Shown here: positions 1-64,000 of the stretch, in pieces
How the letters are laid out: the number at the start of each line of letters is the position of its first letter
How positions within the stretch are numbered: position 1 is the first letter of the stretch
Assembly (NCBI GenBank): GCA_965248755.1
Contig: OZ252149.1
Location: forward strand, 768,001 to 832,000
DNA from: Candidatus Latescibacterota bacterium
GTDB taxonomy: Bacteria; Latescibacterota; CBDEFO01
Direction of reading: 5' to 3'
Length of the DNA: 64,000 bases
The notes under the pieces: generated by a model
Seen by the model: the letters and a program-made list of their open reading frames with translations, nothing else
Databases searched by the model: none
What the model was told of the DNA's origin: nothing
Made by a program: the position numbers and the translations under genes

Positions 1-1073
1 ACTTTGCGTATCCAGAAGTGCGCGCCGAGAGATTCGCTCTGGCCGAGGAAACGGTCAATAGGTACGATGTAGATGGCTTCGAGATCGATTGGGACTTCTG
101 GCCTTACTTCTTCGAGGAAGACGAAGTCGAACAGAACACACCGATCCTAACTGAGTATATGCGCGAGCACAGGCTGATGATCGACGAGACGGCCAAAAGG
201 CGCGATAGGTCTATCGTGTTTGGAGCGCGCGTCCTCCCGACGCTCGCAGGAAATCTGGCTGCTGGCATGGACGTTGAGACGTGGGTGAAGGAGGGTCTGC
301 TGGACTTTGTGGTGCCCAACTACTACGTGGACGAACAGATGGACGCGGATCTCCCGTTCGAGTGGCTCGTCGAACTGACGCGCGGGTCGAGCTGTAAGGT
401 GTTCTCCGCGCTTCAGCGACAGATAGGGCGCCCGGCCGAAGAAGACGGAGAGCCTGTAGGGGAAGAGATGGCGACCCCAGAGCACTACCACGCAGGAGCC
501 GCAGCGTACTGGAGCAAGGGCGCCGACGGCATATACCTACCCTGGTTCAACTGGCCGATCGTCGCCCCCGACCGTAAGGTGCTCTCCGAGATTCACGACC
601 CCCACTTACTTTCTCAAGAGACGAAACACTATGTGGTCAGGGGCCATAAAGAGGACGCTGCCAGCCACGACTACACAGCTCAGTTGCCCGTGCTCTTAAT
701 CAATGGGCAGGATGTCCCCGGACAGACAGTGCGCCTCTTCATCGCGGATGACCCGGAGAAGGTGGACGCAATTTTGAGAGTCCGTCTGAGATTCACCACA
801 ATCCATGACTCGCTGACGGTAAGCGTGAATGGACAGGCTCTATCCAACGATAGTTGCCGGCGAGAACCACACAACTACACTCCGGTGGAGGCTACATTGT
901 CTGGAAAGGGTATAAGCTCAGTTGCGTACACCTGGTTGGAGTACCCGGTGCCGCTCGGAGTGCTGCGAAATGGGGCGAACGAAGTCGGGGTCGCGATACA
1001 CTCCCGGCCTCCAAACTTAGAAGGTCAGGTCGTGCTGGACAGAGTAGATCTGATTGTGAAATATCCTGTTTAG
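1..1073 (+). CDS. GHL10/DUF187-like glycoside hydrolase TIM-barrel protein, 5'-truncated by window edge
   Basis: Frame is open back to position 3 (FAYPEVR...). YDVDGFEIDW and GADGIYL motifs; C-terminal beta-sandwich (LRNGANEV). Confidence 0.65.
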   Translation, partial: FAYPEVRAERFALAEETVNRYDVDGFEIDWDFWPYFFEEDEVEQNTPILTEYMREHRLMIDETAKRRDRSIVFGARVLPTLAGNLAAGMDVETWVKEGLLDFVVPNYYVDEQMDADLPFEWLVELTRGSSCKVFSALQRQIGRPAEEDGEPVGEEMATPEHYHAGAAAYWSKGADGIYLPWFNWPIVAPDRKVLSEIHDPHLLSQETKHYVVRGHKEDAASHDYTAQLPVLLINGQDVPGQTVRLFIADDPEKVDAILRVRLRFTTIHDSLTVSVNGQALSNDSCRREPHNYTPVEATLSGKGISSVAYTWLEYPVPLGVLRNGANEVGVAIHSRPPNLEGQVVLDRVDLIVKYPV

Positions 1074-1242
1074 AAGCTACTCTAATACGATTCTTGCCGT
1101 GCAGCGGATTGAACAGGGATAGCCAGGCTATTAAATGCAAAGTGACGAAACTGTAGCCAGACCCCCATCGATAGAACACCATAATTCTCGTGCACTTCGC
1201 GAATGTAGTAAAGTAACGGCGCAGTGAGGTATAATAACTCCT

Positions 1243-2220
1243 ATGAAACTTGGAATGACGTCGGGCTGCTATCGCTGGGATCTGAGCCTGCAGGAAGATC
1301 TCACTTACACCGAGCTGGTAGAGGGCCACCAGGGAGCACTTATACGGTCCCAACGCCAGCGCCCTGAGTTCAACTATATGGGACACCCCATCTTCTATTT
1401 CTCCTCTGTTCCTTCCTTCTTGTCCGAAGAGGAAAGTCTCATGTGGTTGATCCGACACACCGCTGATCTGGGACTTACCGTCTTATGTGCGTCTTTTGGG
1501 TTGGGGCAGGCTTTGGAACCCGGCGCTCTTAAACAGATTAAACAATCGCTGGCAGAGGGACAAGTGGAGATAGTGCCGATCGTGTCCTTGAATTGGGCGG
1601 CCGAAGACTATGAATCAGAGGTGCAGACGTTCCTGCCTGGCCTGGAGACGGCTGAAGCTTTGGGAGCCACGGTCGTGTGCACCACCCACAGCCGAGCTGT
1701 AGACTACAACCACTTCACCCACGATCCACCGGTTGAGCAGCAATTAGATCGTGCCACACGGCTCTTCACCTGCCTGGGAGCCATGGCCGCAGAGCGCAAG
1801 ATGGTCATCGCTCTGGAGAATCATATGGACTATACCTCACAAGAACTGGTCAGTCTCATCAAGGCCGTAAACTCGCCCTGGGTACGAGCCACACTGGATA
1901 CGGGAAATCCTATTGCCCTCATCGAGGATCCTGTGGACGCCGCAACAAGACTTGCTCCTTACACGGTTCTGGTGCATTTCAAGGATCTGCGGATCCAGCC
2001 GATAACGCAGGACGGTGTACCGATGATCTTCGGTGCTCCCATCGGCCGGGGCCACATAGATCTTGCGTCTGTTCTGGAGATTCTCCAGACTCGAGCTCCG
2101 GATTCGCAACATTTGCCACTCTGTCTTGATCTGGTTCCTCACCGCACCGCTGATAGCCAGCAGTGGGTGCGAGGAAGCTTTGACTATATACGAACGCACT
2201 TCGAGCGATTCCTCATTTAA
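1243..2220 (+). CDS. Sugar phosphate isomerase/epimerase (xylose-isomerase-like TIM barrel)
   Basis: ALENH, LDTGN and VHFKD metal motifs; PIGRGHID. Confidence 0.8.
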   Translation: MKLGMTSGCYRWDLSLQEDLTYTELVEGHQGALIRSQRQRPEFNYMGHPIFYFSSVPSFLSEEESLMWLIRHTADLGLTVLCASFGLGQALEPGALKQIKQSLAEGQVEIVPIVSLNWAAEDYESEVQTFLPGLETAEALGATVVCTTHSRAVDYNHFTHDPPVEQQLDRATRLFTCLGAMAAERKMVIALENHMDYTSQELVSLIKAVNSPWVRATLDTGNPIALIEDPVDAATRLAPYTVLVHFKDLRIQPITQDGVPMIFGAPIGRGHIDLASVLEILQTRAPDSQHLPLCLDLVPHRTADSQQWVRGSFDYIRTHFERFLI

Positions 2221-2256
2221 TATTGCCTGTCGCCAACAAAAAAAGAAGGTTAAAAG

Positions 2257-3183
2257 ATGAAATTAGGCATTTCTATGGCCTGTTATCGCTGGGAGCTCTA
2301 CCCCCATTTACATCGAGGTCAACCTGATTTTCTCTATAACGGCCGTCCCTTGCTCTATTTCTCCTCCATACCCGATGCGCTTCCCGAAGAAGAGGGTATG
2401 GAATGGCTGATCAATCACATCGCCGACCTGGGCCTATCAGTGCTCTACGGAAATTCGAAAAAGTTTCAGGAGCCAGAGTACCGGAGGCGTATACGAAAGC
2501 TGTTGGAGGAGAAAGAAATGGAGTTTGTCCCCAGTGGAGCTGTGGACTGGGTGGCTACAGGAGATGAAGCTGAACAGGATAGGGCGGCGTTTAGCGAAGA
2601 ATTGGAGGTCGCGAGGGCGTTGGGGGCCCGGGTGATAGACACCACGCACACGGGAGTGTCCTGCAACAATCATTTTACCAAGGATCCGCCTATCGAACGC
2701 CAAATCGAAATCATGATTGAGAACTTCAAGCGCCTGTCCGAGATCGCTGAAGACTATGGCATAGTCATTGCATTAGAAAACCATCTGGACTATCGTTGTA
2801 GTGAGATCGCCCAGGTGATTGAGGGGGTGGATTCGCCCTGGCTACAAGCCATGTTGGATACGGGCAACTCCGTCGGTGTAATCGAAGATCCAGTTGATGC
2901 AGCGCGCAGTGTCGCCCCTTACACGGTTATGGTACATATCAAAGATTTCCGTATCCAAGCCATGTCAGTGGATGCTGTGCCCAAGATTTTTCTGGTTCCC
3001 CTGGGCCGCGGTCAGATTGATCTTGAGACGATAATGGAGATTCTCCAAGAACAAGCTCCAGACCCTGAAAATCTCCGGCTGTGTATTGAAGCCATCGGCC
3101 CATGGGAGCAGGACAGCGACCTGTGGGTACGGGAGAACATCCGCTACATCCGGGAGCACTTCACCCAGTTCTTAACATCCTGA
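2257..3183 (+). CDS. Sugar phosphate isomerase/epimerase, paralog of the upstream gene
   Basis: ALENHLD, LDTGN, VHIKD and CIE motifs; RBS-like GAAGG; shares CYRW, YFSS and NHFTxDPP with 1243-2220. Confidence 0.8.
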   Translation: MKLGISMACYRWELYPHLHRGQPDFLYNGRPLLYFSSIPDALPEEEGMEWLINHIADLGLSVLYGNSKKFQEPEYRRRIRKLLEEKEMEFVPSGAVDWVATGDEAEQDRAAFSEELEVARALGARVIDTTHTGVSCNNHFTKDPPIERQIEIMIENFKRLSEIAEDYGIVIALENHLDYRCSEIAQVIEGVDSPWLQAMLDTGNSVGVIEDPVDAARSVAPYTVMVHIKDFRIQAMSVDAVPKIFLVPLGRGQIDLETIMEILQEQAPDPENLRLCIEAIGPWEQDSDLWVRENIRYIREHFTQFLTS

Positions 3184-3347
3184 AGATGCGTCTCTCGGGC
3201 TCTGATATTTGTCAGAGGGTCGCACATGAACCCTGAGATCGTACCACAATGGATACGATGCCATCCGGTGAACCTGAGAATCCCGGAGAACGGCACGGAA
3301 AGAGCGAATTAGTGTAACTCTCTATACTGTACTTGTTTGGAGGAATT

Positions 3348-4595
3348 ATGCTCTTCAACAAAGAGCGGGCTGTGGAGTATATGCGTCGTTACGATTTAGA
3401 TGTGCTCATTGCTACCTCGCCTGTCAACATCACCTATTTCTCGGATTACTACTGCTGGCTCGATTCGTCGTTCAAAGAGTACATGATTACGCCAGGAGCA
3501 TCCAGCAACTTGTTCCAGGCATATGCAGTCTTCCCGCTGGAAGGCGAACCCGCCCTCGTCGTCAGCCCGCTCTTTGCGGTGAATGCGGCCGACCTGTGGG
3601 TGCGCGACTTACATATCTTCGGCGACCCCGGACTGGACGACTCTTTGCCTCCGGGCGAGCTGCCCGACACTATCAACCGCTTAAATGAACTGGTTCATGG
3701 GCCGCAGCGCAATGCAACGTCCACAGACGCGCTCTTGAGCATCTTGAGCGGGCGGGGACTGACTGGCGCTCGCATCGGACTGGAGATGGAGAGCCTGCCT
3801 GTGGAGATAGCAGATGCAATTGCGCGAGCACTGCCGGGGGCAACAATTAAGGATTGCACGAATCTCATCCGCTTAATTCGAATGGTAAAAAGTTCAGAGG
3901 AGAACACCCGGGTGACCCGAGCAGCCCAGATCAACGAAGAGGCCGCAATGGAAAGCCTTGCCCTGGCTCGTCCAGGTACCCCGGTCGCCGATCTTGTCGC
4001 CTGCTATCGTTCGCGTGTGGCTGAGTTGGGCGCAGAGTTCGAGCATTTTGCATTCGGGGTGCGCGGTCTGGGCATTGCCACTGAGCCGAACTATGTGCTG
4101 ACCGATGACGATCTCCTCTACGTGGATTCTGGCTGCATTTATCAGCATTATTTTTCGGACAGCGGCACGACACTCACGATGTCCGAACCTTCGACAGATC
4201 TCTTTGAAAGGCACGCTGCCCTGCGCGCCTGCATAGCGTCAGGTGTCGAGACAATCGAGCCGGGAGCCAGAGCATCTGCTGTGAGTGATGCAATGTGGAA
4301 AACTCTCAATGCCCACGGCATCACTGCATCTTTTCCGCACGGGCACGGCCTTGGACTGGAAGTCCGCGATTACCCGATCGTTGTGGCGGACAACGGGCTG
4401 CGCATCCGGGACGATTGCGTCGACGTTCCCTCTGATCTGCCCCTTGAATCGGATATGGTAATAAATCTGGAGGCGGGCATCTTTATGCCCGCCATCGGTT
4501 CGTTACAGATCGAGCAATCCTTCGTTGTTACAGCTAACGGGTGTAGATCGCTTGTGCCCCAGGATCGGACACGACCGGTGCAGCCCCCAGCTTAA
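3348..4595 (+). CDS. M24 family (Xaa-Pro peptidase/creatinase-like) metallohydrolase
   Basis: Creatinase-like N-domain; RMVKS, D..D, HGHGLG, NLEAG and IEQ ligands; GGAGG RBS before ATG 3348. Confidence 0.85.
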   Translation: MLFNKERAVEYMRRYDLDVLIATSPVNITYFSDYYCWLDSSFKEYMITPGASSNLFQAYAVFPLEGEPALVVSPLFAVNAADLWVRDLHIFGDPGLDDSLPPGELPDTINRLNELVHGPQRNATSTDALLSILSGRGLTGARIGLEMESLPVEIADAIARALPGATIKDCTNLIRLIRMVKSSEENTRVTRAAQINEEAAMESLALARPGTPVADLVACYRSRVAELGAEFEHFAFGVRGLGIATEPNYVLTDDDLLYVDSGCIYQHYFSDSGTTLTMSEPSTDLFERHAALRACIASGVETIEPGARASAVSDAMWKTLNAHGITASFPHGHGLGLEVRDYPIVVADNGLRIRDDCVDVPSDLPLESDMVINLEAGIFMPAIGSLQIEQSFVVTANGCRSLVPQDRTRPVQPPA

Positions 4596-4663
4596 ATCGA
4601 GCCACATGAGAGTTCTGATCTCTCAATAGATTCAAACGGGAAGATCGAAAGGTAGAGACTGCA

Positions 4664-5506
4664 ATGGCATCAACACGACTCACCGACCAGCAGATGGCTT
4701 TCTTCGACACGTTCGGCTTCCTGTACTTTCCCGCGCTGCTGGCTGACTGCATCAAAAATATAATCAGCGAGTTCGAGGCCATCTGGACAGCTCACGGCGG
4801 CGGGCACCACGGCAAAGACCACGACGGCGTGAGTCGCTCCTGCATCCTCCCGTTCCCCGATCAAAGCGAGTACCTAAGCTCTCTCCTGGATGACCCGCGC
4901 ATCCACGACATCGCTGCCAGTATCTGCTGCGACGACTTCAATTACACAAGCGGCGACGGCAACTTCTACGCCAGTGACACGAATTGGCACTCCGACGGCT
5001 ACAGCGGAGAGCGGATACTGAGCATCAAGATCGCTTTCTACCTCGACCAGCTGACGCGCGACACCGGAGCCCTGCGTGTGATCCCCGGCAGCCACCGCTG
5101 CGGCGACGCCTATGCCGATGCCATTGACCGCGACATCCGGGAAGGCGAGCAAGTCTGGGGGCTTCACGGCAGAGAAGTCCCGGCCCTGGTCCTGGAGACA
5201 ACACCCGGCGACATAGTAGTCTTCAACCACAACCTCAAGCACGCCGCCTTCGGCGGGTCAGTGCGCAGACGGATGTTCACGATGAACTTCTCCCGCCGCT
5301 ATCCCGACGATAGACTCGAGGAGTTGCGCGCCGTGCTGGGCAAAGAGGCGCGATTCTGGATCGATCGCATCCACGGCGAAGCGATGATCCGCACCGCAGG
5401 GGCAGAGCGGATGGTACACCTTGAGCAGGTGATGGCCAATGACACTCACCTTGCCGAGCTGACCCGGCAGCTCAAAGCGAAAATGAAAGAACCATCGCGC
5501 GGCTAA
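4664..5506 (+). CDS. PhyH-family Fe(II)/2OG dioxygenase
   Basis: FFDTFGFL, WHSD...H facial triad, GALRVIPGSH. Confidence 0.85.
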   Translation: MASTRLTDQQMAFFDTFGFLYFPALLADCIKNIISEFEAIWTAHGGGHHGKDHDGVSRSCILPFPDQSEYLSSLLDDPRIHDIAASICCDDFNYTSGDGNFYASDTNWHSDGYSGERILSIKIAFYLDQLTRDTGALRVIPGSHRCGDAYADAIDRDIREGEQVWGLHGREVPALVLETTPGDIVVFNHNLKHAAFGGSVRRRMFTMNFSRRYPDDRLEELRAVLGKEARFWIDRIHGEAMIRTAGAERMVHLEQVMANDTHLAELTRQLKAKMKEPSRG

Positions 5507-5621
5507 CGAAGTTAGCTCTTAATTGAACAGCATACAGGGGGGCGAGATCCCTTCTACTGTCTACGACTATATCCCGATTGAACCTCCGATTATTTCGGAG
5601 ATTGGGGAAAGGAAATGCGAC

Positions 5622-6668
5622 ATGGCACGTTTCAAAGTAGCGTTAGTCGCACTGGATGAACAGTTGTCACATGATGAAGCCTTGCCACCTGATTGGATAG
5701 CTGAGAGTCTGGCAAAAGCAGGCATTGACTTCATTGTTAGGGAATGTACCACACAGGAGGAACTGGCACAGCATGCCGGTGATGCGGATGTGGTGTGGGT
5801 GTTCGGCGGCAGGCCGGTGGTTACGGCCGAGAGCCTGAAGGTCATTCCGCGCTGCGGGGCAATCATCCGAACTGGCAGTGGTACGGACAACATACCGGTA
5901 GACGAGGCGACTCAGTTGGGTATCGTCGTCGCTAATACCCCGGAAGGGGTCAGCGATGAGGTGTCTGATCACGCCATCGGCTTGTTGTTGGCTGTCGTAC
6001 GGCAGATTGCTGTTCAAGATCGCGCGCTGCGCAGCGGTAAATGGGATTTCACGCTGGGCCGGCCACGCTGGCACATACGTGGACAGACATTAGGATTGAT
6101 CGGCTTCGGACACATCGCGCGTACCGTTGTGCGAAAAGTGAGTGGGTTCGACATGACGATCCTGGCGTATGACCCATATGTGAACGCCGAGACGATGGCA
6201 AAAGAGGGAGTACGCCCTGCGGGACTCGACGACGTGCTGTCCCAATCTGATTTTGTGTCGGTTCACTGTCCGCTCGTGAAAGATACGTATCACCTGATCG
6301 GCGAGCGCGAATTGGGGCTGATGAAGTCCACATCAATCTTGATCAACACATCGCGCGGCTCGGTTATTGACGAGCCCGCATTGGTCTCTGCACTGACCGA
6401 AGGTTCGATCGCGGCGGCTGGGCTGGATGTGTTTGAGCAAGAGCCACCAGATCCAGCCAACCCGCTGTTCAAACTCGACAACGTTGTGGTTACACCCCAT
6501 ATAGCAGGCTGGTCAGATCAACACATGGAAGCCTTCTGGCGCTTATCTTATGAGACCGTGATAGCACTGGCGTCAGGCCATTGGCCGCGCTCTTGTGTCA
6601 ACCCCCAATTGAAACTATCGGGGGTCAACTTAAAGGTGAAGCCGCGTTGGAACCTGACCCCCGATTGA
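5622..6668 (+). CDS. D-2-hydroxyacid dehydrogenase (phosphoglycerate dehydrogenase/CtBP-like)
   Basis: GLIGFGHIA, INTSRG, LDVFEQEP, TPHIAG; ATG 5622 follows AAGGA. Confidence 0.9.
   Translation: MARFKVALVALDEQLSHDEALPPDWIAESLAKAGIDFIVRECTTQEELAQHAGDADVVWVFGGRPVVTAESLKVIPRCGAIIRTGSGTDNIPVDEATQLGIVVANTPEGVSDEVSDHAIGLLLAVVRQIAVQDRALRSGKWDFTLGRPRWHIRGQTLGLIGFGHIARTVVRKVSGFDMTILAYDPYVNAETMAKEGVRPAGLDDVLSQSDFVSVHCPLVKDTYHLIGERELGLMKSTSILINTSRGSVIDEPALVSALTEGSIAAAGLDVFEQEPPDPANPLFKLDNVVVTPHIAGWSDQHMEAFWRLSYETVIALASGHWPRSCVNPQLKLSGVNLKVKPRWNLTPD
6603..6623. repeat. 21-nt palindromic dispersed repeat, in-frame copy
   Basis: CCCCAATTGAAACTATCGGGG flanked on both sides by GTCAAC. Confidence 0.85.
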
Positions 6669-6756
6669 ATCTATCGGGGGAGATCGGGGGCCATTGTCTG
6701 CTGGAGATCAGGGGAATTGCATTTCACATCAAGCCGAACCATAGGGAGGTCATACG

Positions 6757-7833
6757 ATGAAATTGGGTCTGTTCATGATGCCGCTGCATCCTCCGGAAAA
6801 AGACCGGACAGAGTGTTTCGAGGAGGACATCGAGCTGGTCGTTCGCGCAGACGAGCTCGGGTTTACCGAGGCCTGGATCGGCCAACACAATACGCTGGCC
6901 TGGGAGCCCATCCCGTCTAATGACCTGTTCATTGCCAATGTGCTGCCACGCACCAAGAACATCCGCCTGGGCACCGGAGTATCCATTGTTCCCCAGCACC
7001 ATCCAGCCAATATCGCTGTCCGTCTGGCGTTTCTGGATCATCTATCCCGCGGCCGTCTGAATTGCGGTTTTGGGCAGGGAGGGGTGCCGACCGATTGGGG
7101 GTTGTTCAACCTGCCTGACCCAAAGACCCAGGGGCTGATGACACTGGAGGGGATCGATATGGTCCTGAAATTGTGGCAATCCGAAGCCCCCTTCGACTTC
7201 CAGGGGCAATTCTGGCGTATAAAGGTCGAAAATCCCGATCATGAGTTCGGGATAGGAACACTGCTCAAGCCGTACCAGAAACCACACCCACCGCTGGCAA
7301 TGAGCGTGGTCAAGGGTACCTCAATGGCGGCTAGTACGGCTGGGCAGCGCGGGTACATACCCATAAGCACGAATCTTGTTCCTGCTACTACGGTCGCCGA
7401 ACACTGGCGGACTTATTGCGCCGGTGCCCAGGAAGCGGGTCGACCTGAACCTGACCGCTCAATCTGGCGCGTCTCACGAAACATCTATGTCGGCGAATCG
7501 AACGAAGAAGCATGGGAGCACACCCTGAACGGTACGTTCGGGCGCTCTTTCAAGTACCTGAGAACAATACTCAAATCGCTGGATATGCTGGCGCTGATCA
7601 AGCAGGATCCGGACATGTCCGATGATGAGCTGACACTGGAATACATCCTGAAGAACAATTGCATAATAGGTGATGTGGACGAGTGCATCCGTCAGCTTGA
7701 GGTTGTATGTGACGTGACCGGCGGTTTCAGCACGCTGCTTATGATAACGCAGGACTGGGACGACAAAGCAAAGTGGGTGCGCTCGATGGAGCTGCTGGCA
7801 AGGGAGGTCGTGCCCGCTCTACCGACTATCTGA
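6757..7833 (+). CDS. LLM-class flavin-dependent monooxygenase
   Basis: ADELGFTEAWIGQH, IRLGTGV, LDHLSRGR, PYQKPHPP; GGGAGG RBS. Confidence 0.9.
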   Translation: MKLGLFMMPLHPPEKDRTECFEEDIELVVRADELGFTEAWIGQHNTLAWEPIPSNDLFIANVLPRTKNIRLGTGVSIVPQHHPANIAVRLAFLDHLSRGRLNCGFGQGGVPTDWGLFNLPDPKTQGLMTLEGIDMVLKLWQSEAPFDFQGQFWRIKVENPDHEFGIGTLLKPYQKPHPPLAMSVVKGTSMAASTAGQRGYIPISTNLVPATTVAEHWRTYCAGAQEAGRPEPDRSIWRVSRNIYVGESNEEAWEHTLNGTFGRSFKYLRTILKSLDMLALIKQDPDMSDDELTLEYILKNNCIIGDVDECIRQLEVVCDVTGGFSTLLMITQDWDDKAKWVRSMELLAREVVPALPTI

Positions 7834-7844
7834 GTACAGATTAT

Positions 7845-7919
7845 GGCTAGCGCTTAGGGCTACCGCTTACGGCTACTGCTTACGGCTACTGCTTACGGCT
7901 ACCGCTTAGGGCTAGCGCG
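7845..7919 (+). repeat. 13-bp tandem repeat, about 5.8 copies, GGCTA(C/G)(C/T)GCTTA(C/G)
   Basis: Units start at 7845, 7858, 7871, 7884, 7897 and 7910 (partial). Confidence 0.9.
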
Positions 7920-8098
7920 GAACGGCGTTTGGTTCGATGCTGCAACATTAAATGGAAGGGCCACTTTGCGGCTGGGCCAAAGCTTGCAGGTACCCAGGAA
8001 CACTTTCCGCAGTATTAATTTCCAGACAACGACCCGACCCTCGATCCAGTCGGGGGTTCAATCGGGGAGTGCCGAGGAGCACTTCAGTTTGATGTGCA

Positions 8099-8166
8099 GG
8101 GCTTAAACCCTCCTTGGGCTTAAACCTTTCTTGGGCTTAAACCTTTCTTGGGCTTAAACCTTCCTT
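8099..8166 (+). repeat. 17-bp tandem repeat x4, GGGCTTAAACC(T/C)T(T/C)CTT
   Basis: Units start at 8099, 8116, 8133 and 8150. Confidence 0.95.
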
Positions 8167-8182
8167 GCACATGGGTGAACCT

Positions 8183-8932
8183 ATGAATACGGAATTTATT
8201 GCTGATTTTGAAGTCTATATGCCCGCAGAATTTGACGGAAAACCGTATGGAAAGGCAGGTTTGCTGGGTGTGGCAGACGAAGCGGGGATCGATACCTGTG
8301 TCGTATTTCCCGGAGGTTTACCACCGGATCCACATAAAATCAACATGCAAGTCCTTAACGCAGCCAAGGGTGAATCGCGCATTATACCGGGATGTCTCAT
8401 CAATCCGACTATGGGATCCGAGGCATGCGAAGAGCTGAGGCGTTGTGTGGATGCGGGTGCACGGACGCTCAAACTTATGGCTGCGGCTCATGGGTATCGC
8501 CTGGACTCGTTCTGTGTTGATCCAATCATGGAGCTGGCAGGTTCCCTGGACATACCAGCAACGATTCATTCGGGTTCACCGATGAGCGGGTGTTCACCCG
8601 GATACATAGCCACTCTTGCAGAGAGGCACCCGGACGTGACGATCATCATGGATCACATGGGGTATCGTGAGTGGATCAACCTGGCCGTGGAGGCAGCAGT
8701 GGAGAATTCTAATATCTATCTCGGTACAACGCTTATCGCTGCGGCAGAGCCGATAAGAATCAAGGAAATTGTACGCAGTGGAGAAATCGGTGCAAATCGC
8801 ATCGTTTTTGGATCTAACTCTCCGAGTGGGGTCGCCGTACATGGAGTAAATGGCATCCGGAAGATCGGGTTTGCCGATGAAGAGGCCGCCCTCATCCTTG
8901 GAGGCAATCTAAAGGCGATTTACGGACTCTAA
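8183..8932 (+). CDS. Amidohydrolase_2 family TIM-barrel metallohydrolase
   Basis: IHSG, IMDHMG and RIVFGSNSP motifs; alternative start at 8171. Confidence 0.8.
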   Translation: MNTEFIADFEVYMPAEFDGKPYGKAGLLGVADEAGIDTCVVFPGGLPPDPHKINMQVLNAAKGESRIIPGCLINPTMGSEACEELRRCVDAGARTLKLMAAAHGYRLDSFCVDPIMELAGSLDIPATIHSGSPMSGCSPGYIATLAERHPDVTIIMDHMGYREWINLAVEAAVENSNIYLGTTLIAAAEPIRIKEIVRSGEIGANRIVFGSNSPSGVAVHGVNGIRKIGFADEEAALILGGNLKAIYGL

Positions 8933-9022
8933 AGATTTGAGTGGTGCGGCACTTTGTGTTGCTCAATTGGATCCCCCAGATCGAATGCATATGGTGCATA
9001 TAGATAATACAGGAGCTCTCCT

Positions 9023-10636
9023 ATGTCCGGAATGATTGTAGCGCCCCAACCTATTGCCGTCGAGGAGGGCGCAAAAGTCCTAATGGAAGGGGGCAACGCC
9101 ATAGATGCTGCCGTGACCTGTGCTTTGGTGCAGTCTGTCGTCAACCCGCAGATGTGCGGCATCGGAGGTTTTCTTACACTCAATCTGTACAACCCCCACA
9201 GCTCTCAACGCCATTCCATCCTTCTGGACGCCCCTGCCCTTGCCGGTTCAAATGCCACACCGACGATGTGGAAAGATATACTTATCCGCCCGAATCCAGG
9301 TGGCTGGGGCTACTTCCTGAAGGGAAAAGTCAACGAGATAGGCTACCGATCAGTCTGCACGCCCGGCGCGGTCAAAGGACTGGCTGAGATACTGGAGCGC
9401 TGGGGCACGATCCAGTGGGAACACGCTATCGCACCAGCGGCGCATATCGCTAAGGAGGGCTTTATGGTAGACAGTCACCTTGCGGCGCGCTGGAAGGAGG
9501 TGGCAAAGTATCCCGAAGGGAGCTCATTGCTGGACGGCATCAAGGCCAATAGAGAGGCAAGCCGCATCTATCTTAAAGACGACGGTAGCTCCTACGAAGC
9601 GGGCGAGATACTCCGCAATCCCGACTATGCAGATACCCTGCTCCAACTTGCCGAGGGCGGCGCGGACGACTTCTACTCTGGCGACCTCGCCCGACGCATG
9701 AGCGATGACCTCGCCAGAAACGGGAGTTACGTAACCGAACAGGATTTCGCTGACTACCAACTGCGCCACGGAGAGCCCATTGTCACAACATATCGCGGCT
9801 TTACTATTACGACTTCCCCACCGCCACACGGCGGATCGACACTGCTTTCCATCCTTAACATCCTGGAAGGCCATGACCTTACTGCGCTGGGGCACAATTC
9901 ACCTGACTATATCTACTTCGTATCGATGGCGATGAAGGCCGCCTTTTCTGATCGCAATTTGCACCTTGCTGACCCGCAGTTTGCTGACGTGCCTTTAGAA
10001 TGGTTGATATCCAAAGAGCGCGCCTTAGAGTGGCGGCAAGATATCGATACGGGAAAACCTATTAGTGTCTCTTTTACACCGCCCGAATCGCCCGACACAA
10101 CTCATGTGAGCGCGGTGGACAAAGACGGAAACTGTGTTGCGCTCACACACTCTCTCGGTTTTTCGTCGGGTGTCATTACGCCGGGGATGGGATTTATGTA
10201 TAACAATTCGATGGCAAATTTTTATCCCCTGCCCGGACACCCAAACTCCATCGCCCCGCGCAAAGGGCGCACAACGGGCTTGACGCCGACCATGGTTTAC
10301 AAAGGCGACAGACCTATAGTTGTCATCGGCGCGCCCGGAGCCACCTACATTATCACTTCGATCGCGCAGGTGATTCTAAACGTGCTCGATTTTGGGATGA
10401 GCATCAGTGATGCAGTGCTGGCACCCCGCTTCGACTGCCAGGGCGACTCTATCAAGTGTCAGGCACGTATTCCCGAAATTGTCTGCGCTGAAGTTCGCAA
10501 AAAGCATCCCATCGAACGCCTGCCCCAAAGTCACGGCGGACTCGCCCTGGTCCACGCCATTACCATAGATCCTGAAACCGGGGTGCTTGAAGGCGGCGCA
10601 GACGCGGGCAGCGGAGGGATGGCGATGGGAGTTTAA
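9023..10636 (+). CDS. ggt: Gamma-glutamyltransferase family Ntn-hydrolase
   Basis: GGNAIDAAV, CGIGG, DTTHVSAVDKDGN (Thr nucleophile); AGGAG RBS. Confidence 0.85.
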   Translation: MSGMIVAPQPIAVEEGAKVLMEGGNAIDAAVTCALVQSVVNPQMCGIGGFLTLNLYNPHSSQRHSILLDAPALAGSNATPTMWKDILIRPNPGGWGYFLKGKVNEIGYRSVCTPGAVKGLAEILERWGTIQWEHAIAPAAHIAKEGFMVDSHLAARWKEVAKYPEGSSLLDGIKANREASRIYLKDDGSSYEAGEILRNPDYADTLLQLAEGGADDFYSGDLARRMSDDLARNGSYVTEQDFADYQLRHGEPIVTTYRGFTITTSPPPHGGSTLLSILNILEGHDLTALGHNSPDYIYFVSMAMKAAFSDRNLHLADPQFADVPLEWLISKERALEWRQDIDTGKPISVSFTPPESPDTTHVSAVDKDGNCVALTHSLGFSSGVITPGMGFMYNNSMANFYPLPGHPNSIAPRKGRTTGLTPTMVYKGDRPIVVIGAPGATYIITSIAQVILNVLDFGMSISDAVLAPRFDCQGDSIKCQARIPEIVCAEVRKKHPIERLPQSHGGLALVHAITIDPETGVLEGGADAGSGGMAMGV

Positions 10637-11090
10637 GCCCACTTCTGCAGCGGAGTATGCAGAACCATGTTCCGATGCTCCTGATACTTATTGCTGCTTC
10701 CAGCGGATCAACAGGAGCAAAAGAGCAAGTTGCGTTAATGCTGCTGGTTAGATATGTGATGTGTCCCCTATCATTAACGGAAATATATACGAAGCAGGGC
10801 GGAAGTAAAACACCTTATCAGTCAGTGTTAAGAAGCGAATGAAGACCGGCATGTGCTGAGAATACCTTGCATACTGCCAGATCGGTCGCTAGGATATTAG
10901 GGCGGCGCGGAGCGGCCTCGTAAATGTTTATTGCTGTCCACTTAAACTGGCACTCGATAACAGGCACTATGCAACGACTCATAAAAGTGGACTTACGGCT
11001 TAGGTCGCTTGGCTCTCTCCGACCCAAGCCCTGCTGGGTTCCTAAGTGCGCTGGCCGCTGTGTGCTGATGCAACTTTGAGGGGAGGTCTG

Positions 11091-11891
11091 ATGTTAACAG
11101 CAGAGCAGATTACGTGTTTCAAAACCTTCGGTTTTCTGGTTCTTCGACAGACATTCTCGCCAGAGGAGATGGAAACGATCACCCATGCGGCTGAAGAAGT
11201 GTGGGAGAGAGAACTGGGGCGTCCGCCAGGAGAGGAAGAGAAAGTAAGGATGTCGCCCTTTGTCGAGAAACATCCCCTGTTGACGCAACTAGTTGAGGAC
11301 AAGCGCATTTACGAGTCCATGGAACAGTTGTTGGGGAAAGATTTTATCTGGGCTGGATCCGAAGGTAACAGGGGCATTCAAACCTCGGGAGATGCACACC
11401 ATTGGCATGCAGACAGACCGGGGGTAGAAGAACTCAACTACATCCGAATCAAGATTATGTTGTATCTGGATCCGATGCAGAAAGAAAAGGGCGCCCTGCG
11501 GGTTATTCCCGGTTCGCATAGGTTGCCGATGCACGAAGACCTCGATCCGTTCCAGCGCAGTCACGCGGAAAGTGAACCGAGGTTCTTTGGGATGGCAGGC
11601 TCTGATGTACCCTGTTACGCTGTGGAGACTGAGCCCGGTGAGATGATGTTGTTCAATCAGTCTTTGTACCATGCTGTGTACGGGAAAAGTGGCCGACGAC
11701 GTTATATCGCCCTGAAATACGCAGCCCGTCCAATCAGAGACGAACACATCGCCTCTTTGAAGCGTTGGTCCCCGAATGTCTTTCACCCGGAAGAGGCGTT
11801 CCAGAACAGCGGTAGGCCTCGCATCCAACGCATGGTTAAGGGCCTGGTAGAGTTGGGGGAGAAATCCGACAGATTGGAAGGAGTAGACTGA
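11091..11891 (+). CDS. PhyH-family Fe(II)/2OG dioxygenase
   Basis: FKTFGFL, WHAD...YHAV, GALRVIPGSH; GGAGG RBS. Confidence 0.85.
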   Translation: MLTAEQITCFKTFGFLVLRQTFSPEEMETITHAAEEVWERELGRPPGEEEKVRMSPFVEKHPLLTQLVEDKRIYESMEQLLGKDFIWAGSEGNRGIQTSGDAHHWHADRPGVEELNYIRIKIMLYLDPMQKEKGALRVIPGSHRLPMHEDLDPFQRSHAESEPRFFGMAGSDVPCYAVETEPGEMMLFNQSLYHAVYGKSGRRRYIALKYAARPIRDEHIASLKRWSPNVFHPEEAFQNSGRPRIQRMVKGLVELGEKSDRLEGVD

Positions 11892-12016
11892 GTCGTTCTG
11901 CGTTTTAGCAACTTCTTCAGTGCCTTGCCCTTCTTCTTGAGATTCTGCAATATGTGTTTCCGCTTCAGCGAACGTCATAGATTTCTCGACTCTTGGTGAA
12001 ACGCTAAGGAGAGTGT

Positions 12017-12805
12017 ATGGAAAGCGTACGAGACAGGCTTTGGATCTGGGCTCACGATGCAGGAAGTCACAATTCTGGATATAACCTTCCGGGGAGTTCG
12101 CGCATAACACCTACAGAAGGGGCATGCTACCTCGGCGTGCAAAATCTCATTATGGTTAGTTATCACGACAGACCTTCACCACCCTTTGACCAGTATGCTG
12201 TGCCTTTCAGGGCACTAAAGCGTATTGTCTGGTCTATTGTCGGGGCCGGTGGAAAGACGCAAGAGGAGGAGAAAACCCACGTCTTTGAATTGGCCACTCG
12301 TTTTCCGAATATCACTGGCGTGATGATGGATGACTTCTTCAAGAGTTCGTCGGATGTTGGAACGGTCGGTGTCTTATCTCTGGATGAACTTCAAACCGTA
12401 AGAAGCCAGTTGACTACGTCAGGGCGCAAGCTGGACCTCTGGGTGGTTCTCTACGACCATCAGCTTGCACTTCCAGTCGAACATCACCTTGAGCTCTGCG
12501 ATAAGGTGAGCTTCTGGACATGGAATGCCCCTAATCTGGAGAATTTGGAACGCAACTTTGACATAGTTGAGAAGTTGGCTCCTAACCGTGCCAAGATTCT
12601 TGGCTGTTACATGTGGGATTACGGTGCCAACTGTCCTATGCCCCTTGATCTGTTGGAGATGCAGTGTGACATTGGATTAAGCTGGCTGAAAGAGGGACGA
12701 ATTGAAGGGATGATATTTCTGGCAAGCTGTATATGTGACCTTGATTTAGAGGCGGTAGAGTGGACCAGAAAGTGGATCGCTGAAGTGGGTGACGAACAAA
12801 TATGA
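12017..12805 (+). CDS. Hypothetical protein, probable TIM barrel
   Basis: 262-aa ORF with AAGGAG RBS; GVMMDDFF motif. Confidence 0.7.
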   Translation: MESVRDRLWIWAHDAGSHNSGYNLPGSSRITPTEGACYLGVQNLIMVSYHDRPSPPFDQYAVPFRALKRIVWSIVGAGGKTQEEEKTHVFELATRFPNITGVMMDDFFKSSSDVGTVGVLSLDELQTVRSQLTTSGRKLDLWVVLYDHQLALPVEHHLELCDKVSFWTWNAPNLENLERNFDIVEKLAPNRAKILGCYMWDYGANCPMPLDLLEMQCDIGLSWLKEGRIEGMIFLASCICDLDLEAVEWTRKWIAEVGDEQI

Positions 12806-13024
12806 AAGGTGGACGCGATGCACAACTTATCTGATCATCCCTTTTGTGCTCTTTTTTGAACTCTTACATGTTTATCTTGCATAATTATAAGATTAGCTAA
12901 GCCATCTGTCCGGTTCCTGGCGTTAGTCAAGTTCCTTGGACTCATAGTGGTTACGATTCCATTTGGGTTTACTGATTTGTGCCGCCAGATTGTCAGCAGA
13001 ATCTAAAACGCCTGCTTCAAATAG

Positions 13025-13056
13025 AAACCCCATGAGATATTGAACTCGTGGGGTTT
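13025..13056 (-). terminator. Hairpin downstream of tRNA-Pro, probable terminator
   Basis: AAACCCCATGAG / CTCGTGGGGTTT inverted repeat. Confidence 0.6.
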
Positions 13057-13061
13057 AAGAA

Positions 13062-13139
13062 TGGTCGGGGTGGGCGGATTTGAACCGCCGACCTCCTGCT
13101 CCCGAAGCAGGCACGCTAACCGGACTGCGCTACACCCCG
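13062..13139 (-). tRNA. tRNA-Pro (anticodon CGG) with encoded CCA
   Basis: Reverse complement reads CGGGGTGTAGCGCAG...CCTGC-TTCGGGA-GCAGG...GGTTCAAATCC...CACCCCGACCA. Confidence 0.97.
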
Positions 13140-13287
13140 ACGTTTTATATCCTAAGATAAAAAAATCTTGTTGCATATTCAAGGACTTTTTCGTATTTTG
13201 AGGAATCTTTTAAAATCTGAAGGCTGTAAAGTTTCTTGAACATAGCGGTAAATAGCAGACGATATATAAGATAAAGGAGACTGCATC

Positions 13288-14652
13288 CTGGATGATTCAG
13301 AGGCAAAGGTAAATGAAAGTGCTGTAGTAGGTGACGCCGCCAGATCTAAAGTGCCCCTTTCCCGGAGGCTCGGTTTCTGGAACAATTGCTTTGTCCTGTG
13401 GGGATTTGTTCTGGTCCTATCCAGCTTCCTTGTGGGAGGGATGGTGGGAAAGGTCTTTCCCCTGAAGATGTCCATGCCGATCATATTCTTCGGCACACTC
13501 AGCAACGCCATCGTGGGCATCCTCGTAGGGGCTGCAGCATCCAGGACCGGATATTCCAGTGCTCTTTTATTCCGATACACCTACGGCAGAAAAGGAGTTA
13601 TACTCCCCAATGTCCTTATGGGGCTGACCAACATGGGCTGGTTTGCCGTCATCCTCAACATCACGAGGGACGGCTTTGTGCAAGAGGCCGGAGCAGAGGT
13701 CGGCTCGGCCCTGTGGCTCATCTGCACGATCGTAATCGGAACTCTTTTCATCCTCCCTGCTGCTATGCGCATCCGCTGGATAGCGTACATTAACTGGTTT
13801 GCAGTCCCCGGTTTTCTGGTTATATTTGTAGTGGTGCTCGCAATCACGATTAAAACCGCGGGGAGCTTCCCCTCGCTGTGGGACAAATGGTACGATCCGG
13901 CCAAGCCCGTCTTTATAGGTTTTGACATGGCCGCAGGGGGCTGGATCGTAGGCGCTACGATCATAGCAGATCTCGCCAGGTTCTGGAAGAACGCCAAACA
14001 GGCCGTTGTGGGCATAATGACCGCTTACGTGGGACTCGTGACCGTGCAGTACTGGGGCGGAGCCATCGGTGCTGCGCATACGGGGGAATATAACATATTC
14101 CTCATAGCGAGTTCACTGGGGCTGGGATTCTTGGCATGGCTGGCACTGTGGTTAGGGGCGCAATCCACTATGCAGGGCGGTACATACGCAGCAGGTCTGG
14201 CCTTCTCCGCACCGCCCATACCTATGATCAAAGGGCAGGAGTTTACAAGGAGGATCGCCACCATCGGCGTGGGAGCGGTGGGCTTCATCGGCAGCTTTGT
14301 AGGCCTGGACAAATACTTCATGTGGTGGGTTCAGTTCCTCGCCTGGGTGGTCGGTCCGATAGCTATAACTGTCATCCTCGACTACTGGGCGTTCCCACAA
14401 AACAGAGAGAGGTACGAACGAGCAGATGGGGCGGATATGAACTTGAACCCTGCTGCGTTCCTTGCGTGGATTGTCGGATTCTGTGTGGGATTCTACATAG
14501 GCGCAAACGAGATATTCAGCGGTCTTTTGAGTTCTATGGTAGCAGCGGGACTTGTGTACTACGTCTGGATGCGCTACGCCCTTGCCAAAGGCACCACACC
14601 TGAGGCACAGGTGTTCAGAACCAATCCTCGACCCCCGATCTATCCACAATAG
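13288..14652 (+). CDS. NCS1/cytosine permease family transporter (CTG start proposed; first GTG at 13351)
   Basis: About 12 hydrophobic segments; RYTYGRKG, GWFAV, ADLARF, DYW; AAGGAG at 13274-13279. Confidence 0.8.
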   Translation: MDDSEAKVNESAVVGDAARSKVPLSRRLGFWNNCFVLWGFVLVLSSFLVGGMVGKVFPLKMSMPIIFFGTLSNAIVGILVGAAASRTGYSSALLFRYTYGRKGVILPNVLMGLTNMGWFAVILNITRDGFVQEAGAEVGSALWLICTIVIGTLFILPAAMRIRWIAYINWFAVPGFLVIFVVVLAITIKTAGSFPSLWDKWYDPAKPVFIGFDMAAGGWIVGATIIADLARFWKNAKQAVVGIMTAYVGLVTVQYWGGAIGAAHTGEYNIFLIASSLGLGFLAWLALWLGAQSTMQGGTYAAGLAFSAPPIPMIKGQEFTRRIATIGVGAVGFIGSFVGLDKYFMWWVQFLAWVVGPIAITVILDYWAFPQNRERYERADGADMNLNPAAFLAWIVGFCVGFYIGANEIFSGLLSSMVAAGLVYYVWMRYALAKGTTPEAQVFRTNPRPPIYPQ

Positions 14653-14695
14653 ATTCAATCGGGAGGGTTCAATCGGGGATGAAAAGGAGATAAAG

Positions 14696-14839
14696 GTGAC
14701 TCCCTTAGCCTGGCTGGTGATAGCCCTTGAGGTTCTTTTAGCAATCTGGGTGGTCCGACTCATCTGGCGAACTGAGAAGGAAAGACCCACAGAGGAGATA
14801 GTTCCCGAAACCGATGAAGATGTCCAACTTGTAGAGTAG
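14696..14839 (+). CDS. Small single-TM protein (47 aa) with acidic tail
   Basis: AAGGAG then GTG; LAWLVIALEVLLAIWVV. Confidence 0.55.
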   Translation: MTPLAWLVIALEVLLAIWVVRLIWRTEKERPTEEIVPETDEDVQLVE

Positions 14840-14845
14840 GGTATC

Positions 14846-15853
14846 TTATATGCGAACCTCTACCCCCGATTCGACAGATTCCATCTCCTTCAGGCACAGG
14901 TAGAGAGAATCCCTCGCCGACTTTCCAGATAGAATCTCCGGATCCTTATTGTTCAGGACACAATCCACAGCATATCGTATCTCCGCGATAAAGCCGTCTT
15001 CGGTGGGGGTTTCAGGTGTGCACTCCTTCCCGTCGGCTGTGAAGAGAGTCAGGGGCTGACCGGAGGAATTGAACCTCAACGTAGCATCTTCCAAATAGAC
15101 GTCGTAACCGTGCTCGAACATGACGCCCGGCATGGCTATCCATCCGCACTGAGACGTAATCGTAACGTTCTGATCGTTATAGATGTAATTCGTAACCAGA
15201 TACTCTACGCTATCTTCCCTGGTCATCAGGCCCGCAGACGATACCGAATCGGGCATTCCCAAGAGGTACCGCACAAAGTCCGAATCGTGTATGTGGAGAT
15301 CGATCCCCGCGCCTCCTGCCCTCGATTCGGTGTCTTGTATCCAATCGGGCCTGGATATAATCCTCTTGAAGTGCGCCCCCAAGAGCTTTCCGTACCCTTT
15401 GCTATCTACAATCTTCTTTGCAAGCGCAAACTCAGGAAAGAACCTCAACACCTGCGCCACCATGAACTTATTCCCCGACTTTCGGGCAGCCTCCACCATA
15501 CTGTCGGCGGCGTCCAGATTGACGGTGATCGGCTTCTCCAAAAGCACGTGTTTTCCACCTCCCAGAGCGCCAATCGTTGCGTCACAGTGCAGGTCGGTCG
15601 GCAGACAGATGTCTATCAGATCCACGTCGGAATCGTTGATAATGTCGTCCACTTTCGAGTATCTATTTATCCCGGACAGATCCTGCACGCCGCCGCTATC
15701 TCCAAAATTTCCCTTGACGTCTCCCCAATCGCCTGAAAGCTTATTAGGATTACGAGTGCAGATCGCCGACACTTGGGCATTCTGGATTTCCTGTATCGCC
15801 TTGTAGTGCGTAACCCCCATAAAGCCTATGCCGATGATTCCTATATTAAGCAT
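14846..15853 (-). CDS. Gfo/Idh/MocA oxidoreductase
   Basis: GIIGIGFMG, HVLLEKP, DLHIHD. Confidence 0.9.
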   Translation of the reverse strand: MLNIGIIGIGFMGVTHYKAIQEIQNAQVSAICTRNPNKLSGDWGDVKGNFGDSGGVQDLSGINRYSKVDDIINDSDVDLIDICLPTDLHCDATIGALGGGKHVLLEKPITVNLDAADSMVEAARKSGNKFMVAQVLRFFPEFALAKKIVDSKGYGKLLGAHFKRIISRPDWIQDTESRAGGAGIDLHIHDSDFVRYLLGMPDSVSSAGLMTREDSVEYLVTNYIYNDQNVTITSQCGWIAMPGVMFEHGYDVYLEDATLRFNSSGQPLTLFTADGKECTPETPTEDGFIAEIRYAVDCVLNNKDPEILSGKSARDSLYLCLKEMESVESGVEVRI

Positions 15854-16366
15854 CCTTCCATCCCCATAACTTTGAAATAGTGTGATCTTGCTCCTGTCGG
15901 GCTGTTTGAGAATATGATACTCAATAATTGTCTATTGTCAAGCAAAATACCTTGACACGGAGAGAGCGCTATTAGGTTTTCTGGGGAAGCATCAGAAGGC
16001 CACTGAGAACTGAAATGACTCTGACACACAGATGATAATCCTTGCACTTTGATGCAGACTCGGCTATCTTTTTTACTGCTTGTTTGAAGTCCGACATAAA
16101 ACAGCGGGTGAGTTTCCTCCCAACCTGGAGCATTGGGCGGCTAAAGATGCAGATTGTCTCAGAAGAATCTGGGCTGATTTGGAGTGATGCATATCTGCAA
16201 CAGTGTGGATATGCTGTCTTGCTGTTCTATAGATTATTATGTAAACATCTAAGGCTAGTGCACAATTCTCCGAACTGTCTCGACAAGCTTATACAAGCCC
16301 TTGCAGCGATTTGATTATTGCAGTCGGCATTAAGTTCCTGTATCAGCTAATAAAGACGCTAGTAGC

Positions 16367-17440
16367 ATGAGAAGACGTCCAAGTCATCGAATAGTAGCAG
16401 TATCCCTCGTCTGTGCAGCGCTCTTGCACATACTCGCGTTCTGGTTAATTGACCTATTTATTCCCCCTGAGGTCCAGCAGCAGTTCTTCCGTGCGCGCTT
16501 AGTTGTAAGACCCAAGCTGAAACCCAAGCGCTTTGAACCTCGTCGGGCTATATCCATCCCCCGTCAGATATTGGAACGGATGCGCGAAGAAGTTGTCCCT
16601 CTTTATCCAAAAGCAGAAAGTTTGGAGATGAAGCTTGAAGCTCTTCCGATATCGGAACAACCTCTGGCAGAGGAATTCTTGCCATTGAGTTGGGAAAAGG
16701 GGAAGGGCAGGTGGGAAACCCAACTGGACACGGTGGATATAGATCTGGATATTGCGACGCATGAGGCGGAACTGCCCGAGATGAATGCTGTGCAGTTGGA
16801 TGCGGAGCGCCGCCGATATAACGTAGTCCTGATCGACCGGGAGACAGGAAAACTGAAAGAAGCCTATTTGCATCTTCCGGCCTATAGGGGCTATACAGCT
16901 AATAGACTTGAAAAGTTGTTGAGGGCATTGAAATATGGCGAAAGTTTGTCTGGGAAAATGCCCCTAATTTATGAAGTACATGTTTACAAATCTTATCCCC
17001 GTAGACATATACTTCACTATTCAGAGATGAAGGAGTATTCGGTCTTACTTCTGGAGTACATCGACGTGGAATCTACGGAGGCTATGGTTCGTTACCTGAT
17101 GGATGGCGGGTTTGCTGTGGTGAACCGTGGACAGATTCATGTGCTTCGAAGAGAGATCCAGAGAAACGTGGGAGATCGTCTTCAAGCAATTAAGATAGGG
17201 TTGGAACATCCACTCTTTCACACTTACTATGATATAACTGAATACACCTCTTCTAGTGATGGGCAATGTCCTCCATTGGAACCGGTGGACGGTCTCGAGT
17301 TTGACGGACGTCTAATAGCGGTAGTGGGAGTGCCATTCACCTTAGGCAGACTTTGTAGGATCAACGCGCTTTACGTTAATATACTGGTCTACGGCTTGAT
17401 CCAGCCCAGCAAGATGGGGGGACGCTATGTAGTTAGGTGA
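16367..17440 (+). CDS. Membrane-anchored protein with DUF4159-like C-terminal domain
   Basis: N-terminal TM with SxxxH (SLVCAALLH); HPLFHTYYDI, GLEFDGRL and NILVYGL. Confidence 0.55.
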   Translation: MRRRPSHRIVAVSLVCAALLHILAFWLIDLFIPPEVQQQFFRARLVVRPKLKPKRFEPRRAISIPRQILERMREEVVPLYPKAESLEMKLEALPISEQPLAEEFLPLSWEKGKGRWETQLDTVDIDLDIATHEAELPEMNAVQLDAERRRYNVVLIDRETGKLKEAYLHLPAYRGYTANRLEKLLRALKYGESLSGKMPLIYEVHVYKSYPRRHILHYSEMKEYSVLLLEYIDVESTEAMVRYLMDGGFAVVNRGQIHVLRREIQRNVGDRLQAIKIGLEHPLFHTYYDITEYTSSSDGQCPPLEPVDGLEFDGRLIAVVGVPFTLGRLCRINALYVNILVYGLIQPSKMGGRYVVR

Positions 17441-17490
17441 AGAAGGCTTTGAGCCTTATGTGCGTTTGAGACAGACACAGCTCACTTGGA

Positions 17491-17594
17491 TGAACTAATC
17501 AGATTAACATAAGAATTCGGGAGACAATGTGACGACCACAATCCTTCTGATTCGGCACGGAGAAACCGCTTGGAATCAAGGGAAAATACTCCGC
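17491..17594 (+). repeat. 104-bp direct repeat copy 1 (upstream region and 5' end of the histidine phosphatase gene)
   Basis: Matches 20180-20283 with 5 mismatches. Confidence 0.95.
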
Positions 17595-18180
17595 TTAAAT
17601 CTATGAGAGGTCTCAAAAAATATTCTCACAAAGACAGAGAAAAAGTTATCGAAGAAATGATCCCTTTAGCTAAGAAGAAATTCGGTAAAGACTTACTTGC
17701 TCTTGCCGCTCAGGCGTCTTATGCCAGAAATGAAGACTTCGATTATTCGGACTTGGAGCTGATTGCCTTTGTTCGGGAAATGCCGAAAAATAAAAAGATG
17801 GGCGGCATGGGTAAAATTAGAGATGGTCTATTGGTTGAGCTTATCTGGACAACGAAAGAAACATATTTAGAAGAAATCCGCGAGGTGACAGGAGATTGGT
17901 ATATCACTGGTTCCGATACTTTACTACCGTTAATCAATAAAAGATTCATTGAAGATCTGAATAAATATAAAGTTAAGAACCTGAAGGAAAAATGTTTAAA
18001 CCATGCCGACCAAGGTTGGTATGAAGTTCAAGAATCAACGGCTAAAGTCCTAAATGCAATTACAAAGAGAAACAAAGTCGGTATTTCCCTTATAACTTTT
18101 GACATGTTTTTGCACATGCTGAGGGTATTATCCCATACCGCTCCCCTTGACAGAGCGACAAATATTTCGCAAATTGGGGT

Positions 18181-18510
18181 TTGAGAAGGGAGGTCAAGGT
18201 GTCGAGCCCCGAAGTGAAAGATGGTAAGCGCTGGACGGCGACCCGTAAGGGAGAGATTGTGTTGGCTCTTTTGAGAGGAGCAGATCTATCTGAGGTGTGT
18301 CGTAAGAATGGAATTAGCCAGTCGCAGGCGTATGCTTGGCGTGATAGTTTCTTAGAAGGGGGCCAGGAGAGTCTGAAGTCTCGGCGTGGTCGCAAGGATC
18401 CGAAGGAGCGAGAGGTTAGCCGGTTGGAGCGCAAGGTAGGGCAGTTGACGCTCCAGTTGGAGATACTCGAAGAGGTAGCCCGTCTAAAAAAAACGAAGCG
18501 GTTGCCTTGA
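18181..18510 (+). CDS. IS3 transposase OrfA (HTH)
   Basis: WTATRKGEIV..CRKNGISQSQAYAW; A8 slippery run at 18486-18493; start may be GTG 18199. Confidence 0.85.
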   Translation: MRREVKVSSPEVKDGKRWTATRKGEIVLALLRGADLSEVCRKNGISQSQAYAWRDSFLEGGQESLKSRRGRKDPKEREVSRLERKVGQLTLQLEILEEVARLKKTKRLP

Positions 18511-19370
18511 GTGGGCGGTTTTTGGGTCGAGGCTATTCCCGCAAGGTGGTAGCTTTGGCTTTGGGTTTGCATCGTTCGACTCTGTATAGGTTTAGGGATA
18601 GAGGTGTCAGTTCTTCTGTTAAAGAGCCTGTGATAGATGAGGAGCTTGCTTTTCGTATTCGAGGGATACTGGACCAAGAAGAGGCATTTGGTCACAGGCG
18701 GGTTTGGGCGCATCTTCGTTTCAAGGAAGGGGAATGTGTCAACGTTAAGAAGGTTCATAGGATAATGAAGCTTAAGGGGTGGCAGTGTAAGCTGTGGAAT
18801 CGTCCCGGGAGAAAGGGGCCACAGGTTGCCCAGAAGCGTTCTGTGGTGGATAGTCCCGACAGTTTGTGGTCGAGTGACTTGACAAAGATTTACTGTGGAA
18901 AAGATGGTTGGTGTCCTCTTATTGCGGTGGTGGACAACGGAAGCCGGGAGGTTCCTGGGTATCGTTTTAGTCGAAAAGGGAGGGCACTGGAGGCCACAGA
19001 TGCCCTGGATCGGGCCGTGATCTCTCGATACACTTCCAAGGAGGCTGTCCCCCAGGGTCTCACTTTGCGCTCTGACAATGGTTCCATCTTTTTGGCTCGG
19101 GCCTATTTGGCCAGTACCGAATATTGGGGAATTCGTCAGGAATACATACCAAGTGGTAAACCCGATTGGAACGGTGTTGTAGAGCGTTTTTTCAGGACCC
19201 TCAAGCAAGAGTGTGTTTGGCTTCACAAGTTTGAATCCTTTGAACAGGCTGAGAAGATCATATCTCAGTGGATCGATAATTACAACAAGAACAGGCTTCA
19301 TTCATCCCTGGGATATAAGACCCCAAAAGAGTGGAGAAAACAATTTTATCTACTACCCCAGGTTGCTTAA
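18507..19370 (+). CDS. IS3 transposase OrfB (DDE integrase core)
   Basis: FGHRRV, WSSDLT, RSDNGS, VERFFRTLKQE, HSSLGYKTP. Confidence 0.92.
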   Translation: MSGRFLGRGYSRKVVALALGLHRSTLYRFRDRGVSSSVKEPVIDEELAFRIRGILDQEEAFGHRRVWAHLRFKEGECVNVKKVHRIMKLKGWQCKLWNRPGRKGPQVAQKRSVVDSPDSLWSSDLTKIYCGKDGWCPLIAVVDNGSREVPGYRFSRKGRALEATDALDRAVISRYTSKEAVPQGLTLRSDNGSIFLARAYLASTEYWGIRQEYIPSGKPDWNGVVERFFRTLKQECVWLHKFESFEQAEKIISQWIDNYNKNRLHSSLGYKTPKEWRKQFYLLPQVA

Positions 19371-19546
19371 TTGGTGTCGCTTTCCTGGGAAGCAGTACAA
19401 AGAAGGCTATTTATAATCGAAGATAGGTGCGATAATCGAAGATGGGTGGTTGCCATATCATACCGTTCCCCTTCACAGAACGACAGATATTCTGTAAATC
19501 GGGGTTCGCGAAGGGCAAGATGTCAGCGCCAGAGCAGAAGACGGCT

Positions 19547-19878
19547 AGCGCTGGACAACGGTTCGATCTTTCTTTCTAGATCCTATTTGGTAAGTACCGA
19601 ATATTAGGGGTTTGTCAAGAATATGTTCCGAGCGGAAAGGCCGATTGGAACGGTGTTGTAGAGCGTTTTTTCAGGACCCTCAAGCAAGAGTGTGTTTGAC
19701 TTCACAGCTTCGAATCCTTTGAGCAAGCTGAGAAGATCATATCTCAGTGGATCGATAATTACGACAAGAACCGTCTTCATTCATCCCTGGGATACAAGAC
19801 CCTGCAAGAATGGAGAAAACAATAATATCTGCTACCCCAAGTTGCTTAATCGGTGTCGCTTTCCAGGGGGGCAGTACA
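19547..19878 (+). pseudogene. Degenerate 3' fragment of the same IS3 element
   Basis: Near-copy of about 19066-19399 with a TAG at the TEYW codon and other changes. Confidence 0.85.
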
Positions 19879-20179
19879 ATCCTTCTTAAACCAAACTCCT
19901 TACAAAACCTTTTCTCAATTCATTTCACAAGCGAAAAAGTTTAAAGTTAAACGGAAGACCTTCGACGAACTGATTGAGATCATGGTCAAGGGGAAATGTC
20001 AGAATTTACGTCATATAGAGGAAGTGGTTTCTAACGTATTTTCCCAATTTGAGGATATTTTTGAGGAATTAGGCTTTGACCTTTACTATGACGATGTAGA
20101 TCCGAATAAACCGATGAAGAGATTCGCTTAGTGAAAATTGCCCGCGTGCGTCATCCGCTTCGTGGACGCTGGCAAAAAT

Positions 20180-20283
20180 TGAACTAATCAGATTAACATA
20201 AGAATTCGGGATAAAATGTGACGACCACAATCCTTCTGATTCGGCACGGAGAAACCGCTTGGAATCGAGGGAAGATATTCCGC
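20180..20283 (+). repeat. 104-bp direct repeat copy 2
   Basis: Matches 17491-17594. Confidence 0.95.
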
Positions 20284-20859
20284 GGTACGTATGATGTTCC
20301 CTTGAACGAAAACGGAGAAAAACAGGCGAAATTCCTGGCAAAGGCACTCGGTTCTCGTCAAATCGACGCTGCCTACATCAGTCCCCTGTCACGCGCACAG
20401 AAAACCGCTCAGATCGTCCTTGAGAATCGAGGCATTGACGCTGTGATAGACAAACGTCTAATCGATTTCTGCTACGGTGAATGGGAAGGGCTCGAAGAAT
20501 CTGAGGTCGCCCACCGATGGCCCAAGGAACATAATCTGTGGATTTCCCATCCAGAATCAGTGCGGGTTCCTGGGGGAAATACGCTCCAGGAAGTATACGA
20601 AACGGTATTTTCAGCCATGGAGGAGTTTGCATCGAGACATCAGAGCCAGACGGTCGCTCTTTTTGCCCACCGCGTCGTAAACAAGCTGTTGGTGCTCGGC
20701 GCAATGGATCTCGGTATTGAACGATTCCCATTCATCCGCCAGGACAATAGCTGTTTGAATGAGTTTGAGAGAACTAAAGAAGGTTATGTGATTTGCAGTC
20801 TCAACGATACCTGTCACATACGCCAGGCGAATATTGATGTACTAACGGAGGATTTTTGA
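20218..20859 (+). CDS. Histidine phosphatase (PGM/CobC-like)
   Basis: LIRHGETAWN, SPLSRA, YGEWEG, FAH. Confidence 0.9.
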   Translation: MTTTILLIRHGETAWNRGKIFRGTYDVPLNENGEKQAKFLAKALGSRQIDAAYISPLSRAQKTAQIVLENRGIDAVIDKRLIDFCYGEWEGLEESEVAHRWPKEHNLWISHPESVRVPGGNTLQEVYETVFSAMEEFASRHQSQTVALFAHRVVNKLLVLGAMDLGIERFPFIRQDNSCLNEFERTKEGYVICSLNDTCHIRQANIDVLTEDF

Positions 20860-20947
20860 GATTGCAGAGGTTTCATTCAAGAGTATCGAATTGATCTTCG
20901 ATCGCCCATAGCATCAATTAGGTATTGAATCGGGGATTGATCTAAAT

Positions 20948-22216
20948 ATGAAACAGTTTTTATCAAAGATACAGTCGTTTTTCCAAAAATATAGAAAAGC
21001 GACACTCATTATAACTGTTTTAGCTATTGTTCTTCCAGAGGTTACGGTCTATTTTCACAGACCAGCACGTGGTGGAGATATGCATGGATATGTCCAAGCG
21101 GGCAATGACGCGTTGAAACTAAATGACTTATACCGTGATTCAGCTCCCAGTAAGAATAACACTTGGCCACCATTTTTCTCGTTTTTTATAATGCCACTTG
21201 CGCTCTCTGAAAAATATTTAGGTAGGCCAATTACCAAGGAATTATGGTATCTATTCAACTTTTTATGTCTACTCTGGACAATTAAGCTTTGGACGTTGTT
21301 CTTATTAGATCAAAAACCAAAATTTATCTCTGACCATCACATAGATTTTACCTCACCTTCTGTCTTTATGCCAGTTTTGTTCATTATACCAGCTATCATA
21401 AACAATTTTTTTCACCTTCAAATTAACACCTTCATTCTATTTCTGGTCACTTTGGGTCTTTATTATGTTAGGAGTGAAAGGTCTCTCCTTGCTGGCACGA
21501 TGCTCGGCCTGGCCGCTTCGATTAAAGCATTTCCCGGTTTGTTCTTACTCTATTATCTGATTAGAAGACAATGGAGAATAGCTGGCTGGATTTGTCTTAT
21601 GGGATTACTGTTTACTCTTAGCCCTGTATTTTTCTACGGGATAGATAGTTACGTTGAACTTATGAAAAGGTGGTTATCCATAAGCCTTATAGATAAATTT
21701 GTCGTTGGAAGTGGTAGATATAATTATCAGTCCCTTTACGCTATGTGGGAGTATTATCTGGCTTATCACTTAAAAATAACCGAACCGGCATCTTTATTGA
21801 TACGCAGCGCAACTAAGGTATCAGTTTTATTATTATTCATTTCATCCCTGTTCGTCTTTTTAAAAAAGGAATATGATAAAAATTCTATTACAGCGTTAAT
21901 GGAATACTCGTTAATATGCGTTTTAATGATTTTGTTTTCACCCATTGCTTGGAGACACTATTGGGTTTATGTATATCCAGCATCTGCGACAGTATTTATA
22001 TATCTGAAGAATAATCCTAAACTTTACCAGAAAAGAGCAATTAGATTCTTAATGATCGCATGGATAGCGTTATTGTTAGTGCCGTACATATCTGGTAGTC
22101 ATATAAGGAGTTTTATCAGGACATTTTCAAACTTTACATTCTCAGCAATTCTGTTAAATATTTTGTTATTGATTTTACATTACAGATATAATTATTCAGA
22201 TAAATCAAGAACGTAA
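20948..22216 (+). CDS. GT87/DUF2029 (GT-C) membrane glycosyltransferase, AT-rich
   Basis: GDM, TWPPFF, QIN, AASIKAFP, QSL and SPIAWRHY motifs; polytopic. Confidence 0.8.
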   Translation: MKQFLSKIQSFFQKYRKATLIITVLAIVLPEVTVYFHRPARGGDMHGYVQAGNDALKLNDLYRDSAPSKNNTWPPFFSFFIMPLALSEKYLGRPITKELWYLFNFLCLLWTIKLWTLFLLDQKPKFISDHHIDFTSPSVFMPVLFIIPAIINNFFHLQINTFILFLVTLGLYYVRSERSLLAGTMLGLAASIKAFPGLFLLYYLIRRQWRIAGWICLMGLLFTLSPVFFYGIDSYVELMKRWLSISLIDKFVVGSGRYNYQSLYAMWEYYLAYHLKITEPASLLIRSATKVSVLLLFISSLFVFLKKEYDKNSITALMEYSLICVLMILFSPIAWRHYWVYVYPASATVFIYLKNNPKLYQKRAIRFLMIAWIALLLVPYISGSHIRSFIRTFSNFTFSAILLNILLLILHYRYNYSDKSRT

Positions 22217-22290
22217 AGTCCTTTCGTCTACGTAACTGCAGTTGGGCGAAAGCTTCACAGCAAGCATCTAAAGAGAGAGGGGTTACAGCC

Positions 22291-23109
22291 GTGACAATGC
22301 GCTACATCACACCAGAAGCACTTATTAAAAACCGTCTTGGAAGTAACCCTTTGCCACAGTGGTTTGCGGCAATTTTATGCTTTCACGGCCCTAAACATTC
22401 AGAACGGCTTGTAAAAGAATTTAATGCACAACCGCTGGGCTACAATGTCTTTTTGGGGTTAGGGGAGTCACAAGTATATGAAGTAATTGTGGGAGATAGA
22501 CGTATTGGAATCCTTACTGGCTTAGTTGGGGCAGGTCCACAGGCGGCAATTCTGGTGGAAGAATTAGCGTATCTGGATGTAAAATATCTGATCGGCTATG
22601 GAGCTGCTGGCAGCATCCATCCAAAATTGCCTAAGGGACAACAGGTTGTTGCTAAGTTAGCATTACCAACTGACGGAACAAGTCAAATATATTGTCCAGA
22701 TTCGAAAGAAATCGCGGCCGATCCGGAATTGCTAGAGTTAGCTGTTAATGTAGGGAAGAGCTTATCATGTGATATACAGCAGGTTACTGCTGCAACTGTA
22801 GATGCACTATACAGAGAAACTGAGAGCCTAATTTCAACCTGGCGGGAAAAAGGAGCTCAAATCATAAATATGGAGACAACACCATTCTATGCTGCATCTG
22901 ATGTCTGTGGGCGGCACAGCCGCTTTGTTGGGAAGGAGGCAACAAGCCACGAAATGAGTGGTATTAAAAGCGTTTGGTTTGGTCATATTAGTGACCGTCT
23001 GATTAAGGGAGAATGGGAAGATTGGTATGTTGATCGAGATGAGATGTCATCTGAAAGCGCAAGAATTTGCTTAGAATTCATGAATTCTTTGGTTCAACAA
23101 AGAATCTAA
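22291..23109 (+). CDS. Nucleoside phosphorylase (PNP/UDP family)
   Basis: GAGPQAA..EEL, GAAGSI, DALYRET, NMET, ISD. Confidence 0.8.
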   Translation: MTMRYITPEALIKNRLGSNPLPQWFAAILCFHGPKHSERLVKEFNAQPLGYNVFLGLGESQVYEVIVGDRRIGILTGLVGAGPQAAILVEELAYLDVKYLIGYGAAGSIHPKLPKGQQVVAKLALPTDGTSQIYCPDSKEIAADPELLELAVNVGKSLSCDIQQVTAATVDALYRETESLISTWREKGAQIINMETTPFYAASDVCGRHSRFVGKEATSHEMSGIKSVWFGHISDRLIKGEWEDWYVDRDEMSSESARICLEFMNSLVQQRI

Positions 23110-23246
23110 GTAGCAGGAAAAACCTGGAGATGATTTTGGAAATCCGAAATAGTGGATAGCATACCGACACGGGAGTTGGTGCCCTCTCTACCCCGACCCC
23201 CAATAGATTCGATTGGGGGCTACTGTACAATAGAAAGAGGTGTTGT

Positions 23247-24659
23247 CTAGCTGGTGGAAGAACAATTTGCCATGCGCTGCTCCATCTGTAGACGGAAGTG
23301 CACCGCAGGGTTTGTGTCATCATACTCGACGTCAGACCAACGAACAGGCTGACCCGCTGGTATCTCATTTTTAAGCCTCACGTTATGCGCCAGGCCAATA
23401 GGGATCATACGGTCCGCTTCGGGGCTTGTTACCTTGTCCACTAAGAGAGCGGCCTTGCCCGCCTTTAGGGAATCCTCCGCGGGCATGAGCGAACCATAGA
23501 CGCTATACCCGCCTTCCCCGTCTAACAATTCGCCCGCCTTTAGATCACGCTTGGCCGTTGCGATGACATCAGCCCTGAATCCGACGGGGGATCCCGTCGC
23601 CTCACCCCGCAAGCCAGCCTTCAGAATACTTACAGTCAGTTCCAGGCCGACCAGGTGATAGGGCCGATACATGGACGCATAGCATCCGGTGGAGTCGGTC
23701 AAGAGGCCATACTCGGCAAAGCAGTGCCTGACATAGTCACTTGGCGCTTCGAAGGTGACGTAGACCCCCCAGCGCAGGTCGCGGTCTACCGGCCGACCAT
23801 CGCGCTCGAGGCTGGAGATAACCTCAACCGTGCCTTTGTGAGCAAGCTGGCCACCGTCGCTTTTAGGCCGGCAAACGTTCGGCAGATCATCGATCCCGCA
23901 GGGCGGAAAGCGCAGCCCCTCCGGCTGGGGCTGTAAGTTAGTGGCGTTGGCCACCGCCGCCATTTCAACGGCTGACTTGGTGCCATCGAGGAAGGAGTTG
24001 AACATCCGGGGATTTAAATTGCCCTGCGCAACCATCTCCTCCGAGAAGCCATAGTGCTCCCAGACTGTATCGGGTGTAGAAGTGTGGTAGATGGGCAGAT
24101 ACTTGGTCCCTTTGCCCGCGCAAACGACCTCAAAGCCACTGGTCCGGGCCCACTCCACCAGTTCGCAGATCAAGGCAGGCTGGTCACCGTAGGCCAGGCT
24201 ATAGACGACACCAGCCGCAGCAGCGTGTTCGGCCAGGAGGGGGCCGGCCAACGCATCTGCTTCCACGTTGACCATGACCACGTGCCGGCCGTTTTCAAAC
24301 GCCTTCAGCGCATACTGGATACCGACAGACGGGTCGCCTGTTGCCTCAACCACAACTTCCAGGCCATTGGCCTGGATAAGTGACTCGCCGTTGTCGGTGA
24401 GATAGGTGGAGCCGGTTTTGAGGGCCTGCGCAAAGCTCGTCGCCGCAAACTGCTCCGGCAGCCACTCGGCGCGTCGCAGCGCCTTTGAAGCGCGCTCAGG
24501 TGACAGATCGGCTATCCCCAAAACGTGCAGCCCCGGCACTCGACGAGCCTGGCTCAGGAACATGGTCCCGAATTTGCCCGCCCCAATCAGCCCCACCCTC
24601 AGCGGATTACCAGACTCGACACGGGCAGATAATAACTGCAGCAATTGACCTCCGGTCAT
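23247..24659 (-). CDS. NAD(P)-dependent oxidoreductase with C-terminal SAF domain (homoserine dehydrogenase-like)
   Basis: GLIGAGKFG, NVEAD, GDQP, DGTKSAVEM, RPYHLVGLE, AKRDL..GE.LDGEGG; AGGAG before ATG 24659. Confidence 0.85.
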   Translation of the reverse strand: MTGGQLLQLLSARVESGNPLRVGLIGAGKFGTMFLSQARRVPGLHVLGIADLSPERASKALRRAEWLPEQFAATSFAQALKTGSTYLTDNGESLIQANGLEVVVEATGDPSVGIQYALKAFENGRHVVMVNVEADALAGPLLAEHAAAAGVVYSLAYGDQPALICELVEWARTSGFEVVCAGKGTKYLPIYHTSTPDTVWEHYGFSEEMVAQGNLNPRMFNSFLDGTKSAVEMAAVANATNLQPQPEGLRFPPCGIDDLPNVCRPKSDGGQLAHKGTVEVISSLERDGRPVDRDLRWGVYVTFEAPSDYVRHCFAEYGLLTDSTGCYASMYRPYHLVGLELTVSILKAGLRGEATGSPVGFRADVIATAKRDLKAGELLDGEGGYSVYGSLMPAEDSLKAGKAALLVDKVTSPEADRMIPIGLAHNVRLKNEIPAGQPVRWSDVEYDDTNPAVHFRLQMEQRMANCSSTS

Positions 24660-25229
24660 TATTAAACTCCTAAGTTCGTCTGAGCCATAGCCGAACGTAA
24701 TGACGCCACGTGGAGTCACTGCCATCGGCTTGACTCACGATAGGCACTCCGCGGGTGTGGCTTCAAATCCTGCCCTTAGCGGATAGGAACAGACCCCTTA
24801 GAACCGTAGAATAGCGGCGGATCGCGTTCCTCAACCGCTTACGAATGGCGGTATGCTGACGCAATCCCTACAAAGCGGGAAGCCCTCACCGCTTCGATTC
24901 TTCAGGATCGGGCTTTTATAAAGCAACCTAAGATGTAAGACCTGACGAGGCTCTTCCGTGGAGCGCTGGACAGGCTTCTCCCTATGGGCCATGGTCTGGT
25001 CCATAGGGTTATGTGCGTAGTCTTACAAGAATACGGCAACGTGCGCTGTATAGTCTGGCAAGGCTGGAACAGGAACAAGCTGCGATTGAATCCCCAATTG
25101 TTTCTATTGGGGATCGGGAATCAACACAAGATACTCTTATCTAAAGAGTTTGGCAAGAAAAATCCCTTGCATGGGATACAGAAGAATGAGTTTTCGTAAA
25201 ATCCTTATAAAATTGAGCCTCATAACCCC

Positions 25230-25258
25230 TTGATTTTACAAAGTAATTTTTTTATAAT
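25230..25258 (+). promoter_or_regulatory. Sigma70-type promoter candidate
   Basis: TTGATT-17-TATAAT. Confidence 0.5.
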
Positions 25259-25326
25259 AAGATCAATGACTTTCGCTTCGTGTTTCTACCAAGCATCAAT
25301 CGCGTATCTAAGCAACGAGGTCAACA

Positions 25327-25515
25327 ATGTCAGCCGCGAGGGTTAAGTGCAAACACTGCAAAGGAAAAGGCAAGTGCGATTGCGGCAGTTGTGGGGTATG
25401 GGACGGCAAATCTGTCGGGAAAGACACTGGCTTACCAAGACGTGAATATGGCATCTGTGCAACTTGTGGTGGCAGGGGTTATCAGGAGGAGGGCTGCTGG
25501 CAGAACAACGGATAA
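25327..25515 (+). CDS. Small DnaJ-like zinc-finger protein (62 aa)
   Basis: CKHCKGKG, CDCGSCG and CATCGGRG motifs; GAGG RBS; upstream promoter candidate. Confidence 0.55.
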   Translation: MSAARVKCKHCKGKGKCDCGSCGVWDGKSVGKDTGLPRREYGICATCGGRGYQEEGCWQNNG

Positions 25516-25606
25516 GAGCATTGGTAGCTTTTATTCCTGAACAGAAAAAACCAGAATATAGATGATTTCAGCAAACTCCTATTTTCAAAAGTGAGGAATG
25601 AACTGT

Positions 25607-26515
25607 ATGGAACTGCAACCTATACCGAATACACAACTAAGTGTCTCAACGATCTGCTTGGGCACGATGACCTTCGGCAGACCCGTCGCTGAGGCTGAGG
25701 CGATTCGTATCGTCCATCAGGCTATTGACAACGGCATCAATTTCATCGATACCGCCGACATATACGAAGGTTATGACCGTTTCCTGGGTTCTCCCGGAGG
25801 TGTGGCGGAAGCGATTCTTGGAAAAGCGCTTGAGGGACGTCGCCAGCAAGTGGTCATCACTACCAAGGTAGGCAACCCCGTCGGCGGAGGAGGATACGAT
25901 GGTGGTGGTCTGGGTCACACGCACATAAGCCATCAAATTGATGCCAGCCTCCAACGTCTGCAGACCGACTACGTGGACTTTTATGAGTTGCACCGTCCTG
26001 ATCCGAAGACGCCGCTGGACGAATCGCTTGCCGTGATAGAACAACTAATTGTTGCAGGCAAAGTTCGCCACTGGGGTTTTTCAAACTTTGACGCCACCCA
26101 GATCCGCGAAATGATCGTTCTCTGCGACGCCAATGGCTGGCCGAGACCTGTGATCAGCCAGCCACCTTACAGCTGGCTCACGCGCGATGTGGAGGCTGAG
26201 CATTTGCCAGTTTGTCGGGAGTATGAGATTGCCGTGACGCCTTATAAGCCGTTGGAGGGCGGTTTGCTGACGGGGAAATATCAACGGGGTCAAAGAATCC
26301 CTCCCGACAGTCGCGCTACCGAGATCCCGAACTGGATCGCCGTTCCCGACGATGCCATGTACTCTAGGCTGGAAGAGTACGAGAAGGAAGCCCAAGCCGC
26401 AGGCCTCAAGCTGGCCCGGTACGCTTTAAGGTGGCTTTTGGACCAACCCGGTGTTTGCAGTGTCGTCGTCGGGATAAGGCGCATCGAGCAGTTGGAGGGA
26501 CTTCTGAAGACTTGA
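25607..26515 (+). CDS. Aldo/keto reductase
   Basis: LGTMTFG, FIDTADIY, SLQRLQTDYVD, GKVRHWGFSN, GGLLTGKY; alternative start at 25598. Confidence 0.92.
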   Translation: MELQPIPNTQLSVSTICLGTMTFGRPVAEAEAIRIVHQAIDNGINFIDTADIYEGYDRFLGSPGGVAEAILGKALEGRRQQVVITTKVGNPVGGGGYDGGGLGHTHISHQIDASLQRLQTDYVDFYELHRPDPKTPLDESLAVIEQLIVAGKVRHWGFSNFDATQIREMIVLCDANGWPRPVISQPPYSWLTRDVEAEHLPVCREYEIAVTPYKPLEGGLLTGKYQRGQRIPPDSRATEIPNWIAVPDDAMYSRLEEYEKEAQAAGLKLARYALRWLLDQPGVCSVVVGIRRIEQLEGLLKT

Positions 26516-26625
26516 GATCGTTGCAGATCACGGAAAATGACAAGTGAGATAGCCTGTCCGCGCGCTGTTCAAGATGGCGCACCGGCTCTTGGGATTGATT
26601 GAGAAAACACAGAGGGGCAATGGCT

Positions 26626-26712
26626 ATGAAGATAACCGATGTGATCCTTCAGTGTTACGCATGCCCGTGTCCAGAACCCATCAGGAATGGGAAATAGACC
26701 TGCACGACGTAG
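26626..26712 (+). pseudogene. Remnant N-terminus resembling an enolase-superfamily (mandelate racemase) gene
   Basis: MKITDVILQCYACPCPEPIRNGK* after a GAGGGG RBS. Confidence 0.35.
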
Positions 26713-26738
26713 GTGTTCGGAGTCCATTCTAGGATACC

Positions 26739-26763
26739 GTAGGGGCAGACCCGCGTGTCTGCC
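26739..26763 (+). repeat. GTAG-type REP-like palindrome
   Basis: GTAG-GGGCAGAC-CCGCGT-GTCTGCC. Confidence 0.55.
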
Positions 26764-26904
26764 ATGCAAATAAGGATAAATCGGGCGTGTCAGAAAGGGC
26801 AGCACGGACGCCTTGCGGGGTCAAGTGGCAACTAACCACGAATTAATGTGACGCTCCACACTGGGGGTTCCCCCTAAATAGAACTGTGCGAAAAGGAGTA
26901 ATTT

Positions 26905-27681
26905 ATGCAGATGGAATGTACAAAGTGCGGCACATCAGTTTCAGAAGGCGCAAACTTCTGCCCTAACTGCGGAACCAAAGTTGAATCTAACAAATCCTGT
27001 CCTAACTGCGGAGTGGAGGTGGAAAAGGAGGACAGCTTCTGCGGAGAATGCGGACAGGAGCTGAGTATATCTGAAGCTAAGACAGATGATATAGATCCCA
27101 AGGAGGAGCGCTCAGGAACAACGTCTTCCACTTACCCAGTTCTGAAGTGGGTCTCTATCCTTACCATTCCTGTCATTGTAGTGCTCGCGATTGTCTTAGC
27201 TCAGCGAAGCGGAAAGGTCGAACAAGCTCCTTCCGGGGGAGTGATGTCTCCTCCCGGGGGCTCAGAGGTGATGGAGCAGGTCTTTCGGGAGATTGAAGAT
27301 TTGAAAGAGCAGATTGAGGTAGACCCTAAGAATACTGCTGCTTTAGTGAGACTGGGCAATATGTACCGAGACGCCGGGAAGTTCGAGCAAGCGATCGATT
27401 ACTACAACAGATCTCTCGAAGCGGACTCCACCAATGTGGACGTCAGAGTTGAAATTGCTGTGTGTTATTTCAAAGCAGAAGAACCACAAAGAGCCATACA
27501 GGAGCTAACTGCCACTCTTAAGTACGATTCCAAGCATCTGGATGCCCTGTTTTATATAGGTGGTATGAACGCTTCTGTCGGAAAATGGCAGGAAGCCGAA
27601 ATGTGGTGGGGAAAGCTTATCGAGCTTTATCCTGATGACCATATGGCCCACATGGCCAAAGAGGCGTTGGAGGGGAGGTGA
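26905..27681 (+). CDS. Double zinc ribbon + TM + TPR protein
   Basis: Four CxxCG motifs, one TM segment, TPR repeats (ALVRLGNMY..GKFEQAIDYY). Confidence 0.8.
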   Translation: MQMECTKCGTSVSEGANFCPNCGTKVESNKSCPNCGVEVEKEDSFCGECGQELSISEAKTDDIDPKEERSGTTSSTYPVLKWVSILTIPVIVVLAIVLAQRSGKVEQAPSGGVMSPPGGSEVMEQVFREIEDLKEQIEVDPKNTAALVRLGNMYRDAGKFEQAIDYYNRSLEADSTNVDVRVEIAVCYFKAEEPQRAIQELTATLKYDSKHLDALFYIGGMNASVGKWQEAEMWWGKLIELYPDDHMAHMAKEALEGR

Positions 27682-27693
27682 TTTTTCTCTGCT

Positions 27694-28605
27694 TTAGCCC
27701 TGGCTGCATCTGCAGAACCATCCCTCTTCTCCCTTAAATATCCTGTGACCGCAGGCGGTGCAGTGTACGGCCGTCCCGCTGTACTCTCCATTTCTGGCGC
27801 CGTTTAAGAGCGTTCGCACTTCTTTTTGCATCCACTTCAGATCTCTCTCACTTCCCCAGGGCGCCGACTCAATCGTTATGGGGTCGCCAAAATCCATCGT
27901 GTCCAGACAATCTACGAAATCCGCCCAGTTGATGGTCCCGTAGGGTGGCTGGAGGTGCATATCTTTCATGCCGTCGTTATCGTGAATATGAAACGTAATT
28001 ATCTTGTCTTTCAAGATCTCCATAGTTCCCCTCATATCCCCATTTACGTGGGCATGACCCGTATCGAAGCAGACACCCAGCCACTCAGAACCGATGTCCT
28101 CCACCACACCCAAGATTTCCCTTCCATCTGCACCTGGATGCTTGGGGAGCATGTTCTCCAGGGCTATCTTGACCCCTTCAGACTGTGCTACAGGCACCAG
28201 CTCGGACAGACTCTCCCTGATAAGGGAATGCATAGTCGGAATATCTTCGTCCTTCTCAACACTAGACCCCGGATGCACGACGATCATCTCCACGCCCGCT
28301 AAAGAAACATTCCTCAACAGTCTCTTGTGGACATCTAGAGCCTCTTTCCTCTGACCTTTATCTAAAGCGGAAAGATTCTCCCTCTCCCCGAAGGGAGCGT
28401 GGACAGACCGCAAAGCTATGCCGCTTTCCCTGAATGCCGCCCCGGTATCCTTCAGCTTTTGATCGCTCGAATTCAAGTAGAATATAAAACCCGTCTCTGT
28501 GGTCTCCACTTCGTTGGCCAGCAGTATAGGCAAACCGGTATCTATCTGTTCGTAACTGCCAGTCGTAATCGCCAGAAAGTTCCCTATTATTGTCGCTACC
28601 CTCAT
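27694..28605 (-). CDS. Sugar phosphate isomerase/epimerase with a Cys-rich C-terminal tail
   Basis: SVHAP, ALEN, FDTGH, HIHDNDG..D.H; CTACGH..WFCRC tail. Confidence 0.85.
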   Translation of the reverse strand: MRVATIIGNFLAITTGSYEQIDTGLPILLANEVETTETGFIFYLNSSDQKLKDTGAAFRESGIALRSVHAPFGERENLSALDKGQRKEALDVHKRLLRNVSLAGVEMIVVHPGSSVEKDEDIPTMHSLIRESLSELVPVAQSEGVKIALENMLPKHPGADGREILGVVEDIGSEWLGVCFDTGHAHVNGDMRGTMEILKDKIITFHIHDNDGMKDMHLQPPYGTINWADFVDCLDTMDFGDPITIESAPWGSERDLKWMQKEVRTLLNGARNGEYSGTAVHCTACGHRIFKGEEGWFCRCSQG

Positions 28606-28934
28606 ATTTATTGTAACCTTTCTATATCTTGACGGGGATATCGAAGAAGTTTTTGGGGGAAAATTGTGAACTATCCATAGAGGGCACCTGTAAAACGATA
28701 CAAAGACATGAAAAACACACTTCGGTGTAAAGTATTTTTGAAGGGAAGAAGGGCTGATAGACTTTCACAAACCCATTGACAACTGGTGTTTCAAAAGTTT
28801 ATTATTATACGTGTGCTATACCTTATGAATATATTAAAAAAGGTCGTGTAGTCAATACCTAATTCTATTTTTTTCAAAGTGATCTTTTGATTAGCTGACC
28901 CTTTGTTTATATTTACATTAGGAGGTGGTTTCAA

Positions 28935-30719
28935 GTGAGTGTATCCGATCCCACAGATGGCAGAGATACGATCTTCCACCGTCTGTGTTCAATAGATGAG
29001 ATGCCTGAAGGCGATATAAAAGCTTTCACGGTTAACGGTGTCCATCTTGCGGTCTTCCGCTACAACGCGGAGTTCTTCGCTGTGGACAACCGCTGTCCTC
29101 ACATGGGGTATCCCCTTTCGAAAGGGAGCGTCAAAGACGGAATATTGATCTGTCACTGGCATCACTGGCAGTTTGACCTGCGCACCGGAGGATGCTTCTT
29201 GGGAGGTGGTGACGATGTCAAGTCCTTTCCGATGGAGGTTTCTGATAGCAAGCTCTACGTCGGTCTGGCTAAAGATGAGAGCGAAGACACCCGGCGACGG
29301 ATGATAGAAAGGGGCCAAAAGGCGCTGCAACAGGGGTTGAAGGACGCCAGTTCGTTCCTGATGGCCAAGGCGATTACTGCCTTGAGGACCTCCGGAGCGG
29401 ATATTAAGGACATTGTGCAACAGGGATTCTACTACGGTGCCACCAGGACGAATGAGGGATGGTCGTCAGGTGTGACGATTCTGACCATAGCGGCGAACCT
29501 GTGGGACGATGTGGATCTCAACGATCATAATCTCTTTTTGGTGCACGGTCTTACGCAGGTCGGGAGGAGGACGGCGGGACGGTCGAATCGCAGGAGGCGT
29601 TTTCCATTCCCCGGGGATGCGGTTCACGATTTAGGTACCCTGAAGCGCTGGTTCAGGAGATTCGTCGAGCAGAGAGATACATCCGGAGCGGAACGGATTC
29701 TAATGACGCTCTGCGACAGGGGACATTCCAAAGAGACCATCGCCGACTTCATCTTCACGACAGCGACCGACTATTACTTCACCGGAGACGGCCACGCCCT
29801 CGACTTCGGCAATAAGACTCTGGAGGCGCTGGACTTCATAGATTGGGAGGGCGCAGTTGAGATACTTCGTCCGATCGTGGTAGATCTGGTCTCAAGGACA
29901 AGGCACGAGGAAACCTCGCTCTGGGCGGACACCGTCCCTGTCCTGGAGGATGTCTTCTCGCGTCTGGACGAAATATGGGAGGAGAACCAGTCGCGCGAAT
30001 CATCGTTGGACATTTCAGAGTTTGCCCATACGCTTCTGGGAGATGACTTCGGGGACGTGGTAAGGGCAGTTGAGGAGAAGCTGAGACAGGGCGTCTCCCC
30101 TACCGATCTCTGCCGAGCTATGACCTACGCAGGGGCGATAAGGACTGTAAGATTCCATCTTAAGAACGAGGGCGACTGGCACGATGTGGCGAATCTCTAT
30201 TCTTACGCCCACGCCCTGTATTGTGCCTTCAAGATCGCGCCCAGCAAAGAACTCCTTCGCGGGATCTTCCACGGAGCGGTATTTACCACGCTCATACGTT
30301 GGCTGAACATGCCCTCTGCCCGCGTTCCGAAGCCGGAAGACGGTCTGGACGAACCCTTTAGGGGTCCGGAGGACATGTTGGATCGTCTCGGGGAATTGGC
30401 GGACTTCCAGAAGGTCTATGAGTCGGAGCTTCTGGTCAACCGCTATCTGAACGAAGGTCACGACATATCCCATCTTAGAAAGACCCTCGCTCATATCCTG
30501 CTTAGGGAGGATGCCGAGCTGCACATGTTTCAGGTGTTGGAGGTGGCGTTTCGGCATTACGATCTATCGGATGATCCGGAGGAGAAGCGGATTCATCTTC
30601 TGGCTGCGACCAGGTATATAACGGCGCAGAAGGTGATGAAGGGGATACTCTGGTCAACGGAGAATGCGGAGCGGCTTCAAAGGGGTGAGCTGTTGAGCGA
30701 GCGTGAGGATGATGATTAG
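28935..30719 (+). CDS. Rieske [2Fe-2S] ferredoxin domain fused to a long helical domain
   Basis: NRCPHMG and CHWHHW ligands; AGGAGG RBS. Confidence 0.85.
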   Translation: MSVSDPTDGRDTIFHRLCSIDEMPEGDIKAFTVNGVHLAVFRYNAEFFAVDNRCPHMGYPLSKGSVKDGILICHWHHWQFDLRTGGCFLGGGDDVKSFPMEVSDSKLYVGLAKDESEDTRRRMIERGQKALQQGLKDASSFLMAKAITALRTSGADIKDIVQQGFYYGATRTNEGWSSGVTILTIAANLWDDVDLNDHNLFLVHGLTQVGRRTAGRSNRRRRFPFPGDAVHDLGTLKRWFRRFVEQRDTSGAERILMTLCDRGHSKETIADFIFTTATDYYFTGDGHALDFGNKTLEALDFIDWEGAVEILRPIVVDLVSRTRHEETSLWADTVPVLEDVFSRLDEIWEENQSRESSLDISEFAHTLLGDDFGDVVRAVEEKLRQGVSPTDLCRAMTYAGAIRTVRFHLKNEGDWHDVANLYSYAHALYCAFKIAPSKELLRGIFHGAVFTTLIRWLNMPSARVPKPEDGLDEPFRGPEDMLDRLGELADFQKVYESELLVNRYLNEGHDISHLRKTLAHILLREDAELHMFQVLEVAFRHYDLSDDPEEKRIHLLAATRYITAQKVMKGILWSTENAERLQRGELLSEREDDD

Positions 30720-30766
30720 GAGGTAGTTTTGTTACAAGTTTTTGGGATCTGGTACACAAACGCCGA

Positions 30767-31609
30767 TTATTCTGACTCAAACTTCGGGTAAGCAAATAAG
30801 TACGGTCCATACCATAGACGGCCGTAGGCTTCTTGCATTAATTTATAGACATTACCTCTAATTGTTTCTACTTCCTGGTCAGTGAGAGTAAAGTGCCTTT
30901 TTTCTTCAAATGAGCGATCAGGTTGGGATGTTAGAACTTTTATCATTAGACTGTATTCTCCTGCTTCCCAGTAACACATACGTTCCAAACGTTTATAGGA
31001 GTCTGCGTACACATCAGTTTTCCCAAAATTTTCATACTCTTCATTAATAGCCTGCTGTAATTCTTGCGACACTGAAGGTGTTTGGTACGTAGCTTGTTGT
31101 AATAGTTCATCTGATAATAGTCCCGCCCTTTGCAATTTATCTCCTATTTTGGACCTTTCTTTGGACCACGCCTCACTTACTTTGTTAGTGAGTTGCCGCA
31201 TTTCGGATTGCACCTGAATGTCGCGGAATTGGATGTGCAATTGTAGAGGCAAGGAAGGCGTTACCAAGAAGCTATGAGCAAATTCATATGTAGTCTGACT
31301 CTCTGCACCAAGTGTCATTTTTGTCTCTAGGAACGCACTCCACTCAAACTTGTGTTTTAGTGAATCTTTCTTTCTAACGAGCTCCAAATCTATAGACTTA
31401 ACAAATAAATCCTGGTTTACACATCTTAGTGTGAATCTCAGTCCAATCAAAGGCCCATTGTCACTATAGCCGATTTCTAAGTGTTCGATCGGATGTATGT
31501 CAATTTTGCCATTTCTAAAGAATCGTTTCCACATGATTGGTATCCAAAATTGAACTACAGCAATTAAAGCTAAGATAAATGCCCCGTAGCTTTTAAGGGA
31601 ATCTGCCAA
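30767..31609 (-). CDS. Hypothetical protein with N-terminal TM anchor
   Basis: 280-aa ORF, AGGAGGTG RBS, TTG start. Confidence 0.7.
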   Translation of the reverse strand: MADSLKSYGAFILALIAVVQFWIPIMWKRFFRNGKIDIHPIEHLEIGYSDNGPLIGLRFTLRCVNQDLFVKSIDLELVRKKDSLKHKFEWSAFLETKMTLGAESQTTYEFAHSFLVTPSLPLQLHIQFRDIQVQSEMRQLTNKVSEAWSKERSKIGDKLQRAGLLSDELLQQATYQTPSVSQELQQAINEEYENFGKTDVYADSYKRLERMCYWEAGEYSLMIKVLTSQPDRSFEEKRHFTLTDQEVETIRGNVYKLMQEAYGRLWYGPYLFAYPKFESE

Positions 31610-31681
31610 TTTTCACCTCCTTTTCGTCAAACTTTTCCCGGATTACCGCTCCCCCAATACATTGTTAGACGAACAAACCTT

Positions 31682-32374
31682 TTACAAGCTTTGTGCCAAG
31701 GAAAGAAGCTTGCTGAGAAACTGGCGAAGATTGTCATCTACAAACTGGAATAATTCACGTAATTCGCTTTGGGATAGTCCGATTCCTCCAGCGATAGTAA
31801 ATAAAACTCCTATGAGTGTTTGCAGCCAATTTAGACGGCCCTGGTGCCGTATAGTTTCCTTTAGATAATCAAACCGTTCTCTCACAAGTTCTGTATGTTC
31901 TTTTGATACGTTCTGTGTGGTGATCAAGTGTTTTTCAATTTTATCTAAGCGAGCAGAGATGTCTTCTTGTTCCTCCGAGGTAAATGGTGTCTTAGGGATA
32001 CCAGATGCTGAAGCGGCTTCAGCCAGTTTCGATTCCTGAGAAATAACATCCCATAAATCAGGAGCTTCGATCTCCTGTCTTAGGGAATTGAGCCATTGAA
32101 GAACGTGCCTATACAGTTGATCCCAGTTACCTGGGTATTGTCTATGTACCTGAGAATCTGGCCCTGGTGAATACTCTGTCCAATGCCTGTCTTCAAGAAA
32201 ATCAAAGATAAAATAGTATCTCGTGTTCTTATGAATAAGTTCAGACACTTGTAGACCTGCAGTGTTTGTGCTATTACATTCTATCCATTGGAATTCTGAA
32301 GGGTCAAGACCATTCTGTAGAATAGCTTCTAATACCACATTCTTCTGTGTCTTCAATATCAGATGTTTTGCCAT
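31682..32374 (-). CDS. Hypothetical protein
   Basis: 230-aa ORF with a C-terminal hydrophobic segment. Confidence 0.65.
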   Translation of the reverse strand: MAKHLILKTQKNVVLEAILQNGLDPSEFQWIECNSTNTAGLQVSELIHKNTRYYFIFDFLEDRHWTEYSPGPDSQVHRQYPGNWDQLYRHVLQWLNSLRQEIEAPDLWDVISQESKLAEAASASGIPKTPFTSEEQEDISARLDKIEKHLITTQNVSKEHTELVRERFDYLKETIRHQGRLNWLQTLIGVLFTIAGGIGLSQSELRELFQFVDDNLRQFLSKLLSLAQSL

Positions 32375-32500
32375 TTTTGCTACCTATATGTTTTCACCTA
32401 ACTGTTTCAATATTGCAGAAGTTCACCGTAGACGAATTTAGCTGAGAGTATCAGCCTGAACCTGCTATACTGCATGTGCGAAATCGGCTATTAATACTCC

Positions 32501-33055
32501 CTATGAGTTGTATTCCAACATGTCTCGCAGGGTTCTGTCTTTGCTTTTCACAAACTCTACATAGTGGCGCAACCGTTCGTACTTAGATTTTATGTCGGGG
32601 GAATCTTCCCATATTTCTTGACCTTCGATCAGTCGCCGTATCTTGCCTCCCAGAACATCTACACCAGCCCAGTCTTTCAAAATCCCTGGGTTGAATAGTA
32701 ACCACGCGAAGAATCCTTCCCAATACTTTCTTATCCAATCCCTCTCTGGCTTCGAAAGCTCATCCCGATCCCATATCCTATCGATGTAATCATGGGTAAT
32801 GGACACCATCTGCTCTTCAGCGCTATCTGCTCCTTCTGTGTCTTTCAGTTTTTGGGTAGTTTCCTTCAACAAATCTGGGAAAGGATCGGAGAAACTCCAT
32901 AGCTTGTCGAACTCTTGGTACCACTCATGTTTCACCTCTCTATGGCGTCGGCCAGGTGTTCTTTGAGATTCTTCGTCCTTCGTTTTATGAACGCGATGGT
33001 AGGGTCGTCCATAAATGATGAGATCAATCGTTTCATGTACCCATCCATTTGCCAT
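32501..33055 (-). CDS. Hypothetical His-rich helical protein
   Basis: MANGWVH..VHK.KD..RHR..HEW..HDYID; GGAAGG RBS; ORF extends to 33109. Confidence 0.65.
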   Translation of the reverse strand: MANGWVHETIDLIIYGRPYHRVHKTKDEESQRTPGRRHREVKHEWYQEFDKLWSFSDPFPDLLKETTQKLKDTEGADSAEEQMVSITHDYIDRIWDRDELSKPERDWIRKYWEGFFAWLLFNPGILKDWAGVDVLGGKIRRLIEGQEIWEDSPDIKSKYERLRHYVEFVKSKDRTLRDMLEYNS

Positions 33056-33247
33056 TGTCTGTGTCCTTCCTAAGCCTTTCTCTGGCAGGATCGTAATGAC
33101 CCTTATCACTCAACTCGTTCATCTCAAAGCCAAAGTTCAAGAATCTCTTCTTTGCCGTCCGAGAAATAAGACGCGTAATCCCTATTTAAAGTAAACTGCG
33201 GGCCTGCAGCATTGTCCTACAAAGAATCCAACGATCAAACTGTTTTG

Positions 33248-33781
33248 CTACTTTTTATGAGTGGAGTATTTGCCTTCCCATTCCGCAATCCAGATCGTCT
33301 TCGAAATCGGCTTTCCCTTGTAGGTGCCACTTCCATGGATGTTCTCGAACTGACCTGTCCCTTTGGTAAAAGAGAAGGTCCCTTCAAATGTGATGATAGG
33401 GCGGCACTTGGGGGAAATGGTAGTAGTGACCTTTCCCTCCCATTTAAAGAAAACGGCATCGCCATTTTGGGTAAATTTTCCGTAGCCTTGCTCAGGTCCG
33501 TTTCCCTTAACAAGGTCACTGGATCCCATGACAACAATTTGAGCACTGTCCATGAACTTATGCTTACCTGTGCTGACATTAGTCCCTTCTGACTCGTTTA
33601 GGCCAATGACGTGACCCTCAGTATCACCAACAATAGCCTTTTCCTGTTTAGTGAAAGCGGCTGTCATCTTCCCTGCGATCTTGGTCTTATCCCCTGCTGT
33701 CGAAGACATCACACCGACAGCAAAGATCAGAGTGAGGCTAACAGCTAACACTATCGCTCTATTGGATGTAAGTATCTGCAT
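33248..33781 (-). CDS. Secreted beta-rich protein (dirigent/allene-oxide-cyclase-like)
   Basis: Signal peptide; FTKGTGQFENIHGSGTY motif. Confidence 0.55.
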   Translation of the reverse strand: MQILTSNRAIVLAVSLTLIFAVGVMSSTAGDKTKIAGKMTAAFTKQEKAIVGDTEGHVIGLNESEGTNVSTGKHKFMDSAQIVVMGSSDLVKGNGPEQGYGKFTQNGDAVFFKWEGKVTTTISPKCRPIITFEGTFSFTKGTGQFENIHGSGTYKGKPISKTIWIAEWEGKYSTHKK

Positions 33782-33875
33782 AAATTTGACCCCCTTTTAT
33801 AACGTAACGTTAGGCCCACAGCTTCTTTTTAGATTTATTATCAATCTGGAAAGTTCGGGAAATTAGGCCCTTTGC

Positions 33876-34430
33876 TTATTCCAGCCCGAGTTGATCTGCC
33901 ACGCCCTGCATCGCCTTTATCACAAAGTCTATGTGCTCGTCTAAATCTACGCCTAACTCCTCTGCCCCCTCTTTGATGTCTTCTCTACTGACTCCGGCCG
34001 CGAACGCCTTCGCTTTCATCTTCTTTTTGACCGAGCTGACCTTCACGTCCATCACGCTTCTGGAAGGTCTGACCAGGGCGACGGCAGTTATGAGTCCCGT
34101 AAGCTCGTCAACTGCAAAGAGGGCTTTGTCCATAGGGCTCTTGCGCTCAAGGTTCAGGTACTGTGCGTGCGAGAGGATGGCGTAGATGATGTCCTCAGGG
34201 TAGCCCTCTTCGCGGAGGATCTCAGAGCCTCTGATCGGATGATCCTTGGGGTCCGGTTTCTCCTCGTAGTCAAAGTCGTGGATGAGACCGACTATGCCCC
34301 ATTTGTCTTCGTCTTCTCCGTATTTATTGGCGTAGGCTCGCATGGAGGCCTCCACAGCCAGGGCGTGTTTGATCAGACTGTCGCTTTTAGTGTATTTCTT
34401 CAGAAGTTCCATAGTACTTTCGCGGTCCAA
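33876..34430 (-). CDS. HD-domain (HDIG-type) metal-dependent phosphohydrolase
   Basis: KHALAVEA, GLIHDFDYE, HP, SHA, VDELTG, RPS. Confidence 0.9.
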   Translation of the reverse strand: MDRESTMELLKKYTKSDSLIKHALAVEASMRAYANKYGEDEDKWGIVGLIHDFDYEEKPDPKDHPIRGSEILREEGYPEDIIYAILSHAQYLNLERKSPMDKALFAVDELTGLITAVALVRPSRSVMDVKVSSVKKKMKAKAFAAGVSREDIKEGAEELGVDLDEHIDFVIKAMQGVADQLGLE

Positions 34431-34659
34431 AATGTACCTCCTTTTCTATCTGATTACGGATGTTCAAAATGTATCTTGCTCGACACATATAATACTTTCA
34501 CCTGACCCGAAAATCAAGCTATTTTTGCATCGCCTTCCTTGAGATGACACCAGATTCTGCTTGATTTATAAATGCCAAGTTCGTATTGTTTACCTGAGAT
34601 TGCAAAGATATTATCGGTTTGAGTGATTATGTTAGGTACAGAAAGGTAGGATAGCTTTG

Positions 34660-36255
34660 ATGACTGGCGGGGAAATACTTGTAGAGTGCCTCAAAGCCCA
34701 GGGTATCAGTATGATATTCGGCATGCCGGGCACTCATAATATTCACATCTACGACGCACTATACAAACGGGGTCAGGGGATTGATCGCGTCCTCATCCGC
34801 CACGAGCAGGGAGCCGCATTGATGGCTGACGGCTATGCGAGGGCTACAGGAGACGTAGGCGTGGTGCTGACCATCCCAGGTCCCGGTGCATCGAACGCCG
34901 CCACAGGGATAGGCGAGGCCTACACAGCCTGTGTCCCGGTTCTGCTGATCGCCGGCGGGACCGATGTCAAGCTCGCTGCCAAAGATAAGAGCAAGTTGAT
35001 ACACGGCCTCGACCTGATGTCATTTTTTGAGCCTATGACTAAATGGTGCGCCCGCGCGGATTCAGCCGAAGGGATCCCGAAGCTCATAGAGACCGCCTTT
35101 GGTGTCTTAAGGTCGGGCAGACCTGGCCCTGTGGTGATCGAACTTCCGAACGATGTCGCGAGCTCCGCAGCCGATTGTGATATTCCCGACATGGTGGAGA
35201 TGGAACGAATTGAGGGCGATATGGAGCAGATCGAGGCAGCGTCTGATCTGATAGTACGGTCGGAACTTCCTATAATTTTAGCCGGAAGAGGAGTAGTAAC
35301 GTCCGATGCACGGGACGAGCTTTGCCTTCTCTCCAAGCTATTGGGAGCTCCTGTTGTCACGACCCGTTTTGGCAAAGGGATTATGCCTGAGGACAACCCA
35401 CTAGCTCTGGGCGACATGGCCGGCCCTGTAGCTCGAAATGCCCTATCGGAAGCGGAAACAGTATTAGCGATCGGATGCCGATTCACTGAGTTAGATACGA
35501 GGAGCTGGTCTTTAGAACTTCCCGAACAGTTGATACAGATCGACTGCGATGAGGAGGAGATAGGGAGAGAATATCCGGTCGAAGTGGGAGTGGTGGGGGA
35601 CGTCAAGACCGTCTTAAAACAGCTTATAGACCAACTGAAATTGAGGGGCGATCGCGCCAACAGGTGCTGGGAACCTACGCCCCTAAGGATAGGTCAAAAG
35701 GTTGAAGAGAGAACCAAAGCTCCGATCCTCCCAGACCTGAGAGACGTTCTGGAACGGGATGCGATACTTTCTGTCGATGTGACGGTATTAGGGTACCGAA
35801 CCCGATCGGAATTTGAAATTTACTGTCCCAGGAGCTTCCTCTTTTCGGCAACTTATGCCGCGATGGGATACGCACTTCCGGCAGCATTAGGCGCAAAGTT
35901 AGCATATCCACAGAGGCAGGTCGTTTCACTCAGTGGAGACGCGGGATTTATGATGACCTGTCAGGAGCTTGCAACAGCTGCGCAATACGGGATTAACGTG
36001 GTGTCGGTCGTGATAAACGATGCCTGTTTAAGCTCGATAATGAGCGCTCAGAACAGATCGTGCGACGGAAGGTTTATAGATATCGACATTTATAACCCTG
36101 ACTTTGTGGACTTGGCCAGATCGCTCGGGGCACATGGGATGAGAGTGGACAAGTTGGAAGACCTTAAATCGCTCCTGTCCGAGGCCCTCAAGATGGATAG
36201 GCCTACTTTGATAGAGGTGAAAATGGATAAAGATGAGATAGTAGGTCTGACGTGA
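34660..36255 (+). CDS. Thiamine-diphosphate-dependent enzyme (acetolactate synthase large-subunit-like)
   Basis: FGMPG, RHEQGA..MADGYAR, GPGASN, SGRPGPV, GDAGF...N. Confidence 0.9.
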   Translation: MTGGEILVECLKAQGISMIFGMPGTHNIHIYDALYKRGQGIDRVLIRHEQGAALMADGYARATGDVGVVLTIPGPGASNAATGIGEAYTACVPVLLIAGGTDVKLAAKDKSKLIHGLDLMSFFEPMTKWCARADSAEGIPKLIETAFGVLRSGRPGPVVIELPNDVASSAADCDIPDMVEMERIEGDMEQIEAASDLIVRSELPIILAGRGVVTSDARDELCLLSKLLGAPVVTTRFGKGIMPEDNPLALGDMAGPVARNALSEAETVLAIGCRFTELDTRSWSLELPEQLIQIDCDEEEIGREYPVEVGVVGDVKTVLKQLIDQLKLRGDRANRCWEPTPLRIGQKVEERTKAPILPDLRDVLERDAILSVDVTVLGYRTRSEFEIYCPRSFLFSATYAAMGYALPAALGAKLAYPQRQVVSLSGDAGFMMTCQELATAAQYGINVVSVVINDACLSSIMSAQNRSCDGRFIDIDIYNPDFVDLARSLGAHGMRVDKLEDLKSLLSEALKMDRPTLIEVKMDKDEIVGLT

Positions 36256-36482
36256 TGCTGTGATGAATATGCTTTCTGTGTGACTGAGGGTTTCGCCAAT
36301 CCTCGGTAGTATTTATAGAAGTATGGACTCAATCTTTTGGGGTACCTGACGACGGGCTTTTAGGAAGAAATATACTAAAGTATCCTTAGAAGGTCAAGCG
36401 ACTTGAGTAGGTGACTGCGACTGTTATCATAGATTGTGATTTTAATCTCTATGATCTTCTTTTTAAACACTTTTTGGCAAGA

Positions 36483-37602
36483 TTAGAGTAACCCCAGTTT
36501 ATTTTTGTCGGGTAAAGGCACATGGTATCCACCCTTGATAAAGATAGAGAGAAGAGAGTCAAGAATCAAGATTGGGAAGTTAAAAAGTTGAGGGTCGAGG
36601 TTTTCCGTGGGTGTATGTTCGGTTGCTATCTGGAGAGGGGTTTGGGATTCTTTGTAGCTATTATGTCTTTGGGTATTGAACAACCATTGATAGGTTTGGA
36701 GTTTCCGGCAGAGGTTGGCACGGTTGGTAATCTTGACGGTGTCGTAGAATTCGTATTCGATTAGGCCGTGGGCGCGTTCTACATCGGATTGGTATGTAGT
36801 AGCCCCTGGTGGGATGCGTTTATGTTCTATGCCTCTTTGTTGGATCAGGTCGGTAAAGAGGGTCTTTTTGAGGGCATCCTTGTGTATTGACGAATTCTGT
36901 TCCGTTGTCGGTCTGGATCTTTCGTGGATAGACCTTGTGGTCTTCCAGGTGTTGGAGTAATGCTTCGGCCAAGATGCAGGAGTTGATCAGGCTCTGTTCG
37001 TCTGTCAGGCTTACGAAGAGACCGCCTGTCTTGATATCTCTGGCAGTATACTCAAACATAGGGAGTTGGGCACCTGTTTTGTAGTGTTGTTTCAGGTAGT
37101 TGGGGATATCGCACAGATGTTTGACATCGATCTGGATATATTCCAAGGGGCGTAGTTTCTTTTTCCACTGGCAGACAAGTTTCTTTCTCCTCCATTTTCG
37201 CCTGCGTTTCTTTATGAGATTGTGTTTTTTACAGATAGCATAGGCAGTCGGCTTGGAGGGGATTTGATCAGTTGGAACATTTTGTTTTTGGAGAAAACCC
37301 AATAGATACGGATATCCCAAAGAAGGATGGGTCTGTTAGAACTTTACAATCAGCTTTCTGATCTCCCCCGGTAACAAACAGTGAGGGTTTATGGGTGCTT
37401 TCGTATGATTTTCTAGACTCTTCAAGGATCGGTCTTCAAGATAACGTTTGAGCCATTTTCTTATGCTCTTGCGTGTTGTGTTAAAAGCCCTTGCAGCATA
37501 CGAGACACCGTATTGTTGAGCAGTCTGAACCATCTTGATACGAAGATCAACAGGATTAGGATTAAGAACAAGAACATCACTGTAACTGATAGCATTCTCC
37601 AT
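36483..37602 (-). pseudogene. IS481 transposase with an in-frame TAA (37336-37338) and a frameshift near 36885
   Basis: HTH (AARAFNTTRKSIRKWLKRY), QIDVK, QTDNGTEF; SDVERAH lies in the shifted frame. Confidence 0.85.
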
Positions 37603-37682
37603 GGTATCTACCCTCCTTTTTTCAGTCCTCACCTAAATATAGGCAAAATTATCCCGTGAGGGTGGATACCATGTGTCTTTAC
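36512..37682 (-). mobile_element. IS481-family insertion sequence (decayed)
   Basis: 24-bp TIRs GTAAAG(G/A)CACATGGTATCCACCCT, 1 mismatch, at 36512-36535 and 37659-37682. Confidence 0.85.
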
Positions 37683-37934
37683 TCTTCTTTGAAGAGATCA
37701 AATATGTTGACATTTCTAAATTCTGGCTTATATTTATCGCTTACACTACTCCCACGCTACTTGCACACTCTTACCAGGACCCTGCTTGGGGAAGACCAAA
37801 TTTTTCGATGTGTGAGTTGGATCACTGCGAAGATCCCTTTAATCTTTAGATTTTAAGTGATTAGCTAGAAAGGCAATATGTACCCGTTGAAGGTATGCTA
37901 TCTTAATGGTTCTTCTTATTAAGGAACTTTCAGA

Positions 37935-40100
37935 ATGAACATATTGCTGCTCGTAGGAAAGGCCGTGTTAGTACTGATTCTGCTTTCAGATGAGGCTTAC
38001 GGATACATAGACCCGGGCACGACGGGCTATGTGTTCTCCGCCCTTGCGCCCATAATCGGTGGGATACTCCTTTTCTTCGGCTTCTTGATCCGACCTTTTG
38101 TAAGATTATTCAAATTTATCGCCAGAAAGTCCAAAGAAAAACCTAACGTGGCGATACCCCTTGTGTCTGTAACGTTTTTGGGAGCTGTAGCTGTAGCGGT
38201 TGCCTTTATTTTTGAAGGGGAAGGAGACGAAATCGCAATGCCCGATGTTAAGTTCGAAAGAGTCATAGTTTTAGGCATAGATGGCCTCGATCCGAATATA
38301 TTGGAGGATCTGATGGAGGTAGGTGAGCTACCCAACTTTGACAAGCTAAGAAACGAGGGGACTTTCAGACCCCTTTCTACCAGCAACCCAGCTCAAAGTC
38401 CAGTAGCGTGGTCCTCGATGGCCACTGGAAGCAACCCGGGCTACCACGGAATATTCGATTTCATCATCAGAGATCCGAAAAAATACCTGCCCGATCTTTC
38501 ACTGATGAAGATCAACAAAAAGAATATCCTCGCTTCAAGAGAATCGATGTTCTTACGCACGCGGAAGGGCACGGCCTTTTGGGAGGTCACGTCCAAAGCT
38601 GGCATCCCTACAAACGTAATCAGATGGCCCGTCACATTCCCGCCTGAAGAGGTTAACGGACATATGTTTTCTGGACTTGGGGTCCCTGACATAAGGGGTA
38701 ATTTAGGGCGCTACGCTTTTTACACGACTCGTCAGCTGTCCGAAGATGAGGAGGGCAGGGAGAAGGTCATACAGGTTGCTCTGAACAACCGCACTATCAA
38801 GACGTCCATATCAGGCCCTACTGTCTCAAAGATAAAGGGGAAAAGGGACGTCGAGATCCCCATGAAGATAAACATCCACAACGAAGATTCAGGCGTAACT
38901 TTGGACATCGACGGCAAGTCATACTCCCTTAACGAGAAAGAGTGGAGCGACTGGATCAAGCTCGATTTCAATCTGGGGTTTTTAAAACGCACAGCGGGCA
39001 TCGGTCGCTTTTATCTTTCGAGCGTAAAGCCCGAGGTAGAACTTTACCTTTCACCCATTCAGGTGGATCCTGAGAACGCGGCTTTTCCGATCACTTATCC
39101 AGACGAGTACGCCAAAGAGCTTGCCCAAAACATCGGCTGCTATCACACCTTGGGGATGCCCGAAGACACGAAGGCTCTGTCAGAGGGCCGCTTGGATGAG
39201 GACGCTTTTTTGGAGATGTGCGACCAGATAATGTCCGAACGGGAAAAGATGTTGTGGCACGAGCTGGATCACTTTGACAAAGGGGTCTTGGCGTTCGTGT
39301 TCGATACCACCGACAGGATACAGCACATGTTCTGGCGAACGAGGGACCCCGAGCATCCCATCTACGATGAGGAAATAGCGAAAAAGTACGGCGACGTCAT
39401 CGGTGACTATTATCGCCGCATGGACAGAATCCTCGGAAGGATGTTAGAATATTTGGATGAACAGACAGTCCTTATCATCGTCTCAGACCATGGATTTTCC
39501 TCCTTCAGGAGAGCAGTACATCTCAACTCATGGCTGGCAAAGAGCGGCTTTATGGAGCTCAAGCAGCCGCCCCAGCAGGGAGAAGACTATGCGCTGTTCC
39601 AGAATGTCAACTGGAGAGGGACGCAGGCTTACGCTTTAGGATTCGGGAGCATCTATCTCAATCTGAAAGGTAGAGAGGGAGCTGGAATAGTAGATGATGG
39701 AGAGGAGGCAAAAATGGTAAGGGATAAGATAAAAGATGCGCTTATGCAGTTGAAAGACCCACAAACAGGCCAGCTCGTAGCAAAGCGCATCTACACGAAA
39801 GAGGAGCTCTACAGGGGACCCTATACCGATCAATCGCCCGATTTGGTGGTCGGATTTAAGGAGGGCTATCGGTTCTCCTGGCAGACGGCTATCGGCGGAA
39901 GCCCCCGTGGACTCTTTGAAGACAACAATAAGAAATGGTCCGGCGATCATCTGATAGATCCGAGTTATATCCCCGGAATATTCCTTATAAATCAAAAGTC
40001 AAATGTCCAGAGCCCGCGTCAGATAGATATAGCTCCTACAATCCTAAAGTGCTTCGGGATACCCAGAACAGATGAGATGGAGGGGATTTCTCTTTTATAA
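37935..40100 (+). CDS. AlkP-superfamily (type I phosphodiesterase-like) protein with an N-terminal YIDPG membrane module
   Basis: LGIDGLD, SPVAWSSMATG.NPG.HGIFDF, DRIQH, SDHGF, SGDH, DIAPTIL. Confidence 0.85.
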   Translation: MNILLLVGKAVLVLILLSDEAYGYIDPGTTGYVFSALAPIIGGILLFFGFLIRPFVRLFKFIARKSKEKPNVAIPLVSVTFLGAVAVAVAFIFEGEGDEIAMPDVKFERVIVLGIDGLDPNILEDLMEVGELPNFDKLRNEGTFRPLSTSNPAQSPVAWSSMATGSNPGYHGIFDFIIRDPKKYLPDLSLMKINKKNILASRESMFLRTRKGTAFWEVTSKAGIPTNVIRWPVTFPPEEVNGHMFSGLGVPDIRGNLGRYAFYTTRQLSEDEEGREKVIQVALNNRTIKTSISGPTVSKIKGKRDVEIPMKINIHNEDSGVTLDIDGKSYSLNEKEWSDWIKLDFNLGFLKRTAGIGRFYLSSVKPEVELYLSPIQVDPENAAFPITYPDEYAKELAQNIGCYHTLGMPEDTKALSEGRLDEDAFLEMCDQIMSEREKMLWHELDHFDKGVLAFVFDTTDRIQHMFWRTRDPEHPIYDEEIAKKYGDVIGDYYRRMDRILGRMLEYLDEQTVLIIVSDHGFSSFRRAVHLNSWLAKSGFMELKQPPQQGEDYALFQNVNWRGTQAYALGFGSIYLNLKGREGAGIVDDGEEAKMVRDKIKDALMQLKDPQTGQLVAKRIYTKEELYRGPYTDQSPDLVVGFKEGYRFSWQTAIGGSPRGLFEDNNKKWSGDHLIDPSYIPGIFLINQKSNVQSPRQIDIAPTILKCFGIPRTDEMEGISLL

Positions 40101-40138
40101 AAGTAGAAAAAAGCTCCTAATAGCTGGAGACGAAAAAC

Positions 40139-41290
40139 ATGATTCGACCTCATGGTGGAAGGCTCATAAACAGATTATTAGATGGAGATGAAAAGGAAGC
40201 AGCGCAGGAGAGGACGAAGTCCCTGCCTCAAGTTAGGGTCGAGGATGAAATCCTGCAGGACGCCGAGAACATAGCAAAAGGCGTCTTCAGTCCCCTTGAG
40301 GGTTTCCTTTCAAGAAGCGACCTGGAGAGCGTCCTTTCAAAGGGCAGACTTAAAGACGACACGCCCTGGACTATCCCCATTCTTCTGGATGTGGATGAAT
40401 CGGACGCTCGTAGGTTTAGGGAGGGAGAAGATGTGGCGCTGGCAAAGAAAGATGGGGAGCCTGCGGCTATCTTGCACTTAGAAGAAAAATATACGTGTGA
40501 TAAGGAAAATATGGCTCTTTCCACCTTCGGTACGACGGACAGGAATCACCCCGGCGTGGAGGGGGTTTACCGCATGAAAGATATACTCCTGGGGGGAAAG
40601 ATCAGTCTGTTTCGAGAAATGCCTGACCCCTTCAAAGAGCACAATCTGCCCCCCGAAGGAACCCGAGCCGAATTCGAAAAGAGAGGTTGGAGGACGACGG
40701 TGGCGTTCCAGACCAGGAACGTTCCGCACGGAGGACACGAAAATCTACAAAAGACAGTCCTTGGGCTCGTGGATGGGCTTCTGATACAGCCTGTGATCGG
40801 CAAGAAGAAGAAGGGAGATTTCAAGGACGAGATTATCATCGAGACCTACAAGTTGCTTATAGAAAATTACTTCACAAAGGACAGGGTCCTTTTGAACATC
40901 CTCCCCTTCCGGATGAGATATGCAGGTCCCAAGGAGGCTATCTTCCACGCTATAGTCAGGAAGAACTACGGGTGTACACACATAATCATAGGCAGAGACC
41001 ACGCAGGCGTCGGAGACTACTATCACCCTGAGGCCGCAATAGAGATATTCGACGAGTACGACGACTTGGAGATACAGCCCATAACGATAAGGGGGGACTT
41101 TTTCTACTGCACCGTTTGCAGGCAACTATCCAGCGACAGGACGTGTCCTCACGGAGAGGACAAGCACATCAACTTCAGCGGCACAGCCATAAGAAAGTCC
41201 ATACTAGAAGGGAAAATGCCGCCCCAGGAGATCATGAGACCGGAGATCTTCGATGCCTTGAGCCGAAGCTCGAACCCTTTTGTGGAGTAG
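40139..41290 (+). CDS. sat: Sulfate adenylyltransferase
   Basis: PHGG, SPLEGF, QTRNVPHGGHE, GRDHAGVG, MRPE. Confidence 0.95.
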   Translation: MIRPHGGRLINRLLDGDEKEAAQERTKSLPQVRVEDEILQDAENIAKGVFSPLEGFLSRSDLESVLSKGRLKDDTPWTIPILLDVDESDARRFREGEDVALAKKDGEPAAILHLEEKYTCDKENMALSTFGTTDRNHPGVEGVYRMKDILLGGKISLFREMPDPFKEHNLPPEGTRAEFEKRGWRTTVAFQTRNVPHGGHENLQKTVLGLVDGLLIQPVIGKKKKGDFKDEIIIETYKLLIENYFTKDRVLLNILPFRMRYAGPKEAIFHAIVRKNYGCTHIIIGRDHAGVGDYYHPEAAIEIFDEYDDLEIQPITIRGDFFYCTVCRQLSSDRTCPHGEDKHINFSGTAIRKSILEGKMPPQEIMRPEIFDALSRSSNPFVE

Positions 41291-41330
41291 TTGCAAAGTA
41301 ACCAGTAAAACTACTAAAGGAGAAAGCACA

Positions 41331-41927
41331 GTGGAAAAAGGCTTTACAGTATGGTTTACGGGCGTCCCGGCATCTGGAAAGACGACTATAGCCATGGAAG
41401 TAGAACTGAGATTGAAAGAAAGAGGAATAAAGGTTGAGAATCTGGACTCGGACGAGGTAAGAGCCAACATAAGTCCCAATCTGGGCTACACGCTAGAAGC
41501 CAGAGATGAGAACACAAAGAGGCTGGCCTTCTTGAGCAATATTTTGTGCAGAAATGGAGTCTGTACCCTCGTCGCTGCTGTATCGAGCCTACGCAGCTTC
41601 AGAGATCGCGCAAGGGGGATGATAGATAATTTCGTGGAGGTTTGGGTGCGGTGCCCATTGGAGGAATGTCAAAGGAGAGACCCCAAAGGGCTATATGCCA
41701 GAGCCGAAAGGGGAGACGTAAACGACATAGCTGGACTCCACCAGCCCTACCAAGAGCCGGCAAACGCAGACGTAATCCTGGATACTCTGGGAACTACACC
41801 CCAGGAGTGTGCTATAGAGGTGATAGATAAACTAGAGGAATTGGGCTATCTAGAGCCGGATGATGCGTACACACAAGATGAGAAGGAGGAGATCAAGGAA
41901 AGGCTGTCGGATCTAGGGTACATATAA
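41331..41927 (+). CDS. cysC: Adenylyl-sulfate kinase
   Basis: WFTGVPASGKTT, LDSDEVR, RDPKGLY; AAGGAG before GTG 41331. Confidence 0.93.
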   Translation: MEKGFTVWFTGVPASGKTTIAMEVELRLKERGIKVENLDSDEVRANISPNLGYTLEARDENTKRLAFLSNILCRNGVCTLVAAVSSLRSFRDRARGMIDNFVEVWVRCPLEECQRRDPKGLYARAERGDVNDIAGLHQPYQEPANADVILDTLGTTPQECAIEVIDKLEELGYLEPDDAYTQDEKEEIKERLSDLGYI

Positions 41928-41985
41928 ATTCAAGCTACACAGCAAACAAGGATGGGAGGCAGTTGGTTCCCCACTGTATTTTGGG

Positions 41986-42840
41986 TCAGGCTTCAACCTC
42001 CTGGGCGTAGGACCTATTGATGTCTATCATAGAAACGTCTCCCGGGAGATATTCCTCGAGGACAACGCTCTTCATGCTGCGGAGTTTTTCGGTGATCCCT
42101 GCAATCTTATCGGCCTGTTGGAATATGATGTTAAGCTTATCCACAACATGTTCGTCGTCCACGGTGGCCAAAAGGAGTTGGACGTTTCCTGAAATCACGG
42201 TTAAGGGATTGTTTATCTCGTGATTTATACTGGCTGTAACTTGACCTATTGCTGTGAGCTTCTCAGATTCAATGAGCTTTTGCTGGGCTTCTTTCAGTTG
42301 CTTGTTTGTCTCTCTTAATCTGATAGTCGTGTCTCTGAGCTCTGTCACAAGACTGAGCTTTTCAATTATCAAAGAGACCTGACTACCGATGACACTGAGA
42401 AGATCAAGGTCGCTGTCTGTGAATTTCCCAGGTTCGGAATGACCAAAGTTCATAACTCCTATACTCTTGCTATGCAGGACAAGAGGCACGGAGAGAAAAC
42501 ACCTTATACGGTCTCCTTCAAATCTTTTTGTCCTGTGTATGTCGGACAGAAGGATCGGTCTTTGACTTCTGGCTACCCAGGCGGAGAAGCCCCGTCCAAG
42601 GTCGAAGTTGACTTTGTTGATAAGGTCAACAGCTTCGCCTTTGCTGGCCACTATCTCCAGTTCCCCTTGATCTTCCCTAAGTAGGAACAGTGTTCCGAAC
42701 TCGTAGTCCACCACTGTTTTGATGAGCGAAAGTATTGAGTTGAAGGTCTCCTTAGGTTTCGACTCTAGTGAAGCCTGTATGGCTTTTCCTATCTCTAAGA
42801 GGACCTTTACCCTCTGATCCGTTGCTCCGTTGCTTTTCAT
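41986..42840 (-). CDS. GAF + HisKA protein lacking the ATPase domain
   Basis: GAF motifs (LSVPL, GVMN, FTDSDL); SEKLTAIG..HEINNPL H-box; ends without N/G boxes. Confidence 0.8.
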   Translation of the reverse strand: MKSNGATDQRVKVLLEIGKAIQASLESKPKETFNSILSLIKTVVDYEFGTLFLLREDQGELEIVASKGEAVDLINKVNFDLGRGFSAWVARSQRPILLSDIHRTKRFEGDRIRCFLSVPLVLHSKSIGVMNFGHSEPGKFTDSDLDLLSVIGSQVSLIIEKLSLVTELRDTTIRLRETNKQLKEAQQKLIESEKLTAIGQVTASINHEINNPLTVISGNVQLLLATVDDEHVVDKLNIIFQQADKIAGITEKLRSMKSVVLEEYLPGDVSMIDINRSYAQEVEA

Positions 42841-42908
42841 AGTCAGTTCCCCTCTTTCTCAAGCGCTAGGGCATGGTTTAAAGACCGCACCTTTTCCCCA
42901 AAACAATA

Positions 42909-43430
42909 TCAACGCGGAGGACTTTTTTGGGGCGCCTTTCTTTTTTCTACAGCAGTTCCATCCCCTAACATGGACGGCTCAGACTCTCTGCCACGGCCTA
43001 TCTCTTTAAAAACTTTTAACAGTTTGACTTCATCTCTGCTTAGTCCGAATTTCTTGGCTGCCTCTCCCTCCTGGGACCCACTTTCGATCGAATCGCTCCA
43101 TAGATTAAACAGATCCAGGGAACTGCCGCGTTTAATCGTCTCTCTTTCTGCAGATGTAAGAGATTCATCTTTGGCAGTTCCGTTTCGCATCTTCTGTGTC
43201 GTCAAAAGGAGGCTTTCGTACGCTGTCTGAAGGTATTTTACCTTTTCATGTAGCGACGAAATTTCCTGGGAATTCTCTGAGCCTAAACTCTGATCCACAT
43301 TGTGGTTATGCTGTTCGGATGAGATTCCACCAGCTTTTGAGTTGTTCCACCTTCTTAGAATCAAAAGTGCGACCAGTCCAATAGATAGTCCGTTGGTCAA
43401 GAAGAGTCCAAACATGATCCACTTATACAT
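42909..43430 (-). CDS. Hypothetical protein: TM anchor, coiled coil, HTH-like tail
   Basis: AKKFGLSRDEVKL; AAGGTG RBS. Confidence 0.6.
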   Translation of the reverse strand: MYKWIMFGLFLTNGLSIGLVALLILRRWNNSKAGGISSEQHNHNVDQSLGSENSQEISSLHEKVKYLQTAYESLLLTTQKMRNGTAKDESLTSAERETIKRGSSLDLFNLWSDSIESGSQEGEAAKKFGLSRDEVKLLKVFKEIGRGRESEPSMLGDGTAVEKRKAPQKSPPR

Positions 43431-43524
43431 TATTCACCTTTCTCTTGTCCCCCGAAACATTCTTCCCCGATAGAATCAACCGGGGATGGCGAGCGTCGCC
43501 TGCGACCTTTTTGGGGGCCATTCT

Positions 43525-43875
43525 CTATGCCTCGATGTCTATCGCCTTCCCCTTATCAGATTCGGGGCCTTGTGAACTCGAAGGCTCGTTATTCTGTTCT
43601 TCATCTTCTGAGTCTTGGGGCTCATCTTTGTGCTGATGTTCTTCCGATAATAGGAGTTCGTCTTTGTCTTGGTGCTTTTTCTTATCTTTGTCTATCTGGG
43701 ATTCCTGAGACTTGGAACTCCGAACCGTTTTTCTCCGATTTGCCTCGGCGTTTTCTTGAAGCTGTGCCGCAAATTTCTTCTGGTCTACGTCCGGCTGTTG
43801 CCTTTGCGCATCGAGCATCCTTTCCACGATCTGGGTCTTGGATAGGGTGTTCTGAATATCCACTGAATCGGCCAT
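43525..43875 (-). CDS. Hypothetical low-complexity protein ending KGKAIDIEA
   Basis: 116-aa ORF with AAGGTGG RBS. Confidence 0.6.
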   Translation of the reverse strand: MADSVDIQNTLSKTQIVERMLDAQRQQPDVDQKKFAAQLQENAEANRRKTVRSSKSQESQIDKDKKKHQDKDELLLSEEHQHKDEPQDSEDEEQNNEPSSSQGPESDKGKAIDIEA

Positions 43876-44029
43876 CTGACGATCACCACCTTACGAAGAA
43901 ACAGGACAAAGGACACCTATTTGTCCTTACATCTGTCACCCAAAAGTTCCCCGACACCCTTGCTGTCTGATATTCAAGGCATCTTTGAGCTCTACGATGT
44001 CTCCTTATTGTGGAAGGTCAAAGTCTAAT

Positions 44030-44791
44030 CTACAAAGCCAAAACTTCTTTCATCCCTGCCCTCAGCCTGAGTATAGACTCTGTGTGTATCTGTGATACCC
44101 TGGATTCGGAGATCTCAAGCACCTGGCCGATCTCTTTCAGCGTCAGTTCTTCGTAGTAGTAAAGAGCAACTATAAGTCTTTCACGCTCTTGGAGACTGTC
44201 GATGATGTTCGTAAGGACGGCCTTGGTTTCCTCCTGCTCAAGGACATCTGATACTGTAGGTGCTTGGGGGTCTGAGATTATCTCAGCAGTGGTTAGCTTA
44301 TCCCCCTCTTCTTCTGGTATAGGTTTGTCCAGGGAAAAGATAGAGATCGGACTGAGCTTGCCTAACAGATCTCTGTAATCTGTAATGTCAATGTCCATCT
44401 CTTCTGCAATCTCTGACTCTTCGGGGGATCTGCCTAATTTGTGTTCAAGTGTGGAGAGCACACTCTCAAGTTCGCGGGCCTCTCTCCTCAGTGACCTCGG
44501 AACCCAGTCTATGGATCTTAGTTCGTCCATAATAGCGCCTCTTATTCTGGGGACGGCATAAGTGCTGAATTTGACCCCCAGGTTGGGGTCGAACGATCCT
44601 ATAGCGTCCATCAGCCCTAAAACTCCCGATCCTAAAAGATCGTCCGGGTCCACAGCGGGCGGCAGATGTATAGAGATTCTGCCCACGATGTACTTGACCA
44701 GGGGTATATACTGGAGCGACAGAGTCTCCTTGAGTTTGGGCTCTCTTGTCCTTACGAATTTTTTCCAGGTTTTTATCTCTGATGCCGTCAT
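44030..44791 (-). CDS. fliA: Flagellar sigma-28 factor
   Basis: YAVPRIRGAIMDELRSIDWVPRS; LYYYEELTLKEIG..SESRVSQIH. Confidence 0.95.
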   Translation of the reverse strand: MTASEIKTWKKFVRTREPKLKETLSLQYIPLVKYIVGRISIHLPPAVDPDDLLGSGVLGLMDAIGSFDPNLGVKFSTYAVPRIRGAIMDELRSIDWVPRSLRREARELESVLSTLEHKLGRSPEESEIAEEMDIDITDYRDLLGKLSPISIFSLDKPIPEEEGDKLTTAEIISDPQAPTVSDVLEQEETKAVLTNIIDSLQERERLIVALYYYEELTLKEIGQVLEISESRVSQIHTESILRLRAGMKEVLAL

Positions 44792-44820
44792 GCAACAAAC
44801 CTCTTAAGACTAACAAATTA

Positions 44821-44836
44821 AGCAAACGATTGGCCA
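44821..44836 (-). promoter_or_regulatory. Sigma54 -24/-12 promoter upstream of fliA
   Basis: TGGCCA-ATCGT-TTGCT on the minus strand. Confidence 0.6.
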
Positions 44837-44842
44837 GGATTT

Positions 44843-45103
44843 CTAAGTTACCCGTTGTTCAGCTTGCTTTTCCTCCTGAACGTCTTCACCCTCCTTAGAA
44901 TCCTCATCGGTAAGCTCAGCTTTTTCGACCGGATGCAGCAATTTAGGGGACAGAGTCTTTAATATCAGGATCCATGCAACCGCCCCCAGAGAGACGACAA
45001 GGGATCTGAATAGAGCCGCTTCCAGCGAATTTCCCATAGCCACTCCCAGAAGGGTCACGCCGCAGAAGATAAGGAGCGATAGATTTAGAGCAGTATTCTT
45101 CAT
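44843..45103 (-). CDS. Small two-TM hypothetical protein
   Basis: Two hydrophobic segments and an acidic tail; AAGGA RBS. Confidence 0.6.
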   Translation of the reverse strand: MKNTALNLSLLIFCGVTLLGVAMGNSLEAALFRSLVVSLGAVAWILILKTLSPKLLHPVEKAELTDEDSKEGEDVQEEKQAEQRVT

Positions 45104-45208
45104 TTTCGGTTCTTTTCCTTTTTGCACTATGTGGCAATATACCTCATCAGCGTTTGGACATTCTCCCCGAGGTAGGACGCCGACTCCGTAGGGCCTTTCT
45201 ACTATTGT

Positions 45209-46081
45209 CTACTGTCCAGGTGGAACGTCCATCGCGATCGGGACTTCCAAAGATTTTTTTGCGGTAAGAATATCCGATTCAGGCGTCAGGAGTCTTGCTG
45301 CAACGCGTTTTACATTTTGGGATGCCTGTGAGCTCGGCTTCGATATGAGGAAAGGCTCTCTTTGGGCGACGGCTTGGGATACGCTTTCATCCTCGGGGAT
45401 AAAGCCCAAGTACCCTATGCGTCTTTCGAGGAACCGTTCCACGACGAGCTGCATCTTCTCAAAGGTGTCCTCCGCTTCATCCTCCGAGCTTGCGCGGTTG
45501 ATCAAAAGCTTTATGTCCATATCACGATATCCGCTTATTATGAGTTTAATCATAGCGTAAGTATCGGAAGCCGTAGTAGGCTCTGGCGTCGTTATGAGTA
45601 TGACTTCTTTACAGCTTAGGACAAAGTCCATAACGTTCGTAGAAAGGCCGGGCGCTGTGTCTATTAGCACGAAATTGAATGCTTTCTCCAAAAGGGACAG
45701 CTGCTTTAAGACCTGCTGTCTTGAAATCTCAGCCGATTTTGGTATGGCTGTTCCACCGGAGAGAATTTTGGTGCCGGAGGGGCCGTCAAAAACGGCTTTT
45801 TGTATGTCCACATCGCCCAATATTACGTCTGCTGCTGTGTACTGTGGGTCAATACCTGCAAGTATATCCACATTAGATAGCCCCATATCTGCGTCAAAGA
45901 TCAGGACATCGTGATCCAGACCCGAGAGCGCTATAGCCAAGTTAAGGGCAAAATTCGTCTTGCCGACACCCCCCTTGCCACTCGTGATCGCTATTGCCCT
46001 TGCGGGGGTGACGTTGGAAGCTCGAGCACCCTCCGGGCGTCCATTGTCAGGTCTTTTGAATTTGTTGATGTGGTTGGGCAT
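45209..46081 (-). CDS. flhG: MinD/ParA-family ATPase FlhG
   Basis: SGKGGVGKT, DADMGL.N, TPEPT; follows flhF. Confidence 0.9.
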   Translation of the reverse strand: MPNHINKFKRPDNGRPEGARASNVTPARAIAITSGKGGVGKTNFALNLAIALSGLDHDVLIFDADMGLSNVDILAGIDPQYTAADVILGDVDIQKAVFDGPSGTKILSGGTAIPKSAEISRQQVLKQLSLLEKAFNFVLIDTAPGLSTNVMDFVLSCKEVILITTPEPTTASDTYAMIKLIISGYRDMDIKLLINRASSEDEAEDTFEKMQLVVERFLERRIGYLGFIPEDESVSQAVAQREPFLISKPSSQASQNVKRVAARLLTPESDILTAKKSLEVPIAMDVPPGQ

Positions 46082-46087
46082 ATCTAT

Positions 46088-47344
46088 CTATTTCATAATT
46101 AGTTCTGCCAGCTGGACAGGATCTGCTCTTTGTATTTCACCTGTGATGCTGGGTTCAGAAATCGTGTAAGAAAGAGGTTTTTTGACTCCGTCTATCAAAT
46201 TGAGTATCGTACCTGGATTTTCTGTCTCATAAAGCCGAGTCAGAAGAATTCTGTCGACCCCAAGGGGTTTAAATTTCTGGAAAAAGGCGAGGGAATCTTC
46301 CGGTTTGTCCGAGGCGCTCAAGACAAGATGCACCTCGTGAGGATCTATCTTCTGTACGAATCCTGCCAGTTCATCAAGAAGTTCTGAGGAGTTTTTGCTG
46401 ACTCCGGGAGTATCTATGAGAACGAGATCTTTATCTTTGAATCGCTCCAGTGCCCCTTCCATTTCAAAAGGAGAATAGACAGCGCTTGCTGGCACATTTA
46501 TAATCTTTGCCAGTCCTTCTATCTGTCCGAGGGCTCCGGCTCGGTAGGTATCGGCCGAGACGATAGCTATGTCTTTTGCTTTGTCAGTCTTATATTGAAT
46601 CGCCAATTTGGACAGAGCTGTGGTCTTTCCTGAACCGTTGGGTCCCACAAATAGTATCTTCATGCCCGTCTTTTGGAGGAAATTGGGAATTTTGATCATC
46701 TCTTTTGTCCGCTCAAGGACAGCTCCTCTGACAGATGAAGCGTCCCAGGGCTGTTCCTCCAGGTCTTTTTTCACTTTTCTAAGTAAGCTCCTTACAATCT
46801 TCTCATCTACGCCGTTTTTGAGCAATCCAGAAAAGATGTGTGCTGCGTCCGAGCCGTCCGAAAGGCGCGATACATCTGCATATTTGATCTGATGCGAAAT
46901 ATCTTCGATGGATTCTGAGATAGTCTCAATCTGCGCGGCAAATTGCTCCCGCAAGATTTTCGTTTCACTCTGAAGGACAGATCTTATGTCCTTCTCTACA
47001 GATGATTCACCGTTTGACTCGTTGTCGTAGGCCTCCGATAGCTTTGATCTAAAGGCAGACCCAGATGATACATCTTTTTGGAAGCCTGCAGGCTCACGAG
47101 CTCGCCTTTCGGTTTGGATAGGTTCTTTATCGGCAAGGGCAGCGGTGACCTCTATCTGCTCATTTTTTCCCCAGAATGCTCTTTTCATACTCTTTGAAGT
47201 CCCTCTTCCGTTGCCTCCCGAGCTAGACCTGCCCTGAGACGATACCTTTCTAGTCTTGAGGATAACTGCATCCTGTCCCAGGTCGGCTTTGACCTTAGAT
47301 AGAGCTTCATCCATCGTGGGGGCTGTGTATCTTTCAACTTTCAT
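46088..47344 (-). CDS. flhF: SRP-family GTPase FlhF (divergent)
   Basis: N-terminal VKADLGQDAVIL, GPNGSGKTT, DTYR, DTPG. Confidence 0.88.
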   Translation of the reverse strand: MKVERYTAPTMDEALSKVKADLGQDAVILKTRKVSSQGRSSSGGNGRGTSKSMKRAFWGKNEQIEVTAALADKEPIQTERRAREPAGFQKDVSSGSAFRSKLSEAYDNESNGESSVEKDIRSVLQSETKILREQFAAQIETISESIEDISHQIKYADVSRLSDGSDAAHIFSGLLKNGVDEKIVRSLLRKVKKDLEEQPWDASSVRGAVLERTKEMIKIPNFLQKTGMKILFVGPNGSGKTTALSKLAIQYKTDKAKDIAIVSADTYRAGALGQIEGLAKIINVPASAVYSPFEMEGALERFKDKDLVLIDTPGVSKNSSELLDELAGFVQKIDPHEVHLVLSASDKPEDSLAFFQKFKPLGVDRILLTRLYETENPGTILNLIDGVKKPLSYTISEPSITGEIQRADPVQLAELIMK

Positions 47345-49433
47345 CGGGTATTCCTATCTGGCCGGATATTCCTACTGTGCCTATGGATTCTAATTCGACG
47401 TCCTGTGGAATTTCGCTGTAGCTTATGACCGTCAGATGGGGGAACGCAGCTTCAACTAATTGTCTGAAATGGTATCTTACCGTCGGCGAGCAGACTACAA
47501 CGGGCTGTCTTCCCACAGCTGTTATCTCTTCTATTCTCCTTGCAAGATCAGCATAAATCTCCCTCACTACCTCGGGCGGGAGGCTAAAAGAGCTCTTTGT
47601 GGCATCAGCTTCTCTTATCCCGTCAGCTATGATCTGTTCCACCTGCTGGCTCAGAATAATGGATACTATCTTCCCCTCCTCGTCCTGGAGTTGACCTGAG
47701 ATGGTATGAGAGAGTGTGTTTCTGACGTATTCGGTCAAGATAGCTATATCTTTGGTCATAGGGGCGTAGTCGGCAAGGGTCTCCAGGATAGCGACCAGGT
47801 CTCTTATGGGTACGCCTTCTCTTAAGAGATTCAGAAGGACTTTGTGTATAGATCCGACTGTAGAGACATCAGGTATAAGCTCCTCCACGACCGTGGGATA
47901 TTCTTCCTTTACGTTTTCTATTAACTTTTGGACATCGTGTCTTGTAAGTATCTTGTGCGCTCTGTTTTTTAGGACCTCCATAAGGTGAGCAGCAAGCACC
48001 GCGGGCGCCTCTACAACCGTGTATCCGGCGATTTCCGCTCTTTCCTTTTGGGCCGCTGTGATCCAAAGAGCAGGCGTCCCAAAGGCGGGCTCTGTTGTCT
48101 CTATTCCTTCTATCTCTTCCTCAGCTGTTCCGGGGTTCATAGCCAAATAGTTACCCCTCATAATCTCGCTCCTTGCAACATCTATGCCTCGTAGCTTTAT
48201 GACATATTCGTTGGATTTGAGTTGTATATTGTCTCTGATCCTTATGGGAGGAACGATTATGCCTAATTGGAGGGCGACCTGTTTTCTTATTATTGTTATC
48301 CGGTCCAAGAGGTCCCCGCCCTGTGAGGCGTCCACTAACTTTATGAGTCCATAGCCTATCTCTAATTCTACGGGATCGACTTTTAAATATTCCTCTATTC
48401 TTTCCTCTTCTTTTGGGACCTCTTCAGCGGCTTCAAGTTCTTCCATCTCCAGGGCCATTGGACTGACTTTAGTCGACATGTAAGCTATAGCCCCAGTTAC
48501 TGCCGAAAGGAAGAAGAAGGGAACGGTGGGAAGACCGGGCGTCACCCCTAGCATAAAAAGGACGCTGGAGGCTATATATATGGCTTTCGGCTGGAGAAGT
48601 ATCTGTCTGGTGACGTCCTGTCCCAGATTAGATTCGGAGGCGGCACGGGTGACTATGATTCCGGCTGCTGTAGATATTATAATGGCCGGTATCTGGGCCA
48701 CAAGCCCGTCGCCTACTGTTAGAATGCTGTAGGTCTGTGCAGCCTGTCCAAAACTCATTCCCATCTGTACTACACCGATTATGAGTCCTCCGATGATGTT
48801 TATGATGGTTATTATAAGTCCGGCTATCGCATCTCCCCTGACGAACTTGCTGGCTCCGTCCATAGCTCCGTAAAAGTCGGCCTCTCTTGCTATCTTTTCT
48901 CTTCTATCCCTTGCCTGGACATCGTCGATAAGCCCGGCGTTCAGGTCTGCATCTATACTCATCTGCTTGCCGGGCATAGCATCCAGCGTGAACCGTGCGG
49001 CAACCTCGGCTATCCTGCTTGAACCTTTTGTTATGACCACAAATTGAATTATGACCAGGATCAGAAATATGACAAATCCGACTACGTAGTTACCCCCAAC
49101 CACGAACGTCCCGAAAGATGAGATAACGTCGCCAGCGTAGGACTCTCCTAAGATAAGCCTGGTGGAGGCGATATTTAAGGAGAGCCTGAACAGAGTCACC
49201 AGAAGGAGTAGTCCAGGGAAAACGGAGAATTGCAGCGGTTCTGTGGTGTAAACTGCGACCATCAGTATGATCAGGGCGAACGTGATATTTAAGGCTAAAA
49301 GCACATCCAGTATGGGCGTGGGGAGAGGGACAATTATTATGGCCAGTATGGCTATGACGCCGGCTGCCAAAAATACGTCGCTGTGCTTGGTGATCGCACT
49401 CAATGAGAGGTTTGTACCTGAAGTTAGTGCCAT
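47334..49433 (-). CDS. flhA: Flagellar export protein FlhA
   Basis: EVAARFTLDAMPGKQMSIDADL, FYGAMDGASKFVRGD. Confidence 0.98.
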   Translation of the reverse strand: MALTSGTNLSLSAITKHSDVFLAAGVIAILAIIIVPLPTPILDVLLALNITFALIILMVAVYTTEPLQFSVFPGLLLLVTLFRLSLNIASTRLILGESYAGDVISSFGTFVVGGNYVVGFVIFLILVIIQFVVITKGSSRIAEVAARFTLDAMPGKQMSIDADLNAGLIDDVQARDRREKIAREADFYGAMDGASKFVRGDAIAGLIITIINIIGGLIIGVVQMGMSFGQAAQTYSILTVGDGLVAQIPAIIISTAAGIIVTRAASESNLGQDVTRQILLQPKAIYIASSVLFMLGVTPGLPTVPFFFLSAVTGAIAYMSTKVSPMALEMEELEAAEEVPKEEERIEEYLKVDPVELEIGYGLIKLVDASQGGDLLDRITIIRKQVALQLGIIVPPIRIRDNIQLKSNEYVIKLRGIDVARSEIMRGNYLAMNPGTAEEEIEGIETTEPAFGTPALWITAAQKERAEIAGYTVVEAPAVLAAHLMEVLKNRAHKILTRHDVQKLIENVKEEYPTVVEELIPDVSTVGSIHKVLLNLLREGVPIRDLVAILETLADYAPMTKDIAILTEYVRNTLSHTISGQLQDEEGKIVSIILSQQVEQIIADGIREADATKSSFSLPPEVVREIYADLARRIEEITAVGRQPVVVCSPTVRYHFRQLVEAAFPHLTVISYSEIPQDVELESIGTVGISGQIGIPDES

Positions 49434-49479
49434 TTTACTTTCTTTATCGTTGATTTAGGTGGTTAATCCAGAACTTTTA

Positions 49480-50547
49480 TCAGACTACTACACCCTTAAG
49501 TCTGTATATGTAGGCCAGGACCCCGGCTACTGCCCTGTAGAGATCTTCGGGTATCTGCATCCCGACTTCGGTAGAGTCGTAAAGTGCTCTGGCCAGAGGT
49601 TTATCCTCTACTATGGGGATTCCGTGTTCGTCAGCTATATCCTTGATCTTCTGGGCTATTAGTCTCTGTCCTTTGGCGATGACAGTAGGCGCCGCCATGG
49701 TCTCTTGGGCGTACTTGAGCGCGACGGCTATGTGAGTTGGATTTGTGATGACAAGGTCCGAATCTGGGATCTGCTCCATCATCCTTTTCTGCGCCATCTC
49801 CCTTTGGATGCTCTTGACTCTGGCTTTGATTTCGGGGTCGCCTTCGTATTGCTTGCGCTCCTCTTTTGTCTCCTGTTTGGTCATCATCAGCTGCTTGTCG
49901 TACTGCCATTTGGTGTAGGCGTAGTCAAGAATGGCTAATATTATAAGAGCGACCGCACACCTTATGGCGATTTTAAACGACGATTTGAGAATAAATGTTA
50001 ATATCTGTCCGACATCCATGTCAATAAGATAAATGGTATCCTTCATATCAGAACTCAAAGCGGTGTAAGCTACGATTGCGACGATAGATATCTTGAGGAG
50101 TCCTTTGACAAGCTCTACGAGGGATTGTTTAGATACCAGTTTCTTTATCCCAGAAAAAGGGTTGATCTTGTTCCCCTTGGGCTTGATAGTCTCCAACGTG
50201 AAGAGAACGCCGATCTGCATATAGTTGGATGCAAGCCCGACAGCCATAATCGCCAAAGCGACAGGCCCCACGGCCCTTGCGATGAATCCCAGTACAAACG
50301 GGAACAGATTGTTGACATTCTGATGTGTCAAATTGATGCTGTGCATATTCACGAAGGCAAAGTTAGCAAGTGTCTCTATATTGCTGAAGATGGCCTCTCC
50401 TGCAAAATGAAGGGCTATTATTCCGGTCAAAAGGACCAAACTGCTATTAAGATCGGTACTCTTGGCTACGTTTCCCTTTTCTCTTGCCTCCCCCTTTTTT
50501 TTGGGAGTAGCCTGTTCTGTTTTTTCCTGTACTGGGTCTTCTGGCAC
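49480..50547 (-). CDS. flhB: Flagellar export protein FlhB
   Basis: KTEQAT, EGDP, NPTH autocleavage motif. Confidence 0.97.
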   Translation of the reverse strand: MPEDPVQEKTEQATPKKKGEAREKGNVAKSTDLNSSLVLLTGIIALHFAGEAIFSNIETLANFAFVNMHSINLTHQNVNNLFPFVLGFIARAVGPVALAIMAVGLASNYMQIGVLFTLETIKPKGNKINPFSGIKKLVSKQSLVELVKGLLKISIVAIVAYTALSSDMKDTIYLIDMDVGQILTFILKSSFKIAIRCAVALIILAILDYAYTKWQYDKQLMMTKQETKEERKQYEGDPEIKARVKSIQREMAQKRMMEQIPDSDLVITNPTHIAVALKYAQETMAAPTVIAKGQRLIAQKIKDIADEHGIPIVEDKPLARALYDSTEVGMQIPEDLYRAVAGVLAYIYRLKGVVV

Positions 50548-50682
50548 TGTCTTTGTCCTTATTAAACTTAAACTGCTATCTTAAGACTTCAGTTTTCCCC
50601 AAAAGGTTCTTTGCCCACTTTTCAGCTTGCCGTCACCCCAGCAGCCACACGGCCCTTGGGGGCATCCCTTTCCAAAATAGTG

Positions 50683-51462
50683 TTACAGGAGCTTGAGTAT
50701 CTGTGTGATGTCTCCTTCTGCTCTTATCCAGAACTTATGGAACATATGGACGAAGAACGACAGAGAAAATCCTATAGCTAAGAGCCCGACTCCTATCTTT
50801 AGAGGAAATCCGACGATGAATACGTTCATCGAGGGAAATGACCTTGCGACAACTGCCATAGCGATCTGAACCATAAAAAGGGCCGCTATGACCGGGGCTC
50901 CGATCTTGATAGCTATTACGAAGACCTGCGCCGACATTCTGATTAACTTGTCGGCGAAGGCTCCAGAAAGTGACAAAGTGGACACAGGGATCGTCACAAA
51001 ACTTGCTCCTATAGCATCTATAAGGAAGTGGTGTCCATCTATTATCAGGAATATCAAGATAGCAAACAGGGCTTTGAGCTCTGCTATAATGGAGATCTGA
51101 GACCCCGATTGGGGATCAATAACGTTGACTATTCCAAAGCCCATCTGCATCCCTATAATCCCTCCTGCGATCTGCACTGCTGAGAAAAGGAGGGTGGTGG
51201 CAAATCCAATAATAACTCCTATGACTGCTTCTTTGGATATCATAATCATAAGTGACATAATGTCGGTGGCTTGTGGAACTTGGGAGCTGTAGGCCACGGG
51301 AAAGATAATCAGGCTCAAAAGAGCTGCAAGTCCGATTTTAACTTTAGCTGGGACGCTGTTGTGTCCCAGGATAGGAACCAAGCCTACGATAGCTAGTATC
51401 CTTATAAATATTAGTATGAACTGTTCAAACTGCGGTAGAGTGATGTTCATCGGCTGGGCCAT
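50683..51462 (-). CDS. fliR: Flagellar export protein FliR
   Basis: QMGFG, DGHH, PSMNVFIVGFPLK. Confidence 0.95.
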   Translation of the reverse strand: MAQPMNITLPQFEQFILIFIRILAIVGLVPILGHNSVPAKVKIGLAALLSLIIFPVAYSSQVPQATDIMSLMIMISKEAVIGVIIGFATTLLFSAVQIAGGIIGMQMGFGIVNVIDPQSGSQISIIAELKALFAILIFLIIDGHHFLIDAIGASFVTIPVSTLSLSGAFADKLIRMSAQVFVIAIKIGAPVIAALFMVQIAMAVVARSFPSMNVFIVGFPLKIGVGLLAIGFSLSFFVHMFHKFWIRAEGDITQILKLL

Positions 51463-51540
51463 AGTATCTAAATACAGTAGACAACGGGACAGCAGTTATC
51501 AGAAAAGTCAGCGCCACCCACGCTTGTATGCTTTCTACTT

Positions 51541-51801
51541 TCATTTGGGGAGAATAGAAAAGATCAATCTGGTGAAATCCGTTAGTTTAGTAAGCATCCA
51601 CGGCATAAATAGGACCAGCGTTATAAGTACCGCCAGGATCTTCGGTATAAACGTTAGCGTCATTTCGTGTATCTGTGTTACTGCCTGAAAGATGCCCACA
51701 GTCAGGCCAACAATAAGTCCCGCCAAAAGAGCTGGAGCAGCTACCATCAAAGCTGTAAAGACAGCTTCTTTTCCGATGTGTATGACAAACTGTTCAGTCA
51801 T
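51541..51801 (-). CDS. fliQ: Flagellar export protein FliQ
   Basis: FQAVTQIHEMTLTFIPK. Confidence 0.97.
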   Translation of the reverse strand: MTEQFVIHIGKEAVFTALMVAAPALLAGLIVGLTVGIFQAVTQIHEMTLTFIPKILAVLITLVLFMPWMLTKLTDFTRLIFSILPK

Positions 51802-51847
51802 TGTCCTGTTTTATTGAAAAAGAGGGAAAGTAGTGACCATTTGGCGT

Positions 51848-52624
51848 TTACCTGAACCCGCCCATAAGCGAATCGATAAGGAGATACCATCCGTCCACAA
51901 GCACGAACATGAGTATTTTAAAGGGTAGAGAGATCATTATGGGGGGAAGCATAAGCATTCCCATAGACATCAATAAGCTTGCGACTATCATGTCCAAAAC
52001 TATGAAGGGCAGATAGAGCAAGAAACCTATCTGAAAGGAGATCCTGAGTTCACTTATGACAAACGCAGGTATAATAATTCTGGCGGGGATCTCATCGCTG
52101 TTTTTCGGCTTTTCCATCTTGGCCAGGTGCACAAAAAGAGCAAGGTCCTTTTCCCTTGTATGTTTCAACATGAAGTTTCTGATAGGGCCCATTCCCACCG
52201 CCATAGCTTCGCTTTGAGATATTTCTTCGTTCAGATAGGGCTGAAGCGCCTCTGTGTTAACCTGGTCCCATACAGGAGCCATTATGAACAGAGTCAAAAA
52301 GAGTGCAATTCCAATAAGTAGTTGATTAGGTGGCATCTGCTGCGTGCCCATGGCGTGTCTTAAGAATGAGAAGACTACTATAATCCTGGTAAATGCAGTC
52401 ATCATAATGAGTATGGAGGGAGCAAGCGATAGGATCGTCAAAAGAAATATTATCTGAAGCGATACCGAGATATTAGCGGGCGCTGTGGCCTTGTCGATGT
52501 CAAAAGGGAACCCTTGAGCGCTAGAGATTGCAGGCCACATAGCGGACAATGTCAGCCAAGTCAATACAAATAGACTCAAGAGTCCTATGAACTTGAATCT
52601 TGTATGAGCCTTAGTATCTTTCAT
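51848..52624 (-). CDS. fliP: Flagellar export protein FliP
   Basis: FTRIIVV, GTQQMPPNQ, PAFVISEL, LPFKILMFVLVDGW. Confidence 0.96.
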   Translation of the reverse strand: MKDTKAHTRFKFIGLLSLFVLTWLTLSAMWPAISSAQGFPFDIDKATAPANISVSLQIIFLLTILSLAPSILIMMTAFTRIIVVFSFLRHAMGTQQMPPNQLLIGIALFLTLFIMAPVWDQVNTEALQPYLNEEISQSEAMAVGMGPIRNFMLKHTREKDLALFVHLAKMEKPKNSDEIPARIIIPAFVISELRISFQIGFLLYLPFIVLDMIVASLLMSMGMLMLPPIMISLPFKILMFVLVDGWYLLIDSLMGGFR

Positions 52625-52658
52625 TAATCTTGATTTCCTTATAGATGCAAAAGTATAT

Positions 52659-53711
52659 TCAAAGACTACCAAGAGAATTTTCCAGCTTATTTGATGAACT
52701 TACAAGGCTCGTAATCCTCACGCCGAAGTTTTCATCTACAATTACGACCTCCCCTTCTGCAAATTTCCTATCGTTCACCAGCAGGTCTACCGGTTCACCG
52801 GCAAGTTTATCCAGTTCTACCACATAGCCTGTTCCCAGCGTAAGAAATTCTCTGACGAGCATCCTCTTCCTGCCGAGTTCTATCGATACTGTAAGAGGCA
52901 GATCTATGATGACATCTATATTCGCGTCGTCACCTGAAACAGCGTCGGGAGCAAGTTGTTCAAATTGAGCTCTTCTGACTACTACAGGCTCTGTCTCTTT
53001 TTCTTCTTTTGTGACCGGTGCATCTTGTTGCTCTTTCCTTACATCGGCCATCTCCTCATCAGGCAGTTGGACGGTAGCTTCATCCATCTTCAAATCGATG
53101 GTCTCTTCATCGGTCGGTTGGACAGCGGCTTCATCCGTCTGGCTTGGGTTCCAACCTTCTAGTAGGCCGTAGCAGCCTTCCTTGCTGATCAACTTTATCA
53201 CAAAGTCATTGGGCGTATCTTTGATTTTGAGGGAAAGATCGATGGATACAAAGTCGGATATCTCTATTCCAAGATTCTCCGAATCTACAAGTTTTGCCTG
53301 GGACGGGAGGAACTCTATTTTTTCCTTTAACTGGCTGGAGATGCCTGTGGATGCGGCTCCCATTATCTGATCTGTTGCCTCCTGAATAGGGCCAAGATGT
53401 TCTTCGGAAAATTCAGCGCTTCCATCTCCCGACGTCATAAAACCAGCGATCTTAGCGGTGGTATCCTTCTGTAAGAGGAACACGATCTTTCCCTCCGTCC
53501 CACCCTTAAAATCGAGTCCCACCACCACACACCCATCGGCGTAGTCCACCTCTATCTCGGCGGGACTTGCCTGGCCTATCTTTTCTATAGTTATCTTGGC
53601 TTCTCTGGACGAGAGCGTCGACAGAGCCTCAGCGGCGTACTCTGAAAAGACCTTTTCGATATCAAATAGATCGTCTTTTTGGCTGTCATTCAACAGTTCT
53701 TCGTCGGCCAT
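52659..53711 (-). CDS. fliN: Motor switch protein FliY-like (CheC-like domain + FliN)
   Basis: C-terminal IELG..LDKLAGEPVD..GEVVIVDENFGVRIT; N-terminal CheC-like helices. Confidence 0.88.
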   Translation of the reverse strand: MADEELLNDSQKDDLFDIEKVFSEYAAEALSTLSSREAKITIEKIGQASPAEIEVDYADGCVVVGLDFKGGTEGKIVFLLQKDTTAKIAGFMTSGDGSAEFSEEHLGPIQEATDQIMGAASTGISSQLKEKIEFLPSQAKLVDSENLGIEISDFVSIDLSLKIKDTPNDFVIKLISKEGCYGLLEGWNPSQTDEAAVQPTDEETIDLKMDEATVQLPDEEMADVRKEQQDAPVTKEEKETEPVVVRRAQFEQLAPDAVSGDDANIDVIIDLPLTVSIELGRKRMLVREFLTLGTGYVVELDKLAGEPVDLLVNDRKFAEGEVVIVDENFGVRITSLVSSSNKLENSLGSL

Positions 53712-53715
53712 TGTT

Positions 53716-54705
53716 CTACCTTTCCTCCGTGTCTTCTGATACTACTTTTGTAATCTTAACTGCTTTTTTCTTACCTACCAGCCCGGGATGTCCGCGGAAT
53801 TTCACCTGGTTGTCGATGGATACCTGTACTTCATCATTTACCCCCTGGTCGAGACGTACAACGTCGCCTATTTGGAGCTGTGAGATATTCTTTAGGGTCA
53901 TCTCTACGTCACCCAGTGATGCAACTACAGGGACTTTGGTCCTCATTAAGTTTTCTTCTACTAACTCTGAATCCCTTTTAGAATCCTTTTTCCTTTCTGT
54001 TACAGACATATGTTGAGCTCCGAGCGTAGGCATTATGTCCTCTACCAGGTATAATGGAATGCATACATTGAGGAAACTAGAAAAATTTCGCGTTTTGATC
54101 TCGAATGGAACTAATAAACAGGTTTCGCCCGGCGGAGCGATCTGAGCGAAATGGGGATTGGTCTCAAAGGTCCTAAATTCAAACTCGAAGTCAATCACAT
54201 TCTCCCAGGCTTTGGATAATTCCTCCATAGTTCTATCAGCGGTTCTTCTTAATACATTTCTCTCTATATCCGTGATTTCCCTTGCTTCTACCCCAACATC
54301 TCCGCTTCCCCCAAAGAGTCTGTCCACGACATAGAGAGCAAACTGAGGGCTGATTTCAAGCATAACATCCCCACCCAAATGTCTGGCGTTGTAGATGTAG
54401 ATGCAAGTGGGATCGGACATCGAGTTGCTAAAATCCGCAAACGGAAGCATATCCGCAGAGGTAATATTGACCTCTACGAAAACCCTTAGGCTGGAGGAAA
54501 GAAAGGTCTGCAAGGTCCCTGCAAAGCTCTTGTGTATTGCATCGAACGCCCGAATCTGTTCTTTGATCTTGCCGAATATCTGGGGATTCCTGAAGTCGTA
54601 CAGACTTGCTCTTTCTGTGAGCAAATCAGATTCGCCCTCGGCCACATCCGTGGGGGACATGGATTTCAAAAGAGCGTCCATATCGTTCTGTGATAGTTGG
54701 TCCAA
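53716..54705 (-). CDS. fliM: Motor switch protein FliM
   Basis: LSQNDMDALL, YDFRNP, DRLFGG, ETNP, GDVV; start uncertain (TTG 54705 or GTG 54738). Confidence 0.92.
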   Translation of the reverse strand: MDQLSQNDMDALLKSMSPTDVAEGESDLLTERASLYDFRNPQIFGKIKEQIRAFDAIHKSFAGTLQTFLSSSLRVFVEVNITSADMLPFADFSNSMSDPTCIYIYNARHLGGDVMLEISPQFALYVVDRLFGGSGDVGVEAREITDIERNVLRRTADRTMEELSKAWENVIDFEFEFRTFETNPHFAQIAPPGETCLLVPFEIKTRNFSSFLNVCIPLYLVEDIMPTLGAQHMSVTERKKDSKRDSELVEENLMRTKVPVVASLGDVEMTLKNISQLQIGDVVRLDQGVNDEVQVSIDNQVKFRGHPGLVGKKKAVKITKVVSEDTEER

Positions 54706-54754
54706 GTTTGCCGTCCTTTTTCCAAGAAAACTCTTCACACACTTTGTGGTAAGC

Positions 54755-54775
54755 CCCCGATTGAATCTATCGGGG
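54755..54775. repeat. 21-nt palindromic dispersed repeat, consensus copy
   Basis: CCCCGATTGAATCTATCGGGG, identical to 6659-6679. Confidence 0.9.
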
Positions 54776-54825
54776 GCTTGCTGCCACCAAAAGAAGGAGC
54801 CAGGCCACCGTTTTGGGCCCTGATC

Positions 54826-55296
54826 CTACTGGATCACAAATTTGCTAAAGTGTACTTTCTTAAGATCGCCTTTGGTAATCTTCTGGTTTACTTTAGTGAG
54901 CACTTCTTCCCTCAATTCTTCTTTATTACGAGTTCCCTCCAATTTATCCAGTGTCCTGCTGGAAAATATATCTATGAGGGTATCTTTCAATTCCATGTCT
55001 CTCTTCTTGAGCAGCTCTAAAGTACCTACCCTTCCCACTTCTAACCCGATAGTCACGGCAAGGTATCTTGTGCCCAAGGTTCCTGCGGGGTTAACTATTA
55101 CATCTTCGACGAGATATATTTCTCCGCTCCCTTCTTCAGTATCCTCATATTCTTCAGTTTCCTCAGTCTTGACAGAAGCCTCGCTGGGATCCTTCTCAGC
55201 CAAAAGTGCGGGAATTATGAAATAGGTGATAAGAAAATATGCTAGACCTATTTGCGCTACAACTATTAAAGCTATCAGGAGGTACTTCTTGCTCAT
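54826..55296 (-). CDS. fliL: Flagellar basal-body protein FliL
   Basis: N-terminal TM; IVNPAG..RYL; FSKFVIQ end. Confidence 0.9.
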   Translation of the reverse strand: MSKKYLLIALIVVAQIGLAYFLITYFIIPALLAEKDPSEASVKTEETEEYEDTEEGSGEIYLVEDVIVNPAGTLGTRYLAVTIGLEVGRVGTLELLKKRDMELKDTLIDIFSSRTLDKLEGTRNKEELREEVLTKVNQKITKGDLKKVHFSKFVIQ

Positions 55297-55371
55297 AATT
55301 CCTCCAAAGATGCCAGAATGTGTTCTGAAGCATCAAAACTCTTCTTCTAGATACAGCCATTCTAGTAGATG

Positions 55372-55387
55372 AGCAAAAAGAATGCCA
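55372..55387 (-). promoter_or_regulatory. Sigma54 -24/-12 promoter upstream of fliL
   Basis: TGGCAT-TCTTT-TTGCT on the minus strand. Confidence 0.75.
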
Positions 55388-55581
55388 CAGAACGAAAATT
55401 CTGGATATGTTGTATATCAGAATAATTATCAATGACTTACATAGGATTATCAATCAGGGAGAATCGGGTGTGTGGTCGTGACACTGTGCGATCTCGGAAA
55501 ACTTTTCCTCTTTACAGGCATACTGTCGAGATCAGTCAGCGTATCTATTGTCGATGTGAAGGAAGGGTAAAATGTTAGTCA

Positions 55582-56376
55582 CTATTCATTGTCTGCGTCC
55601 ATAGCTTGAAGGAATTCTGCAAAGGCGCTGTCAGGTTCTGTGCCGTGTAAGCCGGAGGGAACTATTTCTTCTTCACCTCTATATTTAACGAATATCTCTA
55701 CTCTTCTGTTTGAGCCTCGGCCCTTTGCCGAGTCGTTGGGTTTTATGGGTCTAAACTCGGCGTATCCGGAAGCCGAGAGCTTGGCGGGATCTAATCCTCC
55801 TTCGTCTACAAAGTATCTTATGACGGTGGAGGCTCTGGCGGTGGAGAGTTCCCAGTTAGAGGGGAATTGAGGTGTTTTGATAGGAAGGTCGTCTGTGTGA
55901 CCTTCGACACGAATGCTGGACCCCTCTCCCAGCTTGACTATATGTAGCAGCATAGGGATGATCTTGGGTTTTAAGTCGGCTTTCCCCAGATCGAAGAGGA
56001 CAGGATTGCTTATCCTTATAGCTATCTCATCCCCCTGGGCTTGGATATGAATTGAGTCTTCGAGCTTGTTTTCTTTAATGAACTGCTGCATCTCGTTCAG
56101 GGCAGATACAACGCGCCTTGGCTGAAAGCCGGTCAAGTCAGACTTATAGACTTCAGGATGTGCAATAACTGTAGGATCTGCAGTGAGGATTCCCAGCGCT
56201 CCCTGAAGCGATCCCATGGCTTTCTCAAACTTGACAATTTGGATGGAGGACATAGAGACAATAAGCACGAAGAAGGTCAAAAGGAGCGACATCAAGTCGC
56301 CGTATGTGACCATCCAGCTCGGGGCCCCCCCTCCCTCACTTTCCTCTTCTTTCTTGGCCTTCTTATTTCTTGCCAT
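55582..56376 (-). CDS. motB: Stator B subunit (MotB/PomB)
   Basis: WMVTYGDLMSLLLTFFVL; EGHTD, NWELSTARA, NRRVEI. Confidence 0.95.
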   Translation of the reverse strand: MARNKKAKKEEESEGGGAPSWMVTYGDLMSLLLTFFVLIVSMSSIQIVKFEKAMGSLQGALGILTADPTVIAHPEVYKSDLTGFQPRRVVSALNEMQQFIKENKLEDSIHIQAQGDEIAIRISNPVLFDLGKADLKPKIIPMLLHIVKLGEGSSIRVEGHTDDLPIKTPQFPSNWELSTARASTVIRYFVDEGGLDPAKLSASGYAEFRPIKPNDSAKGRGSNRRVEIFVKYRGEEEIVPSGLHGTEPDSAFAEFLQAMDADNE

Positions 56377-56390
56377 CTTCCTTTCCCTAA

Positions 56391-56640
56391 CCCGATTAAT
56401 TCATAAACTTGATCGAAGTCATTGCGAGGAGCAAAGCGGTCCCTGATTGAGTCTATCGGGGAAGCAATATCAAGGTTTTATAGTGGTCTCCTATGAGAGC
56501 CGGAGAGTATTACATCTACCACAGAATCGAGATTGCTTCGCCTTCGGCTCGCAAGGACACCGAAGGTGGTTAAAAGGCATAACTATAATATAATACAATC
56601 CCTTAATTAATACACGGCCTTTTTTTGTGAATTATTCGGG
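56391..56640. mobile_element. 250-bp non-coding MITE-like element between motA and motB
   Basis: TIRs CCCGATTAATTCAT / GTGAATTATTCGGG (12/14); CTAA direct repeats at 56387-56390 and 56641-56644. Confidence 0.7.
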
Positions 56641-56675
56641 CTAAGACAGTTCTTCGATACTTTTCGGGGTCGCCT

Positions 56676-57452
56676 TCAATCACCCTCCGGTGTCGCCTCC
56701 TGCCCTCTGCCCTTGGGAGGTATGAAGGACATAAGTATCTCTTTGATTGTTCTGGGATTCTGACCGGCTCCTATGGCTACTAGTCCCTCTATTATCAGCT
56801 CTTTTTCGAGTAGTTCCTGTTTGGATCTTGTCTTCAGCTTTGCGGCTATGGGGAGAAATATCATGTTAGCCATCAGAGCCCCGTAGAAGGTTGTAACGAG
56901 GGCTACGGCCATTCCGGGACCGATAGTGGATGGGTCCTCCATGGTCCTTAGCATCAGCACCAGGCCGATAAGCGTTCCTATCATTCCGAACGCGGGCGCA
57001 TAGGTGCCCATAGCGGTAAATATGCTCTGACCCAAGGCGTGTCTTACCCCTATGTTATCCATATCAGTTTGGAGTATCTCTCTCAATTGTTCGGATTCGG
57101 TTCCGTCCACTGCCAGTTGTATTCCTTTCTTAAGAAATTGATCTTCGGTGTTTTCTATTTCCTTTTCCATTGCAAGGACGCCTTCGCGTCTTGCTTTATC
57201 CGATAAGTCGACAATATATTCAACGGTCAGCAGAGGCGTCTCAGACTTATACAGGAACACTTTCTTGACTACGCCTATTACTCCCAGAACGTCAGACAGA
57301 GGAAAGTTGATGAGCGTCGCTGCGATGGTTCCCCCCGCCGTTATCGCAAATGACGGTCCGTCCATGAAGGATTCCAATCCACCCTTGCTCCAAATAGCAT
57401 AAAAGATAAGCGACATACCGGATATTATTCCGACGAAAGATGTAATATCCAT
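56676..57452 (-). CDS. motA: Stator A subunit (MotA/PomA)
   Basis: ARREGVLAME, APAFGMIGTLIGL, MAVALVTTFYG. Confidence 0.95.
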   Translation of the reverse strand: MDITSFVGIISGMSLIFYAIWSKGGLESFMDGPSFAITAGGTIAATLINFPLSDVLGVIGVVKKVFLYKSETPLLTVEYIVDLSDKARREGVLAMEKEIENTEDQFLKKGIQLAVDGTESEQLREILQTDMDNIGVRHALGQSIFTAMGTYAPAFGMIGTLIGLVLMLRTMEDPSTIGPGMAVALVTTFYGALMANMIFLPIAAKLKTRSKQELLEKELIIEGLVAIGAGQNPRTIKEILMSFIPPKGRGQEATPEGD

Positions 57453-57507
57453 AGCGGATTCTCCAAGTAATAGCTCTTAACTAAAGCCATAGCTAGTTCA
57501 ACCGACT

Positions 57508-57723
57508 CTATCTGTAGGATTTGTCGGCGATCTCTCTGACCGAAGGAAAACTCTGACGGCGGTAGTCCATGACCTTATCGACCACACCCTCTACCGACTC
57601 TAATACCATAATTTTCTTGCCCGTAGTCAGACTTATTATGGTATCCGGCGTCGATTCGACCAGTTCTATCAGATCGGCGTTGATAACCAAGTCCTGATTA
57701 TTTAAACGGGTAACAGAGATCAT
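57508..57723 (-). CDS. flbD: Flagellar FlbD family protein
   Basis: MISVTRLN..INADLIE..TPDT..L.TGKK..V.E. Confidence 0.88.
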   Translation of the reverse strand: MISVTRLNNQDLVINADLIELVESTPDTIISLTTGKKIMVLESVEGVVDKVMDYRRQSFPSVREIADKSYR

Positions 57724-57813
57724 AAAAGGGCCTCCTTTCGTCATAATGTACAAATTAAGATTGGGAATGTCAAGCAACAATGCCCTAAGAAACACAGCAA
57801 AATAGGCACCCTT

Positions 57814-57845
57814 ATTTAGGCCGTAAGCCATTTAGGCCGTAAGCC
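57814..57845 (+). repeat. 16-bp perfect tandem duplication ATTTAGGCCGTAAGCC x2
   Basis: Seen directly. Confidence 0.9.
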
Positions 57846-57940
57846 TCTCAGTGCACAACTGCAAAGAGAATAAAGTCATACGGTGTTCTTTTCCTCGAAA
57901 AGTTCTTTGCATACTTTTGGGGACCCCTTCTGCAGAAGAT

Positions 57941-57974
57941 CCCAGACCTTCCCACGAAAAGCGGAAGGCCTGGG
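57941..57974 (-). terminator. Hairpin downstream of flgE
   Basis: CCCAGACCTTCC / GGAAGGCCTGGG. Confidence 0.5.
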
Positions 57975-58003
57975 TTATCTTATGTGATTATCTGCGGTTA
58001 GGA

Positions 58004-59680
58004 CTACCTCTTGAGGTTCACGATTTCGTTGAGTATATCGTCACTTGTAGTGATCACTCTGGCGTTAGCCTGGAAACCTCTTTGAGCGATGATCAGATCG
58101 GCGAACTCTTTAGTCAAATCCACGTTGGACGACTCAAGAAAGCCGGAGTTTATAGTTGCCTGGATGCTTTCCCCAGCTATTCCGAGTACGGAAAGACCTG
58201 AGTTAGCTGACACCTGATACAGGCTGTCTCCGACCCTCTCAAGGCCGCCGGGGTTGGTGAAATCGGACAGGATTATCCGCCCAAGATCATTAATCTGCCC
58301 GTTTGTGAACACACCGACGATTGTGCCATCCGGTTGAATGGAGGCGGAGGTTAGTTTCCCGATTCCGAATCCGTCCTGGTCCTTAGCCGCAGCGGTGGAC
58401 GTACCGGTAAGCTGCGTGACGCCGTCAAAAGAACCCACGGATCCGACGTTTAAGTTAAGATTCACCGGAGAAGCTCCATTACCCGGGTCGAAGGAGAAGG
58501 ACGATACGCCTGCGCCGTCGTACAAGAAGGCCCTCAAAGAACCACTAGGGGTGAAGCTAATGCTCCCGGTGTTGCCCCCAAAAATTGTCTCGTTGCCGGC
58601 CAAGGTAGCTTCCCACGTCCATTCACCGGGGGTATCTGTGGCCGTATAGTCGACAGTGACTGTATGCGCCTCCCCAAGGCTGTCGAATGTGGATATGGAT
58701 GTGGAGTGAATGCCCGCATCCCTGCCCACGACGGTATTAGTGAAGGTGGGGAACGTGATGTTTCCGGTGCTTCCTGCAGATAAGGTGCCCAGCACTAAAT
58801 TGATGCTCGTGCTGATTTTGCCTGTTGCATTGTCAGTCAAGACTATGTTGCCGGAGGCGTCAAGCACAGCCGTGGAACCGTCAGCTGCTCCACTGTCAAA
58901 CGCGGTGTTGATAGCGGCCAGGAGATCCCCGACAGTGCTTGCTGTCGTGCTATCGAACGTGAAAGTTCCAGCGGCGGATGAACCGTCGGCTTTGGTACTG
59001 ATTAAATTTATCACGTCTCCGTCCGCAAGAGCGAAGTTAACTATCGACAGGTTATTTATCAACGTGCCGACCACGGCAGGGCCACCTGCAACGGTGTCTG
59101 TACCCAGACTCCCCGACCAGACCGCTTGTTTGGGATCGGAGTTGGCGTTCAGATTGCCCCGGAAATTCACGGCCGTAGTCGACTTGGGCGGAGATACCTT
59201 CCCGAAGGAAATGGTTAGGTCTTCCACCGTAGGGGTAGGAATGACAACCCCTTGCTCGTCGGCGAGACGACCCTGAACTATGAAACCGTTGCTGGGGTTG
59301 ATGAGAGTTCCATTCGCGTCAAACGCGAAGGACCCTGCTCTGCTGTAGAACTTTTCATCCCCGTTGCTGAGTATGAAGAACCCTTCTCCCTGGATAGCCA
59401 CATCGGTTGTAAGTCCGGTAGCTGTTAAGCTGCCCTGTGTGACGATGCTGTCTATACTTCCGATAGCGGAACCGAGTCCGAACTGCACAGGATTCACACC
59501 TCCAAGGCCCTCCTGTGGGGCCCTTGCCCCCGACACCGTCTGGGCGAGGAGTTCCTTGAATGTGGTTCTGCTGGACTTGAAGCCGATAGTGTTGATGTTA
59601 GCAATGTTGTTTCCTATTACGTTCAGTCGAGACTGGTGGTTCTGGAGTCCTGAGACTCCTGATGTTAATGCGCTAATCAT
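58004..59680 (-). CDS. flgE: Flagellar hook protein FlgE
   Basis: GNNIANINTIGFK, GEGFF, SRAG.F, LESSNVDL..EF...QRGFQANARVI. Confidence 0.95.
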   Translation of the reverse strand: MISALTSGVSGLQNHQSRLNVIGNNIANINTIGFKSSRTTFKELLAQTVSGARAPQEGLGGVNPVQFGLGSAIGSIDSIVTQGSLTATGLTTDVAIQGEGFFILSNGDEKFYSRAGSFAFDANGTLINPSNGFIVQGRLADEQGVVIPTPTVEDLTISFGKVSPPKSTTAVNFRGNLNANSDPKQAVWSGSLGTDTVAGGPAVVGTLINNLSIVNFALADGDVINLISTKADGSSAAGTFTFDSTTASTVGDLLAAINTAFDSGAADGSTAVLDASGNIVLTDNATGKISTSINLVLGTLSAGSTGNITFPTFTNTVVGRDAGIHSTSISTFDSLGEAHTVTVDYTATDTPGEWTWEATLAGNETIFGGNTGSISFTPSGSLRAFLYDGAGVSSFSFDPGNGASPVNLNLNVGSVGSFDGVTQLTGTSTAAAKDQDGFGIGKLTSASIQPDGTIVGVFTNGQINDLGRIILSDFTNPGGLERVGDSLYQVSANSGLSVLGIAGESIQATINSGFLESSNVDLTKEFADLIIAQRGFQANARVITTSDDILNEIVNLKR

Positions 59681-59804
59681 TTTGTGACCTCCTTGGGTTT
59701 ACTGAAGACAGCAACCACTAAAAAGAGTCTGTGGCGAGGACCGCCTCTGTCGCTCTGGCGGTATTGAAGGCTTCCTCCTCGATGGAGGTCCGGCCTTTTG
59801 GTAG

Positions 59805-60200
59805 TTACACGACCACTGTGCTGTCTATGTTTGTGAAGACTTTATCTTTGAGATTGTCTCTGTGCAAGACGGTTATAACCGTCCGATTCTTGACACTGAC
59901 CAAGAACGCCAGGTCGTCGAGCAGCACCAAGGATTCCTTAGAGCCTTTGTGCGCCGCTCTTTCGACGGCTTCGTTTAGCTGATCTTTCTTGACTTGAGTC
60001 AGATTGATGTCTCTGGATTCAAGTCTGCTTGCGGCGTGGGCGGAAAATTTGACATCCGTCGTCCCAGCGGACGTTTCGCCTTTCAGTACCTCCTGAAAGG
60101 ACTTGCCGCTCTGGATCGTCTTTCGGCTCTTTAACTTGGAGATGTCCTGTGGAACTGTGGCACGTTTTACAAAGCCGACATTTCCGATTCCGCCTGCCAA
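59805..60200 (-). CDS. TIGR02530-type flagellar operon protein
   Basis: SFQEVL, KFSAHAASRL..R.I, KGSKESLV, VSVKNRTVIT, VFTNIDS; AAGGAGGTG before TTG. Confidence 0.85.
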   Translation of the reverse strand: MAGGIGNVGFVKRATVPQDISKLKSRKTIQSGKSFQEVLKGETSAGTTDVKFSAHAASRLESRDINLTQVKKDQLNEAVERAAHKGSKESLVLLDDLAFLVSVKNRTVITVLHRDNLKDKVFTNIDSTVVV

Positions 60201-60228
60201 TGTGTTCACCTCCTTTATATTGTTCTTG

Positions 60229-60909
60229 TTACTCTTGTGAGACTTCTGTAATTGCCGATAAAGATACTGTTTGACCCTCTTCAAGTACGACTAATACGTC
60301 TCCATCTTTGTACCTGACTGCGGTAACCTTCCCTGTGACAGCCGATGAGGCCGTGACAGGATTGCCTTCAGCGTCCGCTGCGAGGATCGAGTAAGTGTAC
60401 TCGCCAGCTGGAAGCCGGGTTCCGTTGTCGTCTCTTCCATTCCACACGATCTGAAGATCACCTGCGGACGCAGGGCCTAAATTGAGGGTTCTGACTACCC
60501 CTGCTCGGGAGTCAATTATGCCCACGCTCACAGTCTGAGCGTTGTTGTCTAACTGGAAGGTTAGCAGGGGATTATTTTCTCCCGTCAGGCTTATAGTACT
60601 ACTTTGGGAACTTATATTTTTGCCGATGAGAATGGGCGCCATTGCGTTGTTCATCAGCCGGCTGAGCAGAGTGTCTGTCTGAAGGCCCTCTTCCAGCTTA
60701 GAGTTAATATTTTGAAGCTGTTCCACCGAACTGAACTGCGACAACTGAGCTATGAATTCCTCGTTTCGGATCGGATCCAAAGGGTCTTGATACCTAAGCT
60801 GTGTAACGAGGAGGTTAAGGAACTCCTCTTTCCCCAGCGATTCGGGAGCTACGTCGGACGATAGGGGGCCTGTGGGAGTGGAAAATCCTATCGGGTTTGT
60901 CTGGATCAT
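60229..60909 (-). CDS. flgD: Hook capping protein FlgD
   Basis: LGKEEFLNLLVTQLRYQDPLDP; WNGRDDNG..GEY Ig domain. Confidence 0.95.
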   Translation of the reverse strand: MIQTNPIGFSTPTGPLSSDVAPESLGKEEFLNLLVTQLRYQDPLDPIRNEEFIAQLSQFSSVEQLQNINSKLEEGLQTDTLLSRLMNNAMAPILIGKNISSQSSTISLTGENNPLLTFQLDNNAQTVSVGIIDSRAGVVRTLNLGPASAGDLQIVWNGRDDNGTRLPAGEYTYSILAADAEGNPVTASSAVTGKVTAVRYKDGDVLVVLEEGQTVSLSAITEVSQE

Positions 60910-60946
60910 ATTCTTAATCCTCCGAGAAAAATGTTTATCAACTTCC

Positions 60947-63900
60947 CTAAGCTACGAGTTCCATGGTATTATATCCGAGATTCCTCATCTTTATTCTTGA
61001 ACCGTCCTGATTACTCTCATCTTGACCGTTATTGTCCCTTGGTGTCCTGCCGGGAGCATTGAAGGAGTTCCTGTGAAATTCGTTATTCTGGCGATGTGAG
61101 GAGCCGTCTTTTACAAAGACATCGAATTTATCAATGTTCACTCCTAATTCGGCCAGTGCTTCTTTAAGTCTCGGTAGATTGGATTCTATAGCTACTCTTA
61201 CGGACTGATTTTCGACATTGACTCTGGCTGTCAAAGTGGAGTCTTCGACGACAAGGCTCATCCTGATAAAGCCAAGGTTTTCAGGCTCTAACCTCATTCT
61301 GAATTCGGAGCGTCCGTTTCTCAGGGTAAGTTGGGCGTTTCTCACGATTTGACGGACTATATTGTCAGAGTCTTCAACAGTGCCGTGTCGAGCATCGGAC
61401 TGTACGGAATGAGTCTGCAACGGCGAAGCCTCTCTCGACGTTACCTGTTGGAGTGGAGTTTCACTTTCAATTTGTGGGTTCATGCTTCCCCTTGCTGCGA
61501 CCTCTGTCCTTGTGGTCTGGGGCTCCATCGTAGGTTGTTTGGCAGAATCAGATCTTTCCATTACAGGTTCTTTCTGTACATTGCTTCTTTCGGCCGGGAC
61601 CTCCTGATTTTTTGACGTCTGTGGCGTCCGCTGTGGGTTATCCGTTAATCTATCCTCCTGAGAGGTCCCCTTCCCTGCCGAATCGGCTCCAACGGTTGGT
61701 GAGCTTACAGATTCAGGTCTTGTAGTACCTTTGTTTCCATTTGGATCGGCCTGGATGCGGGTCGCAGGTTCTGTGGCGGCTCTCTGCGACCTGGGATCGC
61801 TGGACGACTCTACGCCTCCAGATTCAGGTCTTGTAGCACCTTTGTTTCCATTTGGATCGGCCTGGATGCGGGTTGTGGGTTCTGCGGCGGCTCTCTGCGA
61901 CCTGGGATCGCTGGACAACTCTACGCCTCCAGATTCAGGTCTTGTAGCACCTTTGTTTCCATTTGGATCGGCCTGGATGCGGGTTGTGGGTTCTGCGGCG
62001 GCTCTCTGCGACCTGGGATCGCTGGATGACTCTACGCCTCCAGATTCAGGTCTTGTAGCACCTTTGTTTCCATTTGGATCGGCCTGGATGCGGGTTGTGG
62101 GTTCTGCGGCGGCTCTCTGCGACCTGGGATCGCTGGATGACTCTACGCCTCCAGATTCAGGTCTTGTAGCACCTTTGTTTCCATTTGGATCGGCCTGGAT
62201 GCGGGTCGCAGGTTCTGTGGCGGCTCTCTGAGATCTGGGATCGCTGGACGACTCTACGCTATGTTGAGGATTATTTCCGCTCGCGGACCCCTTGGTTCCA
62301 CCTTCGGATACTCGAAAGTGGGGAGTGTCGGCTGAGTTGGAAATCGCGCCATTTTGGGGTCTTGTCGGATGTGAAGACAGTTCTTGTGGGTTCCGGCTCG
62401 CATTCGAAGGATTCTGCGGGCTGTTTTGACTGTTCTGCATCCTTGAACTATCAGATACGGATTTATAGGGTCTGCGAGATTCCAATTCCTGAACTTCAGC
62501 TACGATTTTTACAGGCATCCTTATATCGGGAGTTTGTGAATTTCTAATTTCTCCCTGCGACGAAGACTTACCTTCCTTAACTATAATAATGTCCTTTTGA
62601 GAGCTCTGCTCATTGACGGGAGCAGATGTGGCTCTACTTGTCTGCTCAGGTGACGATGTGCGCTCCTGACCAGGTCGATGGTTCCCTGAGGACGCCAGAG
62701 CCTTCTGTGTAGGATGTTCGGCATCGAGTCTCGCTGTAACAACAGAATTCTTGGACGGATTAGTGGATGCTCCACCTTCAACCGATAGATCTTGTTGAGG
62801 TCCTACCTTGGAAGATGAGGCCGAATTTCTACTTATACCTCTGACCCTGTCACTGTGCAAGTTGTCAAAGGCAAGCTCCGACGCCGCAGGTGACCCCAAC
62901 TCACGAGTAGGGCCATAAGCGTATTCTTGAGGACGCTCATACGCACCTTGCTTTGAGCTTTCAGAAGGAGTTGCCGCTTTTTGATCTACCTCAATTGTAG
63001 TCTCTTCAGCACCTTCTACTCTGTCAGGCGGTCTTTGAGGGATATATCCGACGTCTTTTGATGGTTTAGAGTCAGTTTTGTCCACTCTTGCGTATGCTAT
63101 TGGCGCCTCTGGACTCGTGGAAGATTCTGCGGGCCTGTCGACCTTATCTGACCCCTGAGGGAGATTGGGGTCATTAGCTTTAACTGTCACAGCCACAGCC
63201 AGGCTGTCCTGTGTGGGTAACTCCAGAAAAGATTTTACTACAACACCTTCAGCTTTTGTAACAGCATTACGTTCTGATGAAGGTTCTATGGCTTCCGAAG
63301 CAACACCATCGCGGTTGATCAGTTTGGAGGCGCCACTATTCCCGAAAACGTTATCCGATACATTTAGTGAGCCCCATCTGGAAACAGGAGTATGCGCATC
63401 AGCAGATGGTTCCTCATAGTTGCCTTGTGATACAAGTGACGATTTTATTAATGTAGCTAAAGCGTCAGAGCTTGTCTCTGACGATCCTTCGCTCTGGGGT
63501 ACCAAAAGGACGTATACAGGTCTTCCAGCATCATCTAAAGTCGTCGTGTAGAGTACACTTATTTCCTTTTCCCCTGTCACATTGTTGTAGTTACCAATAG
63601 GAATAGAAATCGGTACATCTTTTCTCTCCCCAGAAAGTTCCTCGCCCATTTCGTAGCCTGCTGCCTCCACAGCAATGCGGCCGCTCTGCAATTTTGAGGA
63701 CCCCGATAATTGAAAGGCGCTTTGGGATGCGAGCGATTCAGGACGATAGATGTTTCTAGGGTTTTGGTTCGAGACATCAGATCCCAGATACGTTACAACA
63801 GCGCCTTCACCATCTTGATCTTGGGGAAGATGGATGATCATAGTGTTGGGATGTTCAAGGCTGTTGTGCATTTCTATGTACTCGGCCGCAAGTAACTCAG

Positions 63901-64000
63901 TGGGTAGCGATGAAAGGGGTAATCCTTTGATACTGGAACCTTCCACAGTTGGAGCGATCTGGAGAGATGAACTGGCTGAATCTGTGGATTTGAGTATAGA
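60947..64000 (-). CDS. fliK: Hook-length control protein FliK (>1017 aa; start beyond window)
   Basis: C-terminal MRLEPENLG..LPRLKEAL domain; directly upstream of flgD; frame open to the window end. Confidence 0.88.
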   Translation of the reverse strand, partial: SILKSTDSASSSLQIAPTVEGSSIKGLPLSSLPTELLAAEYIEMHNSLEHPNTMIIHLPQDQDGEGAVVTYLGSDVSNQNPRNIYRPESLASQSAFQLSGSSKLQSGRIAVEAAGYEMGEELSGERKDVPISIPIGNYNNVTGEKEISVLYTTTLDDAGRPVYVLLVPQSEGSSETSSDALATLIKSSLVSQGNYEEPSADAHTPVSRWGSLNVSDNVFGNSGASKLINRDGVASEAIEPSSERNAVTKAEGVVVKSFLELPTQDSLAVAVTVKANDPNLPQGSDKVDRPAESSTSPEAPIAYARVDKTDSKPSKDVGYIPQRPPDRVEGAEETTIEVDQKAATPSESSKQGAYERPQEYAYGPTRELGSPAASELAFDNLHSDRVRGISRNSASSSKVGPQQDLSVEGGASTNPSKNSVVTARLDAEHPTQKALASSGNHRPGQERTSSPEQTSRATSAPVNEQSSQKDIIIVKEGKSSSQGEIRNSQTPDIRMPVKIVAEVQELESRRPYKSVSDSSRMQNSQNSPQNPSNASRNPQELSSHPTRPQNGAISNSADTPHFRVSEGGTKGSASGNNPQHSVESSSDPRSQRAATEPATRIQADPNGNKGATRPESGGVESSSDPRSQRAAAEPTTRIQADPNGNKGATRPESGGVESSSDPRSQRAAAEPTTRIQADPNGNKGATRPESGGVELSSDPRSQRAAAEPTTRIQADPNGNKGATRPESGGVESSSDPRSQRAATEPATRIQADPNGNKGTTRPESVSSPTVGADSAGKGTSQEDRLTDNPQRTPQTSKNQEVPAERSNVQKEPVMERSDSAKQPTMEPQTTRTEVAARGSMNPQIESETPLQQVTSREASPLQTHSVQSDARHGTVEDSDNIVRQIVRNAQLTLRNGRSEFRMRLEPENLGFIRMSLVVEDSTLTARVNVENQSVRVAIESNLPRLKEALAELGVNIDKFDVFVKDGSSHRQNNEFHRNSFNAPGRTPRDNNGQDESNQDGSRIKMRNLGYNTMELVA
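61708..62259 (-). repeat. 111-bp (37-aa) coding tandem repeat x5 within fliK
   Basis: Units start at 61708, 61819, 61930, 62041 and 62152. Confidence 0.97.

Follow-up and report, generated by a model that had tools for sequence, protein, structure and literature searches.

A gene-less hairpin of 23 nt, dispersed through the window (the whole 64-kb stretch of Candidatus Latescibacterota DNA analyzed here) and the rest of its genome, has been gained and lost between close relatives; it is real and mobile, and is likely among the smallest mobile DNA elements. G000 denotes the source genome (98% complete) and G001 a relative ~95% identical to it (96% complete). The unit, Y-C-CCCGAT-T-GANTC-T-ATCGGG-G-R, has an 8-bp stem, a 7-nt loop, and a T-T mismatch that distinguishes the strands, with one unconstrained centre base in the conserved loop (442 dereplicated copies). 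An earlier sequence-only reading had taken the unit to be 21 nt long, which is wrong since the pair outside the 21-mer covaries: this outermost stem pair is Watson-Crick in 324 of the 442 copies versus 196 expected (T-A 195, C-G 127), and the first pair beyond 23 nt shows no covariation (132 versus 150 expected). A longer 27-nt variant carries a 5' (G)CYTG tail and inserts without target loss.

The 19-nt core occurs at 540 sites in G000, compared with 1 to 3 for each of five shuffled cores, in the genome-wide count that the sequence-only reading had called for; the 21-mer at ≤3 mismatches is found at 530 sites. The compensatory stem pair noticed in that reading is also genuine (G-C 388, A-T 16, G-T 13, and A-C 8 of the 442 dereplicated copies), although many of the A-T copies come from one nested subfamily. 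The element has no GTAG foot, as had been proposed, and no CGTC foot: a GTCA foot is seen on 2/442 copies, and the GTAG adjoining 24/442 is attributed to host heptamer arrays.

Nine whole copies had been listed in the window. Seven (6603, 6659, 14644, 23198, 43465, 54755, and 56441) match the 21-mer at ≤3 mismatches, a threshold that gave 0 matches in 100 shuffles; the other two are looser, the copy at 4621 fitting the 19-nt core with 3 mismatches and that at 25092 having 4 differences. With the 23-nt boundary, single copies lie at 6602..6624 (plus strand; lying in frame towards the 3' end of the gene for a 2-hydroxyacid dehydrogenase and flanked by a direct 4-nt duplication, TCAA, at 6598-6601 and 6625-6628), 6658..6680 (plus; perfect), 23197..23219 (minus; with the compensatory A-T pair and common to G000 and G001), 43464..43486 (minus; intergenic), and 54754..54776 (plus; perfect, between fliL and fliM). 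A decayed copy at 4620..4642 (minus) is common to both genomes, and another, of approximate bounds and no assigned strand, lies at 4584..4602, where the orthologous site in G001 has an extra inserted copy (+18 nt). The four copies described as split each proved to be an outer copy holding an inserted inner one: 5573..5607 (plus; decayed inner copy 5583-5601, splitting the outer copy at its positions 12-15), 8033..8067 (minus; decayed inner copy 8038-8056), 14633..14678 (minus; inner copy 14643-14665, G001 being 29 nt shorter), and 25083..25119 (plus; inner copy 25091-25113, with a further copy inserted in G001, +19 nt). The last copy, 56440..56462 (plus), sits within an IS1380-family MITE at 56391..56640 (plus; ~230 bp when empty, with REP-like arms of the CGTC type and a target duplication, CTAA) and gives a net gain of 20 nt over MITE copies that lack it. 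Two copies do supply stop codons that terminate their open reading frames, TGA 6666-6668 for the dehydrogenase gene and TAG 14650-14652 for a permease gene. A search of the window for Rfam families returned one tRNA and nothing else.

Mobility is documented by filled and empty sites, which were found between G000 and G001 by the ortholog alignment that had been suggested, as well as among IS3 and MITE paralogues. The comparison covered 2.8 of 4.6 Mb of G001; within that part, the window sites 43465, 54755, and 56441 have no collinear orthologue, and 8033 is unanchored. Net gain over 72 independent events was +17-21 nt in 43, +24-30 nt in 23, and +22-23 nt in none. Junctions are sloppy: just 17 of the 43 gains in the +17-21 group are exactly +19, and the tailed 27-nt form, rather than duplication, makes up about half of the +27 class. 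Single-copy differences between G000 and G001 are not polarisable without an outgroup, and four runs set against window positions 3000-17000 did not polarise them usably. Insertion polarity is shown in IS3, MITE, and self-nested hosts: gains of +20, +19, and +20 are seen at IS3 sites for which 58, 87, and 92 homologues are empty, and MITE sites with 30 and 59 empty copies show +20. G001 holds a copy number equal to that of G000, together with new insertions of its own. Insertions in genes pass a frame filter, in that 7/7 in-gene events are multiples of 3 versus 27/56 elsewhere (p=0.013). Together with self-nesting and a placement unlike that of a terminator or regulator site, these empty sites bear out the description of a spreading micro-element.

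Insertion usually replaces a 4-nt YNNR target and sometimes duplicates it, a footprint that the sequence-only reading had missed. Exactly 4 nt were lost in 52/77 self-nested cases, 48 of the 52 being at one self site (27 in the same and 21 in the opposite orientation), and shuffled-loop controls gave 0, 0, 0, 2, and 0. The 38 nested copies at this hot spot in G000 represent 16 sequence classes, with 23 of the copies in just four classes, and many thus moved as composites rather than by independent insertion. Direct repeats of 4 nt flank 20/442 copies, compared with a mean of 3.0 and a maximum of 9 expected, and with flanks fixed at R and Y the count is 20/270 versus 2.3 (maximum 8); all 20 fit YNNR. 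At 11 non-self events the target tetramer agreed with YCGR at 2.64 of 4 positions against a background of 1.45 (p ~1e-5) and was overwritten in 7/11. Direct repeats of 3 nt (40/442 versus 11.7 expected) were not counted as duplications, as they reflect, at least in part, a pre-existing 6-7-nt periodicity of targets. Inversion of the target dinucleotide, suggested by the MITE site, failed at other events.

The distribution is patchy and cross-phylum. The 23-mer is abundant in just 2/168 genomes of its own phylum and occurs in 13/13 genomes of a distant 'Deltaproteobacteria' order, with near letter-for-letter identity across phyla and contigs of 36-69% G+C; no exact match was found in viral contigs. 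Foreign loci show the same ends and 4-nt duplications at 7/65 junctions (~4 independent). At these loci one hairpin with a CGTC foot (L336) matches the 23-mer exactly and a variant lies within a REP hairpin (+20), and at distant carrier loci CGTC-footed hairpins share an identical or near-identical stem-loop. We infer that the element arose as the stem-loop portion of a CGTC-type REP/SRM.

The sequence-only reading proposed that the element is mobilised in trans by an enzyme and advised looking for a nuclease or transposase gene flanked by the motif. Families searched were Y1/RAYT, GIY-YIG, RT, TIGR02436, GxxExxY, and IS1380. For RAYT/HUH and GIY-YIG no motif-flanked gene was found, and no searched family has, in both G000 and G001, an intact member with linkage to the element. 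G000 has one GIY-YIG match, within a 608-aa frame, and short 5' stubs only of an Ssn-like gene. An intact Ssn-like gene does exist in G001, in an SRM-ssn-SRM cassette flanked by ordinary CGTC hairpins rather than the 23-nt element. RT, TIGR02436 (a four-helix bundle; absent from G001 and broken in its one G000 copy), GxxExxY (absent from both), and IS1380 were rejected as movers, as none tracks the element. Regex scans for Ssn and HUH motifs gave no match, and no nuclease-like candidate was seen among paralogue families enriched beside copies or among 72 short genes repeat-flanked on both sides (first 70 residues judged by eye). Beside metagenome copies, the 103 of 130 ORFs scanned against NCBIfam were diverse genes together with a few transposases, and no recurrent mover was among them.

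The best explanation, to which we give a probability of about 45%, is that a nuclease acting in trans recognises the 23-nt hairpin and moves it as single-stranded DNA into a staggered cut, followed by host repair. The intermediate would be a single-stranded hairpin, the nuclease would cleave at (R)YNNR(Y) with its two cuts 4 nt apart, and host repair would probably trim or fill the overhangs, giving 4-nt loss or duplication. A small REP-associated, Ssn-like GIY-YIG nuclease is a first guess at the enzyme, made on weak grounds. PMC11893778 describes SsnA as cutting single-stranded DNA sequence-specifically next to such hairpins, outside the palindrome and in dependence on three bases upstream of it; this requirement tells against an Ssn-like mover, the element being footless. 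A wider proposal, which we regard as doubtful, is that CGTC-type REPs shed bare 23-nt hairpins, which a novel pathway then inserts at a cut of 4-nt stagger with deletion or duplication of the target, that the element crossed phyla together with a sequence-specific enzyme, and that this enzyme is also the mover of SDR-like micro-elements generally.

Alternatively, host replication or repair may copy hairpins between sites with no dedicated enzyme, through template switching or gene conversion in which a 2-4-nt likeness of the target to the YC/GR ends acts as the guide. Targets do resemble the joined ends of the element, junctions are sloppy and occasionally carry extra 5' bases, one MITE site holds copies in both orientations with an identical junction, as in-place replacement would give, and no mover gene was found among the searched families. 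However, such copying poorly explains near-identity across phyla and base compositions, the free centre base in a conserved loop, the constant loss of 4 nt at a single self site, and the gap at +22-23, and we consider it unlikely.

Movement of a REP by a RAYT/IS200-IS605 tyrosine transposase passing through the lineage is less probable again. The imperfect hairpin with its strand-distinguishing mismatch would suit such an enzyme, four distant carrier genomes are rich in Y1 genes (3-13), and GTAG-type repeats occur in G000. Yet no Y1/RAYT gene (PF01797) was matched in G000 or G001 despite turnover after their split, and the element has neither a foot nor a preferred doublet spacing. Y1 insertion is precise, whereas +23 was never seen.

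Improbable too is an RNA copy reverse-transcribed at a nicked target, with the position of the second nick setting a 4-nt deletion or duplication. Target-primed reverse transcription yields both outcomes, as observed here, and G000 has two RT matches. G001, however, lacks an RT match despite its equal copy number and new insertions, as do 2 of 3 distant carriers; the nearest copy is 1-3 kb from either RT of G000, and the transcribed strand is unfavoured (152 versus 162).

That the hairpin is a reduced form of the resident IS1380-family element and depends on the DDE transposase of that element is highly improbable and largely refuted by mismatch of target and distribution. The ends of the 19-nt core resemble the termini of the MITE and its 1647-bp parent (10/12 and 9/12 bases), and IS1380 matches are abundant (52 in G000, 14 in G001). 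But YTAR appears in 0/20 element duplications versus 55/59 strand-hits for the MITE, the element mostly loses target instead of duplicating it, and 9/9 distant carrier MAGs lack an IS1380 match, which four Latescibacterota genomes without the element possess.

A fixed functional site that arose in place (transcription-factor operator, terminator, or uptake sequence) is refuted as the origin, despite the palindrome and the 422/540 copies that are intergenic, by the gain of whole blocks of 19-27 nt where filled and empty sites are compared, some inside transposase genes, although single copies may have been secondarily co-opted. Nor are copies confined to fixed promoter or terminator positions, the finding that would have counted against mobility: convergent and divergent gene pairs hold 53 and 55, distances to genes are widely spread, and orientation to transcription is random (152 sense versus 162 antisense), indicating that the hairpin serves neither as a terminator nor as a regulator site. 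With a T-run 3' of the hairpin in 2/442 on either strand, an intrinsic terminator is ruled out. Orientation to replication is likewise unbiased (261 versus 279, the origin being placed by GC skew alone). Another repeat motif adjoins 245/442 copies versus 66 expected.

The spread of 20-30-nt repeats that carry no gene becomes a testable question with this family, which combines many copies and dated filled/empty pairs with an exact target in itself and a bimodal -4/+4 footprint that any mechanism must reproduce. The element also reshapes its genome by breaking transposases, adding 6-11 codons in frame to genes, and supplying stop codons. If a sequence-specific enzyme does insert such short hairpins, it could serve as a small DNA-writing tool.

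None of the papers searched contained the core sequence, a Latescibacter intergenic palindromic repeat, an element with target-site deletion, or an account of nested small dispersed repeats. Like IS-derived MITEs, the element is non-autonomous, with inverted ends and 4-nt duplications in a minority of copies; unlike the IS1380 MITE, it is ten times shorter, mainly loses its target, and does not use YTAR. It resembles REPINs in being short, palindromic, mainly extragenic, non-autonomous, and present in hundreds of copies. In PMC3116915, the REPIN unit is a doublet moved by RAYT and singlets are regarded as immobile remnants, whereas here the singlet moves, 44/529 neighbours lie within 300 bp without a modal spacing, and no RAYT is present. 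With the CGTC-tagged REPs, dRS3-NTS, and Ssn-related motifs treated in PMC3733652 and PMC11893778, it shares an 8-bp stem and, in distant carriers, near-identical stem-loops, but it differs in its 7-nt loop, missing GTCA foot, and movement as a bare single hairpin. The SRM/Ssn system differs further, as 0/23 SRM-pattern hits in G000 overlap a copy and the ssn gene of G001 is flanked by other hairpins.

Compared by description only, the small dispersed repeats (SDR) of Nostocaceae appear to be the closest likeness. Passages of PMC4390886 and PMC5861425 treat SDRs, citing Elhai et al. 2008 (Genome Res 18:1484), and the former has SDR5 inserting precisely within HIP1. Our element, unlike SDR5, leaves a footprint in which 4 nt are replaced or duplicated, and no HIP-like palindrome of 4 or 6 nt is over-represented in G000. 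SDRs are said to be restricted to Nostocaceae, whereas the element occurs in other phyla. They reportedly measure 21-27 nt, nest in themselves, and reside in heptamer arrays and mini-transposons; the element matches this description with its 23-nt unit, 27-nt tailed form, covarying pairs, filled/empty sites, nesting in itself and in other repeats, and presence in such arrays and mini-transposons. No mover is known for either, and both are gene-less, very short, structured, and mobile-looking.

The dispersed palindrome that a sequence-only reading had placed in the window was borne out by seven sites within three mismatches of its 21-mer (0 in 100 shuffles). The copies at 4621 and 25092 are present but more decayed than the other whole copies it listed; its four "split" copies are nested pairs, one copy inside another, and both stop codons that it attributed to the motif lie within element copies. 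The genome containing the window (G000; 4.54 Mb, a single contig, 98% complete) holds 530 sites of the 21-mer and 540 of its 19-nt core, compared with 1 to 3 for each of five shuffled cores. The dispersed unit is real, but it is 23 nt long rather than 21. Among the 442 copies left once those inherited within larger repeats were collapsed, covariation extends to the pair that borders the 21-mer (T-A in 195, C-G in 127; 324 Watson-Crick, 196 expected) and not to the next pair outward (132, with 150 expected). The consensus, Y-C-CCCGAT-T-GANTC-T-ATCGGG-G-R, is predicted to fold as a hairpin, its 8-bp stem closing a 7-nt loop (DNA folding energy, about -7 kcal/mol); its centre base is free to vary, and a T-T mismatch tells the strands apart. 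A purine lies 5' of 358/442 copies and a pyrimidine 3' of 332/442. A sub-family with a 5' CCTG or CTTG tail, also found in foreign loci, is associated with a variant at position 6 of the core (18/38 versus 27/404; p = 4e-10).

The micro-element is real and recently active, and we are about 95% certain that it is mobile DNA. When G000 was compared with 2.8 of the 4.6 Mb of a same-genus relative (G001; about 95% identical), 470 copies had homologous flanks; for 160 of these the homologue was empty, and these cases reduce to 72 events. At single-copy orthologous sites, 27/167 G000 copies and 37/180 G001 copies were empty in the other genome, with 25 and 24 sites, respectively, differing in other ways. 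Polymorphic copies are closer to consensus (at most one mismatch in 46/64 versus 123/234). Three of these single-copy differences lie in the window (near 4590, 14633, and 25092). Events inside genes were all multiples of three (7/7, versus 27/56 elsewhere; p = 0.013).

At sites in multi-copy hosts the direction is set as gain, supporting the earlier view of a spreading micro-element. IS3 sites with 58, 87, and 92 empty homologues gained +20, +19, and +20, and one with 79 gained the tailed form (+27). Two sites in an IS1380-derived MITE, with 30 and 59 empties, each gained +20. This MITE, which at window 56391-56640 hosts the 56440 copy and whose paralogues there differ by 20 nt between empty and filled forms, numbers about 40 copies of 230, 250, or 270 bp; it shows YTAR duplications and contains REP-like arms of the CGTC type. 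Its parent appears intact (G000:C1:2921195-2922841; 1647 bp, 448-aa frame). G000 is very rich in insertion sequences: about 45 copies, nearly identical to one another, belong to another IS1380-family element, and an IS3-family element lies at window 18134-19400, its 16-mers occurring about 55 to 87 times in the genome. On metagenome contigs (L240:1067-2152, L255, and L262), the 23-nt element lies within an open IS630 transposase frame and interrupts ISNCY and IS30 transposase matches, parting each into two halves.

The footprint of insertion places constraints on how the element moves. Net gains in the 72 events were bimodal, with 43 at +17 to +21 (17 at +19), 23 at +24 to +30 (15 at +27), none at +22 to +23, and six outliers; by our own reading, about half of the +27 class are tailed forms rather than duplications. 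Self-nested copies, for which the target sequence is known, lost exactly 4 nt in 52/77 cases (0 to 2 in controls), and in 48 of these 52 the lost tetramer was positions 12-15, whichever way the inserted copy faced (27 and 21). This count is weakened by the 38 G000 nestings there, which form 16 sequence classes, four of them comprising 23; two nested composites also carry their own 4-nt duplication, so composites move whole as well. Exact 4-nt direct duplications adjoin 20/442 copies (shuffles: mean, 3.0; maximum, 9), or 20/270 versus 2.3 with the flanking purine and pyrimidine held fixed; the duplicated tetramers are YNNR in 20/20 and YTAR in 0/20. In 11 non-self +19 events, the replaced tetramer matched YCGR at 2.64 of 4 positions (1.45 by chance) and was overwritten in seven. 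We infer that one staggered cut of 4 nt around a YNNR tetramer could account for both modes: trimming of the overhangs would yield a net gain of 23 - 4, and filling them 23 + 4. That a trans-acting nuclease makes such a cut and thereby moves the element is a tentative proposal, slightly short of even odds.

No gene for a mover was found among the families searched, and genes neighbouring copies included no recurrent candidate. Y1/RAYT genes are missing from G000 and G001, and 3 to 13 occur in four distant carriers. The one GIY-YIG match in G000 lies within a 608-aa frame that we take to be UvrC. Of an Ssn-like gene, G000 retains only short stubs of the 5' part: four adjoin IS1380 copies, and tandem tailed hairpins interrupt another (G000:C1 near 3031450). 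The Ssn-like gene of G001 is intact (107 aa) with flanking hairpins of the ordinary CGTC type; the complete SRM-ssn-SRM cassette (L355:1409-1790, on G001:C4) lies, in our reading, between duplicated Sua5-like/antitoxin-like gene ends. RT, four-helix-bundle, GxxExxY, and IS1380 genes were rejected as movers, their presence not tracking the element.

A terminator or regulator site, expected at fixed positions, fits the placement poorly: a 3' T-run follows just 2/442 copies on either strand, and convergent gene pairs enclose 53 copies and divergent pairs 55. Our own rough gene prediction (3938 genes; 82% coding) places 422 of the 540 G000 copies in intergenic DNA, 92 within genes, and 26 across gene ends, with no bias in transcribed (152 versus 162) or replication (261 versus 279) strand. 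Another repeat motif adjoins 245/442 copies (66 expected), including self-like (115 versus 20), CGTC-REP-like (114 versus 32), and heptamer-array (69 versus 12) classes, and flanks are more stably folded than random intergenic DNA (mean, -7.5 versus -6.1 kcal/mol; 243 versus 1200). Small repeats of other kinds also occur across G000. A 24-nt hairpin of the GTCAGACA type has 30 strand-hits and turns up as indels too; GTAG-type (118) and CGTC-type (177) repeats, GTCTACT heptamer arrays (55), and hairpin indels of 18 nt and 42 nt, each seen twice, make up the rest of those noted. Elsewhere in the window are 13-nt and 17-nt tandem arrays (7835-7925 and 8099-8166; short or absent in G001 and three other samples), a minus-strand tRNA gene (13065-13139), and a 111-nt tandem repeat (61703-62368) within a 999-aa FliK hook-length gene. 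The flagellar cluster (42800-61000) had no G001 match among the 40 of 420 candidates scored.

The element is abundant in 2/168 genomes of its own phylum, Latescibacterota, with one copy in a third, and occurs in 13/13 genomes of the order to which a "Deltaproteobacteria" MAG belongs (1 to 36 strand-hits each) and at no fewer than 120 metagenome loci (G+C, 36 to 69%); viral contigs held no exact match. A perfect copy lies on a 3.5-kb contig labelled Nanoarchaeia (L217), which may be misbinned. Of 65 different junctions in foreign loci, 64 have T-A or C-G as the outer pair, and seven show 4-nt duplications (about four independent). One foreign locus, L336, carries a CGTC-footed hairpin identical to the 23-mer, and a variant of the element interrupts a REP hairpin (+20); these cases suggest that the element arose when a CGTC-type REP shed its foot, leaving the bare stem-loop. 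Alternatively, the element may have converted a REP.

Among known systems, the element differs in the features compared from the IS1380 MITEs, from REP/REPIN (PMC3733652 and PMC3116915), and from SRM/Ssn (PMC11893778). Literature searches, mostly outside subscription papers, returned no match to its sequence or to such repeats in this lineage. Its behaviour resembles that of cyanobacterial small dispersed repeats, which citing papers portray in part (PMC4390886 and PMC5861425). The element is a variant of a known, poorly understood kind of micro-element.
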